A stretch of DNA of 64,000 nucleotides from contig NW_026889803.1 of assembly GCF_033153115.1 (NCBI RefSeq), forward strand, positions 3,534,001 to 3,598,000, in the 5' to 3' direction. This document shows, piece by piece, positions 1-64,000 of the stretch. The notes under the pieces are model-generated. The model was not told where the DNA came from. It saw nothing but the letters and a program-made list of their open reading frames with translations, and ran no database searches. The stretch's first letter is position 1. Each line of letters begins with the position of its first letter. The translations under genes and the position numbers were made by a program. This DNA is from Saccostrea echinata. Its lineage: Eukaryota.

Positions 1-83
1 TCACAGCTACAATGAATATGCTAGACAAACATATTTTAAAAAGAAATGAAAATTCCAAATTTTTATGGAATTCCATATACAAC

Positions 84-150
84 AGCCAACTGCTTACTGC
101 CAACTGCTCACTACTTACTGCCAACTGCTCACTGCTTACTGCCAACCGCC
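84..150. repeat. Short tandem repeat of gccaactgct(c/t)act units
   Basis: Reiterated gccaactgcttact / gccaactgctcact motifs seen directly. Confidence 0.75.
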
Positions 151-209
151 ACACATATTTGAATAAATTTTCATATTTATATTGATATTTATGTGAATTT
201 TCATAAAAC

Positions 210-541
210 CAGGCGCGGATCCAGGAATTTTTTCCAGGAGGGGTCCACCCCAGTAAAAAAAATCCAACCCAGGATTTTCTTGACAAGAAAAAAAAAAACA
301 AAAACGTAAACTCCTTTCCTGAACGTGAAAAACCTATTTCGGCCGGGGGGGGGGGGGGGGTTGATATCTTATGCTTCATATTTATGACTTTTCATATCCA
401 CTTAACACGGATCCGCGTTTTCTAGGGCGGGGTTCAAGGTCACTTTAAATTGGTTTAGTATATACATTAAATAACTACAAATTTCAGGGGGTGGTCCGGA
501 CCCCCCTCCCACCGACCCCCCCCCCCTCCAAATCCGTATAT
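210..541. mobile_element. GC-rich MITE-like element(s) with GCGGATCC-type inverted termini and poly-G/poly-C tracts
   Basis: caggcgcggatccagg at 210, inverted ggatccgcg near 409-417, degenerate ccctccaaatccgtatatg at the right end; G/C runs in AT-rich background. Confidence 0.55.
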
Positions 542-623
542 GTAAAACATAACTTATTTGGGAAAACATAGAGATATTACGAAAACCCATTGAGCTCATT
601 TTCGTAGGTAAAAAAAATCTATT

Positions 624-770
624 TTTCGCGTTATAACGCGAAACTTTCGCGAATAAACGCGTAACTTTCGCGTTATAACGCGTAACTTTCGCGTTATAAC
701 GTGTAACTTTCGCGAATAAACGCTTAACTTTCGCAAATAAACGCGAAACTTTCGCGTTATAACGCGAAAT
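624..770. repeat. Minisatellite, 7 x 21 bp palindromic unit tttcgcgttataacgcg(t/a)aac
   Basis: Seven consecutive units counted; core tttcgcgttataacgcgaaa is a perfect palindrome. Confidence 0.9.
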
Positions 771-1545
771 TATACATATATAGTCATGTTACTCAGGAAC
801 CTGTGATCTTGACTGACAGATAAAAAACATGAACGCAGAGGGGGACTTCTATGAATTTATAAATGACATTTCTTCAGAAGATGTATAAGAGAACTGATGC
901 GAGAAATGGATAGAATATAGTGTTGATTTTGCATTTAATCTCAAAACCCTACTAATGAATTAAATGAATATTCCTTTAAAGATTTTCTTGTTTTTCACTT
1001 GTTGAATCCAAGAAATTCTGTAGACTAATTTTTTTCTCAGGAAGATCTCCACTCGTTGCTTTCTTTGAATAAATTGTCGTTGTTTTCGTAAGTAATGGTA
1101 TGACCAAGTGGTGCAACCTTAAAATACAATGTTGTAATTCTACAGTGAGTCTATCGGAGATGAAATATTTGATACAAATATTTGTCATCCAATTTTCACA
1201 TGAGGTTACTCATGTGATGTGACACAATTGTTCCATGAAATATACAAATTTACCTCATTGTTGTCAATTTTCTGAGATCTTTTATTTCAAATTCTATAGA
1301 GAGTGTTCAATCTAATTAAAATTAGACAGTTTCGTAGTTTGTATTTTCGCTCCTCTACTATACGCTTCAACACTTGTATTGAACAGCATTGAGAAAGACA
1401 AAATGTGACGGCAAAAAAGATTTAGAAAGAGAATTTTTTAAGATCAGGGTGAAAATTTAAGTTAGTTAACTTAATTTTTTATGTAGAGTGGGTCTTCATA
1501 CAAAATTTTTGCAAGTGTAAAAAGCAACATCTTTCCATTTTTAAT

Positions 1546-1623
1546 TTTTATCCAACAAGTTATGTGTTTTTTATCCCCGAGCCTTGGCGAGGGGATAAAA
1601 AACACACAACGAGTTGGATAAAA
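1546..1623. repeat. 33-bp inverted repeat (hairpin), probably part of a non-autonomous DNA element extending to ~1840
   Basis: ttttatccaacaagttatgtgttttttatcccc (1546-1578) pairs with 1591-1623 at 30/33; further gggataaa motifs near 1815-1840. Confidence 0.7.
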
Positions 1624-2329
1624 GTCATATCCAACTACAAATCATGGGAGATTCTTTTTATCTCATGTTTAATACTTCACAACCAATGTTTTACACTGTT
1701 TTATATTGGACTCCACTTTATTTTACTTCATCATGCTAACGCAAAAACCATTGTGACGTCACAACTGCACTTAACTGTGGGTTATGAAAAAAATATCCAA
1801 TGAGTCATATCCACGGGATAAAGGGGTAAACATGGGATAAAAGGAAGTTGTAGTTTAAATACTAGTACAGGTAATGGAGTTATCTCTCTTTGACCATATT
1901 GTTAGTGTGTGACTAGCTACATATATATTTATATTGCAAAAAATTGTTAGCTACAGGCAGCAGTTACACTATATTGATAATTGATTCAAATGACAAATGC
2001 ACATTATAAAATTAATGTTTTTGTTTCATTATTATGTTTGCGCGTTAAGTATAAGCTATTATAGTTTGAACATTATTGATGAAGTTTTATAGTACATGTA
2101 TTATGATAGATACATCATGTGACTTTGATGCAGATGATTTATTGATAGGTTACAAAGTTCTAGTCTTTTTAAATATTTATTGATTAAATACTAATCTAAG
2201 AATGTTTATAATGATTTTGTTTAGTACAAAACTTGTTTGTTCACAATGGATAAAAAGCTAATATTAAAAGGTCTAGTATGAGTTTTAGATTTTTTATCAG
2301 GTCAGTGTATATTTATATCAACCAAAATC

Positions 2330-2359
2330 TTTTCTTTTTCTTCTTCTTCTTCTTTTTTT

Positions 2360-2394
<35 letters not shown>

Positions 2395-2400
2395 TTTTTT
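2330..2400. repeat. (TTC)n + (TTTA)n microsatellite
   Basis: Direct reading. Confidence 0.9.
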
Positions 2401-4876
2401 TGCCTGGGTAGAATTCAAGAGTGCTGAACCCATTTCATATTTACTTTACAACACAAAGTATACTCTAGAAAAAAAAAAAACAAAAAAACTTGGCATCGAA
2501 TTTTTATTTCGTTCCCACGAATGTTTTTTTTTTCGTGGCCACGAAATACTGTTTTAGAATTCAGCATCTTTTCATAGAAAATTAAAATAACAGCTTGAAA
2601 TTAAGATAGCAACTCGAAAATTCAAGACACTATTTTAAAAATTCGAGAGAAAGAGGTGAATATTCAAAAAGCTACCATAAAAAAAACACTAAAAAATTAA
2701 ACTTCAAAATCAAACTTCATCGTAAATCCAATGTTTTCTTAAAGCATTCTAAATGGTCGAAACATTTACTTCAGTATTGGCGTCACACCGGTCAAGGTCC
2801 GAAAACTGAATCACTCAGGCGGGAAATAGGATGCTTCCCTAATGCCTCCGTTAGTTTTGCGTAGATTTCATTTTTTGTTTTATTTTACCGTGATCTTCGG
2901 CATATCAAAAAAAATAGAACGCAACTGCAGGTAACCTTTTAATATAAATATTATAAAAATAAATAAACACTATAGAAAAATTTAAGATACTATATTCTCG
3001 TTAAATGATACTGATTTCAAGATAACATGGTCAAAAGAAAAGATACTACAAATAGAAATTTTGATCCGATGTGAAAAAAATTAAAATTTTACATTGTTTT
3101 TAAGATATTTTATCGGATTCTGACGAAGGCAACCTGAACCCTTGCCCCTAGAATGAGAACACTTTGATTAAATATCAGGAAGGAGAACGCAAGAAAGCAA
3201 AATTGCGAGGAAACGAAATGAGCATCACCATCACATTCAATAAATGTTGTTCCCTCGTCCTCGCCTTATCGCACTTCGCCTTCTCCGACAGTCTCCTCAG
3301 ATCCTTGTTGTCTCCCCTTATCAGTACACCATAATAAGTTAAGATTCAAGATCTATGAAAACTACAAATTGCAAGTGAAGATAGCTCCTTTAAGAGTTCA
3401 CCTATTAGAATCAAACTACGGGGGAGGAGAAGCTTAATAAAGCAAAAAGGTGTAATAACGCGTAAAAAAGGCGTTTTTCAGTCTTTTTAAAAAGGCATTA
3501 CTATGACTATTGAAAGTGTAGTACCACCTTTTGTACACATGTTTGAAGACTGAAGTTTTCAATTTATTTGAACTTTCAAAGTACATGTACTATTTGTGTT
3601 TAAAATTCATTTTATTGATGCGAAGATTATGATATCTCAACTATTTCGTGTAAGATTCTCAGCTAACATCATTTGTTAAACCGAAGCGCCAGTATTTCTA
3701 TGTAGATTATATTTATATATTAAACAAGGTTGCACCTTTACATAATTTATACTGGACGACTAACACACGTCTAGAAAATTGCAAAATAAATAATATACAC
3801 TAATTGCAATTTATATATTGGCACTTGAAGACAGTGTATGAATTTAATTCTAGTACACTGATGGGGACGTGGCGTAGAAGATAAGAAATTTCATGATGGG
3901 ATATTTCAGCCTCCCAGAAGGTGAAACATAGGCTCCTGCATGGCTAGGTTGGTTTCAAGAAGTAGAAGTTCCACCTATCAAAAAATAGGTAAGACTTATC
4001 TTAAATATTAATAGAGGAAGGACTAAATTGAATAGAAGAAGTATATTCAATATTCGTCAACGAATGTATGATAAAGGACACACGGATAAGACGAAAGAGC
4101 ATCCACTGATAAAATGAGCAGTGAAATACATTTCAATATTTAATGCCTCACATATATTTTTTTTTAATTTCAGTTTCTCTATGTTGATTAAAATTTCAGT
4201 CTTTTTGAATTGAATAGGATTAAATAGATTGTTTAAGAACAGTTTTAATCATTGATATTAAGTCACATTAATTCTTCCTTCAAGATGACAAAACTGAATG
4301 CATGGTGAAAGCCAAATTTCTGTAATTAATTTTGCTAAATCATTTCACATTGCAACTTAAAAAAAGAAGGTATTCTAATATGAAAACAAAATCAGTGGTT
4401 TCCTAATAACATTTCCATGGGTACCTACATATGTACTGAACTGTATATATGCATTGTAGTACCTTGACGATTCGGGGAAAAACATAGAAACACAGATTTT
4501 TTTTTTATCAATTTAATGATGTATGATAAGAAAATATCACAGACGATAATTAGATATATAGAAATTTTACTTATAAACAACACCAAAAGTTAGAAATAAA
4601 ATAATGACCATTCACATTGTTGTTTGGCACAAAAGGAATACTTTTATTTTTCGCTTTATGTAAATTATCAACCAAATTAAATACCAGTGCAGCTATTTAC
4701 AAAACCTCTGTGTGTTAATCACAACAATTCAGACGCCATACAAAATACAAAATATTCTTTCATAATGAAAGAGAAATGATCTACAGCGAGCCAAAGACGC
4801 CAAACAGTCATCCAAACCATCCACGATATGGGAAAGATAAAAAACTTAGTGAGTCAAATTGAAAATATTCTTTAAT

Positions 4877-6345
4877 CTAGGTCGGAACATTCTGAGCATC
4901 GTCGACCTTATTCCAGCTGGTACTAGAGCGCCTGAGCCCTGAACCTTTGGCGTTAGGTTTGCCTTTCTGTTTAGAGTCCTTGGCACTACCTACTTGTCGC
5001 TTGGTGTGGATGACCAACCCCAACGCCACAAGGGATAGGACGAACGTGGCGAACAACAGAGCGTAATTCACGATATCCAAAATCGTCATACATATGCTAC
5101 CCACAACAAATCCTGGAAAAAGAATCAAAATAGCGGTAAACACGTGTCGGAACATTCGTAAAATATCGCATATTTCGATTCTCTTCATAACAGTATAATT
5201 AATTGTCTTATCAAGTGAATAGAAGTTGATTACCATTATTTACAGTAATTTTGGGAGATTGTTTGTTTATATGCATAATATGTTCTGGGAAATTGAGGAC
5301 AATACCTGTTTGACCAGCTTTTTCACATGCATCTGGTTGTGGGCACTGTTCTTTATCATATAAGGACATTTTTACATCTGGAATAAAAGAATATAGTATA
5401 GATTATAGCACTTCCTGTGTCTTTGATTGATGGAAATAACCCAAAGTACAGGTTATGATGATCAAAAATCTTACTTTCATATGCTGTAGGAGATCCACAG
5501 ACGGCGTCTCCGTTCATGGTTATGTTGTTGCTCTCTAGCCAGGATGGGGGCCAGATATTGGTGCAAGTGCATGCCCAGGGGATGCCGTATAGTTCAACAG
5601 TCGTTAGGGAGTTGATGCCTTTGAACAAGTCCGTTGGGAGATATGTGAAGGGGTTATTGCTCAAAGAAAGATATGTCATCTTCTGAAGAGCGTAGAACAT
5701 ATCTGTTTGAATAGATTTTAGGTTGGCATTTTCGATTATAACACTAGTTACATTTGATTGTGAAAAAAGGGCACCAAAAGCAAATCCTCCTGAAACTAGG
5801 CGACTGTTCTTAATAACAAATTCTCCCCGGGGGTCCGGTACCGTGGTCATTTTTTCAACATTCATCCCTGTAAAGCTGTCTCCAACCATAGCGTCGATTG
5901 ATCCTCCAATAATCGCAAATCGGTTCAAATTCCCAAAATTTGAAAATACTTGAACAGGAAGTGATAAAATATCGCAATCTTCAATCGTCAGCTCCTCTAC
6001 CCAACCCATGTCCGCAAAGGCAGCTTGAGTGATGATAAGTTGTCCGTTAGAGGTGCATCTAATGATCAGTTCCGGGGCATAATTGGAATCAAAACTCGCA
6101 GTACTGATGGAGGAAAATCCCGAAAACGTAGGTCCGGTCGGGGTACCGTTTGGGAGCTCTCCATCAACTTCCCTCAACAAAATCCTCTGGGGCTGGGGCG
6201 AGAATGTTCCGAAGGCCAAAGGGAGGGACCAAGCTCTGGCGTTACATGTGTGTAGGAGCTGTGAGGAGTCGTAACTACAACCCTGTGGATTACCGTACAC
6301 CCTCGAACACACAGCTAAGACCACGAGGACAGAAATTAGAGACAT
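4877..6345 (-). CDS. LRR single-pass membrane protein, paralog 1 (392 aa)
   Basis: Exons 6345-5475, 5377-5306 (72 nt), 5112-4877; GT-AG phase-1 introns, total 1179 nt in frame. Signal peptide, NPQGC cap, LRRs (YLSLSNNPF), LRRCT (PWACTC..VC..QC), TM helix, tail ending RRSSTSWNKVDDAQNVPT. Confidence 0.9.
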
Positions 6346-8173
6346 AATTGTCCAGTTTTTTCCTCTGTCTTTCAGAAATTACATTGAAGATATTTTTATC
6401 TCCAAAATCCAGTGGAATGAAAATGGCCGTGAATTTGCCCAGAAAGGTCTTTCAATATTAACTTGAAATGTTCTTGTATCCAGTGATCCGTGAAATCATT
6501 AAACACTGCAAAGGTAGATCACACTCAAAAGTTTATAATTCTTATTGATTTAAATTCTTAAATATGGAACACGGTTTTCACGGATAAAGACTAAGAAGAT
6601 TGAAAAATAAGAAAGACATTTAACCTGTTTATTCCAACGATTACAGAAATTGTTGGCACAGTATAATTGTAAAATTAATATGCATTGCGGCTTGAATATT
6701 TCTTAAATTAAAAATTCATAAATTAAACCCAAGTACAAAATACTTGCATGGCTTCCTCTGAAAAAGAAGGGGAACACAATTGATAGATGTTAAGAATACA
6801 AGCAGAAATTAAAGAAATCTAAACATTTTTTACATTTCCATTTTTTAGTAGAAACTTCAAAACACACATACTGAGTGTCCAGTTCTTCAAAGTTTTAAAA
6901 TGTTGGAATATGCTCAAAGTATTGCGATGTGTCCACTATTTTCAGCAAGACACACCTTTAAAAAACAAAGACAATAAAAATTCTTCAGAGGAAACATTTT
7001 ATTGTTTGTATTCAGTTTTTCTGACTATGGAACAGGTCCTAAATCCCTTTGAATTATAAGTGGATTACAGGTTTGTGCTCAGAAAGGACATTTAAGGTGT
7101 GAGGTCTTCTACGTTCTTTATAGTCTGAATCTCCATGAAAGCAAGAAAACAAAAGCAAACAGCGACCCAGTAGCCTGACATACATTTAACTCCTAAGCCT
7201 CATTACGATCAGCACTCAAGAGTTTAAGCTATAATTGGAAACAAATACCTCATTATGACATGTGGATAATCTTATATTGAAAACATAAGTATTTCAATTG
7301 ACCCGGTAAGGTAGTGGTTGGGCCATAGTTTTCTTTACTTCAATTTTGGGTTTCGGGTCTGCGTATTTAATGATTTTTGAGCACAATAGAAATTTTTTTT
7401 GCAGACCTCATATAGTTTAAATCACTGATAATAAGGAAGATTTCTGGTAATTTTAATAAACTCCCATTTCGAAGTTAATCTGGTAAAGCTTTTAGGCATG
7501 TTTCAGGAAGATAATATATACTGACATATTTTTTTTTTAAATCTAGGCTTACAAAGCAGGATCAGACCAATCAAAAAGTTCCCTTTGAACATTGACTGGT
7601 GTTGATGAAATTCCATTTATGAATATTTGAACTTGTTCCGTTATTGAATGAGAGAAACAAAAAAAAATCAATGAAATATTTTTTTATCTCCTAAATGTCA
7701 TTGAACATACTAGTATGGAAAAGAAATAGGAACGCCCACCTCCATCTTCCGACAAGTATTACTAAGAAATTATCAATATAACATATTTTCAATGATTTTA
7801 TTGAGTATAATACATTAACATTATTAACATAAGTGAACTAGTGCACAAAGGTAAAAATCAATGTAACAAAATAATTAAATAATTTAACCAGCATCATACA
7901 TATAAAAGTTTCCATGAAAGTATCAATATCATAACATCATACCATATATCAAAAAATGGCATCTGAAAAAAAGACGTGTATATACATTACTCTACAATAG
8001 ATACCTAATGAACGTTTAGGTAGCTCTCACAAAATGAAACGCCTAGTATTAATGCTATTCTTAACGTTTAGAACTTGGAAAGATTTTGACATACATAACC
8101 ACGGATAAATACAAAACAAAGGCAAGATACTTAAAACGTGGAAGATATGTCAGAGCTCGTTAGACCCTTAATC

Positions 8174-9646
8174 TTATTCCCATCCAGTTTTCGTTGGGAA
8201 CGGGGGTTTCTGTGAAGCCCCTCCTCCGCCTGCTTCCTTCTTTTTCATCATCTCCTGCACCCGTCCCCATGAAGTGGCCCTCTTGTTTTTCAGCCTATTT
8301 TGGACATCTTTTAAGTCCTTGCGAACCTTGCAGATGATTATCAGGGCGATGGTAGATATGACGATTGTGATGACTACAATACCATAGCATATCAAGTCCA
8401 CCATCAGAATGCATGTAGCTGAACCCATAACGACACCTGGATAAAATATAAATTATAACCTTTTTGAATGTCTAAGTAATGATTTTTAGTTGACACATCA
8501 TTCTTGCTAACATATGGTTGTGGAAAAATAAAAATAAGAGGACGCTTCGTTGATATAGACATAGAAGTTGATTTTGAAATAAATGAAGGCTTTTAGCATT
8601 GCCTTACCTAAATTGGGTTCACAAGCGTTGGACTTTGGACAGACTTCATTCCAGTACTTTGTTGCCTTCTTATCTAAATAACATAAAATGTTCTAGAAAA
8701 CTGCAAAGGAATGAAAATATTGCATATCATTTATCACAAGTAAACAGAAATATTGAAGTTTCTTACAATTATATTCTGTAGGTGTGTCACAAAGTGGGCC
8801 ACCACTAAGCCTGAGATTCTGTTGAATGCTGTAATCTAGGAACCAGAGATTGTCACAAGAACATGCCCAATTGTTTCCCTCCATATTAACCTCAGTGAGT
8901 GCTCGTAGCTCATCGAAGATTCCCGAAGTAATATTTGTCAAGTCGTTATTAGCCAAGCTAAGATAGTGAAGACTAGTCAAGTTGGTGAATGTGGTTGGTG
9001 CAATATAATCTAGACTGGTTCTCTCCATGATAAGGTATTCCAAAGATGGTAGCGACCCAAACAGGCCGTCGGGTAGGGTACCTGTGATTGGACAATCCCT
9101 TATGATGATTCCACTCTCCTCTGCCGTGATGTTCATTTTGGAGATTGTCAGTCCTGTGAACGTTCCCGCGTTTATTGAGGTTATTTTCCCGCCTTGAATG
9201 GTCAGCTTACTCAAGGTCAATCCGTTAAATACGGAGGCTGGGAAGGATGTGATGGGACAGTTTATAATAGCTACTTCTTGTGCGTTTGGAAACTGCGAAA
9301 ACGCATTGGCACCGAAAGAAAAGGTAGAAATTCCTGATTTGCATTTGATAGTTATTGTATGAGGAAATTTAGGACTAAATCCGGAAGTTGAAGCACTTGA
9401 AAATCCTGTAAACTGACTGGATTGAAATGAGCTCTGATATTCCACAAACTCCAGTCTCTGCCATGACAGGGTTGTAAAGGAAGAATGAGACAAAGGCGTT
9501 GAGAATGACCCATAGGTACACTGAGTCGGTATGGTGGAATCCAGGTTTCCGGGCTTCGCCACACAGCCTGTGGGGTTCGCCCTTACCCAAGGAAATAACG
9601 ATATACAAACAGCTATCAAAAGTTTGTCCGCCATTTTGACGGACAT
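8174..9646 (-). CDS. LRR single-pass membrane protein, paralog 2 (402 aa; 398 aa if ATG at 9634)
   Basis: Exons 9646-8767, 8673-8608 (66 nt, YKKATKYWNEVCPKSNACEPNLG), 8436-8174; GT-AG phase 1; LRRCT NNWACSC; TM; tail KNKRATSWGRVQEMM...QKPPFPTKTGWE. Confidence 0.92.
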
Positions 9647-10619
9647 GTTTTATTTGTGCTAGCTGTTTCCTACATGGTATAAAAGTTGTCCTTCACATTG
9701 TTAATTAAACGCATGGCCTAAGACCAAACCTAATCCATAACCTACTTAATTTAAGCTATTAAAAACGCAAGCATATATGAACTTTCTCAAGAAGTATAAA
9801 GGATTATGCATTTTCATAAGAGATTATTGAGACTCTGGACTGAGTAGGTCAGTCGTGATTAGATTGCTTTTTGGATTACACAGGGGATTTAAACAAAAAA
9901 TTAGAGATAATCTAGTTCTAAATGCGAAATCAATGATTAGCACACCAGAGAATGAAATTAATTTAGGGATGGTAATATATCATTATCAATTTCACTTAAA
10001 AGAAAATCACAACTGCAAAACAAAATAGCTTAGTTTAAAACTGATGAACGGTACTTATTTACTAGTAGTATGTAATGCCGGTATATTAATATATACTTTT
10101 GCTACTATATACACTGATAAACATGTATTTGTAACAAAGATTTGCATCAAGCAAAAGCTATAAAACAACGATCGTGTTTATATGCAAAAATTTTGTTGTA
10201 TGGCTAAGTATCGCAAACACTTCCGAAAACTGACCCGAAATTTATGCCTCAAAATGCGAAATTACAGGAAACCGAATTCAAAATTTATGAGTCGTAATGC
10301 AAAATTTATGTGCCATGTGCATGTTTTACAGTATCCGTTTGCTATACATGTACCCACTCATGATGGTAGATGCAGCCCGAGAAACAAAGACCTATGAAAA
10401 TAAATGGCCGAATATATAAAACAGGGATCCTGGTACTTTTTCCTCTTATCAAATTAAATTTAAAAAAAAAATGTCAGGAATTCTCAAAACCTATCATGCT
10501 TCTTGAAATGGGACGTCCTCGCCACTCGATATAAAATTCAAACTTGCAAGGACTGTATTTGTATTATTCTTTTATAGTTCTTACATAAACAATTCAACCC
10601 AATGAAAAGGCTGTTCAAA

Positions 10620-11990
10620 GAAGCATCTAATCACCACTGTATCTTCTAAGAAATCTGTATATTTCTTAATTACTCTATCATCTGTTGTGAACCCTTCCAT
10701 CAACTCTACTTCATCCTCCATCTGTAACGAACATCTGTACCACCTTCCAAGACGTTAAATGTGTCATCTGAAATGACATCTATTGTATCAGCACCAAAAA
10801 GTAAATTGTATATTATCTTTGATAAATTCTTCTTTATCATCTGTTATAAGCATTCATGTTCATTTCCCAATCAGTTTTAAAATCACCCCCAAAGAAGACA
10901 AATAAATTATCTCTATTGAACCCATATTTTATCATCTCTCTAGATAAACTGTATCGGCTCCCAGAAAGTTTAATGTATCATCTCTAATGATTTCAATCAT
11001 CTCCCAAGTAGTGAACTGTTTAACCCCCCCCCCCCTCAGGAAATTAGGTGTATTATCTTTTATGAACTCTATCATCTCCAATAAACCGTTCACGGTAGCT
11101 CAGTCGGTAGAGCGCTCGCTCCGTGATGGGGAGGTCGTGAGTTCGAATCTCGGACCTAAGTCGATAAAAAATGGGTAGCAACTGTTCCTTCGCCATGCGC
11201 TCGGTACTTTGAAGTGAAAGTTGCGGGTCCTTCGGATGAGACCTTAAAAACCGAGGCCCCGTGTCACGGCAGGCGTTGGCACGATAAAGATCCTTCACTG
11301 CTCAATGGCCCTGAGTGCCGAGTAAAGGTCAAAATTTGAAGCCCTTCACCGGTATATGGTGACGTCTCTATATGAGTGAAAAATTCTCGAATGGGAAGAA
11401 AACCTTATGACCTCCAAAAAATTTAACTGCATCATCTATAACGAACTGGACGTTATCAACTCCCAATTAGTCATCCGAATTAGCTCTCAGAAAGTCAAAT
11501 GTATCATCTCTAATGAACTCTATCACATGTATTGAACACTTCTATATCATCTCCCAGTAGGCCTACTATATCATCTCCCATTAAGCCAATTGCATCTCTT
11601 CCCAAGATGAACTCTACTCTATAATCTGTAATATCTCTTCTGTGTCATCTTTCGATATATCTAAATCTAATGAATTCATGTACATGTATCATCTGTTATG
11701 GACTCTACTGCATGTATCATCTCATAATAATCTACTGTTCCTCTCCAAATAACAATGCTTCATCATTTGTTGACTTCTCAAGAAGGAAGAAGTCAATCGA
11801 ATCACCTCCCAAGACGTCGATGTATAAGATTTACTTTTATCACTTTATAAGAACTGCATCACATCCTAAGAAGTCAAATGTATCATCTCTAATGAATTCT
11901 TTCATCGGCAACTAACTCTGTTGTATCATTTACCAATAAGTCTACTGTAACTTCTTTAATAAAGCGTATGAAACATTTGTAATGATATCT
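10620..11990. repeat. Degenerate low-complexity tandem region rich in (a/t)tcatct / aactcta motifs, interrupted by a SINE
   Basis: Recurrent tcatctc, aatgaactct and aagtcaaatgtatcatctctaatgaa (two near-identical copies ~11490 and ~11870). Confidence 0.55.
11086..11411 (+). mobile_element. tRNA-derived V-domain SINE (BivaV-SINE-like), near full length
   Basis: Box A TAGCTCAGTCGG, box B GTTCGAATC, V-domain-like core tcggatgagaccttaaaaaccgaggccccgtgt...taaagatcc, tail gacgtctctatatgagtgaaaaattctcg; candidate TSD ctccaataaa (11076-11085) / ctccaaaaaa (11412-11421). Confidence 0.85.
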
Positions 11991-12456
11991 AAATTACCAG
12001 CGCCGAAAAAAGTCTTTGAGAACCATTCCTAATTTCCTATTCTAGCATCTGTTCTAGATGTCTTATAGTTGTAGTAGCTTTTCTTAACCACTGTTTTTAT
12101 CGTCAGGCTTAAAGAATTAACGTTCGTCCATTCATTTACTGCGTTCACATTCACATTATCGGGTAAAAAATCTAACAGGACAAATATACATCATGAAAAC
12201 GATTTATACAAGAATCCTGTATTTCATAACAATTGAAATGAGTTGTAACAATTTATATTAAAAAATAAGCAAAGCAGAAAAACATGATCATTTTAGTGAC
12301 AACAAACAACAAAACGAACACGAGAAATATGATTAACAATCGGTTATCAAAACCAAAAGAAACAATTGCTTATTCATGAAAATATTAGATTAATCATACA
12401 ACATTCACATGAGTTCATAATGATAATAAAAAAGAATAATCTTATTCATTCTTGTT

Positions 12457-13892
12457 TTAGATCCATCCGTTTTTGCCGACTGGAGGTTTTTGTTTTGCTC
12501 CGCTCCGTTGTTTCATAGCTTCCTGTACCCTATTCCAAGAGCTGGCCCGTTTGTTCTTCATTCTTCTCTGTACCCTTGTGAGTTCTTTCCGAGTCTTACA
12601 GATACAGCCAAGTGCCAAGCAGGAGAGGACGAGGATGATTAAAAGCAAGATGAAGCTCATCAGTTGGTATAGTGGCATACAGCTACTACCCATAGCCAGT
12701 CCTAAAAAGCCAAAAATATATATAGATCTACCATTTCTTTATAGTCCAGAGAAAATCATTTTCCTTTGATCTTTTTCGACAATTAAAATATCAGAATTTG
12801 TATTCAATGACTCTTGTTTGAACTCGTGTATTCTATATTTTTATATATAATGTATACGTCATATTACTCACCAACTGTATCACCACACACGTCCTCAGTA
12901 GCACAGATCTCTGAGTAGTACACCGTCACCCTCTTTGCTGAAAACACATTAAAAAATTGATAACTGCTTTACATATCAGATCTCTTTACAAATAAAAGCA
13001 TTTCATTCCTGACAACTGATAACTTACTGTCGTGAGAGGCGGGGGTTCCACACAGAGGCCCTCCCAGCAGATTGATGTGGTTCTCAGCTGTGTATTGGAG
13101 GAACCACAGATCGCTACACGTACAGGTAAACTTGTTATTCGCTAGATCCACATAAGACAGACTCTTCATATTGGTAAAGATGCCGGTAGTTATGTTAGTA
13201 ATCAGGTTGTCTTTTAGACTCAAATATTTGAGGTTAGCCAGACTTCCAATGTGGCCGACAGTGATGGTGTTCAAATTAGCGCCATTAACGGCTAGAGATT
13301 CCATGGACGTAAGGCTATCGAATACTGTTTCTGGAAGGCCTGCGGTGAGAGCACTGTTGATAGTTATACCACCAACAGCCCCAGGAATAGAGAGTCTGCT
13401 TATGTTAAGACCACTAAAAGCATTAGCATCAATAGAGTCTATTTTCCCGCCAGTGAAAATTAAATGATCCAAGAAGTGATTGGGGAAGGCGTTTGCAGGA
13501 ATTGACGTGATCGGACACTCCTGAAACTCTAACACCTGAAGAGTGGGAAACTGAGAAAATGCATTGGCAGCAACAGTGAAAGAGGTAATCCCAGGTTTAC
13601 AGATAATGGTGAGTGAATGTGGATAGGAAGAATCAAAAGAGGCGGTAGAGGCTGAAGAAAATCCCGAAAACTGACTCGATTGGACACCAGTCTGGTACTC
13701 GATCATCTCCAGTCTCTGCCATGAGAACGTAGAAAATGTGTTGGACAGTGTTCCACCTCCAGGAAGTGTACACCGAACAGGACGGACGCTATCGTAGTTT
13801 CCCGTTTTTTCCGAGCATGTTCCGGGATTTCCTTGGGTGATGGTAAATGTTAAGAAACCTAGGAAAAGGCAGAACCACTTCCCAGCCGCCAT
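12457..13892 (-). CDS. LRR single-pass membrane protein, paralog 3 (391 aa)
   Basis: Exons 13892-13028, 12937-12872 (66 nt, TKRVTVYYSEICATEDVCGDTVG), 12701-12457; GT-AG phase 1; tail KNKRASSWNRVQEAMK...QKPPVGKNGWI. Confidence 0.92.
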
Positions 13893-14269
13893 TTTAGCTG
13901 GTCTGCTTTCCGCGCTTTCTTTCTTCGTGTAAAGTTCCCTTTAACCTCAATCTGAGAGCACAAACCAGTGCCAATATTTCACTTCATTTTAGGCTAATCT
14001 TCAAATGTAAGTTCAATAATCTCCATGATCGAACACAAAGTAAAACGATTAAATTGCTCTCAATATTTTTACAAGAAATTTGGGATTATGTTTTGGAACT
14101 GGGCATTTATATCAAGTGTGAAAGTATATCGAGACGATTCAAAAGAATTTCGCATCAATTTCTTTTTTAAATCTGAAATTGCAAAACTTCAAGTTAATTT
14201 TAAGACATAACTCAAAAAAGAAAATAAAATGTCATAAAATAATTTCTTTACTTTAAAGAATACATATCT

Positions 14270-14271
<2 letters not shown>

Positions 14272-14354
<83 letters not shown>
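14272..14354. repeat. (TA)n microsatellite
   Basis: Direct reading. Confidence 0.97.
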
Positions 14355-14357
<3 letters not shown>

Positions 14358-15233
14358 GGATGTCAACGAGTACCCGGTTAACCGGGTACTCGATCGAACG
14401 TCCGAGTATCAAATACTAAAAATGGTACTCGGTTACTCGGATGTGTATTTTTTCTTATTTCAAAGTACATATTTTTATCAAAAACTTATCCCAAAAAATA
14501 ACTTTAATATGCATACGGTAATTAGCATGTCGTCATTTACACCTGTAAAACACCCGTTATCGCCTGTGGCAGTGTGTATACAGTAATTAGTGACCAATCA
14601 CCTGCTACACAGCTATTGTGGTCTTTAATTTTTGGATGGATTCAATGATTGTTTTCAGTGAACATCGTTTAAATATGGTCTATTATCTTCAAATCATTTT
14701 AAAATTTTCAAGTTAATATACAGGAGCGAAATCGGACATGCTGGTACCCACTTCAAAGGTTGAGAATTATTTAGAAATAATTAAAGATTCAAAAGATATT
14801 GAAAGTCAGTTTGCGTAATTAGTTTAGTATATACGGGGGAAACAACCAACATATGAAATAATATTAGACTAGCAATCCAAACAACGTCCGTTCCTTTTCT
14901 TTCGCTAGTCTAATCATCACAAACCTGCGTAACAGATTGTCTTCCTTTTGAGTTGATGAAACAGATCTCAAAAAGAACTGTAAACAATTTTTTTTAAATT
15001 TTTGATCTATTAATTGTGTCTTTTGTGTTCATTTGATAAATAAATGTAGTACCAAAAAATCATCCCCGTTGGACTCGATGTTTATATACATTTATAGACG
15101 TGATAAAAACAGCTTTGGAGTTTAACATAGCTTAATAGGGCTCAAGAAAATTAACGCACTTGTATCTATATTTTTACCGAGTACCCGGGTACTCGATCGG
15201 AAAAACGTCCGAGTAACCGATTATCAAAAATTG
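14355..15233. mobile_element. Non-autonomous hAT-like DNA transposon; right terminus lost in assembly gap
   Basis: Starts TAGGGATG (Ac/Ds-type terminus); clustered subterminal cgagtacc/ggtactcg/acgtccgagta repeats at 14367-14440 and again at 15176-15220. Confidence 0.65.
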
Positions 15234-15361
15234 NNNNNNNNNNNNNNNNNNNNNNNNNNNNNNNNNNNNNNNNNNNNNNNNNNNNNNNNNNNNNNNNNNN
15301 NNNNNNNNNNNNNNNNNNNNNNNNNNNNNNNNNNNNNNNNNNNNNNNNNNNNNNNNNNNNN
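15234..15361. other. Assembly gap (128 N)
   Basis: Run of N. Confidence 1.
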
Positions 15362-15789
15362 TGAGATATTATTTGAGATGGAAATTATTCCTTTTTTGAA
15401 AATTGATGAATCTGAAAACATAACGACATGTACTTCATTTATTTTTTTAAAGTTGCTTCACCCGCAAAGATTCCTTGAAATATATAGTGCATAACATAGA
15501 TATTGCAAGAAGAATGATGTAAGAATTTGAAATGAAATAAAATAACTCATATTCTCACTCAAGGTACCCGGCCAACCCTCGAAATCGATTGTTGGATTTT
15601 TGAAAATTCTGCACACTAAGTCCTGGTTGACCCAGAGAATATACAAAAATTCATGAAATTAAACACATTATATTTTGATCTTTATCTTGACTCTATTTTA
15701 TGTAAGTTTGATAGATTTTTTTTTAAATAGAAATATAGATATGAAAAAGATTTTTCATTAGTCTAAGGAGATCTGATTATGACGTTAAA

Positions 15790-16212
15790 ATGGTTTTTGA
15801 CGTCAAGACGGAGCAGCGGGAATACATTAATTTTTGTGATGAGTTGAGTAGAACTATTCAAAGAACCTTCTAAAACAAACACAAAGTGTCCAGGCCTCTA
15901 GTTTCTTGTTGATTTAAGGTCATCAGACGTTTTTATTGAGGGGGCACAAGCATATAGTATCTATGTTTACTATAGTAATCTATATATCGGCAAAATTATT
16001 GTGCCCCCGGTTCCTACGGCCATGGAAAGCAAAGGAACTGAAGGACCACCAGTTATTACGGACGAATTTACGTCACCAGTCCGAATGACGCACGTCCAAC
16101 TGTAAGAGATATTAAGGGGTTTTTTTGGGATATCAAAAGCACACAGCATTGTAAAAAGGGGATGGGGTTAAAATGGAGAGAATTTGTACCTGTTCGGTTC
16201 CTAGAATGTTAT
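15790..16212 (+). mobile_element. Decayed mariner-type transposase N-terminus, with a small GC-rich insertion at ~15938-16025
   Basis: Pieces MVFDVKTEQREYINFCDELSRT, KVSRPLV, DARPTVRDI..GISK and MERICTCSVPRML resemble the mariner EQRxxIKF, DxRxTxREI and WVPxxL motifs in the correct order; stops and frameshifts present. Confidence 0.6.
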
Positions 16213-17757
16213 AAGTTGTATCATTTGTTCTTGGTAGAATTTTTGTGACTTTTATGAATTTATCTTTTAATGATTTCCGGACAGACCTCGTAAATGTCTT
16301 CAATGTCTTAAAATTTTGTGAATCATAATGAAAAATACTATATTGCAAAATGCAATTTATGAAAATTCTACCGAAAACTGAAAGATATAAACTTTAAAGC
16401 TGCATGTCTATGTTCCTCTAACATACATCTTAGCAAAGTGTGCGTTAATCTTGAATTTATTACTCTTCATTCTCTACTTTTGGTAGATAATAACTAGTAG
16501 TATATATATACACTGAATTGATTGTTAGTAATATCAATTCAAAAAGCACGATTAGAAAGTTGTATTTTCTCTTGTATTTTGTATTAAACTCTAAAAAATT
16601 ATCAAAACTACGAAATTCTCGAGTGTTAGATTGCCATGCACCCTTGTACTGCCACGACTACAATTTATCAGTGGGGAATCTGTGGTATTAATAAAATAAT
16701 TGAAATTTTATCCAGAAATATAAGAAAGCAGAACCAACACATCATTGTTGTCAATTTTCGTGGTAAGTGATGTGTGCAGTGTTGGCAAATCGAACACACC
16801 GAATTAACAATAACGGAACTCAAACACAGGTACTTGTTGCCAGATTAATACTGAATATAAAGAATTTCATGTAAGTTTAATTCATTAAATTGAAGTTATT
16901 GGGGTTTTTTTAACAGAGAAATTCAAATTTGTAAACAAAATGGTAATGCAAGTGTCTATGCCTCATTACCTACCAGGAAATGTTTATTAGTATTCAGAAA
17001 ATTTTATTTAGAAATTTGTCTATCCTCTAATTATAACTGTTTGCCTTGAAAGACTCCAGCTATTTTCAATAACTTGTCAAATTATGGACAAATGTAGATA
17101 GATTGTAGTAAAAAGTCCCGACCCCGAAATAATTTTCTCCGGAGATGTGATGGGACAAAGGTAAGCTTCCTAAGATTTGACATTCGTCCGTGAAAAACTT
17201 CCGAAGAACAGAAAGTCTGCAATTTGGTAATCAAGTAATCAGATGTTCAAGTTAAGGCTATCTTTCTTGCCATTGGTGAAGCCACTGCCGAAGGGCAGAA
17301 TACGAACGAAGGGCATCAGAGAAGTATGATTTTTCTTCATAGAACAGAAACAGTGAGTGAATGTTAAGCAAACATTCGCAATATTTATATACTGTATACT
17401 TTATAGAATTGTAACTGGAATGGCGGAAAAAAGTTCTTCAAAACTGCTCCAATCTGATTAATTCTGTGTTTGTAAGAATTAAAATTTAAAAACAAAGTTG
17501 AACAAAAAACATGTATACTAGTAATCAAAGAAAAACAATTTGATAAAGTTTTGGCTGGATGTTAAAGAGTACATTTAACAGTGATAACAATTTAGGCAAC
17601 CGGGTGGATTTCATAGAATGTATGACATCTGACAATTTCATACAAAACAGCATGAGGTTTGTGGTACAATCAATATTTTATTTACATTATGGTCAGTTGA
17701 AGTCTTTTGTTCAATAGTTCATTTTTCCAGGAGTTTAAGCATCACATAAATGTCAGT

Positions 17758-19286
17758 TCAGACCCATCCACTCCCCCTTCTTTGTTTCTTTTCACCACCC
17801 CCGCCGCCGCCCCCACCCTTTTTGGCACCTGGTGGTGGGGGTCCCTTCCTCGTCTTTTTGACTGGTCCAGCCAGAGCATTTTTCCTCATGTGTAAGATAC
17901 AAGCAAGTGATACAATACATATAATTAGCATCACAAATATAAGACCGAACCCGACAAGATGTCCTAAGGGGAGGCAAGTGGAACCGATAGCCACACCTGG
18001 AAGAGAAAGAAATGTACGCTATAAAAGATGTACTGGAAGATGTCTTGAAAGAAGAACCATGCAGTAGTTAATTCTGACAATGCTTTATTCTGTATTTCAA
18101 ATAATATTTGTTTGGTATCAAAACATCTATGATGTTTTCTAAAGCTGGGTTACAGTTTTGCCAGCGATTTCTAGCAACTGGTCATCAGCGAATCTAATCT
18201 TCAAAGTATCTTACCCATGGTGTCTCCACATACGCTACTTGTCACGCAGTTCTGATCATAATACTTCCCAACAAGTGTGCCTAAAATGGACATTAAAAAG
18301 ATTGTTAGTACTGGAAAAAGGATTCTATTAATGTAAAAGTAGCTATGAATATGATTTCAACAGACAAGAAATATAAATAAACATCTCTGTTTTAACAAAG
18401 AAAGTTACTCACCAGCAACGTCAGCAGGGCCGCTGCAGATGGCAGCACCTTGAATCGTGATATTTTTCAAACTTGCTTTCGGCCACCACCACACGTTATC
18501 GCACGTACATGTCCACTGGAAAGAGGTCTGGTCAAAAATTACCAAACCATCAAGTCCTTTGAAGAAGGTAGTGGGGATAGTATCGACTATAGAGTTGCCC
18601 TTCAAAGAGAGCGAGTGTAAACCAGTGTTGGACGAAAACACTGTTTCAGCAATGGATGTCAGTCCAACATTTTCAACGCGGATGGATCTTGTTTGATTTA
18701 TGGGTGTAAAAACGTTGGCTGGGAACCCTCCACTGAGGGTCAGATCTTTGATTGTAAGTTCTCCAGCGGCGTCGGCATACTTGTCAATCGGTGCTATTGT
18801 CAGTCCCTCAAATGTAGCAGCATTCAGAGTCAAGGTCCCTCCGCTAATCGTCAATCTGTTCAGGGTTCCAAACGGCGAGAAGACGTTGGCGGGAAGATTG
18901 ACATTACAATTTGAAATTTCGACTTCTTGGATGTATCCTAAAGTGTTGAAGGATGTAGATTGTAAATTTAACGAACCTCCTGTAGTGCAGAAGAGCTGAA
19001 GTGTTGGGTTTTTGTCGTGGCTTAGTTTTGTCGTGTCATAGGATCCAAATCCAGTAAAAGATCCTGCATTCATGTTCCCGTTGATTTTGGTTATTTGAAT
19101 CCATTGTGGTAGAGGGTCGCTGAACGTACTGTATGTTAGAGGTAAAGTGACGGAACCAAACGTACACTTGTAAAGATGAACTGAGTCCACTTCATCATGG
19201 TATGAACATCCGGTCGGAAAATTCGCTCCATTCACTACAATTATTAAAGACCAAAAGAAAAACAGAGCGCAATTTCCAAAAGCCAT
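17758..19286 (-). CDS. LRR single-pass membrane protein, paralog 4 (392 aa)
   Basis: ATG 19286; exons 19286-18413, 18280-18215 (66 nt, GTLVGKYYDQNCVTSSVCGDTMG), 17996-17758; GT-AG phase 1; tail KGPPPPGAKKGGGGGGGEKKQRRGSGWV. Confidence 0.92.
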
Positions 19287-20934
19287 TTTGAAAAATCTCA
19301 CTCTTTACTAATTTTCTCTTTGTTTTTCTAAGTCTCTTTCTGTCACATATTATCTGTAAAGTCTCTTCATATATATAAATGTGACTGTTCTAGAGTGTAC
19401 ACTTTTCCCCTGACCTTATTAGTTCGTCTCCCAAAGCCAGCTTTTGTAATAATCGTATTACTTGAAGTAAAACACAATTGTTGCAGAGAATGCGAGGCAT
19501 AGATTTTTTCGTAATCTCCTATTTAAATTTGGATCAATATTTCAACGTGATCATGAACACGATTTAAATTTAATCTCTTGAAACCTGTTCAAGTTCACTA
19601 ATCCGGAGAATTTTATGAAGAATGGGTAAGAGGGAAAATATTTTCCTTGGAAAGAACGAAATATTGGTCATTTCAGCCTATCCCTATTATGTCTTTGGTT
19701 TTTATTTTCCTATATTCATAACACTATTGCAGTAAACACTTTGACAATCTCCAAAACAATATTGATACAACGTATTTCCTACATTACATTGTAAAGACCC
19801 CATACAATGAGTTAAATGCACGTACTTTTTTTTTACTTTTATCAGCGCAGTAAATACTTTCAGAAGTGATTTCTAATTTTAGTTAATTCTGCTTAAACAG
19901 TTTGAACATTATTTGATAACCCTTTTTTTGGTTTAAGACGCAGTACCCAGTTTTATTCTTCCAACCGGCTACCGAACTATTCTACTCTTCAAACAGGATG
20001 TATTTTTCACAGATATCAGCCAAGTTAATTAACCGTATTTTCCTTTTGTCCATTTAGTCAGCATAATAGTTTTTCGTCCACTTACTTTATAATTTATATT
20101 CAGTTTGATTCTTTGTAATTTTTATAGTCATGAAAAAATATGAAGAAAAGTCTTATTCGATCTAGATCGTCTTAAATTCTTCTTTTAAAACTATGAAAAA
20201 TCCTAAGAAGTCTGGTTTCCAACCATATTTTCAACGCCTTATAGTGTATCTCAAAATATATTGCTAACTCATATTTTTCATTTTCTAATGAATTGAAATC
20301 TAAATTGAAAAAAAAATGAATTCATTTTATCTCAGTAGAGTACATTTTGAAAGATATCATGTCTAGTTCAATAAAGGAGGATCCATTCACAGAAATTATT
20401 TTGGATGTTGGAAGACATTAATTTGCATGATTAATTTAATATCATTGTCAGTGTGGTTAATTGCAGTATTATATCGATAAAATGAAAAGTTAAATTATAT
20501 CAAAGTAAGCCATTCTATTCGTAAAAAGTAAAACAGCATTTTTTAAAAACAGTTTTACCTACCCTCATGTTTTCAACGACTAAGACATAATTTGACTGCA
20601 TTGTAATAAAGGAGATCTGTAACAGTTGCCAATTGTTTCAAATATTGTTTATAGATTAATTGAGAGACTCCTACTGTAAAGTTGAAATCATGTCGATATA
20701 TATGCACAAATAAAAGCAGGGGAAATTCAAGCGAAACATGTTATATCGGTTTTATGTAATTTCATGCATAGATGTTTCTATGCATGATCATTGATTATAT
20801 ACATGTATGTAATCTTAGAAAAAAAGGTAATTAATTGAAACACATGAATAGAAGAAAAAGGATATTTCTTGAACCAAAATTTCTCTGATTTAGTTTAAAA
20901 AAACGTTACTGACCATGTAAGAAGTGACGTCCAT

Positions 20935-20938
<4 letters not shown>

Positions 20939-20979
<41 letters not shown>
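20939..20979. repeat. (CT)n microsatellite
   Basis: Direct reading. Confidence 0.95.
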
Positions 20980-20981
<2 letters not shown>

Positions 20982-21659
20982 GAATATTATAAATGTCTAC
21001 TTCCACATTCACATTTTGATATTTTATAGTTTTCGTTTATTTTCTTTAAAAGTAAACTTTTCACTTGATAGCAAACATAATACTAATTATCTATTTTAAG
21101 TGAATCTTCTAGTAAATAGGAAATCATTCCTTGTAAATTGAGTCAAATGTTTACTTTCAAATTCTACTTGATCAATACGTTCTTTACATATCAGTTTTGT
21201 AGCTGAATTGATAATGATGATAGCTTTGGATTTGTCCATCAATGTACAATAAATGCTGCATTCTAGATTCAGGCATTTTTTGTAGAAGCAACCATAATAT
21301 TCTAATTTTTGCATCTACAAAAACATTTGACTAGATCTTTTTTTTCTGTTTGGTAGAGGTTAAATTTAGGTAAAACTGTTGATATACAAATTGAATCTAA
21401 ATTAAAAATTTTTACAATCATAGTTGTACGTCAGTAATTGAATATTGAACAATTTTTTTTAGACAATATATTGACACAGTCGCATTGATATATATTTTAT
21501 ATTCACTAACCAGACATTATACGACATTTCGACTAATTGTTAAACTGGACAGAAATCTATTTTCACTACTGAAAGTGCAAGAATTCCCGATTTTTTCCTC
21601 ACTTTTTTCGGCTTAAGATTCTATCTTAGGGGGGATTAAAATATAAATAACCATTTAAA

Positions 21660-22042
21660 AATATTGTGGTTATAACGAATTCTGATATAGTGAATTTATG
21701 CAAATAGCGAGTTGATTTTGTGTCCCGTAGAGGTTAAAAATAATGAAATTAACTTCTTTTCTGACTGATTTTTTAGGTCCTAAAATTTAAAAATATTTAA
21801 CAAATATTATTGGTTGTAAGTATTTATAATTAAAATCTTATTATACAAAAAAGTTCAGTTCTCCAACTAGGTTTTTGTATTTGATACTTAAATAAGCATA
21901 TTCTGTAGCCGTAAGATGGAAAATATGTATAACCCAAAGTTTCTGTAAGGATTTTACGAATTTGTCATACGGACTTAACAAATTGCGGATATAGCGAAGT
22001 AAATCCGTGTTCAGGACTTCGATATAACCGAGCTTTACAGTA
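21660..22042. mobile_element. Degenerate pogo/Tigger-like MITE
   Basis: Right end reads tactgtaaagctcggttatatcgaag on the minus strand; left end ggttataacgaa; internal atatag(t/c)gaa subterminal repeats. Confidence 0.45.
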
Positions 22043-22105
22043 TTTGTGTCGTATTTGCTAGCAGTAAAGTTAATGAGCTTAAAATGATTTTAAGTTCTCG
22101 GTTCA

Positions 22106-22405
22106 ATGCACGCACGTAGTATCGGGGGAGGGGGCTGTTAATCTTAATTGAAAGCTCCCCCTCCCCCTAATTTTTGTTGCAATATAGTCAAATCGTCCAA
22201 TGGGTATGCAATACTTAAGTATTTAAAAAAATGTGAAAAATCTGGAACCTAACCCAGGCCCCCCTTTCCCCCGAAATAGGATTTTCGAGTGGACCATCTC
22301 TTTTTTTTTTAACTTGTGAAATAATTTTCAGGTAACTTGTGAAATATTTTTTCGCCCTTCCCCACACACACGTACACTTTCAAAAACGATTCTACGTGCT
22401 TGCAT
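22106..22405. mobile_element. GC-rich MITE with 14-bp TIRs
   Basis: atgcacgcacgtag (22106-22119) versus ctacgtgcttgcat (22392-22405), 13/14 inverted match; internal G/C tracts. Confidence 0.65.
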
Positions 22406-22754
22406 TTGAAATTTTGTCAAAAAATAAATATGATCAATACAAAATAAAATTTTCAACTTGTATAATTAGAAAAATAGATTGTTGAAGACCTCAGGTTTGC
22501 TCCTTATTTTATTTCTTAATAACGAACCTTCAATATAAATTCAAACCTGATAAATTCGACATACATGTATTCAAATGCTTGTACTTCCTATAAGTAACAA
22601 CAATCATATACGAATATGTACAAAATAACAATACAAACACAACAAGCACATTAAGAAATTCAACTGTTTATAACGGTTAATGTATGTAAAACAAAAAATG
22701 ATACTGATCGAGTCATGTCTCAATCACCATCACCAAAGCGCTTGTCGGTTGTGG

Positions 22755-24349
22755 TCACCTTGCAACACCCTTTGGTGGTAGGGTGGCTGCCGGTGGCTTC
22801 TGCTTAGTGACCGCCTGTGAGTTAAGCACCTGTTGTATCTTTGACCATTTCTCCGTCTGCTTGGCTCGGAGCTTGTCGTGTTTTGACATCAGCTTCTTCC
22901 GGGTATGGATGAGGAGGATAAGGACGATTATAGTGAGGATTATAGCGATGATAAGCAGGAGGACAAAGAGGATTCTGAACCAGTGGTGACAGGAGTCTCC
23001 GAGGATGAGACCTATAAAAACACATAATTGTTCAGAAAATTATTTGAAATCAGTTGTACATAAATAATGAAGACATATTTTGTTGTCAGGTGATTAACAC
23101 TTCTTTGATAGCATATAGAGTGAATACGTATGTTACCTGGTATCCCATCGCAGATATCGTAGGTCACACAGTTTTCAAAGTAATACTTCTCAGCATTCTT
23201 GGCTGAAAAAAAATTTATAAAAGGCCTTTTATATTAGTTTCAATCTCTTGCAAAACAGACACTAACATTAACTACTGCAGGTAGAAATACAATTTTTCAA
23301 TGATTACAGCTAACTTTTTTACTGAAGAAAGAATTCTTTCCATTTTTTTGAAGCAATATCGTATAATGCAGAAAGGTTACTGGTACAAGGTACATTGAAA
23401 ACATACATCCTGTCTAAAAATACATCTATGCGTTTCATACTTTGAAAACCTTACCATTAGTACTCATTGAACAAATGGCCCCATCCCCTAGAGTGATGTT
23501 GTGGTCAAGAAAGTGTTTGATGAACCAGACGTTTTCACAGGAACATGTCAGACTCATCCCACTCAGTTCCACGTACAACAGAGAATCTAGACCAGAAAAC
23601 ATGTTGTTAGGGAAAGACGTGATAGGGTTGTTTCTGATAATGAGTCGCTGGAGCCTGGTATTCTGAGAAAACATGGCGGTTTCCAATGTAGTCAAACCAT
23701 TGTTGTCTAGAATAATGGTGTCTACAGTTTTCAGGTGGTAGAAAAATCCGCTGGTAATCGATCCTCCTGCTATAGCGACATTTGTGAAGTTCAGAATACC
23801 TCTCGATTTGGTTAGCGTTGTAGATACAGTGATGTTGAAGTCGGCCATAGTATCTGCAGCTATTGCATCAATGGAACCACCCTCGATAGTTAATATGTTC
23901 AGACTTTTGAAATCGGCAAATATATATTCCGGAAGACCGTTTGTCAGCCTGCAGTTTTTTATATGCAGCTCTTGAAGGTACGACATCTGCGAAAACGTTC
24001 CCATTGAAATGATGGCTTGGCCCGAGGGACTTCCGGTGGAGCATTCGAGCTCCAGGTAGGATGTAAAGTCCGAGTCATGACTGCCTGTTGAATAGCTTCC
24101 GAATCCATTGAAGGACTTGGTTGGGGATGACACTGGTAAGTTGCCGTTGATATTTCTTATCTTAAGACGCTGGGGTATTGGGTTGGTGAAGGCGCTGTAG
24201 GTTACTGGCAGGGACATTACCGCAAAATCGCAGGTGTACAGACCACGTGATCCAGTTTCAGTGCTGTAGCTGCATCCCGTCGGTTGTGCAGCATTAACCA
24301 GGCAAGAGTAAAGAGTCAGAGAACATGCAAAAAACACAAAATTCCTCAT
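22755..24349 (-). CDS. LRR single-pass membrane protein, paralog 5 (405 aa)
   Basis: Exons 24349-23455, 23202-23137 (66 nt, AKNAEKYYFENCVTYDICDGIPG), 23011-22755. Exon 3 frame is not in the ORF track: GLILGDSCHHWFRILFVLLLIIAIILTIIVLILLIHTRKK...EKWSKIQQVL...QKPPAATLPPKGVAR*. Confidence 0.9.
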
Positions 24350-26252
24350 GTTCGATGGTTAGTCTTCAATTAGAGTTTCACATGGTTCTCTTCTGCTTGT
24401 GTTCTTTCCAATTTCAGTCGTTATATATTTTTTAAAATCCAACACGAATAACAATTCTCGTCTTATTGCATCTAGCAGGTAATCCTTTTCGAACCAAAAA
24501 CAGATTAACGATCAAATGGACTTTAATTTTCAGGGTAGTTATGAGCTGTGGAGCTTTTGATTAAATATTGAGGTTAATCATAGATTATTTAATTTTGCCT
24601 CACATATTCTTTCACTTAAATAAAAATGATTAATATATTCATAGTTATTAACAAGTTTAATTATACCTGTTTCGTGATCATGAAACAATGGAATTTTAGT
24701 CACTGATTTCCCTTTTATTATAATTGGCTGAAAAAAGTAAAAAGACAAAGATAATTTTTTTAAGAAAAATTAATGAATTAGTAATTATGAAGTCTTTCAG
24801 CCTCTGATCCCCAATTAATCCGAAAAAAATGAGAGCTGATATAAAGTAGGAATTTTATTAATACAGACATCTTTTACAAGTTACACGATTTCAGTTCCAT
24901 TTCATCTTAAGGCAACAATTACGTGAACCGTAAAAATAACTCTGTCCCTCTTTGTCCCCTAAGCATTTTCCTATTCCTTTACGTCCTCCGATTTACCCAT
25001 TCTTATTCATGCTTCAAACATTAGATTGTTCCAAGATAAACAAAATTTGAGGCGCAGTGACTTTAAGAAAAATATTCAAACTCAGAAGCCAAGGCCAAAA
25101 TGTGGATTTCGCCATAAATTATCCTAAGGTAAAAAAGTACAGTGACCTTGACCAAAAATTATGTCACCTGATTAAAGGTCAAAGTAAATGCTCTTCATTG
25201 TGTAAATTCCTTTGACAAAAAGTATATCTTTACTTTTCAGGACCCCTCTACACACCGTACATTGTTTTAATGCCGTTAGAATTATCAGCCATTATAAACT
25301 TAGCTCTATAGTGCATTTCTTAATTTATAATCAATTCAAACATTTTTAGCATATTTTACGTCGAGAATAAATTGATTTTAATAAACTTTTTAATATATTT
25401 TTCGCAATTTAAGCATATTTTATCAATAGTAATTTCTGTTCACCAGTACTTCATTTTCTTCGAACATTTTTTCATGGGAGTAAATGGTATCCCACGCAGA
25501 AGATAAAATAGATAAACTCAGTATTCACATTAATTATATCTCAATACAATATCATTTTCTCAATGAAAAAAAAAATCAAATTAGTGTATGAAGGACTCTT
25601 ATAGGAATCTTCACTTGTCGTCTACGTGTATGCATAAAATTTTAAATTTAATCAACACATCATAAAACATCTGGTACTGAAATTATCGTACTAGATTAAT
25701 AGGATACATTTCATCTTTTTGAACATGACATTCTTCAACCAACGTCGAAATATTCTTCTGTTGTCCTGAACATGATTTGCTTCTACCAACGTCGGTCTAT
25801 GACCGTTTGCTTCCTTCTTGGAATTAACGGTTATTGCTTAAAGAGAGACAACTCAGACCAATGAACAAGATGAATTCAGATGAGAAGCAAATGAAAAAAC
25901 AAAACTTAAGTTTAAAATATAAATATATACATGCACAAGATCTGCGTTGTAGATGGAGCCAAAGGATGAACTTAGTTGGACAGATGTATTCCTTTCTAAC
26001 TTGTCTGTCTGGATACTGAGTAAAGCCTGAACTTCAAGATACTCTTGACTTTTTAAACGTGACAGAATAGTCTCACCCTGTATAGGACAGCAATACAAAA
26101 AGCCAGATACTGCTGAAGATTCTAACAAAATGACAAATGTTAGGAAAGCATTAAAACGTATCTGCAAAATATCAGATAGTTTCTTCTGTCTGTGATAAAA
26201 AAAAAACAAGTATCTACAGTAGAGACGTTATGTGTGGTTATTTTCAAATAAA

Positions 26253-26301
26253 ACCGGAAATTTATTATTTCCAGACCAATCAGACAATCTCAAAATGGCG
26301 G
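26253..26301 (+). promoter_or_regulatory. Promoter-like motif cluster (ETS, CCAAT, YY1)
   Basis: accggaaat (26253), accaatcag (26275), caaaatggcgg (26291) within 50 bp; no host gene identified. Confidence 0.35.
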
Positions 26302-26823
26302 ATCACCACCATGAAGTCGAGCACAGAGAGTTTTAGAGGTTAGAGGTTGAAACGTCCATTTATAATGATAAGAAATCACCCAAAAGAAAAAAAGAACTTT
26401 CATAGAGAGGCAACATCTGAGATAATGTCAGACAGTAGGGGATCATAATCAGTAAGTCACTTTTTTTTATGAGAAAATTTGTAACGTATTTCTAACTTAA
26501 ATACAAACTACTCTAAAATGCTTCAAATAGATAATTGCATTCCTTGCATGCTAACTTTTTTGCAAGAGGTGTATTACAAATTTACAAACATTTCAGTTAT
26601 AATTCCGAAACAAACAGAAGTGATGTTATAAAGATTTTTCAGTTATTTCAAGTATGATTTAAATTCCTTGCTTAGATACAGCTATAGGCTTCTAAAACGA
26701 AATGACAAATATGAACTTATAAAAATAAAAGTGATGTCAATTAAACTCGTTTAAAATTACTACATATACACAGAGTTAACGCATTTTATCAACTTGAATT
26801 ATACTTTTGGTGTATTCACCAAT

Positions 26824-27591
26824 AAGGGGATGGACGAACAAGGTGTGTAAAATGCCCATAGCTTCAAAATGGTTTTAAAAAATATCCAATTTGTGAATTA
26901 CGTAATTAGAGTAAATTTATTGAAATTTACGAAATAATGACAAACAAAACTTTTCTGTGGGAATTCTCTCGCCAGAATTATTATATGACTAAAAAATTAA
27001 AATGTGGTATTCTTGGAATTCGAATCCAAGCAATAAAAATCCTTTTTTAAAAAGTATTATTTTCATATAGAGACTAACACGTTAACCATTACGCTACACA
27101 AGTCACGACTAATACATGTACCGACATTCAAATCATGTTTGTGATATGACCCTTGACTAAATGGACTTCCAATTATTACTCGGTAAGGTACGAGTGTTGT
27201 GTCATAAAAGTGTATTTCTAAAATTTAGTGGGTCTTTTCTCCATGTTAACAGAAAAATGGGGGGAAAAATGTATATTTGAATGCATACGTTGGGGATATA
27301 TTTTCAAAAAAATGGAGCCAAGACCGACTGATATAGAAAAAAATAGGTTATAGAATGAAGAAATTTTCATTTTTCCCTCTTTGATGTGTTTATGCTATTT
27401 AATAGACGAAATCATTTCAATCTTTGTGAAATTGTTTGAATTGTTGAGATTTTACATTAAGTACATGTACATGATAATGCTAGATGAAATATCAAAGAAA
27501 ACTACATGTATGTTATAACGGAGATTTCATTTTCACTTTCTTATTTGTCGCACTGTAGGCATTTTGCTTGCCTTGTTCGTCCATCTTCTTT
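26824..27591. mobile_element. Non-autonomous TIR DNA transposon (~770 bp, possibly Kolobok-like)
   Basis: aaggggatggacgaacaagg....aaaatgcc at the left is inverted at the right as ggcatttt....ccttgttcgtccatcttctt. Confidence 0.7.
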
Positions 27592-28670
27592 ACATCTCAC
27601 ACGAACGTCCGAATTTCAAACGTTTTCCAAGTCATTTTTTAACCTAGAACGTACAGTTCTGTGCCAAAAGAGAGGATAAAGATTATTACAAATTTAGTTT
27701 TTAAAAAAAAAATGGTTCATCATTTACATCAGTTCTGAAATTCAAGATTAATGTTGTCCATATAATTCAATGTGCGTATATGATACGCACTTAAATTACG
27801 ATAATTTTTTGATACCAATGCTGATCAGATAAAAAGTATTGTTTTTATCAAATAAAACAATTTCTTGGATTATCAAAAAAATTTGTGGGAAAATCTGTCA
27901 AGAAACGTCATTCCAGTGATTTTACAAAATGCTGTTTTCAATGAAATATATAGAGAAAAAAAATAAAATTGTCTTCACTTCTGGCACACATCTGTACCTT
28001 GTGCTTTAAAGTGTCTACTTAGTACCTTAACAAAGGTTTACTAGATGTTATGCAATCTATGTACTGATGTGCGAAGTATTTCAAGCATTTTATGTTTCTA
28101 GTAAGTATAATTTGAAATCCGTGTTGTTGTTTTTTTTACGTTTATTACAGATTATCAACATAGTTGCAAACCACAGCCAAAATGTAACGATCCTCTCCCA
28201 TAGTAGGAGAGACCTGGCCCTGGGGCCATGAAACTTAGTTGAGCTAACTTCTGATCTCAGTCTTACTTTTCCTCTATCAATTCCTTTGATAAGTGAGACT
28301 GAGATCGGCTGCGTGACTGAGACGATGGACCTCATCTTATGTTACATAACATAAAAAGCTCATACATGATTGGATGGCGACTAGGTGACTGTGAGATAAA
28401 ACAGCAGCTTCTGTCAGGATATCATGTCACTGAACTTTTTCTATTAAATGTAAAGCTTTTGTCAACAGATCACATAATTACAGCAATGAGACAAATGTAT
28501 TAGATTTTCATATTGATTTATATGGCAAAACTTGTTCTTGTTTTCCTTGTACAACAATTAAAATGATTTTTTCTTCATGAAACATCATTTTTTTCTGAAG
28601 TTTTATTTAATTCTATTGTATATGTAAATAAATAATTTCAAAATATTATCCACAAAATTAATATAAATAT

Positions 28671-29981
28671 TTAAAGCGCCTTCTTGATTTCTGTGTTCTC
28701 TGACTGATCCGTGACAGCCCAAGTCATATTGGCTTTAGGTGGTGCCTTCTGTCCCCCTCCACCACCTCTTTTCAGAGCCTCTAAGACCCTGATGGCCTTC
28801 TCTCTTTTCCTAGTTTCGATTTCCTTTTCATTCTTGTACATAGATCTGCGATAGATGACGACGACCACAAAGGCAATCCAGGCGAGCACGAAAGACACAG
28901 AAGTGAAAGCGTATGAAATAATCTGATACCATTCAAAACAGTCGATTCCTATGGCGATACCTATAAATCAAACGGAAAACAAAGGTATTAAAGACACTAT
29001 AACGACATTAAAAAAAGAAGAGATCTTTCCATTTCGATCATTACCTGGTATACTGTTGCAGTTGTCTGTGCTTCTACACTGTTCGCCAAAATACTGGGCT
29101 GCTCTTTGACCGCCACTACAAAGAATGCTTCCTTTTACTCGCATGCGGTACGCAGAAAAGTGGTCAAGAAACCAGAGATTGTCACAAGAGCAATCCCAGA
29201 TAATACCAGAAATATCAAGTTCCGCTAATGATGTCATATTTTGTAGAAATGTCTTTGGTAAAGTTGTAAAATTGCTATTCGCCAGATTCAGTAAAGAAAT
29301 TTTATTGTTGTACAGAAAAGTGTTGGCATCGATGGTCGTGATCCCGCAACCGCTGATGTCAATGGCGTTAACCATTGGAAGAAGATCGAAGAAGCCAGAG
29401 GAGAAATTCGTTCCCACATTTGCGTTTTTTATGGTGAGCTTTCCTTGAGGATTGGGAACCCCAGACATCTTGGTGATATTTAATCCAGAAAATGTGTCCG
29501 ACTCTGTTGATGCTATTACTCCGCCTTCTATTGTCAACGAATCTAATTCTACAAATGTAGAAAACGCGCTGCTTGGAAGACCATTGTTGAAATTGCATCC
29601 AACCATTTTTAATTCATTAATAAAGTTCAGATCAGTAAATGTCGTACTGGATATTTGTATCGTCCCTCCTGTTTTGCATCCAATTTCTAAATAATTTGTG
29701 TAGTCTCCATTTACAGCTGAATAGTTGAAGGCGCTGAAACCATTAAAGAGTTGTGATGCCGAAATGTCTCCAGTGACGTCATATATCACCAAACGTTGAG
29801 GTTCGGGGTTGCTGAAATTCACATATTCCAGTGGAAGAGTAATCGAGGCAAAATCACATATATAGAGTCCCATTGATGACGTGGATGTATCATAGGTACA
29901 TCCACTGGGAGCAGTTGCAGACGACACTATTCCAATAGAAAGTCCTAGTATTAGAAGTAGTAAGAAAGACATGATGGTCAT
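28671..29981 (-). CDS. LRR single-pass membrane protein, paralog 6 (408 aa, two coding exons)
   Basis: Exons 29981-29045 (includes the exon-2 homologous QYFGEQCRSTDNCNSIPG) and 28960-28671; 84-nt GT-AG phase-1 intron; TM; tail KREKAIRVLEALKRGGGGGQKAPP. Confidence 0.92.
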
Positions 29982-30855
29982 TTATCTTGAAAAAGTTCCC
30001 CTATTGCTAAACGTTCGACTCACATCTTTCGATAGTTACTTGACTTAGAACCTTCACCTTTCAATACTTATATTCAGGTGTTTAAATATTCGCCGTTCAT
30101 CAATGAGATAATACCTGCGTGCTATGTGTTTTTATAAAGAATTAGATCAAGGCATATTAAGAAAATGATCAAATACACGATAAGTTAGGTTTGATGTGTC
30201 AATGTGGGTTATGTTTAATTTGGCGATTATTGTATCCTTGTGAACAAACGAAATACTTATTTTGTTTACTTTTAAATAATAAGTTTTTTTAGTGCCATTT
30301 ATCCTGCTTTTTTTTAATTTTTGTAAGTTTATTTGAAGCATGCACTAGGTTTTAAGCAAATAAATATTACAGTTTTTTATAACTTCATCGTCCGCATTGT
30401 CCAGCACAGTTAGTAAAAGAGGTAAATATGCTTTAAATTATCTTGATTAATGATCAATTCTGTTCTTTTTAATGATCATTATTAAATTCATTTCACACTC
30501 TTCAATTATTTTATATATGCGTATGACATAAAACTACAATTTAAAATGTTCTTGAAAGACCGGGAGCAGTTTGTCACATCGAAGTCACCCTAAGTAGTTT
30601 AAGTCTTCTGTCATGCCAAATATCTGTTGTGTCAACAACTATTTTTATGACTTTATATATTAAGTTCAAAAGCAAATAATGATCAGAAACATTTATGAAA
30701 GAATGTTAAATTCGGTCTTTTAAAATATACACCGAAAGGGGAGGTCCTTATTGATCACGGTCATTGAATTCTCAGTGAAAAAAAATAAATCGCCTTCGAA
30801 ACCCATCTTTTAAATGAAAGACTTCCTTTGCTAAGAAAATTTGACAGAAAGGAAA

Positions 30856-32781
30856 ATGATTTTAAGAATAATTTGTTTTTTGGCACTTCAATCTCTGTGT
30901 TATGGAGCTACACATCCTACTGGGTGTACCTACGAAGAATATACAAAACCAATAGGTGTGTACACTTGTGACTTTACAAATGCAACCTTTCCAGTGGCGC
31001 TAGGATCCTTTTCAAGTCCAAATCCACAAAGACTGAAAATAACTTTTTTCAATGGTAATTTGGTAAGTTCAAGCGTTTTCTCAGGATTTGGTGCATATGA
31101 TGTTTCAACGTTTGATACAAACTACAAAGCTTCTCTCGAGATTTTCTGCGCAACAGGAGGAACACTTGGGCTTGCTACAAACTCGTTTACCGATATGACA
31201 TACATTCAAGAATTAAGGCTAACCGGCTGCAATCTAAACAACGGAATCCCAGCAAATGTATTCAATGGAATGCAGTTGGATTATCTTCAAATCGACAGAG
31301 GGATCATCGCCTCAACTGATGCATCAAGTCTTGCTGGTCTAACGATCAAAAAACTGGCCAACGTTCCAAATCCAATTGGAGGTTTTACAATTCAAAATGC
31401 CCAATTGACCACCGGGGACTTGGCCACCAATTTCTTCTCGCCCCTCACCACCGTTGTATCCATCACAGTGGACAATGCAAACCTTGTCAATCTCACCAGT
31501 GGAATGTTTTCCTCCAATACCGCTGTACAGACAATCAACCTTTCACGGAACAAATTTACCAAGGTTTCCTTCGACTTGTTCAGTGGTTTGACTTCTCTCA
31601 GTTCCATTAATATGTCGGAGATCAGCTGGGACTGCACCTGTAACGATCTCTGGTTCCAGCATTCACTTTCTTCAAATTATATTAACTTATATGGAAATAT
31701 CTTGTGCATGTCACCCACAAGTTTTCAGTGTAAGTGAATATCAGATAAATAAATGAATAAAAAAAATAATTAAAACTGAAAAAGATTAAGTTTATTTGCA
31801 CATAATTAAATTATACTTGATATAAAACAGCATTTGTGTCATTTTAGATATGAAATGGACCCAATACTACTTCAATGTGTGCGAAAAGAAGGATTTCTGC
31901 TTTGGAATACCAGGTAAGATGACATATGTGTAAATTATGTAATTCTTAATTTAACACAACACAGACGTATCATGTTGTCCAGTCTTGAAACTTATATCAA
32001 AATGCAGAATTAATCCACATTATATGAGAGATTATATAGTAATCAAATATGAATACAAATCAAATTGATTATCTTGATTGTAACTACTCCTTTGTTATTA
32101 GCAAAGGTGCTTGAGGACAGGACCCCCCCCCCCCCCCCCGATATAGACCTCCGGGCCTTTTCGACTTTTTTTCTCATAAATTATCTTTCAATGACATATT
32201 TGTGATATAATTTATACCAACAATTATAAATTTTTATGTATAGGGTAGGGTAGTAACCTTTATAAAATGTTTGTTTAAGTCAATTTTCCGAATTGATGAT
32301 AAAGAGATTATATCACAGATGGGTCATCAATATATAATTTATGAGAAAAAAGTCGAACAGGCCTGGAGGTCTATATCGGGGGGGGGGGGGGGGGGGGGTC
32401 CTGTCCTCAAGCACCTGTGGTTAATAGTGAAACAGGAAACAATTTTCCAAATTATTTCAGAATTAAACTAAAATTAAATTTAGAAACTACTTTACCTCTA
32501 CAGGTGTTGTATCCAATATCTTTTGCTACACGTGGCATCAGATTTTATTCTACTTCCTGCTGATGATCGGTTTCACCGTGTCCGCCATAGCTGTTTTCAT
32601 CGTTGTTAATGTTCGACGGAAAATGATGCAGATTATTCGTGAAATCGAGGCCAAGAAGAAAAAAGCTTATCGCAAGGTCAAAGAGGCGCTTGTCCGTGGG
32701 AGAGATGGACAGCACGCTCCGGCATCTACTGCCATGTATGGTATGAAGGAGAGGAAATGGATTGATACAAACGTTCCTTAG
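30856..32781 (+). CDS. LRR single-pass membrane protein, paralog 7 (405 aa), inverted relative to paralogs 1-6
   Basis: ATG 30856; exons 30856-31729, 31848-31913 (66 nt, YMKWTQYYFNVCEKKDFCFGIPG), 32504-32781; GT-AG phase 1. Confidence 0.92.
32097..32424. mobile_element. Foldback MITE with ~110-bp TIRs in intron 2 of paralog 7
   Basis: aggtgcttgaggacaggac-C(n)-gatatagacctcc...tcgactttttttctcataaattat mirrored at 32307-32416; ttaa at the right flank. Confidence 0.85.
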
Positions 32782-33456
32782 TCGTATATAATTATGAAGT
32801 GAGGAAAGGATATTTGACACTGTAAATCATGTCAGACAGGAGTATTGCTCTAATACTCTACTCAGAAGACAGTTTTTATTCACACTATTTTACAGGGTCA
32901 TTAGAAAAGTTACTGTATAGTCTCCACAAGAATTTTATGCTCTGGTAAAATATGATGTTTTACAGCCGTTCCACTCTCAGTATTTTCCACATTCCCAAGG
33001 AATCTATACAAAAAATTAATTTGCACAGCTCTAATGGATGAAAGAAAACAACCTTTAAAAGTAAAGCAAGAACAATTTAGAAATACTATTACGTATAGAG
33101 AAATAATGAATTCAAACGAGCAAACCTTTATAAAAATTTTATTGAAACGTTCTCCCTAACGTAGAGTGAATACCTATAAATGTGATATTTCGTCAAACAT
33201 GCTCACCGTTATCGTAATGAATATCTATTACTGTGATTTTTGTCAATCTCCATTCATGCTAAGAGATTTTCTAATTTTTTTTACTATTGTTTTTTTTCTA
33301 TGTAAATCTCTGTATACAATTGTAACATTGTGATGAGATTTATAAATTCAGTCCAATTCACACAAAGTTACAGTGTACATATAATTAGGTTTTTTAGCTT
33401 GGTTAGACTTTTTAAAGATATATTAGTGAAGTTCAAAATTTTAAAAGTTGGCAAAA

Positions 33457-33522
33457 GTTTGTTTTGTTTTGTTTTTTTGTTTGTTTGTTTGTTTTTTGTT
33501 TGTTTGTTTTGTTTTGTTTTTT
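33457..33522. repeat. (TTTG)n-type microsatellite
   Basis: Direct reading. Confidence 0.85.
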
Positions 33523-35408
33523 GCAAAGTGCCAAATTTTTATCAATTAATGAAAATACATCTACATGATTTGTGAAAATAATTTGTTTTGGTTACTAGTA
33601 TCAATGCCGTGCATTTATTTATTTCTTTTTAAATGAGAATGGAAAATGTCAGTTTGATATTAACTTATACATCAGTCTTAGAATAAAGGTGATGTTCAGT
33701 CGGTAAAAGGTAATCATTTTTTTTTTCACATCATTATTGAACAACGTTGCTACCGCGGTATGGATAGGAGCTGTCAAAAGTCCTAGAAGACGTTAAGACA
33801 TTAATATTTGCATCCACTGAATATTATTTCCTTTATTTTTTTAAGAAACCCATTGCCGTTTATCTGTGAGTAAACAACATTAAGCAAGCCACTTGTATAG
33901 ATTTCTTGAGCAACGGCTGTTCCATCAATTATACATACAATGTCATACACTTCTATAATACAATATTTAACATGTTTAATTTTACTTTGAATGTTTTTTT
34001 TTATTCAGATATAAATATAAACAATAAAATGACTTTCTTTGTTTATTCGTACTGGAATTAATGTCGCAGCTATTGCAGAAATTTTTTTTTTAAAAATGTA
34101 TTTTTTCTGCAACAGCTGCGACATTAATTCCCGTACTAACAACCAAAGAAAGCATTTTATTGTTAAACCTAATGCTTTCTTGTTTCTGGCTATTTTGGGT
34201 TCTGTAGAAAAAGAAAACGATGACTTCAAACTATGACCATGATTTCCTTATTATCTCTCTTTGGAAGGGGTGCAACCCTTCAATTGAACAAATCTAAATT
34301 CCTTTGCCAAAGTATGATATATGGCAGATTTGTTAAAATTTTCCTGTGGTTTTCAAAAAGTGGAAAATGTGAAAAGTTAATCGACAGACATGGTACAAAC
34401 TTCAATAAAAAAGGCTCCTTTGGTCTTAGGCTTATGTGAGCAAATAATTTTAGAAAACATATAGTTCAGCATTAAAGTAGAAACTCTAAAGAGACCTCAT
34501 ACTGAACGTTTTTCATGTTGAATGAAGCCTTTTAAAAATGATAATGACAGGTGTTTCATAGACTATTGTTTCTCTGTTACCTTTTTAATTTACTCTTTTT
34601 GTAATCAACAATGTAAATTGTCGATCATATTTTAAAGAGCATAAACAGGCCATTTATTAATTTTATCGATGCATTTCAGCGAACCACAACTATAATCCAG
34701 TTGATTGTATATTTGTAGTAACTTTAATACACCAATACATGTAGCAAATACAGTGTATTCGCATCAGGCTGGACGTGATTTATGTCATTTTAATAACACA
34801 AGGTAAATATGACTTTTTTCCCGGACAAGTTACTGCTTAATGAATTTTTTTATTTATATGTTTGGAAGAAAAAGGATCTTGTTAGAATCTGCTATGGCTC
34901 AATTAAGCACATCTAGTTAAAATATTATACTAAGAATCTTTCAGAATGAGCTTGCCAGAACCCGAATGATTATTGTCAGAATATTTTATGAGGTGGTCCT
35001 CTTCATTATTCAGTTAAAGATTTTTCAATTTTCTAAATGAACCATAGAATTGTATCTACACGTTAAAAAATTCCTATCACTTACAGTGAAAATTCTAATT
35101 TACATAGAGATGGTATAATAATAAAATAATAAGCAATCCGCCAAAATACAAAAAACAAAAAAAAATCACTACATTGTATTTATCAAAAAACAAACAAACA
35201 AAAATTGGCATAACTGCTGATTCGAGAGAGAATATAATAATCTTAAAGTATATTTATTAATTTTTTTTTCTGATCAGTTTTACTCAACCATACAAATCTG
35301 AACGTATATTATTTCTAAGTTGATATTGAGAAAATAATGACAGTATAAATATTAAATGGCAAATGAAACAATTCATTTAAAAAATCATTGATTTTATTCC
35401 AGAAGGAA

Positions 35409-36386
35409 ATGGCAAAGTGTTCGAAGAATCAAAGAAGAATTGTAATGAAACTTGTCTTTACTCTTGTTGTCCTTTACGTTATCGTCTTCATTTTTGTGTT
35501 TCTAAAGAATCACAGTGCAGCAATGACAGATTTACCCTACTTATTACCGGAAGTTGATTATCTTATAAACAATAAACACATATGCAGTTTTCCCAACCAG
35601 ATATCATGCATTGTGTTGGTCAATACAAAAGTACACAGTTTTGAGAGGCGAATGGAAATGAGAAGAACTTGGCTAAATTCGTCTCTCTACAGTCCTTTTA
35701 TTGTGCGTGTAGTTTACGTAATTGGAAAGTCTACAAAACTTAAAATTCAAAAAAGAGTGAAACTGGAGAATATCATACATTCAGACATCATACAAGGTGA
35801 CTTTCCTGATATACCTAGACATTCGATTTTCAAGGGTTTTAAGTGGGTGTCAGAATATAGTCCAAACTCCAAGGTTGTACTGAAAACAGAGGAAAATGCA
35901 TTTGTGAATCTCTTTCTTTACTTCAAACCCTATCAATATGAACTTCAAAACGCAAAGAACTTCATTTTTGGGAATATCTATTCAAGGATTCAATGAAGAT
36001 TTTTCGCAATGTCAAAAGTGATTACTATATTCCACCAAACCAATATCAAGGATTGTCAGTTTATCCATTTCCATACTCTAGCTTTTTTGTTAACTTCATT
36101 TCTCCAAAACTTGGTACCAAAAATGTACCAGATAACCAAATCGGAGTCACTCGTCCAAATCGAAGATGTATTTTTGCTTGGCCATATTCTACACTTAGTT
36201 GAAACTTTACATGAAATTCACTTACATTTTATAAAGGCAAATGACGTAGTAACATTCAGTGAAGGCGAATGGCTCAATTATTACAAAAACAAAACAGACT
36301 GCGACCTCTTGGCTGTTAACGGGTTCACAAAGAGGCTGGGTATAAACAGATGTTTTTATGCTGTTTTGAACAGGATGATGATCTAA
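35409..36386 (+). pseudogene. Beta-1,3-galactosyltransferase-like (GT31) gene with two compensating frameshifts and a degenerate DDD motif
   Basis: Type II TM, then GT31 motifs in order: FERRMEMRRTW, VRVVYVIG, DIIQGDFPD, VLKTEENAFVN (canonical KTDDDxFVN), then in a second frame SDYYIP..YPFPY, then back in the first frame IEDVFLLG. Indels near 35984 and 36106; acceptor AG at 35401-35402 just upstream of the ATG. Confidence 0.8.
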
Positions 36387-36737
36387 AAACAAACTTCTAA
36401 TTATGGTCTTATTGACAAAGCATCTTTGAAACCTAATATTAATTATAGGTAACTTATCGGCAGATGTATTGATGTGGTTTTAAATGACATGATAAACTGA
36501 AAGCAAAAGTTTATGTATTTTACGTTGGTTTAAATATAAAATTATATGCATATTCTAGTATGTAAAAGAATTCGAAATAGATTTATATTTAATTGTTTAA
36601 GAAATTTGGATATGATTTCCTTAACTCCTAATTTTGTAAATTTGTAATAAAATGCCAAAGAGCAAAAAGACTCGGCAACGTCACATTTTTCCTCTTGACA
36701 AATATTCTCTTACCCATAAAGCACCTGTTAATATTGA

Positions 36738-37857
36738 TTTTTATGCCCCCGTATCGAAGTTTCGGGGCTATATAAGTTTTTGTCCGTCCGTCTGTCTGTC
36801 TAACTGTCTAGCTGTCTGTCCGCAAAAACTTTAACCTTGCCCTTAACTTTTGATTGGTTGGAGCTGTAGCTTTCATATTTCACATGTGTATTCCTTGTGA
36901 CAAGACCTTTCTTTGGGTACCACCATTTTTGACCTTGACCTTGGCCCAGGTTTGAAAAATTTTACCAAAGTTTAATCTTGGCCATAACTTTTGAACAATT
37001 GGTGCTAGGGCTTTCATACTTCACGTATATAATTCATGTGACAAGACCTTCCTTTGGATACCAACAACTTTGACCTTGACCTTGGAGTTTGACCTACATT
37101 TGAAAAAACTAAACCTTGGCGATAACGTTTGAACGGTTGGTACTAAGGCCTTCATACGTCACATATGTAATCCTTGTGACAAGACCTTTCTTTGGATACT
37201 AACAACTTTGACCATTTGACCTTGACCTTGGAGTTTGACCTTCTTTTGGAAAACTTTAACATTGGCCATAACTTTTGAACAATTGGTGCTAGGGCTTTCA
37301 TATTTCACATGTGTAATCCTTGTGACAAGACCTTTCTTTGGATACCAACAACTTTGACATTGACCTTGGAGTTTGACCTACTTTTGGAAAACTTTAACCT
37401 TGACCACATCTTTTGAACGGTTGGTGCTAGGGCTTTCATGCCTTACATATGTAATCCTTGTGACAAGACCTTTCTTTGGATACCAACAACTTTGACCCTT
37501 TGACCTTAACATTGGAGTTTGACCTCTATTGGAAAACTATAACCTTGGTCATAACTTTTGAACGATTGGTGCTTCGGCTTTCAAATTTCGCCTGTGTATT
37601 TCTTGGGAGAAGGCCTTTCCTTGGGCACCATTAATTTTGACCTTGACCTTGATGTTTGACATACTTTAAAAAAAAAACTTTTAACTTTTTCCATATCTAT
37701 TCAATGGTTGCTGCTAGGGCTTTCATATTTCACAGGTTTATTCCTCGCGACAAGACCTCGCTTTGGGTAGCAACATATTTGAATTGCATTTGAGAAAGTT
37801 TAACCTTTGCTATAAGTTGCCATACGGGGGCATCAGTGTTTCACAAACACATCTTGT
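36738..37857 (+). mobile_element. Helentron-associated HINE (CvA/pearl-type) carrying ~6 Cg170-like ~160-165-bp satellite units
   Basis: subTIRs atgcccccgtat / atacgggggcat, (gtct/gtcc)n microsatellite, tandem units with gaccttgaccttggagtttgacc and tgtgacaagacctttc, 3' hairpin gtgtttcacaaacac, T-rich flanks. Confidence 0.85.
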
Positions 37858-37906
37858 TTTTTTCTTTGGTTGTAACTTTTGCACCAAAAGAGACAGGGTT
37901 TTCATA

Positions 37907-38260
37907 TTTTTATGACCCCGTAACCGAAGATTCGGTGATATATAGTTTTTGCCCTCTCCGTCCGTCTGTCTTTCTGTTGTTTATCTGTTTGTCTATTTGT
38001 CCGAAAAACTTTAACATTGCTCATAACTTTTGATTGGTTAGAGCTATGGCTCTCATATTTCACATGAGTATTCCTTGTGACAAGTCCTTTCTTTGAGTAC
38101 CAAAATATTTGAACTCTTAACCTTGACCTTGGAGGTTGATCCAATTTTGCGAGAAATTACCCAACTTTAACCTTGGTCATAACTTTTGAACAGTTGGTGC
38201 TAGGGCTTTTATATCTCACATATGTATTCATTGTGATAAGACCTTTCCAGGAATATGAAT
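37907..38260 (+). mobile_element. Second, 3'-truncated HINE of the same family
   Basis: tttttatgaccccgtaaccgaagattcgg, microsatellite, ~1.5 satellite units. Confidence 0.75.
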
Positions 38261-38951
38261 ATCTTTAACCATGGACGGATGAACAAATTTTTTTTTTACC
38301 TTATTACCTAGACCTCGAAATTTGACTTTAAAAAAATTTAAATCGTTTTACTTCAAAAATATGTTACTTTTTTAGCATTATTGACAAACTTTTTTAGCAT
38401 TATTGACAAACAAACATGGTTTTGAATTCGGTAGAATTATTTGGTAAATTTTATGGTATCAGCTTTCTAGACACACACACACAAATCATTTAATATTTTA
38501 AAATAGAAGTAGGCATCACATCATTAGCAACAGTAATTTTTTTCTTAATGTCAAGGAAGAAGATAATGACCTTGCTTCTTAATACATGTAAGACGGCCAA
38601 GCTTAATTAATACCATCGCTTAATGATATTGTATCCTCAAAGCTATAAAAATTTCATTAAACTGTTTAAAATACAATAAATATGAGAATACAAACTTTAG
38701 AAAGTTCATATTATCTAAAGATACAATAATTTACATGTATGTTTAAGCTTGCTAAATAAAGATAAAAATGCTTTTACATTTCCTCAATTTTCATGTTTCC
38801 TTTGGTCAAAAAGGGCCAAAAGTGGATCTGTCTGCATGGCAACCAAGTGCACTAGTGAAACTGACACCATAGTTAGTAGTTTCTAACCAAGACGCACCTG
38901 TGATGCAAATTTCATTAAATCGAAAAAGTCGTTTCCAAGCCCTATAGTAAA

Positions 38952-40554
38952 TTTTTAGGTCATCTGAGTGACCCAGGTGACCTATTGCTATATCTTTTTT
39001 CCTCCGTCGCGTGCATTGTGCGTCGTGCGTTATCAATTTAACAATTTCAGCTTCTTCATTGGAACCGCTGAACCAATTTCAAACCAATTTTGGCATATGG
39101 TACCTATAGGTGAAGGAAAAGGGAGAAAAATTATGGATTTCATGGTCCTCCTGGGGCCTGAGGGGTAGGGCTTAAACCATCAAAAACTAATGCAATATAT
39201 AAAAAATCTTTTTCTTTACTCGTCGGCATCAAGCATTTAAACTGTTGATATAATTGTAATAAGGATTGAGTCCTTTATCAAAATTGTGAAATTCATTGCC
39301 CTAGGGTGAGGGGTTCTTGAGTTAGGGTGGGATTCTTTTGATCATATAGTGAAAATGAATACATTCTTTAAAAAGTTTTTTTCTCTGCCACTGTATATTG
39401 AACAGACAAATTAAGTGCATGGTTATTATGAGCAAAAGTGCTTCTTCCCAAATTGTGAAATTCATGTCCCCTGGGTCAGAGGTTTTGGTGTCAGGGCGGG
39501 GCTCTATTGATCACATAGTAAAAATGAATAATTCGTTAGAAATTTTCTTCTCTGTCCCTTGGTATTAACCAAACAAAGTGCATGGTTATGAAGAGCAAGG
39601 GTGCTTCTTTCAAAATTGTGAAATTCATGGCTCCTGAGTCAGGGGATCTGGTGTTAGGGCAGGGCTCAATTGATAATATAATAAAAATGCATTAATTTTG
39701 AAGTAAAAGAAATTCATTATTAGATAGTCAACATGTATAAATCATTTACAAACATTCTCCTCTGCTCCTGGGTATTTAGCAAACAAACTAAGTGCATGGT
39801 TATGATGAGCAAGGATACTCTTCCAAAATTGTGAAATTCATAGCCCTTGCATGGGTTAGGGTTCTAGTGTCAATTAGGGGCTCTATTGATTATATAGTGA
39901 AATGCATCATTTATTTGAAATTCTTCTGTACTCCTGGACATCTAGAAGGAAACAGAGTACAAAGTTGTAATGAGTGTTTTTACCGGATTTGTCAGATACT
40001 GGACCACTTGGTCAAGTGTTCTGGTGCTGGGCAGGGCTGTATTGATATTGTACGGAATTTTTTAACTCCACTCTACTGAGAGAAGTTTTTCTTCTTTGCT
40101 ATTCACCAATGACTATTAATTATTGCAAATAATGTAATTGATAGGTCAAATTGAATAAAAGAATTAAATAAGAATTTTTGATGTATAATACAAGAAGTAC
40201 TTTCATAGTTTTTTAATGGTCAGATAAACTTGTAAATAATAAATAAAAATGAGACAAAAATACCTTATTTATTTCTTTAAAGACCAAGAGAGGCCAGTGT
40301 TTGAGGGAACATAAGGGTTTAACCATGTCCTCAATGATAGTGAAAAAATGGGAGTGTATTAGTACTGGCAAGTAAATAGATCTACTCCATGATTTATTAC
40401 CGAGTACTAGACTAACCATTTTGTTGATCCCTGACCATCCTTTTTCTCTTGCTTTGGGACAACATGTATTTTTGTCTCATTATAAACTTCTGTTGATCCT
40501 TTACAGTGTTGTATTATACTCAGGTGACCGATAAGGCCCTTGGGCCTTTTGTTT
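38952..40554 (+). mobile_element. HINE of a second family with ~175-180-bp internal tandem units
   Basis: 5' ttttaggtcatctgagtg, (cgt)-rich microsatellite, units with aaattgtgaaattcat..ccc..ggg, 3' ctcaggtgaccgataaggcccttgggccttttgttt (subTIR + hairpin). Confidence 0.85.
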
Positions 40555-41334
40555 GGCGCTTACATCGAATGCATGTTAAATCTTTACATTTTTAGATATT
40601 TAAAAAAAAAAAAGAAAATTTATAAATTTCGATTATTTCGGACGTAGTAAAAATCAATTAAGAAAAAGATAATTTAATCTCACGGACACTGATTATGTAA
40701 CATGACGTAAAATAGACAGGAACAGAACTTTCATAACAATAACAAAATGCTTTATTTTTGAAGATCTGATATTAAGTTCTTTCATTTCCAACTTATATGC
40801 AATTTAATTAATTATAAGATGAAAAGTAAAAACATCTTACAGACGATTGAAACTAATGTTTCTGATTAATTACATCGAGTAGAAGTAATCAGTGTGCCAT
40901 TTAAGTAATTTAAATTATTCGTGAAAAACATCAGAAAGAATTATTTTGTGGTGGTTTAAAGGGACCAAATAAGACCAATTATGTAATAATGATGCTAGTT
41001 TAAGGCATGAACAGTGACATTTTTGCTTCATCACTGGAGGAGAATAACATTTTTTACCACATTCAATATCACTTCACTCCTGTTCCCTGGGAACGAATGT
41101 GATCATGACTCAAGTTTCAATTATCAATTTACGAGAGTATTTGAAACCTACCAAATGGAAAGTAATGAGAGTGTAAATTGCATTCCCATCAATTCTTCAG
41201 AAATGGTGTCCTTTATATCGGTTTGATTACTTTACACGTCTTCTAGATCGTCTGGAGAAAAGATGACACCTGCTTAAGGCACTGAGGAGAGGCAATTCCA
41301 ATTCCGTATCTGGAAATCTACAAATTCTAGGAAT

Positions 41335-43870
41335 GAAATATGAAGATAACGAACAGTAATCAAGCTCAAAAGTCCATTGAAACAATACAAATCGGGAACA
41401 GAGCAAATGCGGATCTCTAAAAAACATCAGAGGTTGAATCAGGTACCATAGAGGAGTAAGCATCCCCTGCCGAACGGTCACACTCGCTGAGTGCTCCTTG
41501 TCATGATCAGGAAAAACGGAGAAATCCGTAGACAATTCAATGTGTAAATATAGCCTAACAATTAGTATGAAAAACGTCAGTCAGCATTTAACTTTATGAT
41601 AGATTGTATTTACTGACAAGGTCATTGTATCGGCCATAGAACTTGCAGAATGACGACTTTAAACTAGACTGCTGATATTCTTGTTTCATAAACCTGTCTG
41701 TCAATAGCTTACCTCGTTTTAGAAATTTTATGATCTTGCATATCGAATCAACTGGGAGACATAAACCCCATATGCAGGTGATAAGGGTATATTGCTAAGT
41801 TGACGATAGAAAAGTTGAAGTCATCACGTTCATCATAAAGTTTTGTTGTTAGGTTACCATTAACGTCTTTTTCTAGTAAAATATCCAGATATGAAACAGA
41901 TGTGCCAGACTCTGTGGAATTTCTTTTATTTCAAGTTCACTAGGATATATCGAGTCGTCATATGAATGGAAGCAACTATTGTTAATTGATAATATGTCAT
42001 CGATATATCTAATTGTTGAGTTGAAGGCCACCGTAAGTGTCTTCTTGACATGTATAAGTTTTTGAATAAATTCTGCTTCATATGAATACAAAAATAAATA
42101 ACGGGCGCAATTTGTACCCATGGAAATTCCGAAAGATTGTTGGAAGATCTGATCTCCAAAAACTACATAGATATTATCAATCAGAAACTCAAGCATCTTT
42201 TAATATCTACTTTAGAGTTAACTTGTGTGTACAATCAGAATGTTTTTTAACAAAATAATTTTGCAAAAGAACAATGACAAGGTAAGTGCCATTTTTATTG
42301 AAAAAGCAGCTGTCAATGATGTCAAAAAGCCTGGACTTTAATTTTTCTTGGGGAATACTTGTATAAAGTGTTGAAAAGTCGTACGTTTTGATGTCATTGA
42401 TTTTGGTAATTTAAAGATTTTGGTAATTTAAAATTTTGTGATTTAAAATTTTCTAAAAGTTCCTTGAAGCTTTTAACTATCCACATCTGAATTACACCAC
42501 ATCTCGAATATATTGTTGTACAGTTTCTCCTTCACTGCTGTTCATATTTTAGTGAAGAGTAAAGAAAGAGACTTGGTAGAACATTTACTGGAAGGATTTT
42601 TATGAAGTTTAGGAATCCAGTATAGGCAATGTAATCAAAATTCATTCTGATTGTTGGGAATATTAAAAATATTTAAAACTGACGCATGATTTTGAAGACC
42701 TTCTTCAATAGAAAGGGAGCTGTGGGTATACATTGGATTACCACTTGCAGAATTAAATCCCAGTTCTTCTAAAATACAATTAAAATAATGAGCCTTATAA
42801 ACAAAGACAATGTTGTTACCTGCTTTGTCAGCTTGGACCAGTATATACTGATCGTGTAATCTAATTCTTTTTTCACTTCTGAATTATTGAAGACAGAAAG
42901 ACAGATGGTTTTCATATTGCCCCTTAATCGCTTAATGCGTAATGTTAACATCCATCTGATGACAAAGTTTCAAGGTCTTCTTTTTCATGTTTGGCCCATC
43001 GCCTGGCGTAATCTTCCACAGAATTCATAATATTTATGCAATTATGACGCCAGTTGAAAGATCGGGGTTCCCAAAGTGTTGGCCTTTTTAAAATAAGTGA
43101 TTTAAGGTCCTCATTATTAACTATATTAACGTCACCAGTAATGAAGTGTCCAGCAGGGCTATAGTTGTAGGGTGAAGAAGAACATGATCACGATGGAGGA
43201 TTATGTTTCAGATGTTCGATATCTAGGCACTGTCGAGTTCTTTTGTAATTAAAAAGTTTGAAAGCAATAGACGATGTATATTTGTGAGAAATACAAGGTG
43301 TGGACTTCAACTTGAAATATGGTGGAATACAAGACTGGACCCTTTTGTGATTAAGAATATTACTTATATGTCAATTCCTTTGTTAGCATATTGAAGTTTA
43401 AGGAACAAGCGGGTTTCAGCAGTATTTTCTTCCGTAAAACGTTGCGGTTTAAAAAAGCCTATATTTTGCAATATCCGTAATCACAGATCCGAGCCTGTAT
43501 TCTGGTGTCGAAGAATCCAAATGTGGACTTTTCTTGAGTTTTTTAAATAGACTTTTTAAAAACTTTCAAAGGGACAGAGTAAAGTTAAGTGCGAATGTGA
43601 TGAAGGCCTAAATGTTTATTTACATAAGGTAGTAGTTAATCAAAGGAGACGTCGTGTATAATAAGTTTTTTGTAAGACCGATATCCATGACTACGCTTAC
43701 GTCTCTGTGTATTGTTAAAAAGTCCCATCACATTCACATTGCTACACTGTGGACTTGAAAGATTCCCAACACTATCGACTTTGTCATTGCTGCCATATGG
43801 AAAGGTTGTGTCTAGTTTTCTAATCCAGCTGTATTCTTCTCGTTGGTTACCGAAAGGTGTACTCAATGAA
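41335..43870 (-). mobile_element. Decayed, 5'-truncated Penelope-like retroelement with endonuclease N-terminal to RT (Naiad-type)
   Basis: Order on the minus strand: GIY-YIG C-terminal REEYSWIRKLDTTFPYG, NKGID/KLFNYK linker, GHFITGD, ADKAGNNIVFV, LEFLIDNIYV..GISMGTNCA, RYIDD, SNIPLSPAYGVYVSQLIRYAR, then 3' gtgtgaccg..caggggatgcttactcctc; many stops and frameshifts. Confidence 0.85.
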
Positions 43871-45129
43871 TGTATTCAGGAAAACATCAGTGAAAAAATT
43901 CTGGTTTATGTCTTAACCAATCCTAATTATAATGAAACTCTGAGACTTTCATTAGATACTAGAATATATAATTTAGTTATTAATGATAAAAATTTACAGT
44001 TCTAATTTTATTCTTTTGAAATGAATTGTCTAACGCATTCATGAACAAAAAAAAAACAAAAACAAAAAACAAAAACCAACAGTTGTGCAATTTATTTTTG
44101 GACATGAACAAATTCGCAACCTTTGCCGTTATTTATATTTATTTATTTTAGTTTGGGATAAAATATGGGTTTAACGCAAGGAAAACCTATTAGAATCGTT
44201 TATATCCATTTTCGACAAAAGAACTCTTAAAAAGGGAAGTGCATAGTCCGAAGACTGTAAAGTACTTCAGTTCTTCTTCCAAGGTAAAAAGGTCTGCAGC
44301 GTTCCTTCAAACATCAATATTTACATTTGCTGTGTTTTTCTACTAAGCCAACTGTGAAATTGATTTGAAAGTCATTTTTGTGTATACTAACACGTAGAAA
44401 TATACACGGTGAAACTCGCTCTAAAGTGACGTCACAATGAGGCTACAGAGACGTTAATAAAAATGTAACGATATAGGACAGCAAGAAATTCAAATACTGA
44501 GTATATTATTGGTGCTTTCAAACTTGTAAAATGTAAATATAGCGCGCTTCATGAAATATGCCTACGTGACAAGTCTGTGTGATTTACACACCAATAATTC
44601 ACACAAAACTTAAAAACATTCCTTAACTGATACCTTCAAAAATTCATCATAGAATTAACTAAGCAAACCACTATAGTAACAAAATAAATAAGGGCATATA
44701 CATGTGATATAAGTATAGACTTCCTTTCAGTAGAGATTGTTTTCTTTGATGTATATTTATTATTGAAAATTTCTTGATAAAGCTCTTACCTTACCGAAAA
44801 TTCATTTATAGAGCTTTTACCTTACCTACGATTTTGAAACAAACCATAAACTTTTGAGGAATCGGGGATTATAGGCCTTATGGCTGAGAATTATTTAAAC
44901 TTAATAGATATTTGTGGCCTTTTGGAAGATATAAATAAATGTAAAAGCGCCTTGGTTGAAGAAAATGATAAATATTATATTAACTAAAATTCACTGGAAG
45001 AAAAGGCAAGATATTTCATCCACCATGAAAGATAAACAAGTTTTACTGCATGATAACATATCAAGATTATTAATCTTTATGAAAAAATGGTTTATTATGA
45101 CTTAGTCAATAATAAAGATATGTGATTTA

Positions 45130-45535
45130 GCTCTGAACCTCTGATACTCAAGTGCAGAGAAGATTTTTAAAGGATAAATGCATTTTCACTTTATATGAAT
45201 AGAGCCCAGTCTAAACTCCAGAATCCACGTACCAAGGGCCATGAATTTCACGATTTTGGAAGAATCACGATTGCTCATTATAAATATGCACTTAGGTTCT
45301 CTGTTATACTCAAGAGCAGAGAAGAATTTCAAAGAATGCATGCATTTTCACTACATGTATATGATCAATAGAGCCCCGCCCTAATTCCAGAACCCCTGAC
45401 CCATGAATTTCGCAATTTTTGCTTATTATAACCATACACTTAGTTTGTCTGCTATATATGCAGGGGAGTGAAGATTTTCAAAGAATTTATGCATTTCACC
45501 ATATGATCAATATGACCCCACCCTAACTCCAGAAT
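45130..45535 (-). repeat. Fragment of tandem units related to the second HINE family
   Basis: gagccccgccctaattccagaacccctgacccatgaattt units, reverse complement of the 39.2-39.9 kb units. Confidence 0.7.
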
Positions 45536-45566
45536 TAAAATTCAATTTTTTTTTAATATTAGAATT

Positions 45567-45604
<38 letters not shown>

Positions 45605-46293
45605 GTAAATAAAAACAAACTGACAAATGACTAAATTGCCTTTAAAAAGGTTTTTAAAAAACGTCCTAAGCGAGACTCGAACTAAAACTTACCGTCATGA
45701 CAATTTATATTGCCACTTAATTAAATAATGATCACATATTTAGAGAGGGAAGCGGGACATGACATACATGTAGGTCTTACGTAAGCGATAGCCCAAACAA
45801 AGGTTTGTTTTACCGATCTCAATGCAGTGTTAACAAATTCGGAGAGAAAATCCATCCACATTCTAAACAAATTCCGCTATATTTTCAGATAACATATTTA
45901 ATGACTAAATAAGGATAATAATTAAACTAAAGAAAATTATTACAACAAAAGCAATATTCTTTGTAACTTTGAAATATTATACATACCCTGCAATCATGAT
46001 TAACTCAGGTACATGTACTTATATGGAAGTCAACTCTGTAGACAATTACATTCAAGAAAAAGTCTATAAAGTAATAGTTCAAAACAAAGCCTTTCTTGTG
46101 AAAAATTAAACAATTATTATAATTACCAGTATTTTTTTTACAACAAAGTAAAGATTTTATTTTCAACACTTTTTTTATTACAACAAAAGATTTGTATTTT
46201 CAACATAATATGAAATAGGCTTCATTAAAAAAATGAAGAATGCTTAAATCTTTGAAGGGGTGAAAACATTCAAGGTTCACTTCACTCCTGTTT

Positions 46294-47878
46294 CTAAGTG
46301 ACGTCATTGCCATTCATTATACACGAGCAATGACAACACATTCTTAGTATGTGTCTCTGTAATAATCGGAGGTACCTCCTCTTTGGCATATTGGCACTGT
46401 CTGCAAGTAGAGGATTTCCCTCGTTTAATTCCGATGGTCGATCTGAAATAAAATCAACATCTCTACTAACTGCACAGATGCTTTAGCATACAAAAATGTA
46501 ACTTCCGGTATATTACAGTTTATGCTTTACACTAAGTAGGACTTTAATTCTCTTTTGATATTTTTATAAAATTACTCGTCAAACATCATCTCATGAATTG
46601 TAAAATTTCAAGATATCGCACACAGGTGTATTCTGTGAACAGATCATTGCGGGATAGGTATTAATATTGGTGTACATTTCATATATACACCACCGGGTGC
46701 CCAGGAGTCGTGCACTTAAGAGAGTAACTGTGCTAGGTGGAAGTTAAATAAAATTTTTGTATATTTCACCTGATATTTTAACATACCATGTTAAAGTCTA
46801 ATTTTCTGTGTATAACCTTGAATATATTAAAGTCCATTATTCAATTCATTATCGAGGCACAAAACATGTGAAATTTCTGTCGGCCATATTTGTTTTGGAT
46901 CAGTAGTCGAGCACTCGAATGTACATGATTGTAACAGCAAATATGAGGCCAAGAAAAATAAAAACAGAATTGGAACAAATTCCTAGTGACTGAAATTGCA
47001 TTTTTCAACAAGAATCAATCTAATCTTTATCTTCATTTGATTTAATCATTTTATGATTGGTATTTCTAAAATAAATCACAAATTTTTCATCACTTTTTCT
47101 ATACATGTATTCCTACGTAATAATTTCAGTATAATATTATAAAATCTTTATCATATCATCTTTTATAACGGCTGACTCAAGTATAAACAATTGAAAATAC
47201 CCAGTGTGGCGCATGGTGAAAAATATACCGGTATTTAGAAACTGTAAAAAGCGTAGTAGTGCAGGAGCGGCTTTTGCTTGTGCATATGTATAATTAGGTA
47301 TGTTTCCTGTGAATATTTTACTCTTTGTTATTGTACAGGCGCTTTCTTTGCTACTCTTTAAAAATCAGCCATGTTTAACGTAATATTGTAGCACGTGACC
47401 CAAGGTACAATGATCAACAAACAAATGGTAACGACTACTGGGCACTCACCATATACAACATTCGACAAGACACATTGCTGTCTCAAGAACACAAATCAAA
47501 TTAATTAATTTTGGGAAATATGTTTTGCGATCTGTTCTCATTAACCAATGTATGGTGAAAATTAAAATGGAAGTACCATTCTCATAGATTAAAATATATG
47601 AAAAGATTGTATAGGAAAGCTGAAAGAAAGGGAAAAAAACTAAAAATCTGAATTTGAGTACAGTATTTGTTTAGATTTATTTTTTCTTGTTGTCGAATAT
47701 TTGATGACGTGCAAATACTTTTATTAAAGTGTATTTTTCCCTCCTTTTAGGTACATGTTTACATTTTCTTTCTTTCCTTTATTCCATACGTACGTGTACA
47801 GTTCCTGGCTGGATAGTTATTATCATGTCGTCCTCGGTCTTTCCTGGCGTGCATTTCAGAAGTCTGATTATCGGTGTT
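46294..47878 (-). CDS. Two putative 3' exons of an unidentified gene (47878-47794 and terminal 46442-46294)
   Basis: tttttcag acceptor / gtacgt donor (NTDNQTSEMHARKDRGRHDNNYPARNCT); phase-compatible tatttcag acceptor gives HRPSELNEGNPLLADSANMPKRRYLRLLQRHILRMCCHCSCIMNGNDVT*; AATAAA signals downstream. Confidence 0.45.
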
Positions 47879-48169
47879 CTGAAAAATAAGAAAGTACATT
47901 TAATTAAATGTATGTCTCTAACTTACTTTATAACTAGGGTAAAATAAATGTGTCCCTTTGACACTGTCAGATAGTAAACCTTCCACAAAAGTAAAGCCCC
48001 CCCCCCCCAATATTTACTATATAGTATTTCATCCGCATTTTAAACCTCCCCCTTAGTTTAAACGGTTTAGATTTTATGTATTCTATGTAGAATATACTCT
48101 TACAGTAAATGTTTACCTTTATGTTAATCGAGTATTGTGAGTTTCAGCTCTTTGAAATTACTGAGGATC

Positions 48170-49164
48170 ACAAGATCTACAGGGCAACCCCAGACTTATT
48201 CCGACACATGATTGAGCTGCTGTGAAAAATGCAGAAAGAGTTCAGGGAACCAGGCTCTTGTACAAAACAAAAATAAATTAAAAAAAAAAGATTTTGACCC
48301 TAAATCGCCCCCAGGGTGAAAACTGAAATTCTGAAACCTTATTGCACAACTTCAGGACACCACCAATCATATTCCAAAAGATAAATTGGCTACTGCGAGA
48401 AATGTAAAAAAGAGTTCAAGGAACAGGCTTTTGTAGAAAAATGCTGGGGTTCTTTTTTACCCCTATTTGGCCCCCAGGGTAAAAATCAAATTCTAGGTTT
48501 TTAAAGAAAAAAAACGATGTTTTTTGACCCCCAATGGACCCTAGTGTGAAAATGAAAAATTCCGAAACTTTATTGCACATCTACAGGACACCACCGATCA
48601 TATTCCAAAAGACGAGTTGGTATCTGCAAAATATGCAATAGGAGTTCAGAGAACCAGGTTTTTGTAGAAAAACGACGGATTTTGTCCCCCATTTGGCCCC
48701 TAGGATGAAAATGAAAATTCCGAACCTTATTGCAAATCTGCAGGACACTACCAATCATATTCCAAAAGATTAGTTGGCAACTGCAAAAATGTTTGATGAG
48801 TTCAAGGAACCAGGTTTTTGTAGAAAAACAGGTTTTTATTACCCTCCTGGGTAAAAATGTAAATTTCGAAACCTTATTGCACATCTTCAGTACACCATCA
48901 ATCATACTTCAAAAGAGGAGTTAACTACTGCGAAAAATGTAAGAGGAGTTCAGGGAACCAGAATTTTGCCCCAAGGGTAAAAATTAAAAATTCAAAACCT
49001 GTTTGCATATGTTCAAGGCACTACCAATCATATTCCAAAAGATGAGTTCTAATGTCAGCTTACTTAAAATGTAAAAGAAGTTTAAGGAAGAAGATAGTGT
49101 GACAGACGGACGGACCAGGATTACAACAATAAACCCGAACTTTCTTTAGAGAATGCGGGTATAA
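48170..49164 (-). mobile_element. HINE-like element of a third family with tandem internal units
   Basis: Repeated ccttattgcaca..caggacac.accaatcatattccaaaag units; gacagacggacgg microsatellite and cccg..cgggtataaa hairpin at the right end; acaag at the left end. Confidence 0.7.
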
Positions 49165-49664
49165 ATAACTTATTTCATGACAGAACACATATTTTTCCGC
49201 TCCTGTGCCATACTAGTTTACTACCAAAGATATCAAATTAATCTAGAAAAGAGAGTATTCATCATTAAACGAAACTGGAATAATGGTAATTGATGAGTCC
49301 CCTGTATCAATAAATATCGTTATCAGTGAGTAGCTGGGAAAAATATGTTTAAGTGCGCATGAAAAGAAACGTATCATAAAAGTGCAAGGATGGGTTCATT
49401 TAAAGATCATTAATTGGCATTTCGGTGAGGGAAAATTTTCTCTCTCAGAGTTTGATGGGCAAATCGATGAAATAGATTTCTATTGCGTTTCAAAAACCCC
49501 TAAAGGTCAAGAAGAAACACGCAAGCTTTCAATTTCAGGTGCCGAAAAGAACTGATACACAGTTTCATCGTTTTCTATCAGTGTCAGGAAAGAATACTGG
49601 TAAATTCTTCCAACCTCAATAGCCGACTCAAATAAATTTGGCATAGGCTTCTTTTGTAGTCTAG

Positions 49665-51137
49665 TTATGCCCCCGTAATCGAAGATTCGATTTTCTGCTT
49701 TTGGTTTGTCTGTTGTGTGTCTAAAAGCTTTAACCTTGCCCATAACTTTTGATTGGTTCAAGCTGGGGTTTTCATATTTCACAAGTGTATTCCTTGTGAC
49801 AAAACCTTTCTGTAGGTAACAATATATTTGACCTCTTGACCTTGGAGTTTGACCCACTTTTGCAAATTTTTACCTATTTTTAACATGGACGTAACTTTTC
49901 AATGGTTAGTGCTAGGGCTTTCATATTTTACATGTGTATTTCTTGTGACAAGGCCTTTCATTGGGTACCAAAAATTTTTGAACTCCTCACCTTAATCTTA
50001 GAGTGTGACCTACTTTTGAAAACTTTAAACTTGGCCATAATTTTTGAACAGTTGGTTCTAGGGCTTATTTCACATGTGTACTACTTGTGACAAGACTTCC
50101 CCTGGGTATCAACATTTTTTACCTTTCGACCTTGACCTTGGAAGTATATTCTACTTTTGAAAAACTTTCACCTTGGTCATATCTTTGGAACATTTGATGG
50201 TAGGGCTTTCATATTTCACATATTACTTTTGACAAGACCTTCCCTTGGTTAACAACAGTTTTACCTTTAACCATGACCTTGGAATTTGACCTCCTTTCTG
50301 ATTTTTTTATCTCTGAATTGTTGGTGCTACGGCTTTCATATTTTTGTGACAAGACCTTTCTTAATGTACCAACATTTAAGACCTCATGACCTTGACCTTG
50401 GAGTATGACCTTCTTAGAAAAAAACTTTAATCTTGGTCATAACTTTAGAACAATTGGTGCTAGTTTTTTTGATATTGTTCTTGTTTTTTACTTGTGCCTT
50501 TTGTATAACTTTTGAATAGTTGGTGCTAGGACTTCATATTTCACGAGTATTACCTGTGACAAGACCTTCCCTTGGGTACTACATTTTTTTACCTTTCGAC
50601 CTTGACCTTGAAGTATGTTCTACTTTTGAAAAATTATACCTTGGCCATACCTTTGGAACATTTGATGATAGGACTTTCATATTTCACATATTACTTTTGA
50701 CAAAACCTCCCCTTGGGTAACAACATTTTTTTACCTTTTAACCATGACCTTTGAATTTGACATCCTTTTTTAGAAATTGACGATGCTAGGGATTTCATAT
50801 TTCACAAGTGTATTGTTTGTGACAAGACCTTTCTTGAGGTACCAACATTTTAGACTTCATGACCTTGACCTTGGAGTATGACCTTCTTTAGAAAAAACTT
50901 CAACCTTGGTCATAACTTCAGAACAATTGGTGTTAGGGTTTTTATATTCTGCTTGTGTATTACTTGTGACCTTTCTTTGAGTCCCAACATTTTTTTTATC
51001 TTTTAACCTTGACCTTGGAGTTTACCTACTTCTTAAAAACTTTAATCTTGATCATAACTTTTGAACTGTTGGTGCACGGTCTTTCATATTTCACATGTAT
51101 ATTCCTTGTGCATCTATGTTTCACAAACACACCTTGT
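49665..51137 (+). mobile_element. HINE with Cg170-like satellite array (third copy of the first family)
   Basis: ttatgcccccgtaatcgaagattcg start, about 8 diverged units, 3' tgtttcacaaacacaccttgttt. Confidence 0.85.
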
Positions 51138-52745
51138 TTTGATTTGCAGTGGACTGGTAATGTGCATCACTTTCAGCAAATTAATTAAAAGAAGAAAAAT
51201 AAGACGTAAACTTACTACTGGGTATTTAATTATGTACCATTATGTTAAGAATAATTTTACCTACTGTTATTATTTGATACATAACAATGACATGTTTTCA
51301 ACAGGAGTGTGGTACCTCTGTAAGAAATAGTTATATTGAAATATTGATCTTCTACACTGTCTTTCTAATTAATCAAAGTAGCCTTTTCATCTGCGTCAAA
51401 AATTGTGTTTTTATATATCTTAATTAGATATTAATTATGAATAATTAATATCACTGTACATCATAGATGTCCACCTTACTAAAAAGCAGGCCATTTCCGG
51501 AAATATTTTTTCTTTTCTATTTTTTTTTTTTCAGAAAATTTTTTTTTAAAAACATTTAGAAAATTTTCAATAATAATTCAAAGATAATTTCATCTTCTTT
51601 AGCTTGAAGAACCAACGGATGGCGAAAAGAGGTATATATATTTTGAAGAATTTTTTAAATATATTACAATAATTTATAGATTGTTTCTGATAGACAATTT
51701 GCCTCGTTGAAATAGTTACATTTCCGTATTTCAACATGTATAATATTTAATCACAGTAATATCTAATTCGAGAGCAATTCAGTTTTGTAAACATTAATCC
51801 AATCATAACGAACTCTTAAAAAAAGCAAGACTACTTAGAAATCTTTGTATTTGTCTGTATATTTCAGTAAAGGCCCAATGTATAAAATCATTTTGGGAGA
51901 AGCTTTTTTTTTCTTCGCTTACATTCCTGTTATTAAATTAAGGAAAAGAGGACATCAAACTTTTTGGAAATACCCATAACCACATTTCTTTCCCTGGAAA
52001 TTTCAACACAATATAGAAACTAAAATTTCAAAGACAATTGTTATTTTTTAATTTATTCCCCCCCCCCCCATTTTTCAACAGCGTTTTAGTAAAAGTATGT
52101 GAGAAACTGTATGTATCACATACTGATCGAATGAAATGGCATATAAATGTGCATAATACACAATTTGATCTTAAGTAATTAGGATATTTTTCAAATGAAA
52201 GATTAATACTGAGTTATGTTAGCTCTAATAAAAAATTGGAAATCTGGAAGCTTTGTAGTCGTATCCACACAATCTGTACTTTTATATAGACAGTATCTTT
52301 TTGCAGTTGACAATATTTTCAATATAGATTGTATTTCTGAGGAGTGGTCTTGAATAATGCAAGGAAAAGATAATCACACCGGGGCTAAGCTTGTTTTTTG
52401 ACAGAAATTCCAATACTTTCTTCTAAATCAAGAAGTAAATTGAATTTCCAATGCTGAATACTCTCATTAAGGCAGCAAGCCTGCTGTAAGCGATATCAAG
52501 GACTATCGTGAACCCAATTTTTCAGTATTGTCTAAAGCAATGAGATGCCCAACAGATCCAAATATACACATAACAATTATTTTTATTATATTATAACACT
52601 ATACATTATATATGTACGTTTATTTGAATTTAAAAACTTAAAGAAAGGAAGAGAAGGTAAAAGGTAAATTTATTAATTTCGTGTATTCTGTTTTAACACT
52701 AACGTATACATTTACACAAAATTAGGGGAAAGGGGGGGGGAGCTA

Positions 52746-55700
52746 CATGTATAACGAAAAGTAGCCAATTCTAAAAAACAATAATGTTTTCTTTACGCAC
52801 TGATACCTTTTCATTTCCATATTTTAATCTTTAAATCTCATTCTATATTTTTTTTTATACATAACGTTCAGTGAACAGTTTAATGACAAAGAACAGATGA
52901 AATCTTATAGGAAGACCATTAATTTTGCTACATTGTTTCCTTGATTAAAAATGTTTTTGAAAAGCATCTGACAATGTCTCAACAGAAGGGATTTTTGTTC
53001 ACATTTTTTTCTTTCGTACGTGAACAATGAAATCTCAAAAGACGATAATTATGACAACGATCCGAAACAGTTCTCTTCGATGGCGAACCAAAAAAAAATT
53101 CTTCAAAAGATCGAAGCTAACAGTCTAGAAATATTTGAAGGAACTGAAATTGCTTTCCATTTTCGTAATGTTTTATGAATACTACATTAGCTGTCGTGGT
53201 TACATAAGTTAGAATGGTGGCACTGTATTCCTGCTGAGCGACAATTACATAGAATAACACCACTAGTGTAATATTATATTTTTCATTTCTTGGAAATAAA
53301 TGTGACAATTATTACATCCAGAGGTGCGACGATCGCAAGGGAAATCTGATGAAAGCATAAACGTCATATTGTTTACAATTTTGCCTTATAAATGAACACT
53401 TTGCAAAACCCGTGTAGAAAGAGGAAACAAATAGCATCTACTCTAGACCTTGGAGAGAATGCATTTGGTATATCGAGAAGACAGCTAGCTTAGAAATCAC
53501 GTCTACTATTTAGCCATTAGAGAACAAATTCAAACTTTTTGGTTATTAAACGTGAGTCTTCTCACATAAACAACTCGTAAAATTTACGCGTTATTTTACA
53601 TACAAGGAGGTTGTGAAAAAAAACAAAACAAAATGTGCATAAGGAGAACATTACCAAAAAAGTCATTTTCATGGCACGCCAAATTCACAAAAATTAGATA
53701 AACATAGTTTAACAGTTGATAAACTAGGTTTGTCCATTGTAAACTATAGTTTACGAATTGTAAACTATAGTTAACGATTCGATAACCATTCTAAACTATA
53801 CTTAACGATCGTAAACTATAGTTTTGAGAGATAAACTATGATTCACATTTGCCAATCATAGTTTATCGTCATAAAGTATAATTCACTCTCGTAATCTATA
53901 GTTAAGAGTTGTTGAATAAAGTTTATGAATCTAAACACCTGTTAACTGTTAATGATAGTTTTCATTCAAAATCTCGCGGCACCATTCGCTAGAGGAAAAA
54001 TACTGAATGTGTATCATTGCCGTAAGTTCTATATAAAAAAGAAACATATAAACATAATTACTTAAGTATTTTCTCTTCTTGATAATCTTAAATTTATGTC
54101 AAGCTTTCAACAACTCTTTTGATACCAGCAATGCTCAGTCATTTTTGTTTGATCAGCGCCAGAGTTTGGAAAGACAGCAAGGATAAATGTCAGTGATTTA
54201 TTCCGTTGCTGATGAAGAAAAATTTGATTACAAACCGTCAAAATGCATTTTTAAAACATACATTTTAATCAATAATTTTCCTGTCATTTTCTTTTTATTT
54301 CCCAATAGATTTGCTTGAAAATGAAAGAAAATTTACTTTTAATGTCATCAAGTATATACTGAGTATTTAACAACCAATGAAAATAGTCGTTGTATAGCTA
54401 AGTCTTATCATACTACAATTAACTTATCTATAACTTACAGACAAAACTATTGTTAACTATAGTTTTGATCGTAAACTATACTTTAATTAGAGTCGTGAAA
54501 TATAGTTTTACAGCATGTATAACGAAAAGTGGACAATGCTAAAAAACAAAACCAATAATGTTTTCTTTACGCACTGATACCTTTTCACTTCGACATTTTA
54601 ATCTTTAAATCTCATTCTACATTTTTTAATACGTAACGTACAAAGTACAGTTTAATGACAAAGAGAAGATGGAATCTTATATGAAGACCATTAATTTTGC
54701 TACATTGTTTCCTTGATTAAAAATGTTTTTGGAAAGCATCTGACAATGTCTCAACAGAAGGAATTTTTGTTCACTTTTTTTTTTTCGTACGTGAACAATG
54801 AAATCTCAAAAGACGATAATTATGACAACGATCCGAAACAGTTCTCTTCGATGGCGAACCAAAAAAAAATTCTTCAAAAGATCGAAGCTAACAGTCTGGA
54901 AATATTTGAAGGAAACAAAATTGCTTTCCATTTTCGTAATGTTTTATGAATACTACATTAGCTGTCGTGGTTACATAAGTTAGAATGGTGGCACTGTATT
55001 CCTGCTGAGCGACAATTACATAGAATAACACCACTAGTGTAATATTGTGTTTCTCATTTCTTTGAAATAAATGTGACAATTATTACATCCAGAGGTGCGA
55101 CGATCGCAAGGGAAATCTGATGAAAGCATAAACGTCATATTGTTTACAATTTTGCCTTATAAATGAACACTTTGCAAAACCCGTGTAGAAAGAGGAAACA
55201 AATAGCATCTACTCTAGACCTTGGAGAGAATGCATTTGGTATATCGAGAAGACAGCTAGCTTAGAAATCACGTCTACTATTTAGCCATTAGAGAACAAAT
55301 TCAAACTTTTTGGTTATTAAACGTGAGTCTTCTCACATAAACAACTCGTAAAATTTACGCGTTATTTTACATACAAGGAGGTTGTGAAAAAAAACAAAAC
55401 AAAATGTGCATAAGGAGAACATTACCAAAAAAGTCATTTTCATGGCACGCCAAATTCACAAAAATTGGATAAACATAGTTTAACAGTTGATAAACTAGGT
55501 TTGTCCATTGTAAACTATAGTTTACGAATTGTAAACTATAGTTAACGATTCGATAACCATTCTAAACTATACTTAACGATCGTAAACTATAGTTTTGAGA
55601 GATAAACTATGATTCACATTTGCCAATCATAGTTTATCGTCATAAAGTATAATTCACTCTCGTAATCTATAGTTAAGAGTTGTTGAATAAAGTTTATGAA

Positions 55701-57215
55701 TCTAAACACCTGTTAACTGTTAATGATAGTTTTCATTCAAAATCTCGCGGCACCATTCGCTAGAGGAAAAATACTGAATGTGTATCATTGCCGTAAGTTC
55801 TATATAAAAAAGAAACATATAAACATAATTACTTAAGTATTTTCTCTTCTTGATAATCTTAAATTTATGTCAAGCTTTCAACAACTCTTTTGATACCAGC
55901 AATGCTCAGTCATTTTTGTTTGATCAGCGCCAGAGTTTGGAAAGACGGCAACGATAAATGTCAGTGATTTATTCCGTTGCTGATGAAGAAAAAATTGATT
56001 ACAAACCGTCAAAATGCATTTTTAAAACATACATTTTAATCAATAATTTTCCTGTCATTTTCTTTTTATTTCCCAATAGATTTGCTTGAAAATGAAAGAA
56101 AATTTACTTTTAATGTCATCAAGTAATATATATACTGAGTATTTAACAACCAATGAAAATAGTCGTTGTATAGCTAAGTCTTATCATACTACAATTAACT
56201 TATCTATAACTTACAGACAAAACTATTGTTAACTATAGTTTTGATCGTAAACTATACTTTAATTAGAGTCGTGAAATATAGTTTTACAGCATGTATAACG
56301 AAAAGTGGACAATGCTAAAAACAAAAACAAAACCAATAATGTTTTCTTTACGCACTGATACCTTTTCACTTCGACATTTTAATCTTTAAATCTCATTCTA
56401 CATTTTTTTAATACATAACGTACAAAGTACAGTTTAATGACAAAGAGAAGATGAAATCTTATAGGAAGACCATTAATTTTGCTACATTGTTTCTTTGATT
56501 AAAAATGTTTTTGGAAAGCATCTGACAATGTCTCAACAGAAGGAATTTTTGTTCACTTTTTTTTTTTCGTACGTGAACAATGAAATCTCAAAAGACGATA
56601 ATTATGACAACGATCCGAAACAGTTCTCTTCGATGGCGAACCAAAAAAAAATTCTTCAAAAGATCGAAGCTAACAGTCTAGAAATATTTGAAGGAACTGA
56701 AATTGCTTTCCATTTTCGTAATGTTTCATGAATACTACATTAGCTGTGGTGGTTACATAAGTTAGAATGATGACACTATTCCTGCTGAGCGACAATTACA
56801 TAGACAGTATAACACCACTAGTGTAATGTTATTTTTCATTTCTTTGAAATAATTGTGACAATTATTACATCCAGAGGTGCGATGATCGCAAGGGAAATCT
56901 GATGAAAGCATAAATTAACATTTGCTATCGTCATATTGTTTACAATTTTTCCTTATCAATGATCACTTTGCAAAACCTGTGTAAAAAGAGGTAACAAATA
57001 GCATCTACTCTAGACGTTGGAGAGAATGCATTTGGTATATCGAGAAGACAGCTAGCTTAGAAATCACGTCTACTATTTAGCCATTAGAGAACAAATTTCA
57101 AACTTTTTGGTTATTAAACGTGAGTCTTCTCACATAAACAACTCGTAAAATTTACGCGTTACAAGGAGGTTGTGAAATAAAAAAATGAGCATAAGGAGAC
57201 GTTACCAAAAATGTC
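52746..57215. repeat. Tandem duplication, ~2.5 copies of a ~1.77-kb unit containing a taaactatagtt sub-array
   Basis: catgtataacgaaaagt recurs at 52746, 54514 and 56290 (periods 1768 and 1776) with near-identical sequence following; third copy ends ~57215. Confidence 0.95.
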
Positions 57216-59016
57216 TTTTTATCTAAAAAATTTTATTTACAAGAAAGTATAGGAAATAATGCACTCATTATTAATTCATAAATGGTACTCATCCATGAAA
57301 ATATCATTACTTTATCTACATCAGGAAAATGCGTGCATATAATGATTTCATTACTTTATTTTGGTCAAACATAATGTTAGAAATACTTCACTTGTTTCAT
57401 ATTGCGTCATTTACTGTAGATTTCCGTGTATTTTATTTCAAAGGGCAGAACTACATTAAACTTATCAAATTAGAACCTCTCAGTTAACAGTGTCTAGAAT
57501 TTCTTTAAGAAGAAATCAGTCAATTTTTTTATATAGACTGAAATTTATGTGGTACGGTTACCGATTCACTTTAGAATTAGATCGTTCCAGCAAAATGTTT
57601 TGGGACAACAGCGAAGCGCAACTAGGTCCTTCTTGACGCCTGTTTCTGGTTTTCATTTTCCATAATTTTATACGAGTTTTTCTTGGTATTCAAGAAACTG
57701 GAATGGGTACAAAAAGATATTAGAAATAATGATTAAATAATTTCATAGTATTTACCGCCGACACGTCGGTTAATCGTGTCTTTTCGTATTCCTTCAAGAC
57801 ATTTAGGTATTAAACTATTACCATTAGAATTCGTAAATGGAAACCGTTCTTAAACCATCTCCCAAGTTAAGACAAAATCGATTCAAGGTATCCTAGGAAG
57901 GTTAACTGTCGATTTTCGACTTTCGACATTGAAAGGTCGAATCCAAAAATATTACCTCCATTAATTTGTATTACGTTTTCATGATAGATAACAAGGATTA
58001 GTGTAACATGTGACAAGTGTGGAGTGTCAACTCACCGACTTAACGGAAATCAATATACATCAAGGAATTACGTAAATAAACAAAAACAAACAAACAAAAC
58101 AAAGAGACACTATAGTTTTACATTTTGGATGTTTACAGGAACAGTACAATCTTTTGGGATTTTAATTGATAGACCCTTTGCAACATTGTTATCATCTGTG
58201 TACAACAGTTATTTCTGTTCACCAATACTTCATTGTCCTTAAAAGAAATATGGCAGTTACTACAATGAAAATGAACTATTAGAGATAAACTCAACATCAT
58301 AGAACTAGATAAACTCAATATGTACATCTTTATGTGATAAATGTCTTTAAAAATCCCCAAAACATTTTTCATTAGTGTTCGAACTTCCTTAAAGAAAAGA
58401 AAGTAACACAATTATGAACAATTCCGTCACGTGACTGTTAGGGACAAAAAGTGTTGTGGCTAATTGTGTTGAATCTCATTTTATTATACACATAGAAACG
58501 TTTCTATATAGTGTGGCAATCAAACGAAGAATGAACAAAGGGAATATGAAATGAGATAGCTAATCGAGTGACCTTATCTCTAGATCCAATGACTGATCGA
58601 ATAAGCTTAATTTTAGGTTGCCATAAAACCGTACAGCAATCATCTCTCGCAACTTCAGAAATATACCATATTGAATTAGCGCTGGACTCCATTCATCTGA
58701 ATCTAATGGCATTGTAATTAATATATTTTCTTTTAATACCAAATAGAAATGTCTACGTATACAAATGAAAAATAAGATGAGATTAACATTTGCAACATGA
58801 AATTGTATAAAATACCAGCTATTGATTCGGTGCTAATATACAATGTTATGCATATACTGGTGCAAATCCAAAGCTACATATGAAGAAAACGAATATAGGC
58901 ATTCAATTTGTAGTCATATTGAATCTTTCATAAAGCTTCAAGCATATAAATTTGAGTAAATTAAAAGTTGATTTTGGATTGGAAATGACAGCTTTAAACA
59001 GATAGGAAATAGAAAA

Positions 59017-60300
59017 GGTGTCAATAGATAGGGTTTATAAGGGGTATTAAAAGATACTCTGTAGGCAGGGAGTCAATACATAGGGTATAGACAGGGGGTC
59101 GTTAGATACAGTACAGACAGGTGTCAACAGATAGAGTACAGGTAGGGTGTCAAAATATAGGGTACAAGACTTGGTATCAATAGATAGGGTATAGACAGGG
59201 AGTCAATAAAAGGGGTACAGAAAAAGTGATAACAGATAGGATACAGACAGGGTGTCTATAGATAGGGTACAGGGTGTCAATAGATAGGGTACAGTGTTTC
59301 AATAGATTGGGTATAGACAGGATGTCAATAGATAGGTTAGGGGCAGGGTGTCAATACATAGCATAGGACTTGGTGTCAATAGATCGGGTATAGACACGGT
59401 GTCAACAAATAGGGTACAAACAAGTCACTAGACAGTGTACAGACAGGGTGTCATTAGATATGGTATAGACAAGATGGCAATAGATAGGGTTAGACAAAGT
59501 TTCAACAGATAGGGTACAGACAGGATGTCAATATATAGGTTACAGGTAGGGTGTCTTGGTATCAATAGATCGGGTATAGACACGGTGTCAACAAATAGGG
59601 TACAAACAAGTCACTAGACAGTGTACAGACAGGGTGTCATTAGATATGGTATAGACAAGATGGCAATAGATAGGGTTAGACAATGTTTCAACAGATATGG
59701 TACAGACAGGATGTCAATATATAGGTTACAGGCAGGGTGTCAATACATTGGTACAGACTTGGTGTCAATAGATCGGGTATAGACACGGTGTCAACAAATA
59801 GGGTACAAACAAGTCACTAGACAGTGTACAGACAGGGTGTCATTAGATATGGTATAGACAAGATGGCAATAGATAGGGTTAGACAATGTATCAACAGATA
59901 GGGTACAGACAGGATATCAATATATAGGTTACAGGTAGGGTGTCAATACATAGGGTACAGACTTGGTGTCAATAGATCGGGTATAGACACGGTGCCTATA
60001 GAAGGATAAAGACTTGGTGTTAATAGATAGGGTACAGGCACAGTCCCAGTGGACAGGATATAGACAGGATGTCAATAGATAGGGTACAGACAGAGTGTCA
60101 ATAGATAGGGTACAGGCTGTCAATAGATAGAGTACAAGTACCGTGCCAGTAGACAGGGTACAGACTGGATGTCAATAGATAGGGTACAGAGAGGGTGTCA
60201 ATAGATAGGGTACAAACAGGTTGTCAAAAGATAGGGTACAGGCACAGGGTACAGGCAAAGTGCGAGTAGACAGGGTGTAGACACGGTGTCGATAGAGTAC
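59017..60300. repeat. ~26-bp minisatellite (gtgtcaatagatagggtacagacagg) with ~204-bp higher-order repeat
   Basis: Variant gatcgggtatagacacggtg recurs at 59382, 59568, 59771 and 59975. Confidence 0.92.
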
Positions 60301-60487
60301 AAGCAGGCTGACAAAAGCTAGATGAGTATAGAATTATTTCCCTTTGTATGTTGACACATTTGGAATAGCACCTCTAGGTAAAGAGCATTTTCTTTTTGCA
60401 ACATATATTTAATCTTTTACTGTAGGTTAATAAAAAACAAATACTGAATTTTTTTCAAATCAACACAGTTATATACACTTACATTAC

Positions 60488-60948
60488 CGTGTATGTTTTC
60501 CTGGGATCCATTGATTTCCCTTGTGTTCAGTTCTATCATTTCTTCTTTTAGTTCTTTGTTGAGATTCATCCCATATTCTTCTTAGTATATATAACGTTGT
60601 ATAAATAAAATTAAAACTTCATTTCATGCCGTCCACTTAATAAAATACTCATTTAAATTGTGAATAATAATTTTTTAAAATCAAATTAAAATACATTACG
60701 TTATAAATTATTAAGCAAAAGAAGACGTTAAAGAATTTTCTATAAATAGGCCTAGTTACCATTTAAGCTGTTCTCTCGTTCTTGTGCAAGGTACTCCTGT
60801 TTCGCATTTTTGATGACGTCACTTATGAAGTTATCAATCTGTTCTGCAATTAGCTCCTCCTTTGTGGGTGCATCCCACGATAGCTTAAGTTTGGCTTTGT
60901 TTTTTCGGCGTTTTGGTTTTGGGGAAGTCAGACTATTAAATGACATCG
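60488..60948 (-). CDS. Two putative exons (60948-60760, 60580-60488) of an unidentified protein with an AKAP-like amphipathic helix
   Basis: Both exons are GT-AG bounded and phase 1-1 (189 and 93 nt) and join in frame: MSFNSLTSPKPKRRKNKAKLKLSWDAPTKEELIAEQIDNFISDVIKNAKQEYLAQERENSLN-EEYGMNLNKELKEEMIELNTREINGSQENIH. Confidence 0.6.
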
Positions 60949-62444
60949 CTGAAAGTATAAATAAAATGTCTATTTCATAAAGGCTGAAAACCACAAGCTG
61001 CGCACGATGAAACTTCCAATATTAAAATCGATTTTCTTTTAAATATCAAAGAAAAATCTCAAGTGAAGACAAAAAGGCTTTTATTTGAATAAGAAGTATT
61101 TTTGTAATAACATAAAAAAGCAAATGTATTAAATCATCCACTCGATAGAAATGAAAATTAGATCATTTCATCAAGTAATATATACTGGAAAAAATAGCTA
61201 GGCGATACAAAGACATCAGAGCAGCCATGTTATAATTTTGATCACTCCAAGAATTGAAAAGAACAGACACACACTCATTTTTTTGCCAGATTAGACTTAT
61301 TTTGAAATGTTTCTGAAATTAGGATTTACAGAGGTCAGGGAGCCTTTTAGATGTGATGAACTAAAAAAGTACAAGGGTATCATTCAGTATTGTAGCAACC
61401 AATGCCTATTTTGTTTAAACCAGTTCCCTCAGGGATAAAAAATTGTATATAAAATATATAAATAAGTATTTCATAAGAGTTGTAGATCATTCCCAAAGAA
61501 TGCATGGAGGTAAACGCTGACAATTTACTAAAAGCCATCGAGTACATGACAAATTATCTTTGACAGTTGATTTTTTTTTTAATTAGTAGCGATACCCCTT
61601 TTACTTGATTGTTTGACACAATGAATCAAGAGCGCATAAATATCTTTCCCGTTCATTTGAATTGATCAAGAGGCCACATTAGAAGTAATGATTGCTATAT
61701 TCAAGTCAAAGTGTTTTCAATAGTCTTTATTTGTATGCCTTTGTTTGGCTGATTAACTCAAACGTCTACAACACTAAGTATCGATTTCTCAAAGGACCAA
61801 AACACTTATTAATGAGGTATATGCTATAAGTTAGAGGTTCCTCATGCTCTGTGTATCCGTGATAACCTTCTCAGACTGAACATTAATATTGCATTCGATA
61901 TGGATTTTCTGTCCCACAAACAAATACAGCGTAAAAAGTGATTACATGAAAGCGACATAATTTTCAGAAACACACTTCATGCAGTGACGTTTATAGCTCT
62001 GTAATACTGCGTAGGTATTATCAAGCAGGAAGCAGCAATAAATACAGTTTTGAGACGACCTATGAAGAATTACTGGGGGGGGGGGGGGGGCACACACTGT
62101 TGGGAAATTAAGAGTTGAGAAACTTTTGCACCTTTGATAATATACCCATAATAATACTTGTACCTAGTTGCCTCCATCATCACACCTCTTGGATCCAAAA
62201 GACTCCCGCCTACTTTGCCATAAAATCAAAATATGTCACTGTAAACGGTATTTTATATATATATATTAAATGGGACAATTAAGAAAAATACCATCGATGT
62301 CTGCAACTTTCAAAGTTGCCACGGAAAAACAGAGCAACCGAAAACCGATAGGGATAAAAATAAGATGATTATTGAGGCATTTAACGGCAAAGTTGATGAT
62401 TCAGAGCTCTTATGTGAAATAAATCTCCTAGGAACATTAATATT

Positions 62445-63704
62445 ATAAGATGCCCATGGGCCTCGAGGCTCACCTGAGTCACCTTGGCCCCGCTAAAGAT
62501 TTTTTTCTGCTCTTCATTCCAGTAAAAAAAAAAAAAGACCCCATATTATGACTCCAAAATACCCTCAAGAGGTTATGATAAAGTTGAATCCACACACCGG
62601 AATGCTTCAATTTCAATATGATAAACATGGCTCTGATGTATGATCAAAATAAAGCCCCACCCTAACCCCAGGACCCCTATCACAGGGGGTCATGAATTTC
62701 ACGTTTTGGAAGAATAACTCCTTCTCATCATAACATTGCTCTTAGTTTCTCTGCTAAATACTCAAGAGTAGAGATTGACTGATTGATTGTATGTTTTGTT
62801 TTTACGTCCCGTTCGAGAATTTTTCGCTCTTATAGAGACGTCAAGAGCAGAGAAGCACATTCATTTGTCAAAGAATAATGCATTTTCAATATATGATCAA
62901 TCGAGCCCCGCCCTAACTCCGGAATCCCTGAATTTCAAAATTTTGAAAGGTCAAGAAGCCCTTGCTCATAATAACCATGCATCAAGTTTCTAAGCTAAAT
63001 ATTCGAGAGCAGAGAACATTTTCTTAAAGAATTAATGCATAATCCCTACATGTATATGATAAATGGAGCCTCACCTTAACTCCAGAACTCCTGCCCCAAA
63101 GGGGCAAATTTCACAATTTTAGAAGAGGCACTCTTCCTCATTATAACCATGTATAGTTTGTCTACTAAATACTCGAGAGGATAGAGGATTTTCAAAGAAT
63201 TAATGTATTTTCACTGTATATTCTATAGAGCCCGACTCTAACCTCAGAAACCTCTGATCCAGGGGCCATGAATTTCACAATTTTGGAAGAGGTGTCTTTG
63301 CTAATCATATCTTTGCACTTAGTTTGCTTGTTAAATATACAGGTTGAGAGAAGATTTTTGAAGAATTGATGAATTTTCACTATATTATCTATAGTCCCCT
63401 GCCCTAACACCAGAACCCCTGGTCATGAATTTCATAATTTTTGTGGAGGGCTAAATTCTTATTACAATCATGCCCACAGTTTGACGACTTGATGTCCAGG
63501 AGTAAAGAAAAAGATTTTTAAAAATTTCATTAATTATGGTGGTTTTAGCCCCACCTCTCAGGCCCCAGATGGACAGGGGCCATGGAATTCACAATTTTGT
63601 TTTTCATCACCTGTGGATGCTATATGCCAAAATTGGTTAAAACTGGTTGTTCAAATGTTAATGCACGACGACGAATGAAAACAGACACCAATAGGTTTGG
63701 TCAC
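62445..63704 (-). mobile_element. HINE related to the second family, reverse orientation
   Basis: aagatgcccatgggcc..gctcacctgagt (reverse of the 3' hairpin + subTIR), tandem ccgccctaactccagaa / catgaatttcacaatttt units, gcacgacgacg microsatellite near 63665. Confidence 0.8.
62775..62840 (-). mobile_element. 66-bp 3' tail of the V-SINE family (or its partner LINE) with target-site duplication
   Basis: Reverse complement cgtctctataagagcgaaaaattctcgaacgggacgtaaaa..(caat)n matches the tail at 11363-11400; flanked by tcaagagtagaga / tcaagagcagaga. Confidence 0.85.
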
Positions 63705-64000
63705 AAATTTAAGCCCCACCCAGGGTCAAGAATTAAAGAAAGGTCTATTCAACTTAGGTATGTTTCCATATCAAAATGATTGTGTGGTTTTGCTACTCTT
63801 GAAAAGATTTTTTTTTCAAATTCCCTTTAAAACTTTGCTACCTATCGTTGCCCCACCCTAACCTGGGGGCCTTGATGTGATAAAATATTAATGTACAATA
63901 TTTGACAAAGATTCCATAAAAATATAACTAATCATGTCCCTGCTGTTATGGAGAACAAGACTTAATTTTTTCTATATATTCATATGTTAACCTTTGATCC

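Follow-up and report, generated by a model that had tools for sequence, protein, structure and literature searches.

The oyster Saccostrea echinata carries, at positions 4877-32781 of the window (the whole analysed stretch of 64,000 nucleotides), seven paralogous receptor genes which form an uncharacterised subfamily of a familiar receptor class and not a new kind of system. The class is LRR_Only, defined within the extracellular-LRR superfamily by Dolan et al. (2007; PMC2235866) and marked by lineage-specific expansions and fast divergence. All seven proteins have the features of its type-I transmembrane members, that is a signal peptide and a capped extracellular LRR, no other recognisable domain, a single transmembrane segment (TM) and a short tail. 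The original prediction, which spoke of an undescribed system, was therefore too strong, although the Cys pair of the stalk and the tail motifs are without counterpart in the searches made. It is on balance probable that the genes represent a bivalve-restricted LRR_Only type-I subfamily with stable paralog-specific ligands and a conserved partner of the stalk, TM and tail, acting as an adhesion and recognition code.

Gene models, spacers and transcripts

As had been predicted, the seven genes are intact and encode proteins of 391-408 aa, on which ORFs and splice models agree. Six of them (g1-g6) lie on the minus strand and one (g7) on the plus strand, g6 and g7 being placed head-to-head. The genes and the features between them are as follows:

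6345-5475, 5377-5306, 5112-4877, minus strand: g1, 392 aa, ORF and splice model
9646-8767, 8673-8608, 8436-8174, minus strand: g2, 402 aa, splice model
11066..11405, unstranded: dispersed repeat of about 330 bp, g2-g3 spacer
13892-13028, 12937-12872, 12701-12457, minus strand: g3, 391 aa, splice model
15234..15361, unstranded: assembly gap (N), intergenic, g3 to g4
19286-18413, 18280-18215, 17996-17758, minus strand: g4, 392 aa, ORF and splice model
24349-23455, 23202-23137, 23011-22755, minus strand: g5, 405 aa, ORF and splice model
26821-27600, unstranded: dispersed repeat of about 770 bp, g5-g6 spacer, at least 36 copies at 73-76% identity
27678-28002, unstranded: dispersed repeat of about 325 bp, g5-g6 spacer, 3 copies at 85% identity
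29981-29045, 28960-28671, minus strand: g6, 408 aa, two exons, splice model
29982..30855, unstranded: g6-g7 spacer, 874 bp between divergent start codons
30856-31729, 31848-31913, 32504-32781, plus strand: g7, 405 aa, ORF and splice model

Every intron of the seven splice models is in phase 1 with GT..AG ends, and no internal stop occurs in any of the gene models. An alternative in-frame donor in g1 would give a protein of 389 aa instead of 392 aa. Six genes have three exons; g6 is devoid of intron 1, its Cys-pair exon being joined to exon 1, and the shared intron positions reported earlier thus hold for six genes and not for seven. Pairwise identity among the paralogs is 26-43%, with 20-21 invariant columns in the alignment, conserved cysteines among them.

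The spacers had been described as filled with transposable elements, which was overstated: of the two spacers tested, one (2701 bases) contains about 340 bases of dispersed repeats and the other (4201 bases) about 1100. The repeat between g2 and g3 has at least 40 copies in the genome (93-96% identity) and is covered by contigs at very high depth in each of the three runs. The assembly gap, with g3 on one side (5' end at 13892) and g4 on the other (3' end at 17758), breaks no exon, and no real ORF was found to border it. The spacer between g6 and g7 may possibly act as a shared promoter region.

The gene cluster is at least partly expressed. The expression comparison covered g2 and g3, in runs whose RNA nature was guessed, apart from the spliced joints. 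A contig of run X1 omits both introns of g2, and X1 contigs omit both of g3, with joints exactly as predicted in each case. A 1259-nt contig of run X3, which represents a relative at about 91% identity, aligns with the first and last exons of g2. The ortholog of g6, P0116 (405 aa), was found on a 1328-nt contig and comes from a spliced transcript, since its sequence is continuous across the remaining g6 intron junction. Transcripts of g2 and g3 terminate at the stop codon, with no further domain added; in these two genes the expression on which the novelty claim had been made to depend is thus present, and no junction to a TIR or other domain appears in their contigs.

Receptor architecture and predicted fold

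The predicted order of signal peptide, N-terminal Cys cap, 8 LRRs, LRRCT, extra Cys pair, TM and basic tail is borne out. A hydrophobic N-terminus lies upstream of the first conserved cysteine. The N-cap holds one disulfide and two cysteines only (C28 and C43, P0001 numbering); the next conserved cysteines, C102 and C130 in the same numbering, fall inside repeats 2 and 3. The LRR solenoid of about 290 irregular-repeat residues is situated near the membrane, and a short stalk with the extra Cys pair leads to the TM, a single hydrophobic 21-mer at about residues 325-350. In Pfam (E up to 1) only LRR families exceed their cut-offs, with matches to LRR_8, LRR_4 and LRR_5; the lack of TIR, Ig, FN3 and kinase domains, as stated in the original prediction, agrees with this search, where none was detected. 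WBP-1 (PF11669) was rejected: its matches of 19.0 and 17.5 bits, under the cut-off of 28.1, involve the TM and juxtamembrane region only.

The cytoplasmic tail is basic and 43-62 aa long, with 10-16 Lys/Arg, and in all seven proteins it starts with a sequence of the [HKN]x[KR][KR] type. A basic juxtamembrane helix motif, [KR][KR]x[ST]SW[NG][KR]V, resembles a site for basophilic kinases and is followed by a QKPP motif. The tails of g1 and g4 are without most of the helix motif; that of g4 is Pro/Gly-rich and ends in GWV, and GW[VI] would be the ancestral C-terminus. Amphipathicity of the tail helix was not greater than in shuffled sequence, and an atlas search with the tail as query gave no usable match.

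The AlphaFold2 model (pLDDT 82.5) has 8 concave strands, whose successive starts are 23-33 residues apart, N- and C-caps, and a single helix spanning residues 327-384. Its best fold match is the Nogo receptor (Z 21.6, rmsd 3.5 A over 254 residues, model residues 20-306) at a sequence identity of 16-19% only. Slitrk1 LRR1 (Z 21.3), LRRTM2 (Z 21.0), Toll, VLR and GPIb-alpha are all within about 1.5 Z units of it, and because Nogo receptor, Slitrk, LRRTM, Toll, VLR and GPIb match equally well the fold is that of a generic extracellular LRR protein. The Nogo receptor family (RTN4R, NgR2) likewise has a solenoid of about 8.5 repeats that is capped at its N- and C-terminal ends. Nogo receptors are GPI-anchored, whereas the bivalve proteins have a TM helix and a conserved tail; the LRRNT of the former contains four cysteines in contrast to the two-Cys cap, and the match itself is tied with many other LRR proteins. 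The matches listed in the PDB profile search include LRRC15, LRRTM, TLR13 and TLR3, and are confined to the generic C-terminal repeats. Orthology over the full length to any characterised family, which had been named as the finding that would end the claim of novelty, was not found in the PDB profile search, the fold comparison or the matches listed.

Copy number, orthology and selection

A search of the 923-Mb genome returned the seven loci at E 1e-114 to 1e-124 and the next match at 2e-14; no further close copy was found in it, and as far as detected the whole genomic complement of the subfamily lies at this locus. Relatives were found in oysters, scallops and the ark clam Tegillarca, so that the mollusc lineage of the original prediction holds for pteriomorph bivalves, and for that range only. 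The tree contains a separate oyster orthogroup for each paralog of the window and, among the sequences sampled, no lineage-specific expansion. The seven genes go back to old tandem duplication which predates the split of oyster genera.

The fastest-evolving paralog is g1, with its nearest relative, P0156, at 45% identity. Identity between g2 and the Saccostrea cucullata protein P0001 is 93-95%. Orthologs of g3 occur in S. cucullata, Ostrea edulis, Crassostrea virginica and Magallana gigas; P0104 and P0193 are members of the g4 orthogroup, P0208 of Crassostrea angulata is the ortholog of g5, and P0194 of C. virginica that of g7. The automatic names of the orthologs conflict (TLR13, SLITRK2, LRRC26-like, LINGO, PLA2-inhibitor-like): P0001 is called 'SLITRK2' at NCBI, the Ostrea ortholog 'toll-like receptor 13' and one C. 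virginica ortholog 'LRRC26-like'. These names are best-hit labels and not orthology.

Each gene is kept under purifying selection, and the earlier proposal of an old family maintained in this way finds support in the orthogroups across oyster genera, the scallop and ark clam relatives and the substitution counts. In the subset of differences listed from the read comparison, 39 of 45 sampled coding differences are synonymous and 6 of 45 non-synonymous (21:5 against X3, 18:1 against X1). The high pairwise divergence, and RNA support that covers g2 and g3 and not g1, g4, g5 and g7, might suggest that the genes are duplicates in decay or without function, or products of faulty gene prediction. Such an explanation is scarcely credible in view of seven intact reading frames with canonical splice sites, orthologs of similar length kept across oyster genera and differences that are mainly synonymous, and it is contradicted for g2 and g3 by their splicing in RNA-derived contigs.

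Divergence between paralogs is greatest at the exposed residues of the concave beta-sheet, which are stable among orthologs. Their paralog entropy is 1.99 versus 1.51 elsewhere (P = 0.0002), in agreement with the fixed geometry and variable surfaces proposed originally, while their variability among orthologs is 0.20 versus 0.20 elsewhere; these site statistics are coarse, since the orthogroups comprise 2-4 sequences.

Bivalves have very large repertoires of Toll-like receptors (TLRs; PMC10279657), and diverged LRR genes arranged in tandem in such an animal bring to mind innate immune pattern-recognition or decoy receptors, i.e. TIR-less TLR relatives which would bind microbial molecules and signal via a co-receptor. 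The 'toll-like receptor 13' label of the Ostrea protein and the presence of TLR3 and TLR13 among sequence and fold matches speak for this possibility, which is nonetheless quite unlikely. Toll-like receptors and Tollkin have a cytoplasmic TIR, in contrast to the short tails without a TIR match and the transcripts finishing at the stop codon, and the TLR matches are limited to generic C-terminal LRRs and the LRRCT. Moreover, the role in innate or allo-recognition put forward in the original prediction fits poorly because there are only seven close copies in the genome, each paralog has its own oyster orthogroup free of lineage-specific expansion among the sampled sequences, and among orthologs the concave face varies no more than the remaining ectodomain. 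The predominance of synonymous differences likewise argues against it.

Possible partners of the tail and significance of the family

The best-conserved region among oyster orthologs is the cytoplasmic tail, with a variability of 0.10 (P = 0.0001). Between g3 and Ostrea the tail is 98% identical and the ectodomain 81%; between g3 and scallop identity reaches 60% in the TM, 56% in the stalk and 48% in the tail versus 31% in the ectodomain. This conservation of the tail was absent from the original prediction.

A conserved TM and tail would be at least as much in keeping with auxiliary subunits as with adhesion proteins. The proteins could serve a multi-pass membrane protein, e.g. a Slo-type K+ channel, as auxiliary or regulatory subunits in the manner of the vertebrate LRRC26/52/55/38, with the TM helix and adjacent basic stretch docking on the partner and the LRR cap staying extracellular. 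Their topology is the same as that of the BK gamma subunits (small LRR-only type-I proteins with a signal peptide, capped LRR, TM, a basic cluster directly after it and a short tail; PMC4197896), oyster g3 and the scallop sequence agree better in stalk, TM and tail than in the ectodomain, the automatic name of one C. virginica ortholog is 'LRRC26-like', and the Pro/Gly-rich tail of g4 loosely recalls the polyproline tail of gamma1. However, BK gamma subunits, which shift the voltage dependence of Slo1, possess six regular LRRs of 24 residues and an LRRNT with two Cys pairs (PMC4197896), as against 8 irregular repeats of 23-33 residues, one Cys pair in the N-cap and an extra pair after the LRRCT, and their tails are polyproline or polyacidic where the bivalve tail is mostly a long basic helix. 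No LRRC26-type chain is present in the 60 listed PDB sequence matches or the approximately 50 listed fold neighbours, specific sequence or fold affinity to LRRC26/38/52/55 is absent among the matches listed, and the automatic names are mutually inconsistent. Such a role is possible but rather unlikely. It is also unlikely that bivalves independently evolved LRR-capped auxiliary subunits or co-receptors of their own, e.g. for Slo-type K+ channels, through docking of the conserved stalk, TM and tail on a multi-pass membrane partner; in that case the seven paralog-specific tails and concave faces would tune different partners or sense different ligands.

In the adhesion and recognition code that is preferred here, every paralog would bind its own evolutionarily stable ligand at the concave face, probably an endogenous cell-surface or matrix protein, and the stalk, TM and tail would link ligand binding to a conserved partner inside the cell or within the membrane. 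The code would be small, as in other LRR_Only receptors, and unlike a fast-evolving immune repertoire. Slitrk, LRRTM and Tartan/Capricious, which have LRR ectodomains and bind protein ligands via the concave face, may serve as a working analogy, with no orthology to them detected. In Slitrks the LRRs form two clusters and the tails are long, and LRRTMs have about 10 repeats. To our knowledge, no member of the bivalve LRR_Only subfamily has yet been characterised.

The locus offers a compact and clearly bounded receptor family, seven genes at one site, in bivalves of commercial and ecological importance; its gene models have been checked in part against RNA, and its conserved cytoplasmic motif provides a handle for partner search. 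Concave faces that differ between paralogs and remain stable among orthologs, together with strongly conserved tails, point towards stable endogenous interactions and away from arms-race immunity, and therefore narrow the range of worthwhile experiments. For broader biology, the family is an ordinary lineage-specific expansion within the extracellular-LRR superfamily.

Gene models, transcription and surroundings of the cluster

The array of seven paralogous LRR membrane-protein genes that had been predicted at 4877-32781 was confirmed, and the modelled outer coordinates, 4877 and 32781, are identical to those of the original prediction. An ORF scan located the first exon of each gene (g1 to g7; 298-337 aa), and between 3500 and 34500 of the window it gave no ORF of 120 aa or longer besides the seven genes.

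First-exon ORFs of the seven genes (ORF scan)
5356-6345, minus strand, g1
8693-9646, minus strand, g2
12969-13892, minus strand, g3
18405-19301, minus strand, g4
23435-24349, minus strand, g5
28968-29981, minus strand, g6
30841-31737, plus strand, g7

These ORFs can be aligned from end to end, the others being 28-35% identical to the first, and the 21 invariant columns of the alignment include P20, five Cys and the CxC...W...C of the LRRCT. On the 3' side of every ORF there is an open segment with a hydrophobic 21-mer and a basic tail, and a small exon with the motif Y...C.....C was found between the two. Enumeration of GT/AG sites led to a single consistent solution for each gene: three exons and two phase-1 introns, the separate Cys-pair exon of phase 1-1 measuring 66 nt (72 nt in g1), in all genes except g6 (28960-29981), where intron 1 has been lost and the Cys-pair segment runs on from exon 1. 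The products of g1 to g7 comprise 392, 402, 391, 392, 405, 408 and 405 aa, with no internal stops; use of an alternative donor in g1 would reduce its product to 389 aa. Their full-length pairwise identity amounts to 26-43%, g2 and g3 being the closest pair and g6 and g7 (37%) the second closest. The latter two are placed head-to-head with start codons 874 bp apart (29982-30855), and this spacer may be a shared bidirectional promoter. The g3-g4 spacer includes an N gap (15234-15361), 1.3 kb upstream of where g3 translation starts and 2.4 kb beyond the g4 stop codon, with no real ORF at its borders; upstream of the gap the same spacer holds a perfect (TA)41 microsatellite (14272-14354).

Expression was checked by comparison of the 5,719-base stretch 8174-13892, covering g2 and g3, with three public sequencing runs. 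Contigs of run X1 (at least 99% identity) covered exons only and jumped from 8436 to 8608, 8673 to 8767, 12701 to 12872 and 12937 to 13028; the omitted segments have CT..AC ends (GT..AG when read on the minus strand), and all four joints match the predicted g2 and g3 junctions exactly. Run X3, from a relative at about 91% identity, provided a single contig of 1259 nt on the first and last exons of g2, extending 5' from the stop codon to a point 21 nt ahead of the ATG and carrying its own diverged letters at the place of the middle exon. These joints show g2 and g3 to be transcribed, with splicing as in the models, and the expectation that no TIR or other domain is spliced on to the receptors holds for both genes in these contigs. 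The g6 ortholog of another oyster, database protein P0116 (405 aa on a 1328-nt contig), reads continuously across the single g6 intron junction, and so it also comes from spliced RNA. Among the coding differences listed, a subset of the total, 18 were synonymous and 1 non-synonymous between the window and the X1 contigs, and 21 and 5, respectively, between the window and the X3 contig. That the genes are non-functional duplicates or a prediction artefact is excluded for g2 and g3 by the spliced contigs and unlikely for the remaining genes; for the cluster this reading is considered extremely improbable.

The spacers had been described as filled with transposable elements. Dispersed repeats are indeed present, but they form a minority of the sequence in the two spacers examined.

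Dispersed repeats in the spacers
11066-11405, g2-g3 spacer, repeat of about 330 bp, at least 40 genomic copies at 93-96% identity
26821-27600, g5-g6 spacer, repeat of about 770 bp, at least 36 copies at 73-76% identity
27678-28002, g5-g6 spacer, repeat of about 325 bp

The first of these showed very high contig depth in all three runs and looks like a SINE; a tRNA-like GTTCGAATC box occurs in the loose-end consensus next to it, and ARAGORN found no tRNA gene in the whole window, the 330-bp repeat included. Outside the array, a 202-aa ORF (35388-35996, plus strand) matches Pfam Galactosyl_T (PF01762, E 2e-10) and probably represents a single exon of a gene for a beta-1,3-galactosyltransferase adjoining the cluster. 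Tandem arrays with units of 138-473 bp occupy 36825-37782, 39278-39697, 48522-48968 and 50010-50974, those at 36.8 kb and 50.0 kb having similar units, and a CGCG-rich palindromic tandem repeat of about seven 21-bp units is located at 624-769. A purine-rich satellite at 59017-60250 (26-bp unit, about 48 copies, higher-order periods of 186-389 bp) accounts for the peak in GC and AT skew at 58-60 kb.

Size, relatives and age of the family

When the assembly from which the window is taken (923 Mb) was searched with a profile built from the seven first exons, the seven loci were detected at E 1e-114 to 1e-124, followed by a generic LRR match at 2e-14; this drop indicates that the cluster is the whole family in the genome, as far as the search sees. 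Window genes were searched exon by exon and whole-protein searches were carried out with database orthologs, while joined (spliced) window proteins were used locally for lengths, alignments and the tree. All relatives found belong to pteriomorph bivalves, a range which is a lower bound as the searches were bounded by word sharing and list length: the oysters Saccostrea cucullata (93-95% identical for g2), Ostrea edulis, Crassostrea virginica, C. angulata and Magallana gigas; the scallops Pecten maximus (two genes), Ylistrum balloti, Mizuhopecten yessoensis and one further species; and the ark clam Tegillarca granosa. In a profile search of 1.84 billion representatives giant multi-repeat LRR proteins fill the matches listed, with at least 13 single-stretch family members among the 150 listed. 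A word search with the tail only returned scallop members alone; an atlas search gave nothing but generic LRR clusters for the whole protein and no usable match for the tail.

Public names within this one family (database proteins P0001, P0008, P0136, P0145 and P0167) conflict. The orthologs are called SLIT and NTRK-like 2 (SLITRK2), toll-like receptor 13 (TLR13), LRRC26-like, LINGO-type, phospholipase A2 inhibitor-like or uncharacterized, which is best-hit labelling of an orphan LRR family and not tested orthology. In a literature search neither the LOC ids of the orthologs nor a mention of "LRRC26" in connection with oyster turned up in any paper. For S. cucullata, the g2 ortholog and the g3 ortholog are each listed on a contig of 434,612 bp, an equal length that suggests one shared contig without proving it.

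The maximum-likelihood tree placed every window paralog within its own strongly supported oyster orthogroup, and a scallop gene (B) grouped weakly with g5, g6 and g7. Branches are long between orthogroups (0.5-1.3 changes per site) and short within them (about 0.2 between g3 and C. virginica), and the duplications are therefore older than the split of the oyster genera. An immune pattern-recognition or decoy receptor fits poorly with only seven copies, each having its own oyster orthogroup.

Protein architecture and fold

Pfam recognised LRR families alone in the window exons and full-length orthologs; WBP-1 and DUF4714 on the TM segment and tail were rejected with scores below threshold. The fold was modelled with AlphaFold2 on P0001, the S. 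cucullata ortholog of g2, from a 30-row alignment (mean pLDDT 82.5). In the model an N-cap hairpin is followed by eight concave strands (first residues 64, 97, 124, 147, 179, 204, 228 and 252; spacing 23-33 residues), the LRRCT, a short stalk and a single continuous helix (327-384, pLDDT 85-93), which takes in the TM segment plus about 30 residues of the tail; the juxtamembrane part of the tail is no different in amphipathicity from shuffled sequence. Conservation extends to ten ectodomain Cys, of which the N-cap has two, repeats 2 and 3 have two, the LRRCT part encoded by the first exon has three and the middle exon has two; the tenth lies immediately ahead of the TM segment. With Foldseek and VIA-align, residues 20-307 were superimposed on the Nogo receptor (Z 21.6, 254 residues, rmsd 3.5 A), and Slitrk1, LRRTM2, Toll, VLRs, LRIG1 and GPIb-alpha followed within about 1.5 Z units at 15-22% identity. 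In a PDB profile search, the matches listed were confined to profile positions of about 188-291, which correspond to the LRRCT and the generic repeats on the C-terminal side. As modelled, the protein has the fold of an ordinary extracellular LRR domain, and no known protein among the matches listed is a specific relative of it.

Regional constraint and possible function

Conservation is distributed unevenly along the proteins, and among the paralogs it is highest in g3.

Identity by region (ectodomain, stalk, TM, tail)
g3 and Ostrea: 81%, 75%, 80%, 98%
g3 and C. virginica: 84%, 69%, 96%, 91%
g5 and own ortholog: 75%, 62%, 68%, 88%
g6 and own ortholog: 77%, 84%, 72%, 89%
g7 and own ortholog: 83%, 84%, 80%, 88%
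g3 and scallop A: 31%, 56%, 60%, 48%

Exposed x positions of the xLxLx strands diverge more among paralogs (entropy 1.99) than the rest of the ectodomain (1.51; permutation P = 0.0002) and show no excess variability among orthologs (0.20 in both). This lack of excess on the concave face, like the absence of a TIR domain, also speaks against the immune receptor, which is considered improbable. The cytoplasmic tail is the least variable region among orthologs (0.10, P = 0.0001), yet it differs between paralogs (entropy 1.62).

Because the TM segment and tail are so conserved, and the topology agrees with that of BK gamma subunits (PMC4197896), the main rival is an auxiliary subunit of a membrane protein; it is nevertheless regarded as rather unlikely, since the six 24-residue repeats and four-Cys LRRNT that define gamma subunits are both missing from this family and no specific similarity to these subunits was found among the sequence and fold matches listed. 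By analogy with other members of LRR_Only, the type-I TM class of the extracellular-LRR superfamily (PMC2235866), adhesion or recognition receptors for endogenous ligands are somewhat favoured. The original prediction of an undescribed receptor system is upheld as regards an uncharacterised LRR receptor subfamily, but the class was already known: the cluster is a new, uncharacterised subfamily of that class, of moderate to low general interest.

The tail begins with basic residues directly after the TM segment. Its motif [KR][KR]x[ST]SW[NG][KR]V resembles a target site of basophilic kinases and is shared by g1, g2, g3 and the two scallop clades; in g5, g6 and g7 Glu or Lys stands in place of the Ser. 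Further tail features are a QKPP motif and a GW[VI] C-terminus in g2, g3, g4 and the scallop proteins; not every paralog keeps them all, and the C-terminus of g6 and g7 is prolonged past W[AI]. Taken together, the findings are consistent with a small stable set of surface receptors, each of which would have a conserved binding face of its own and, likewise, a conserved module for coupling in the cytoplasm or within the membrane. The conserved tail module offers the most useful lead.
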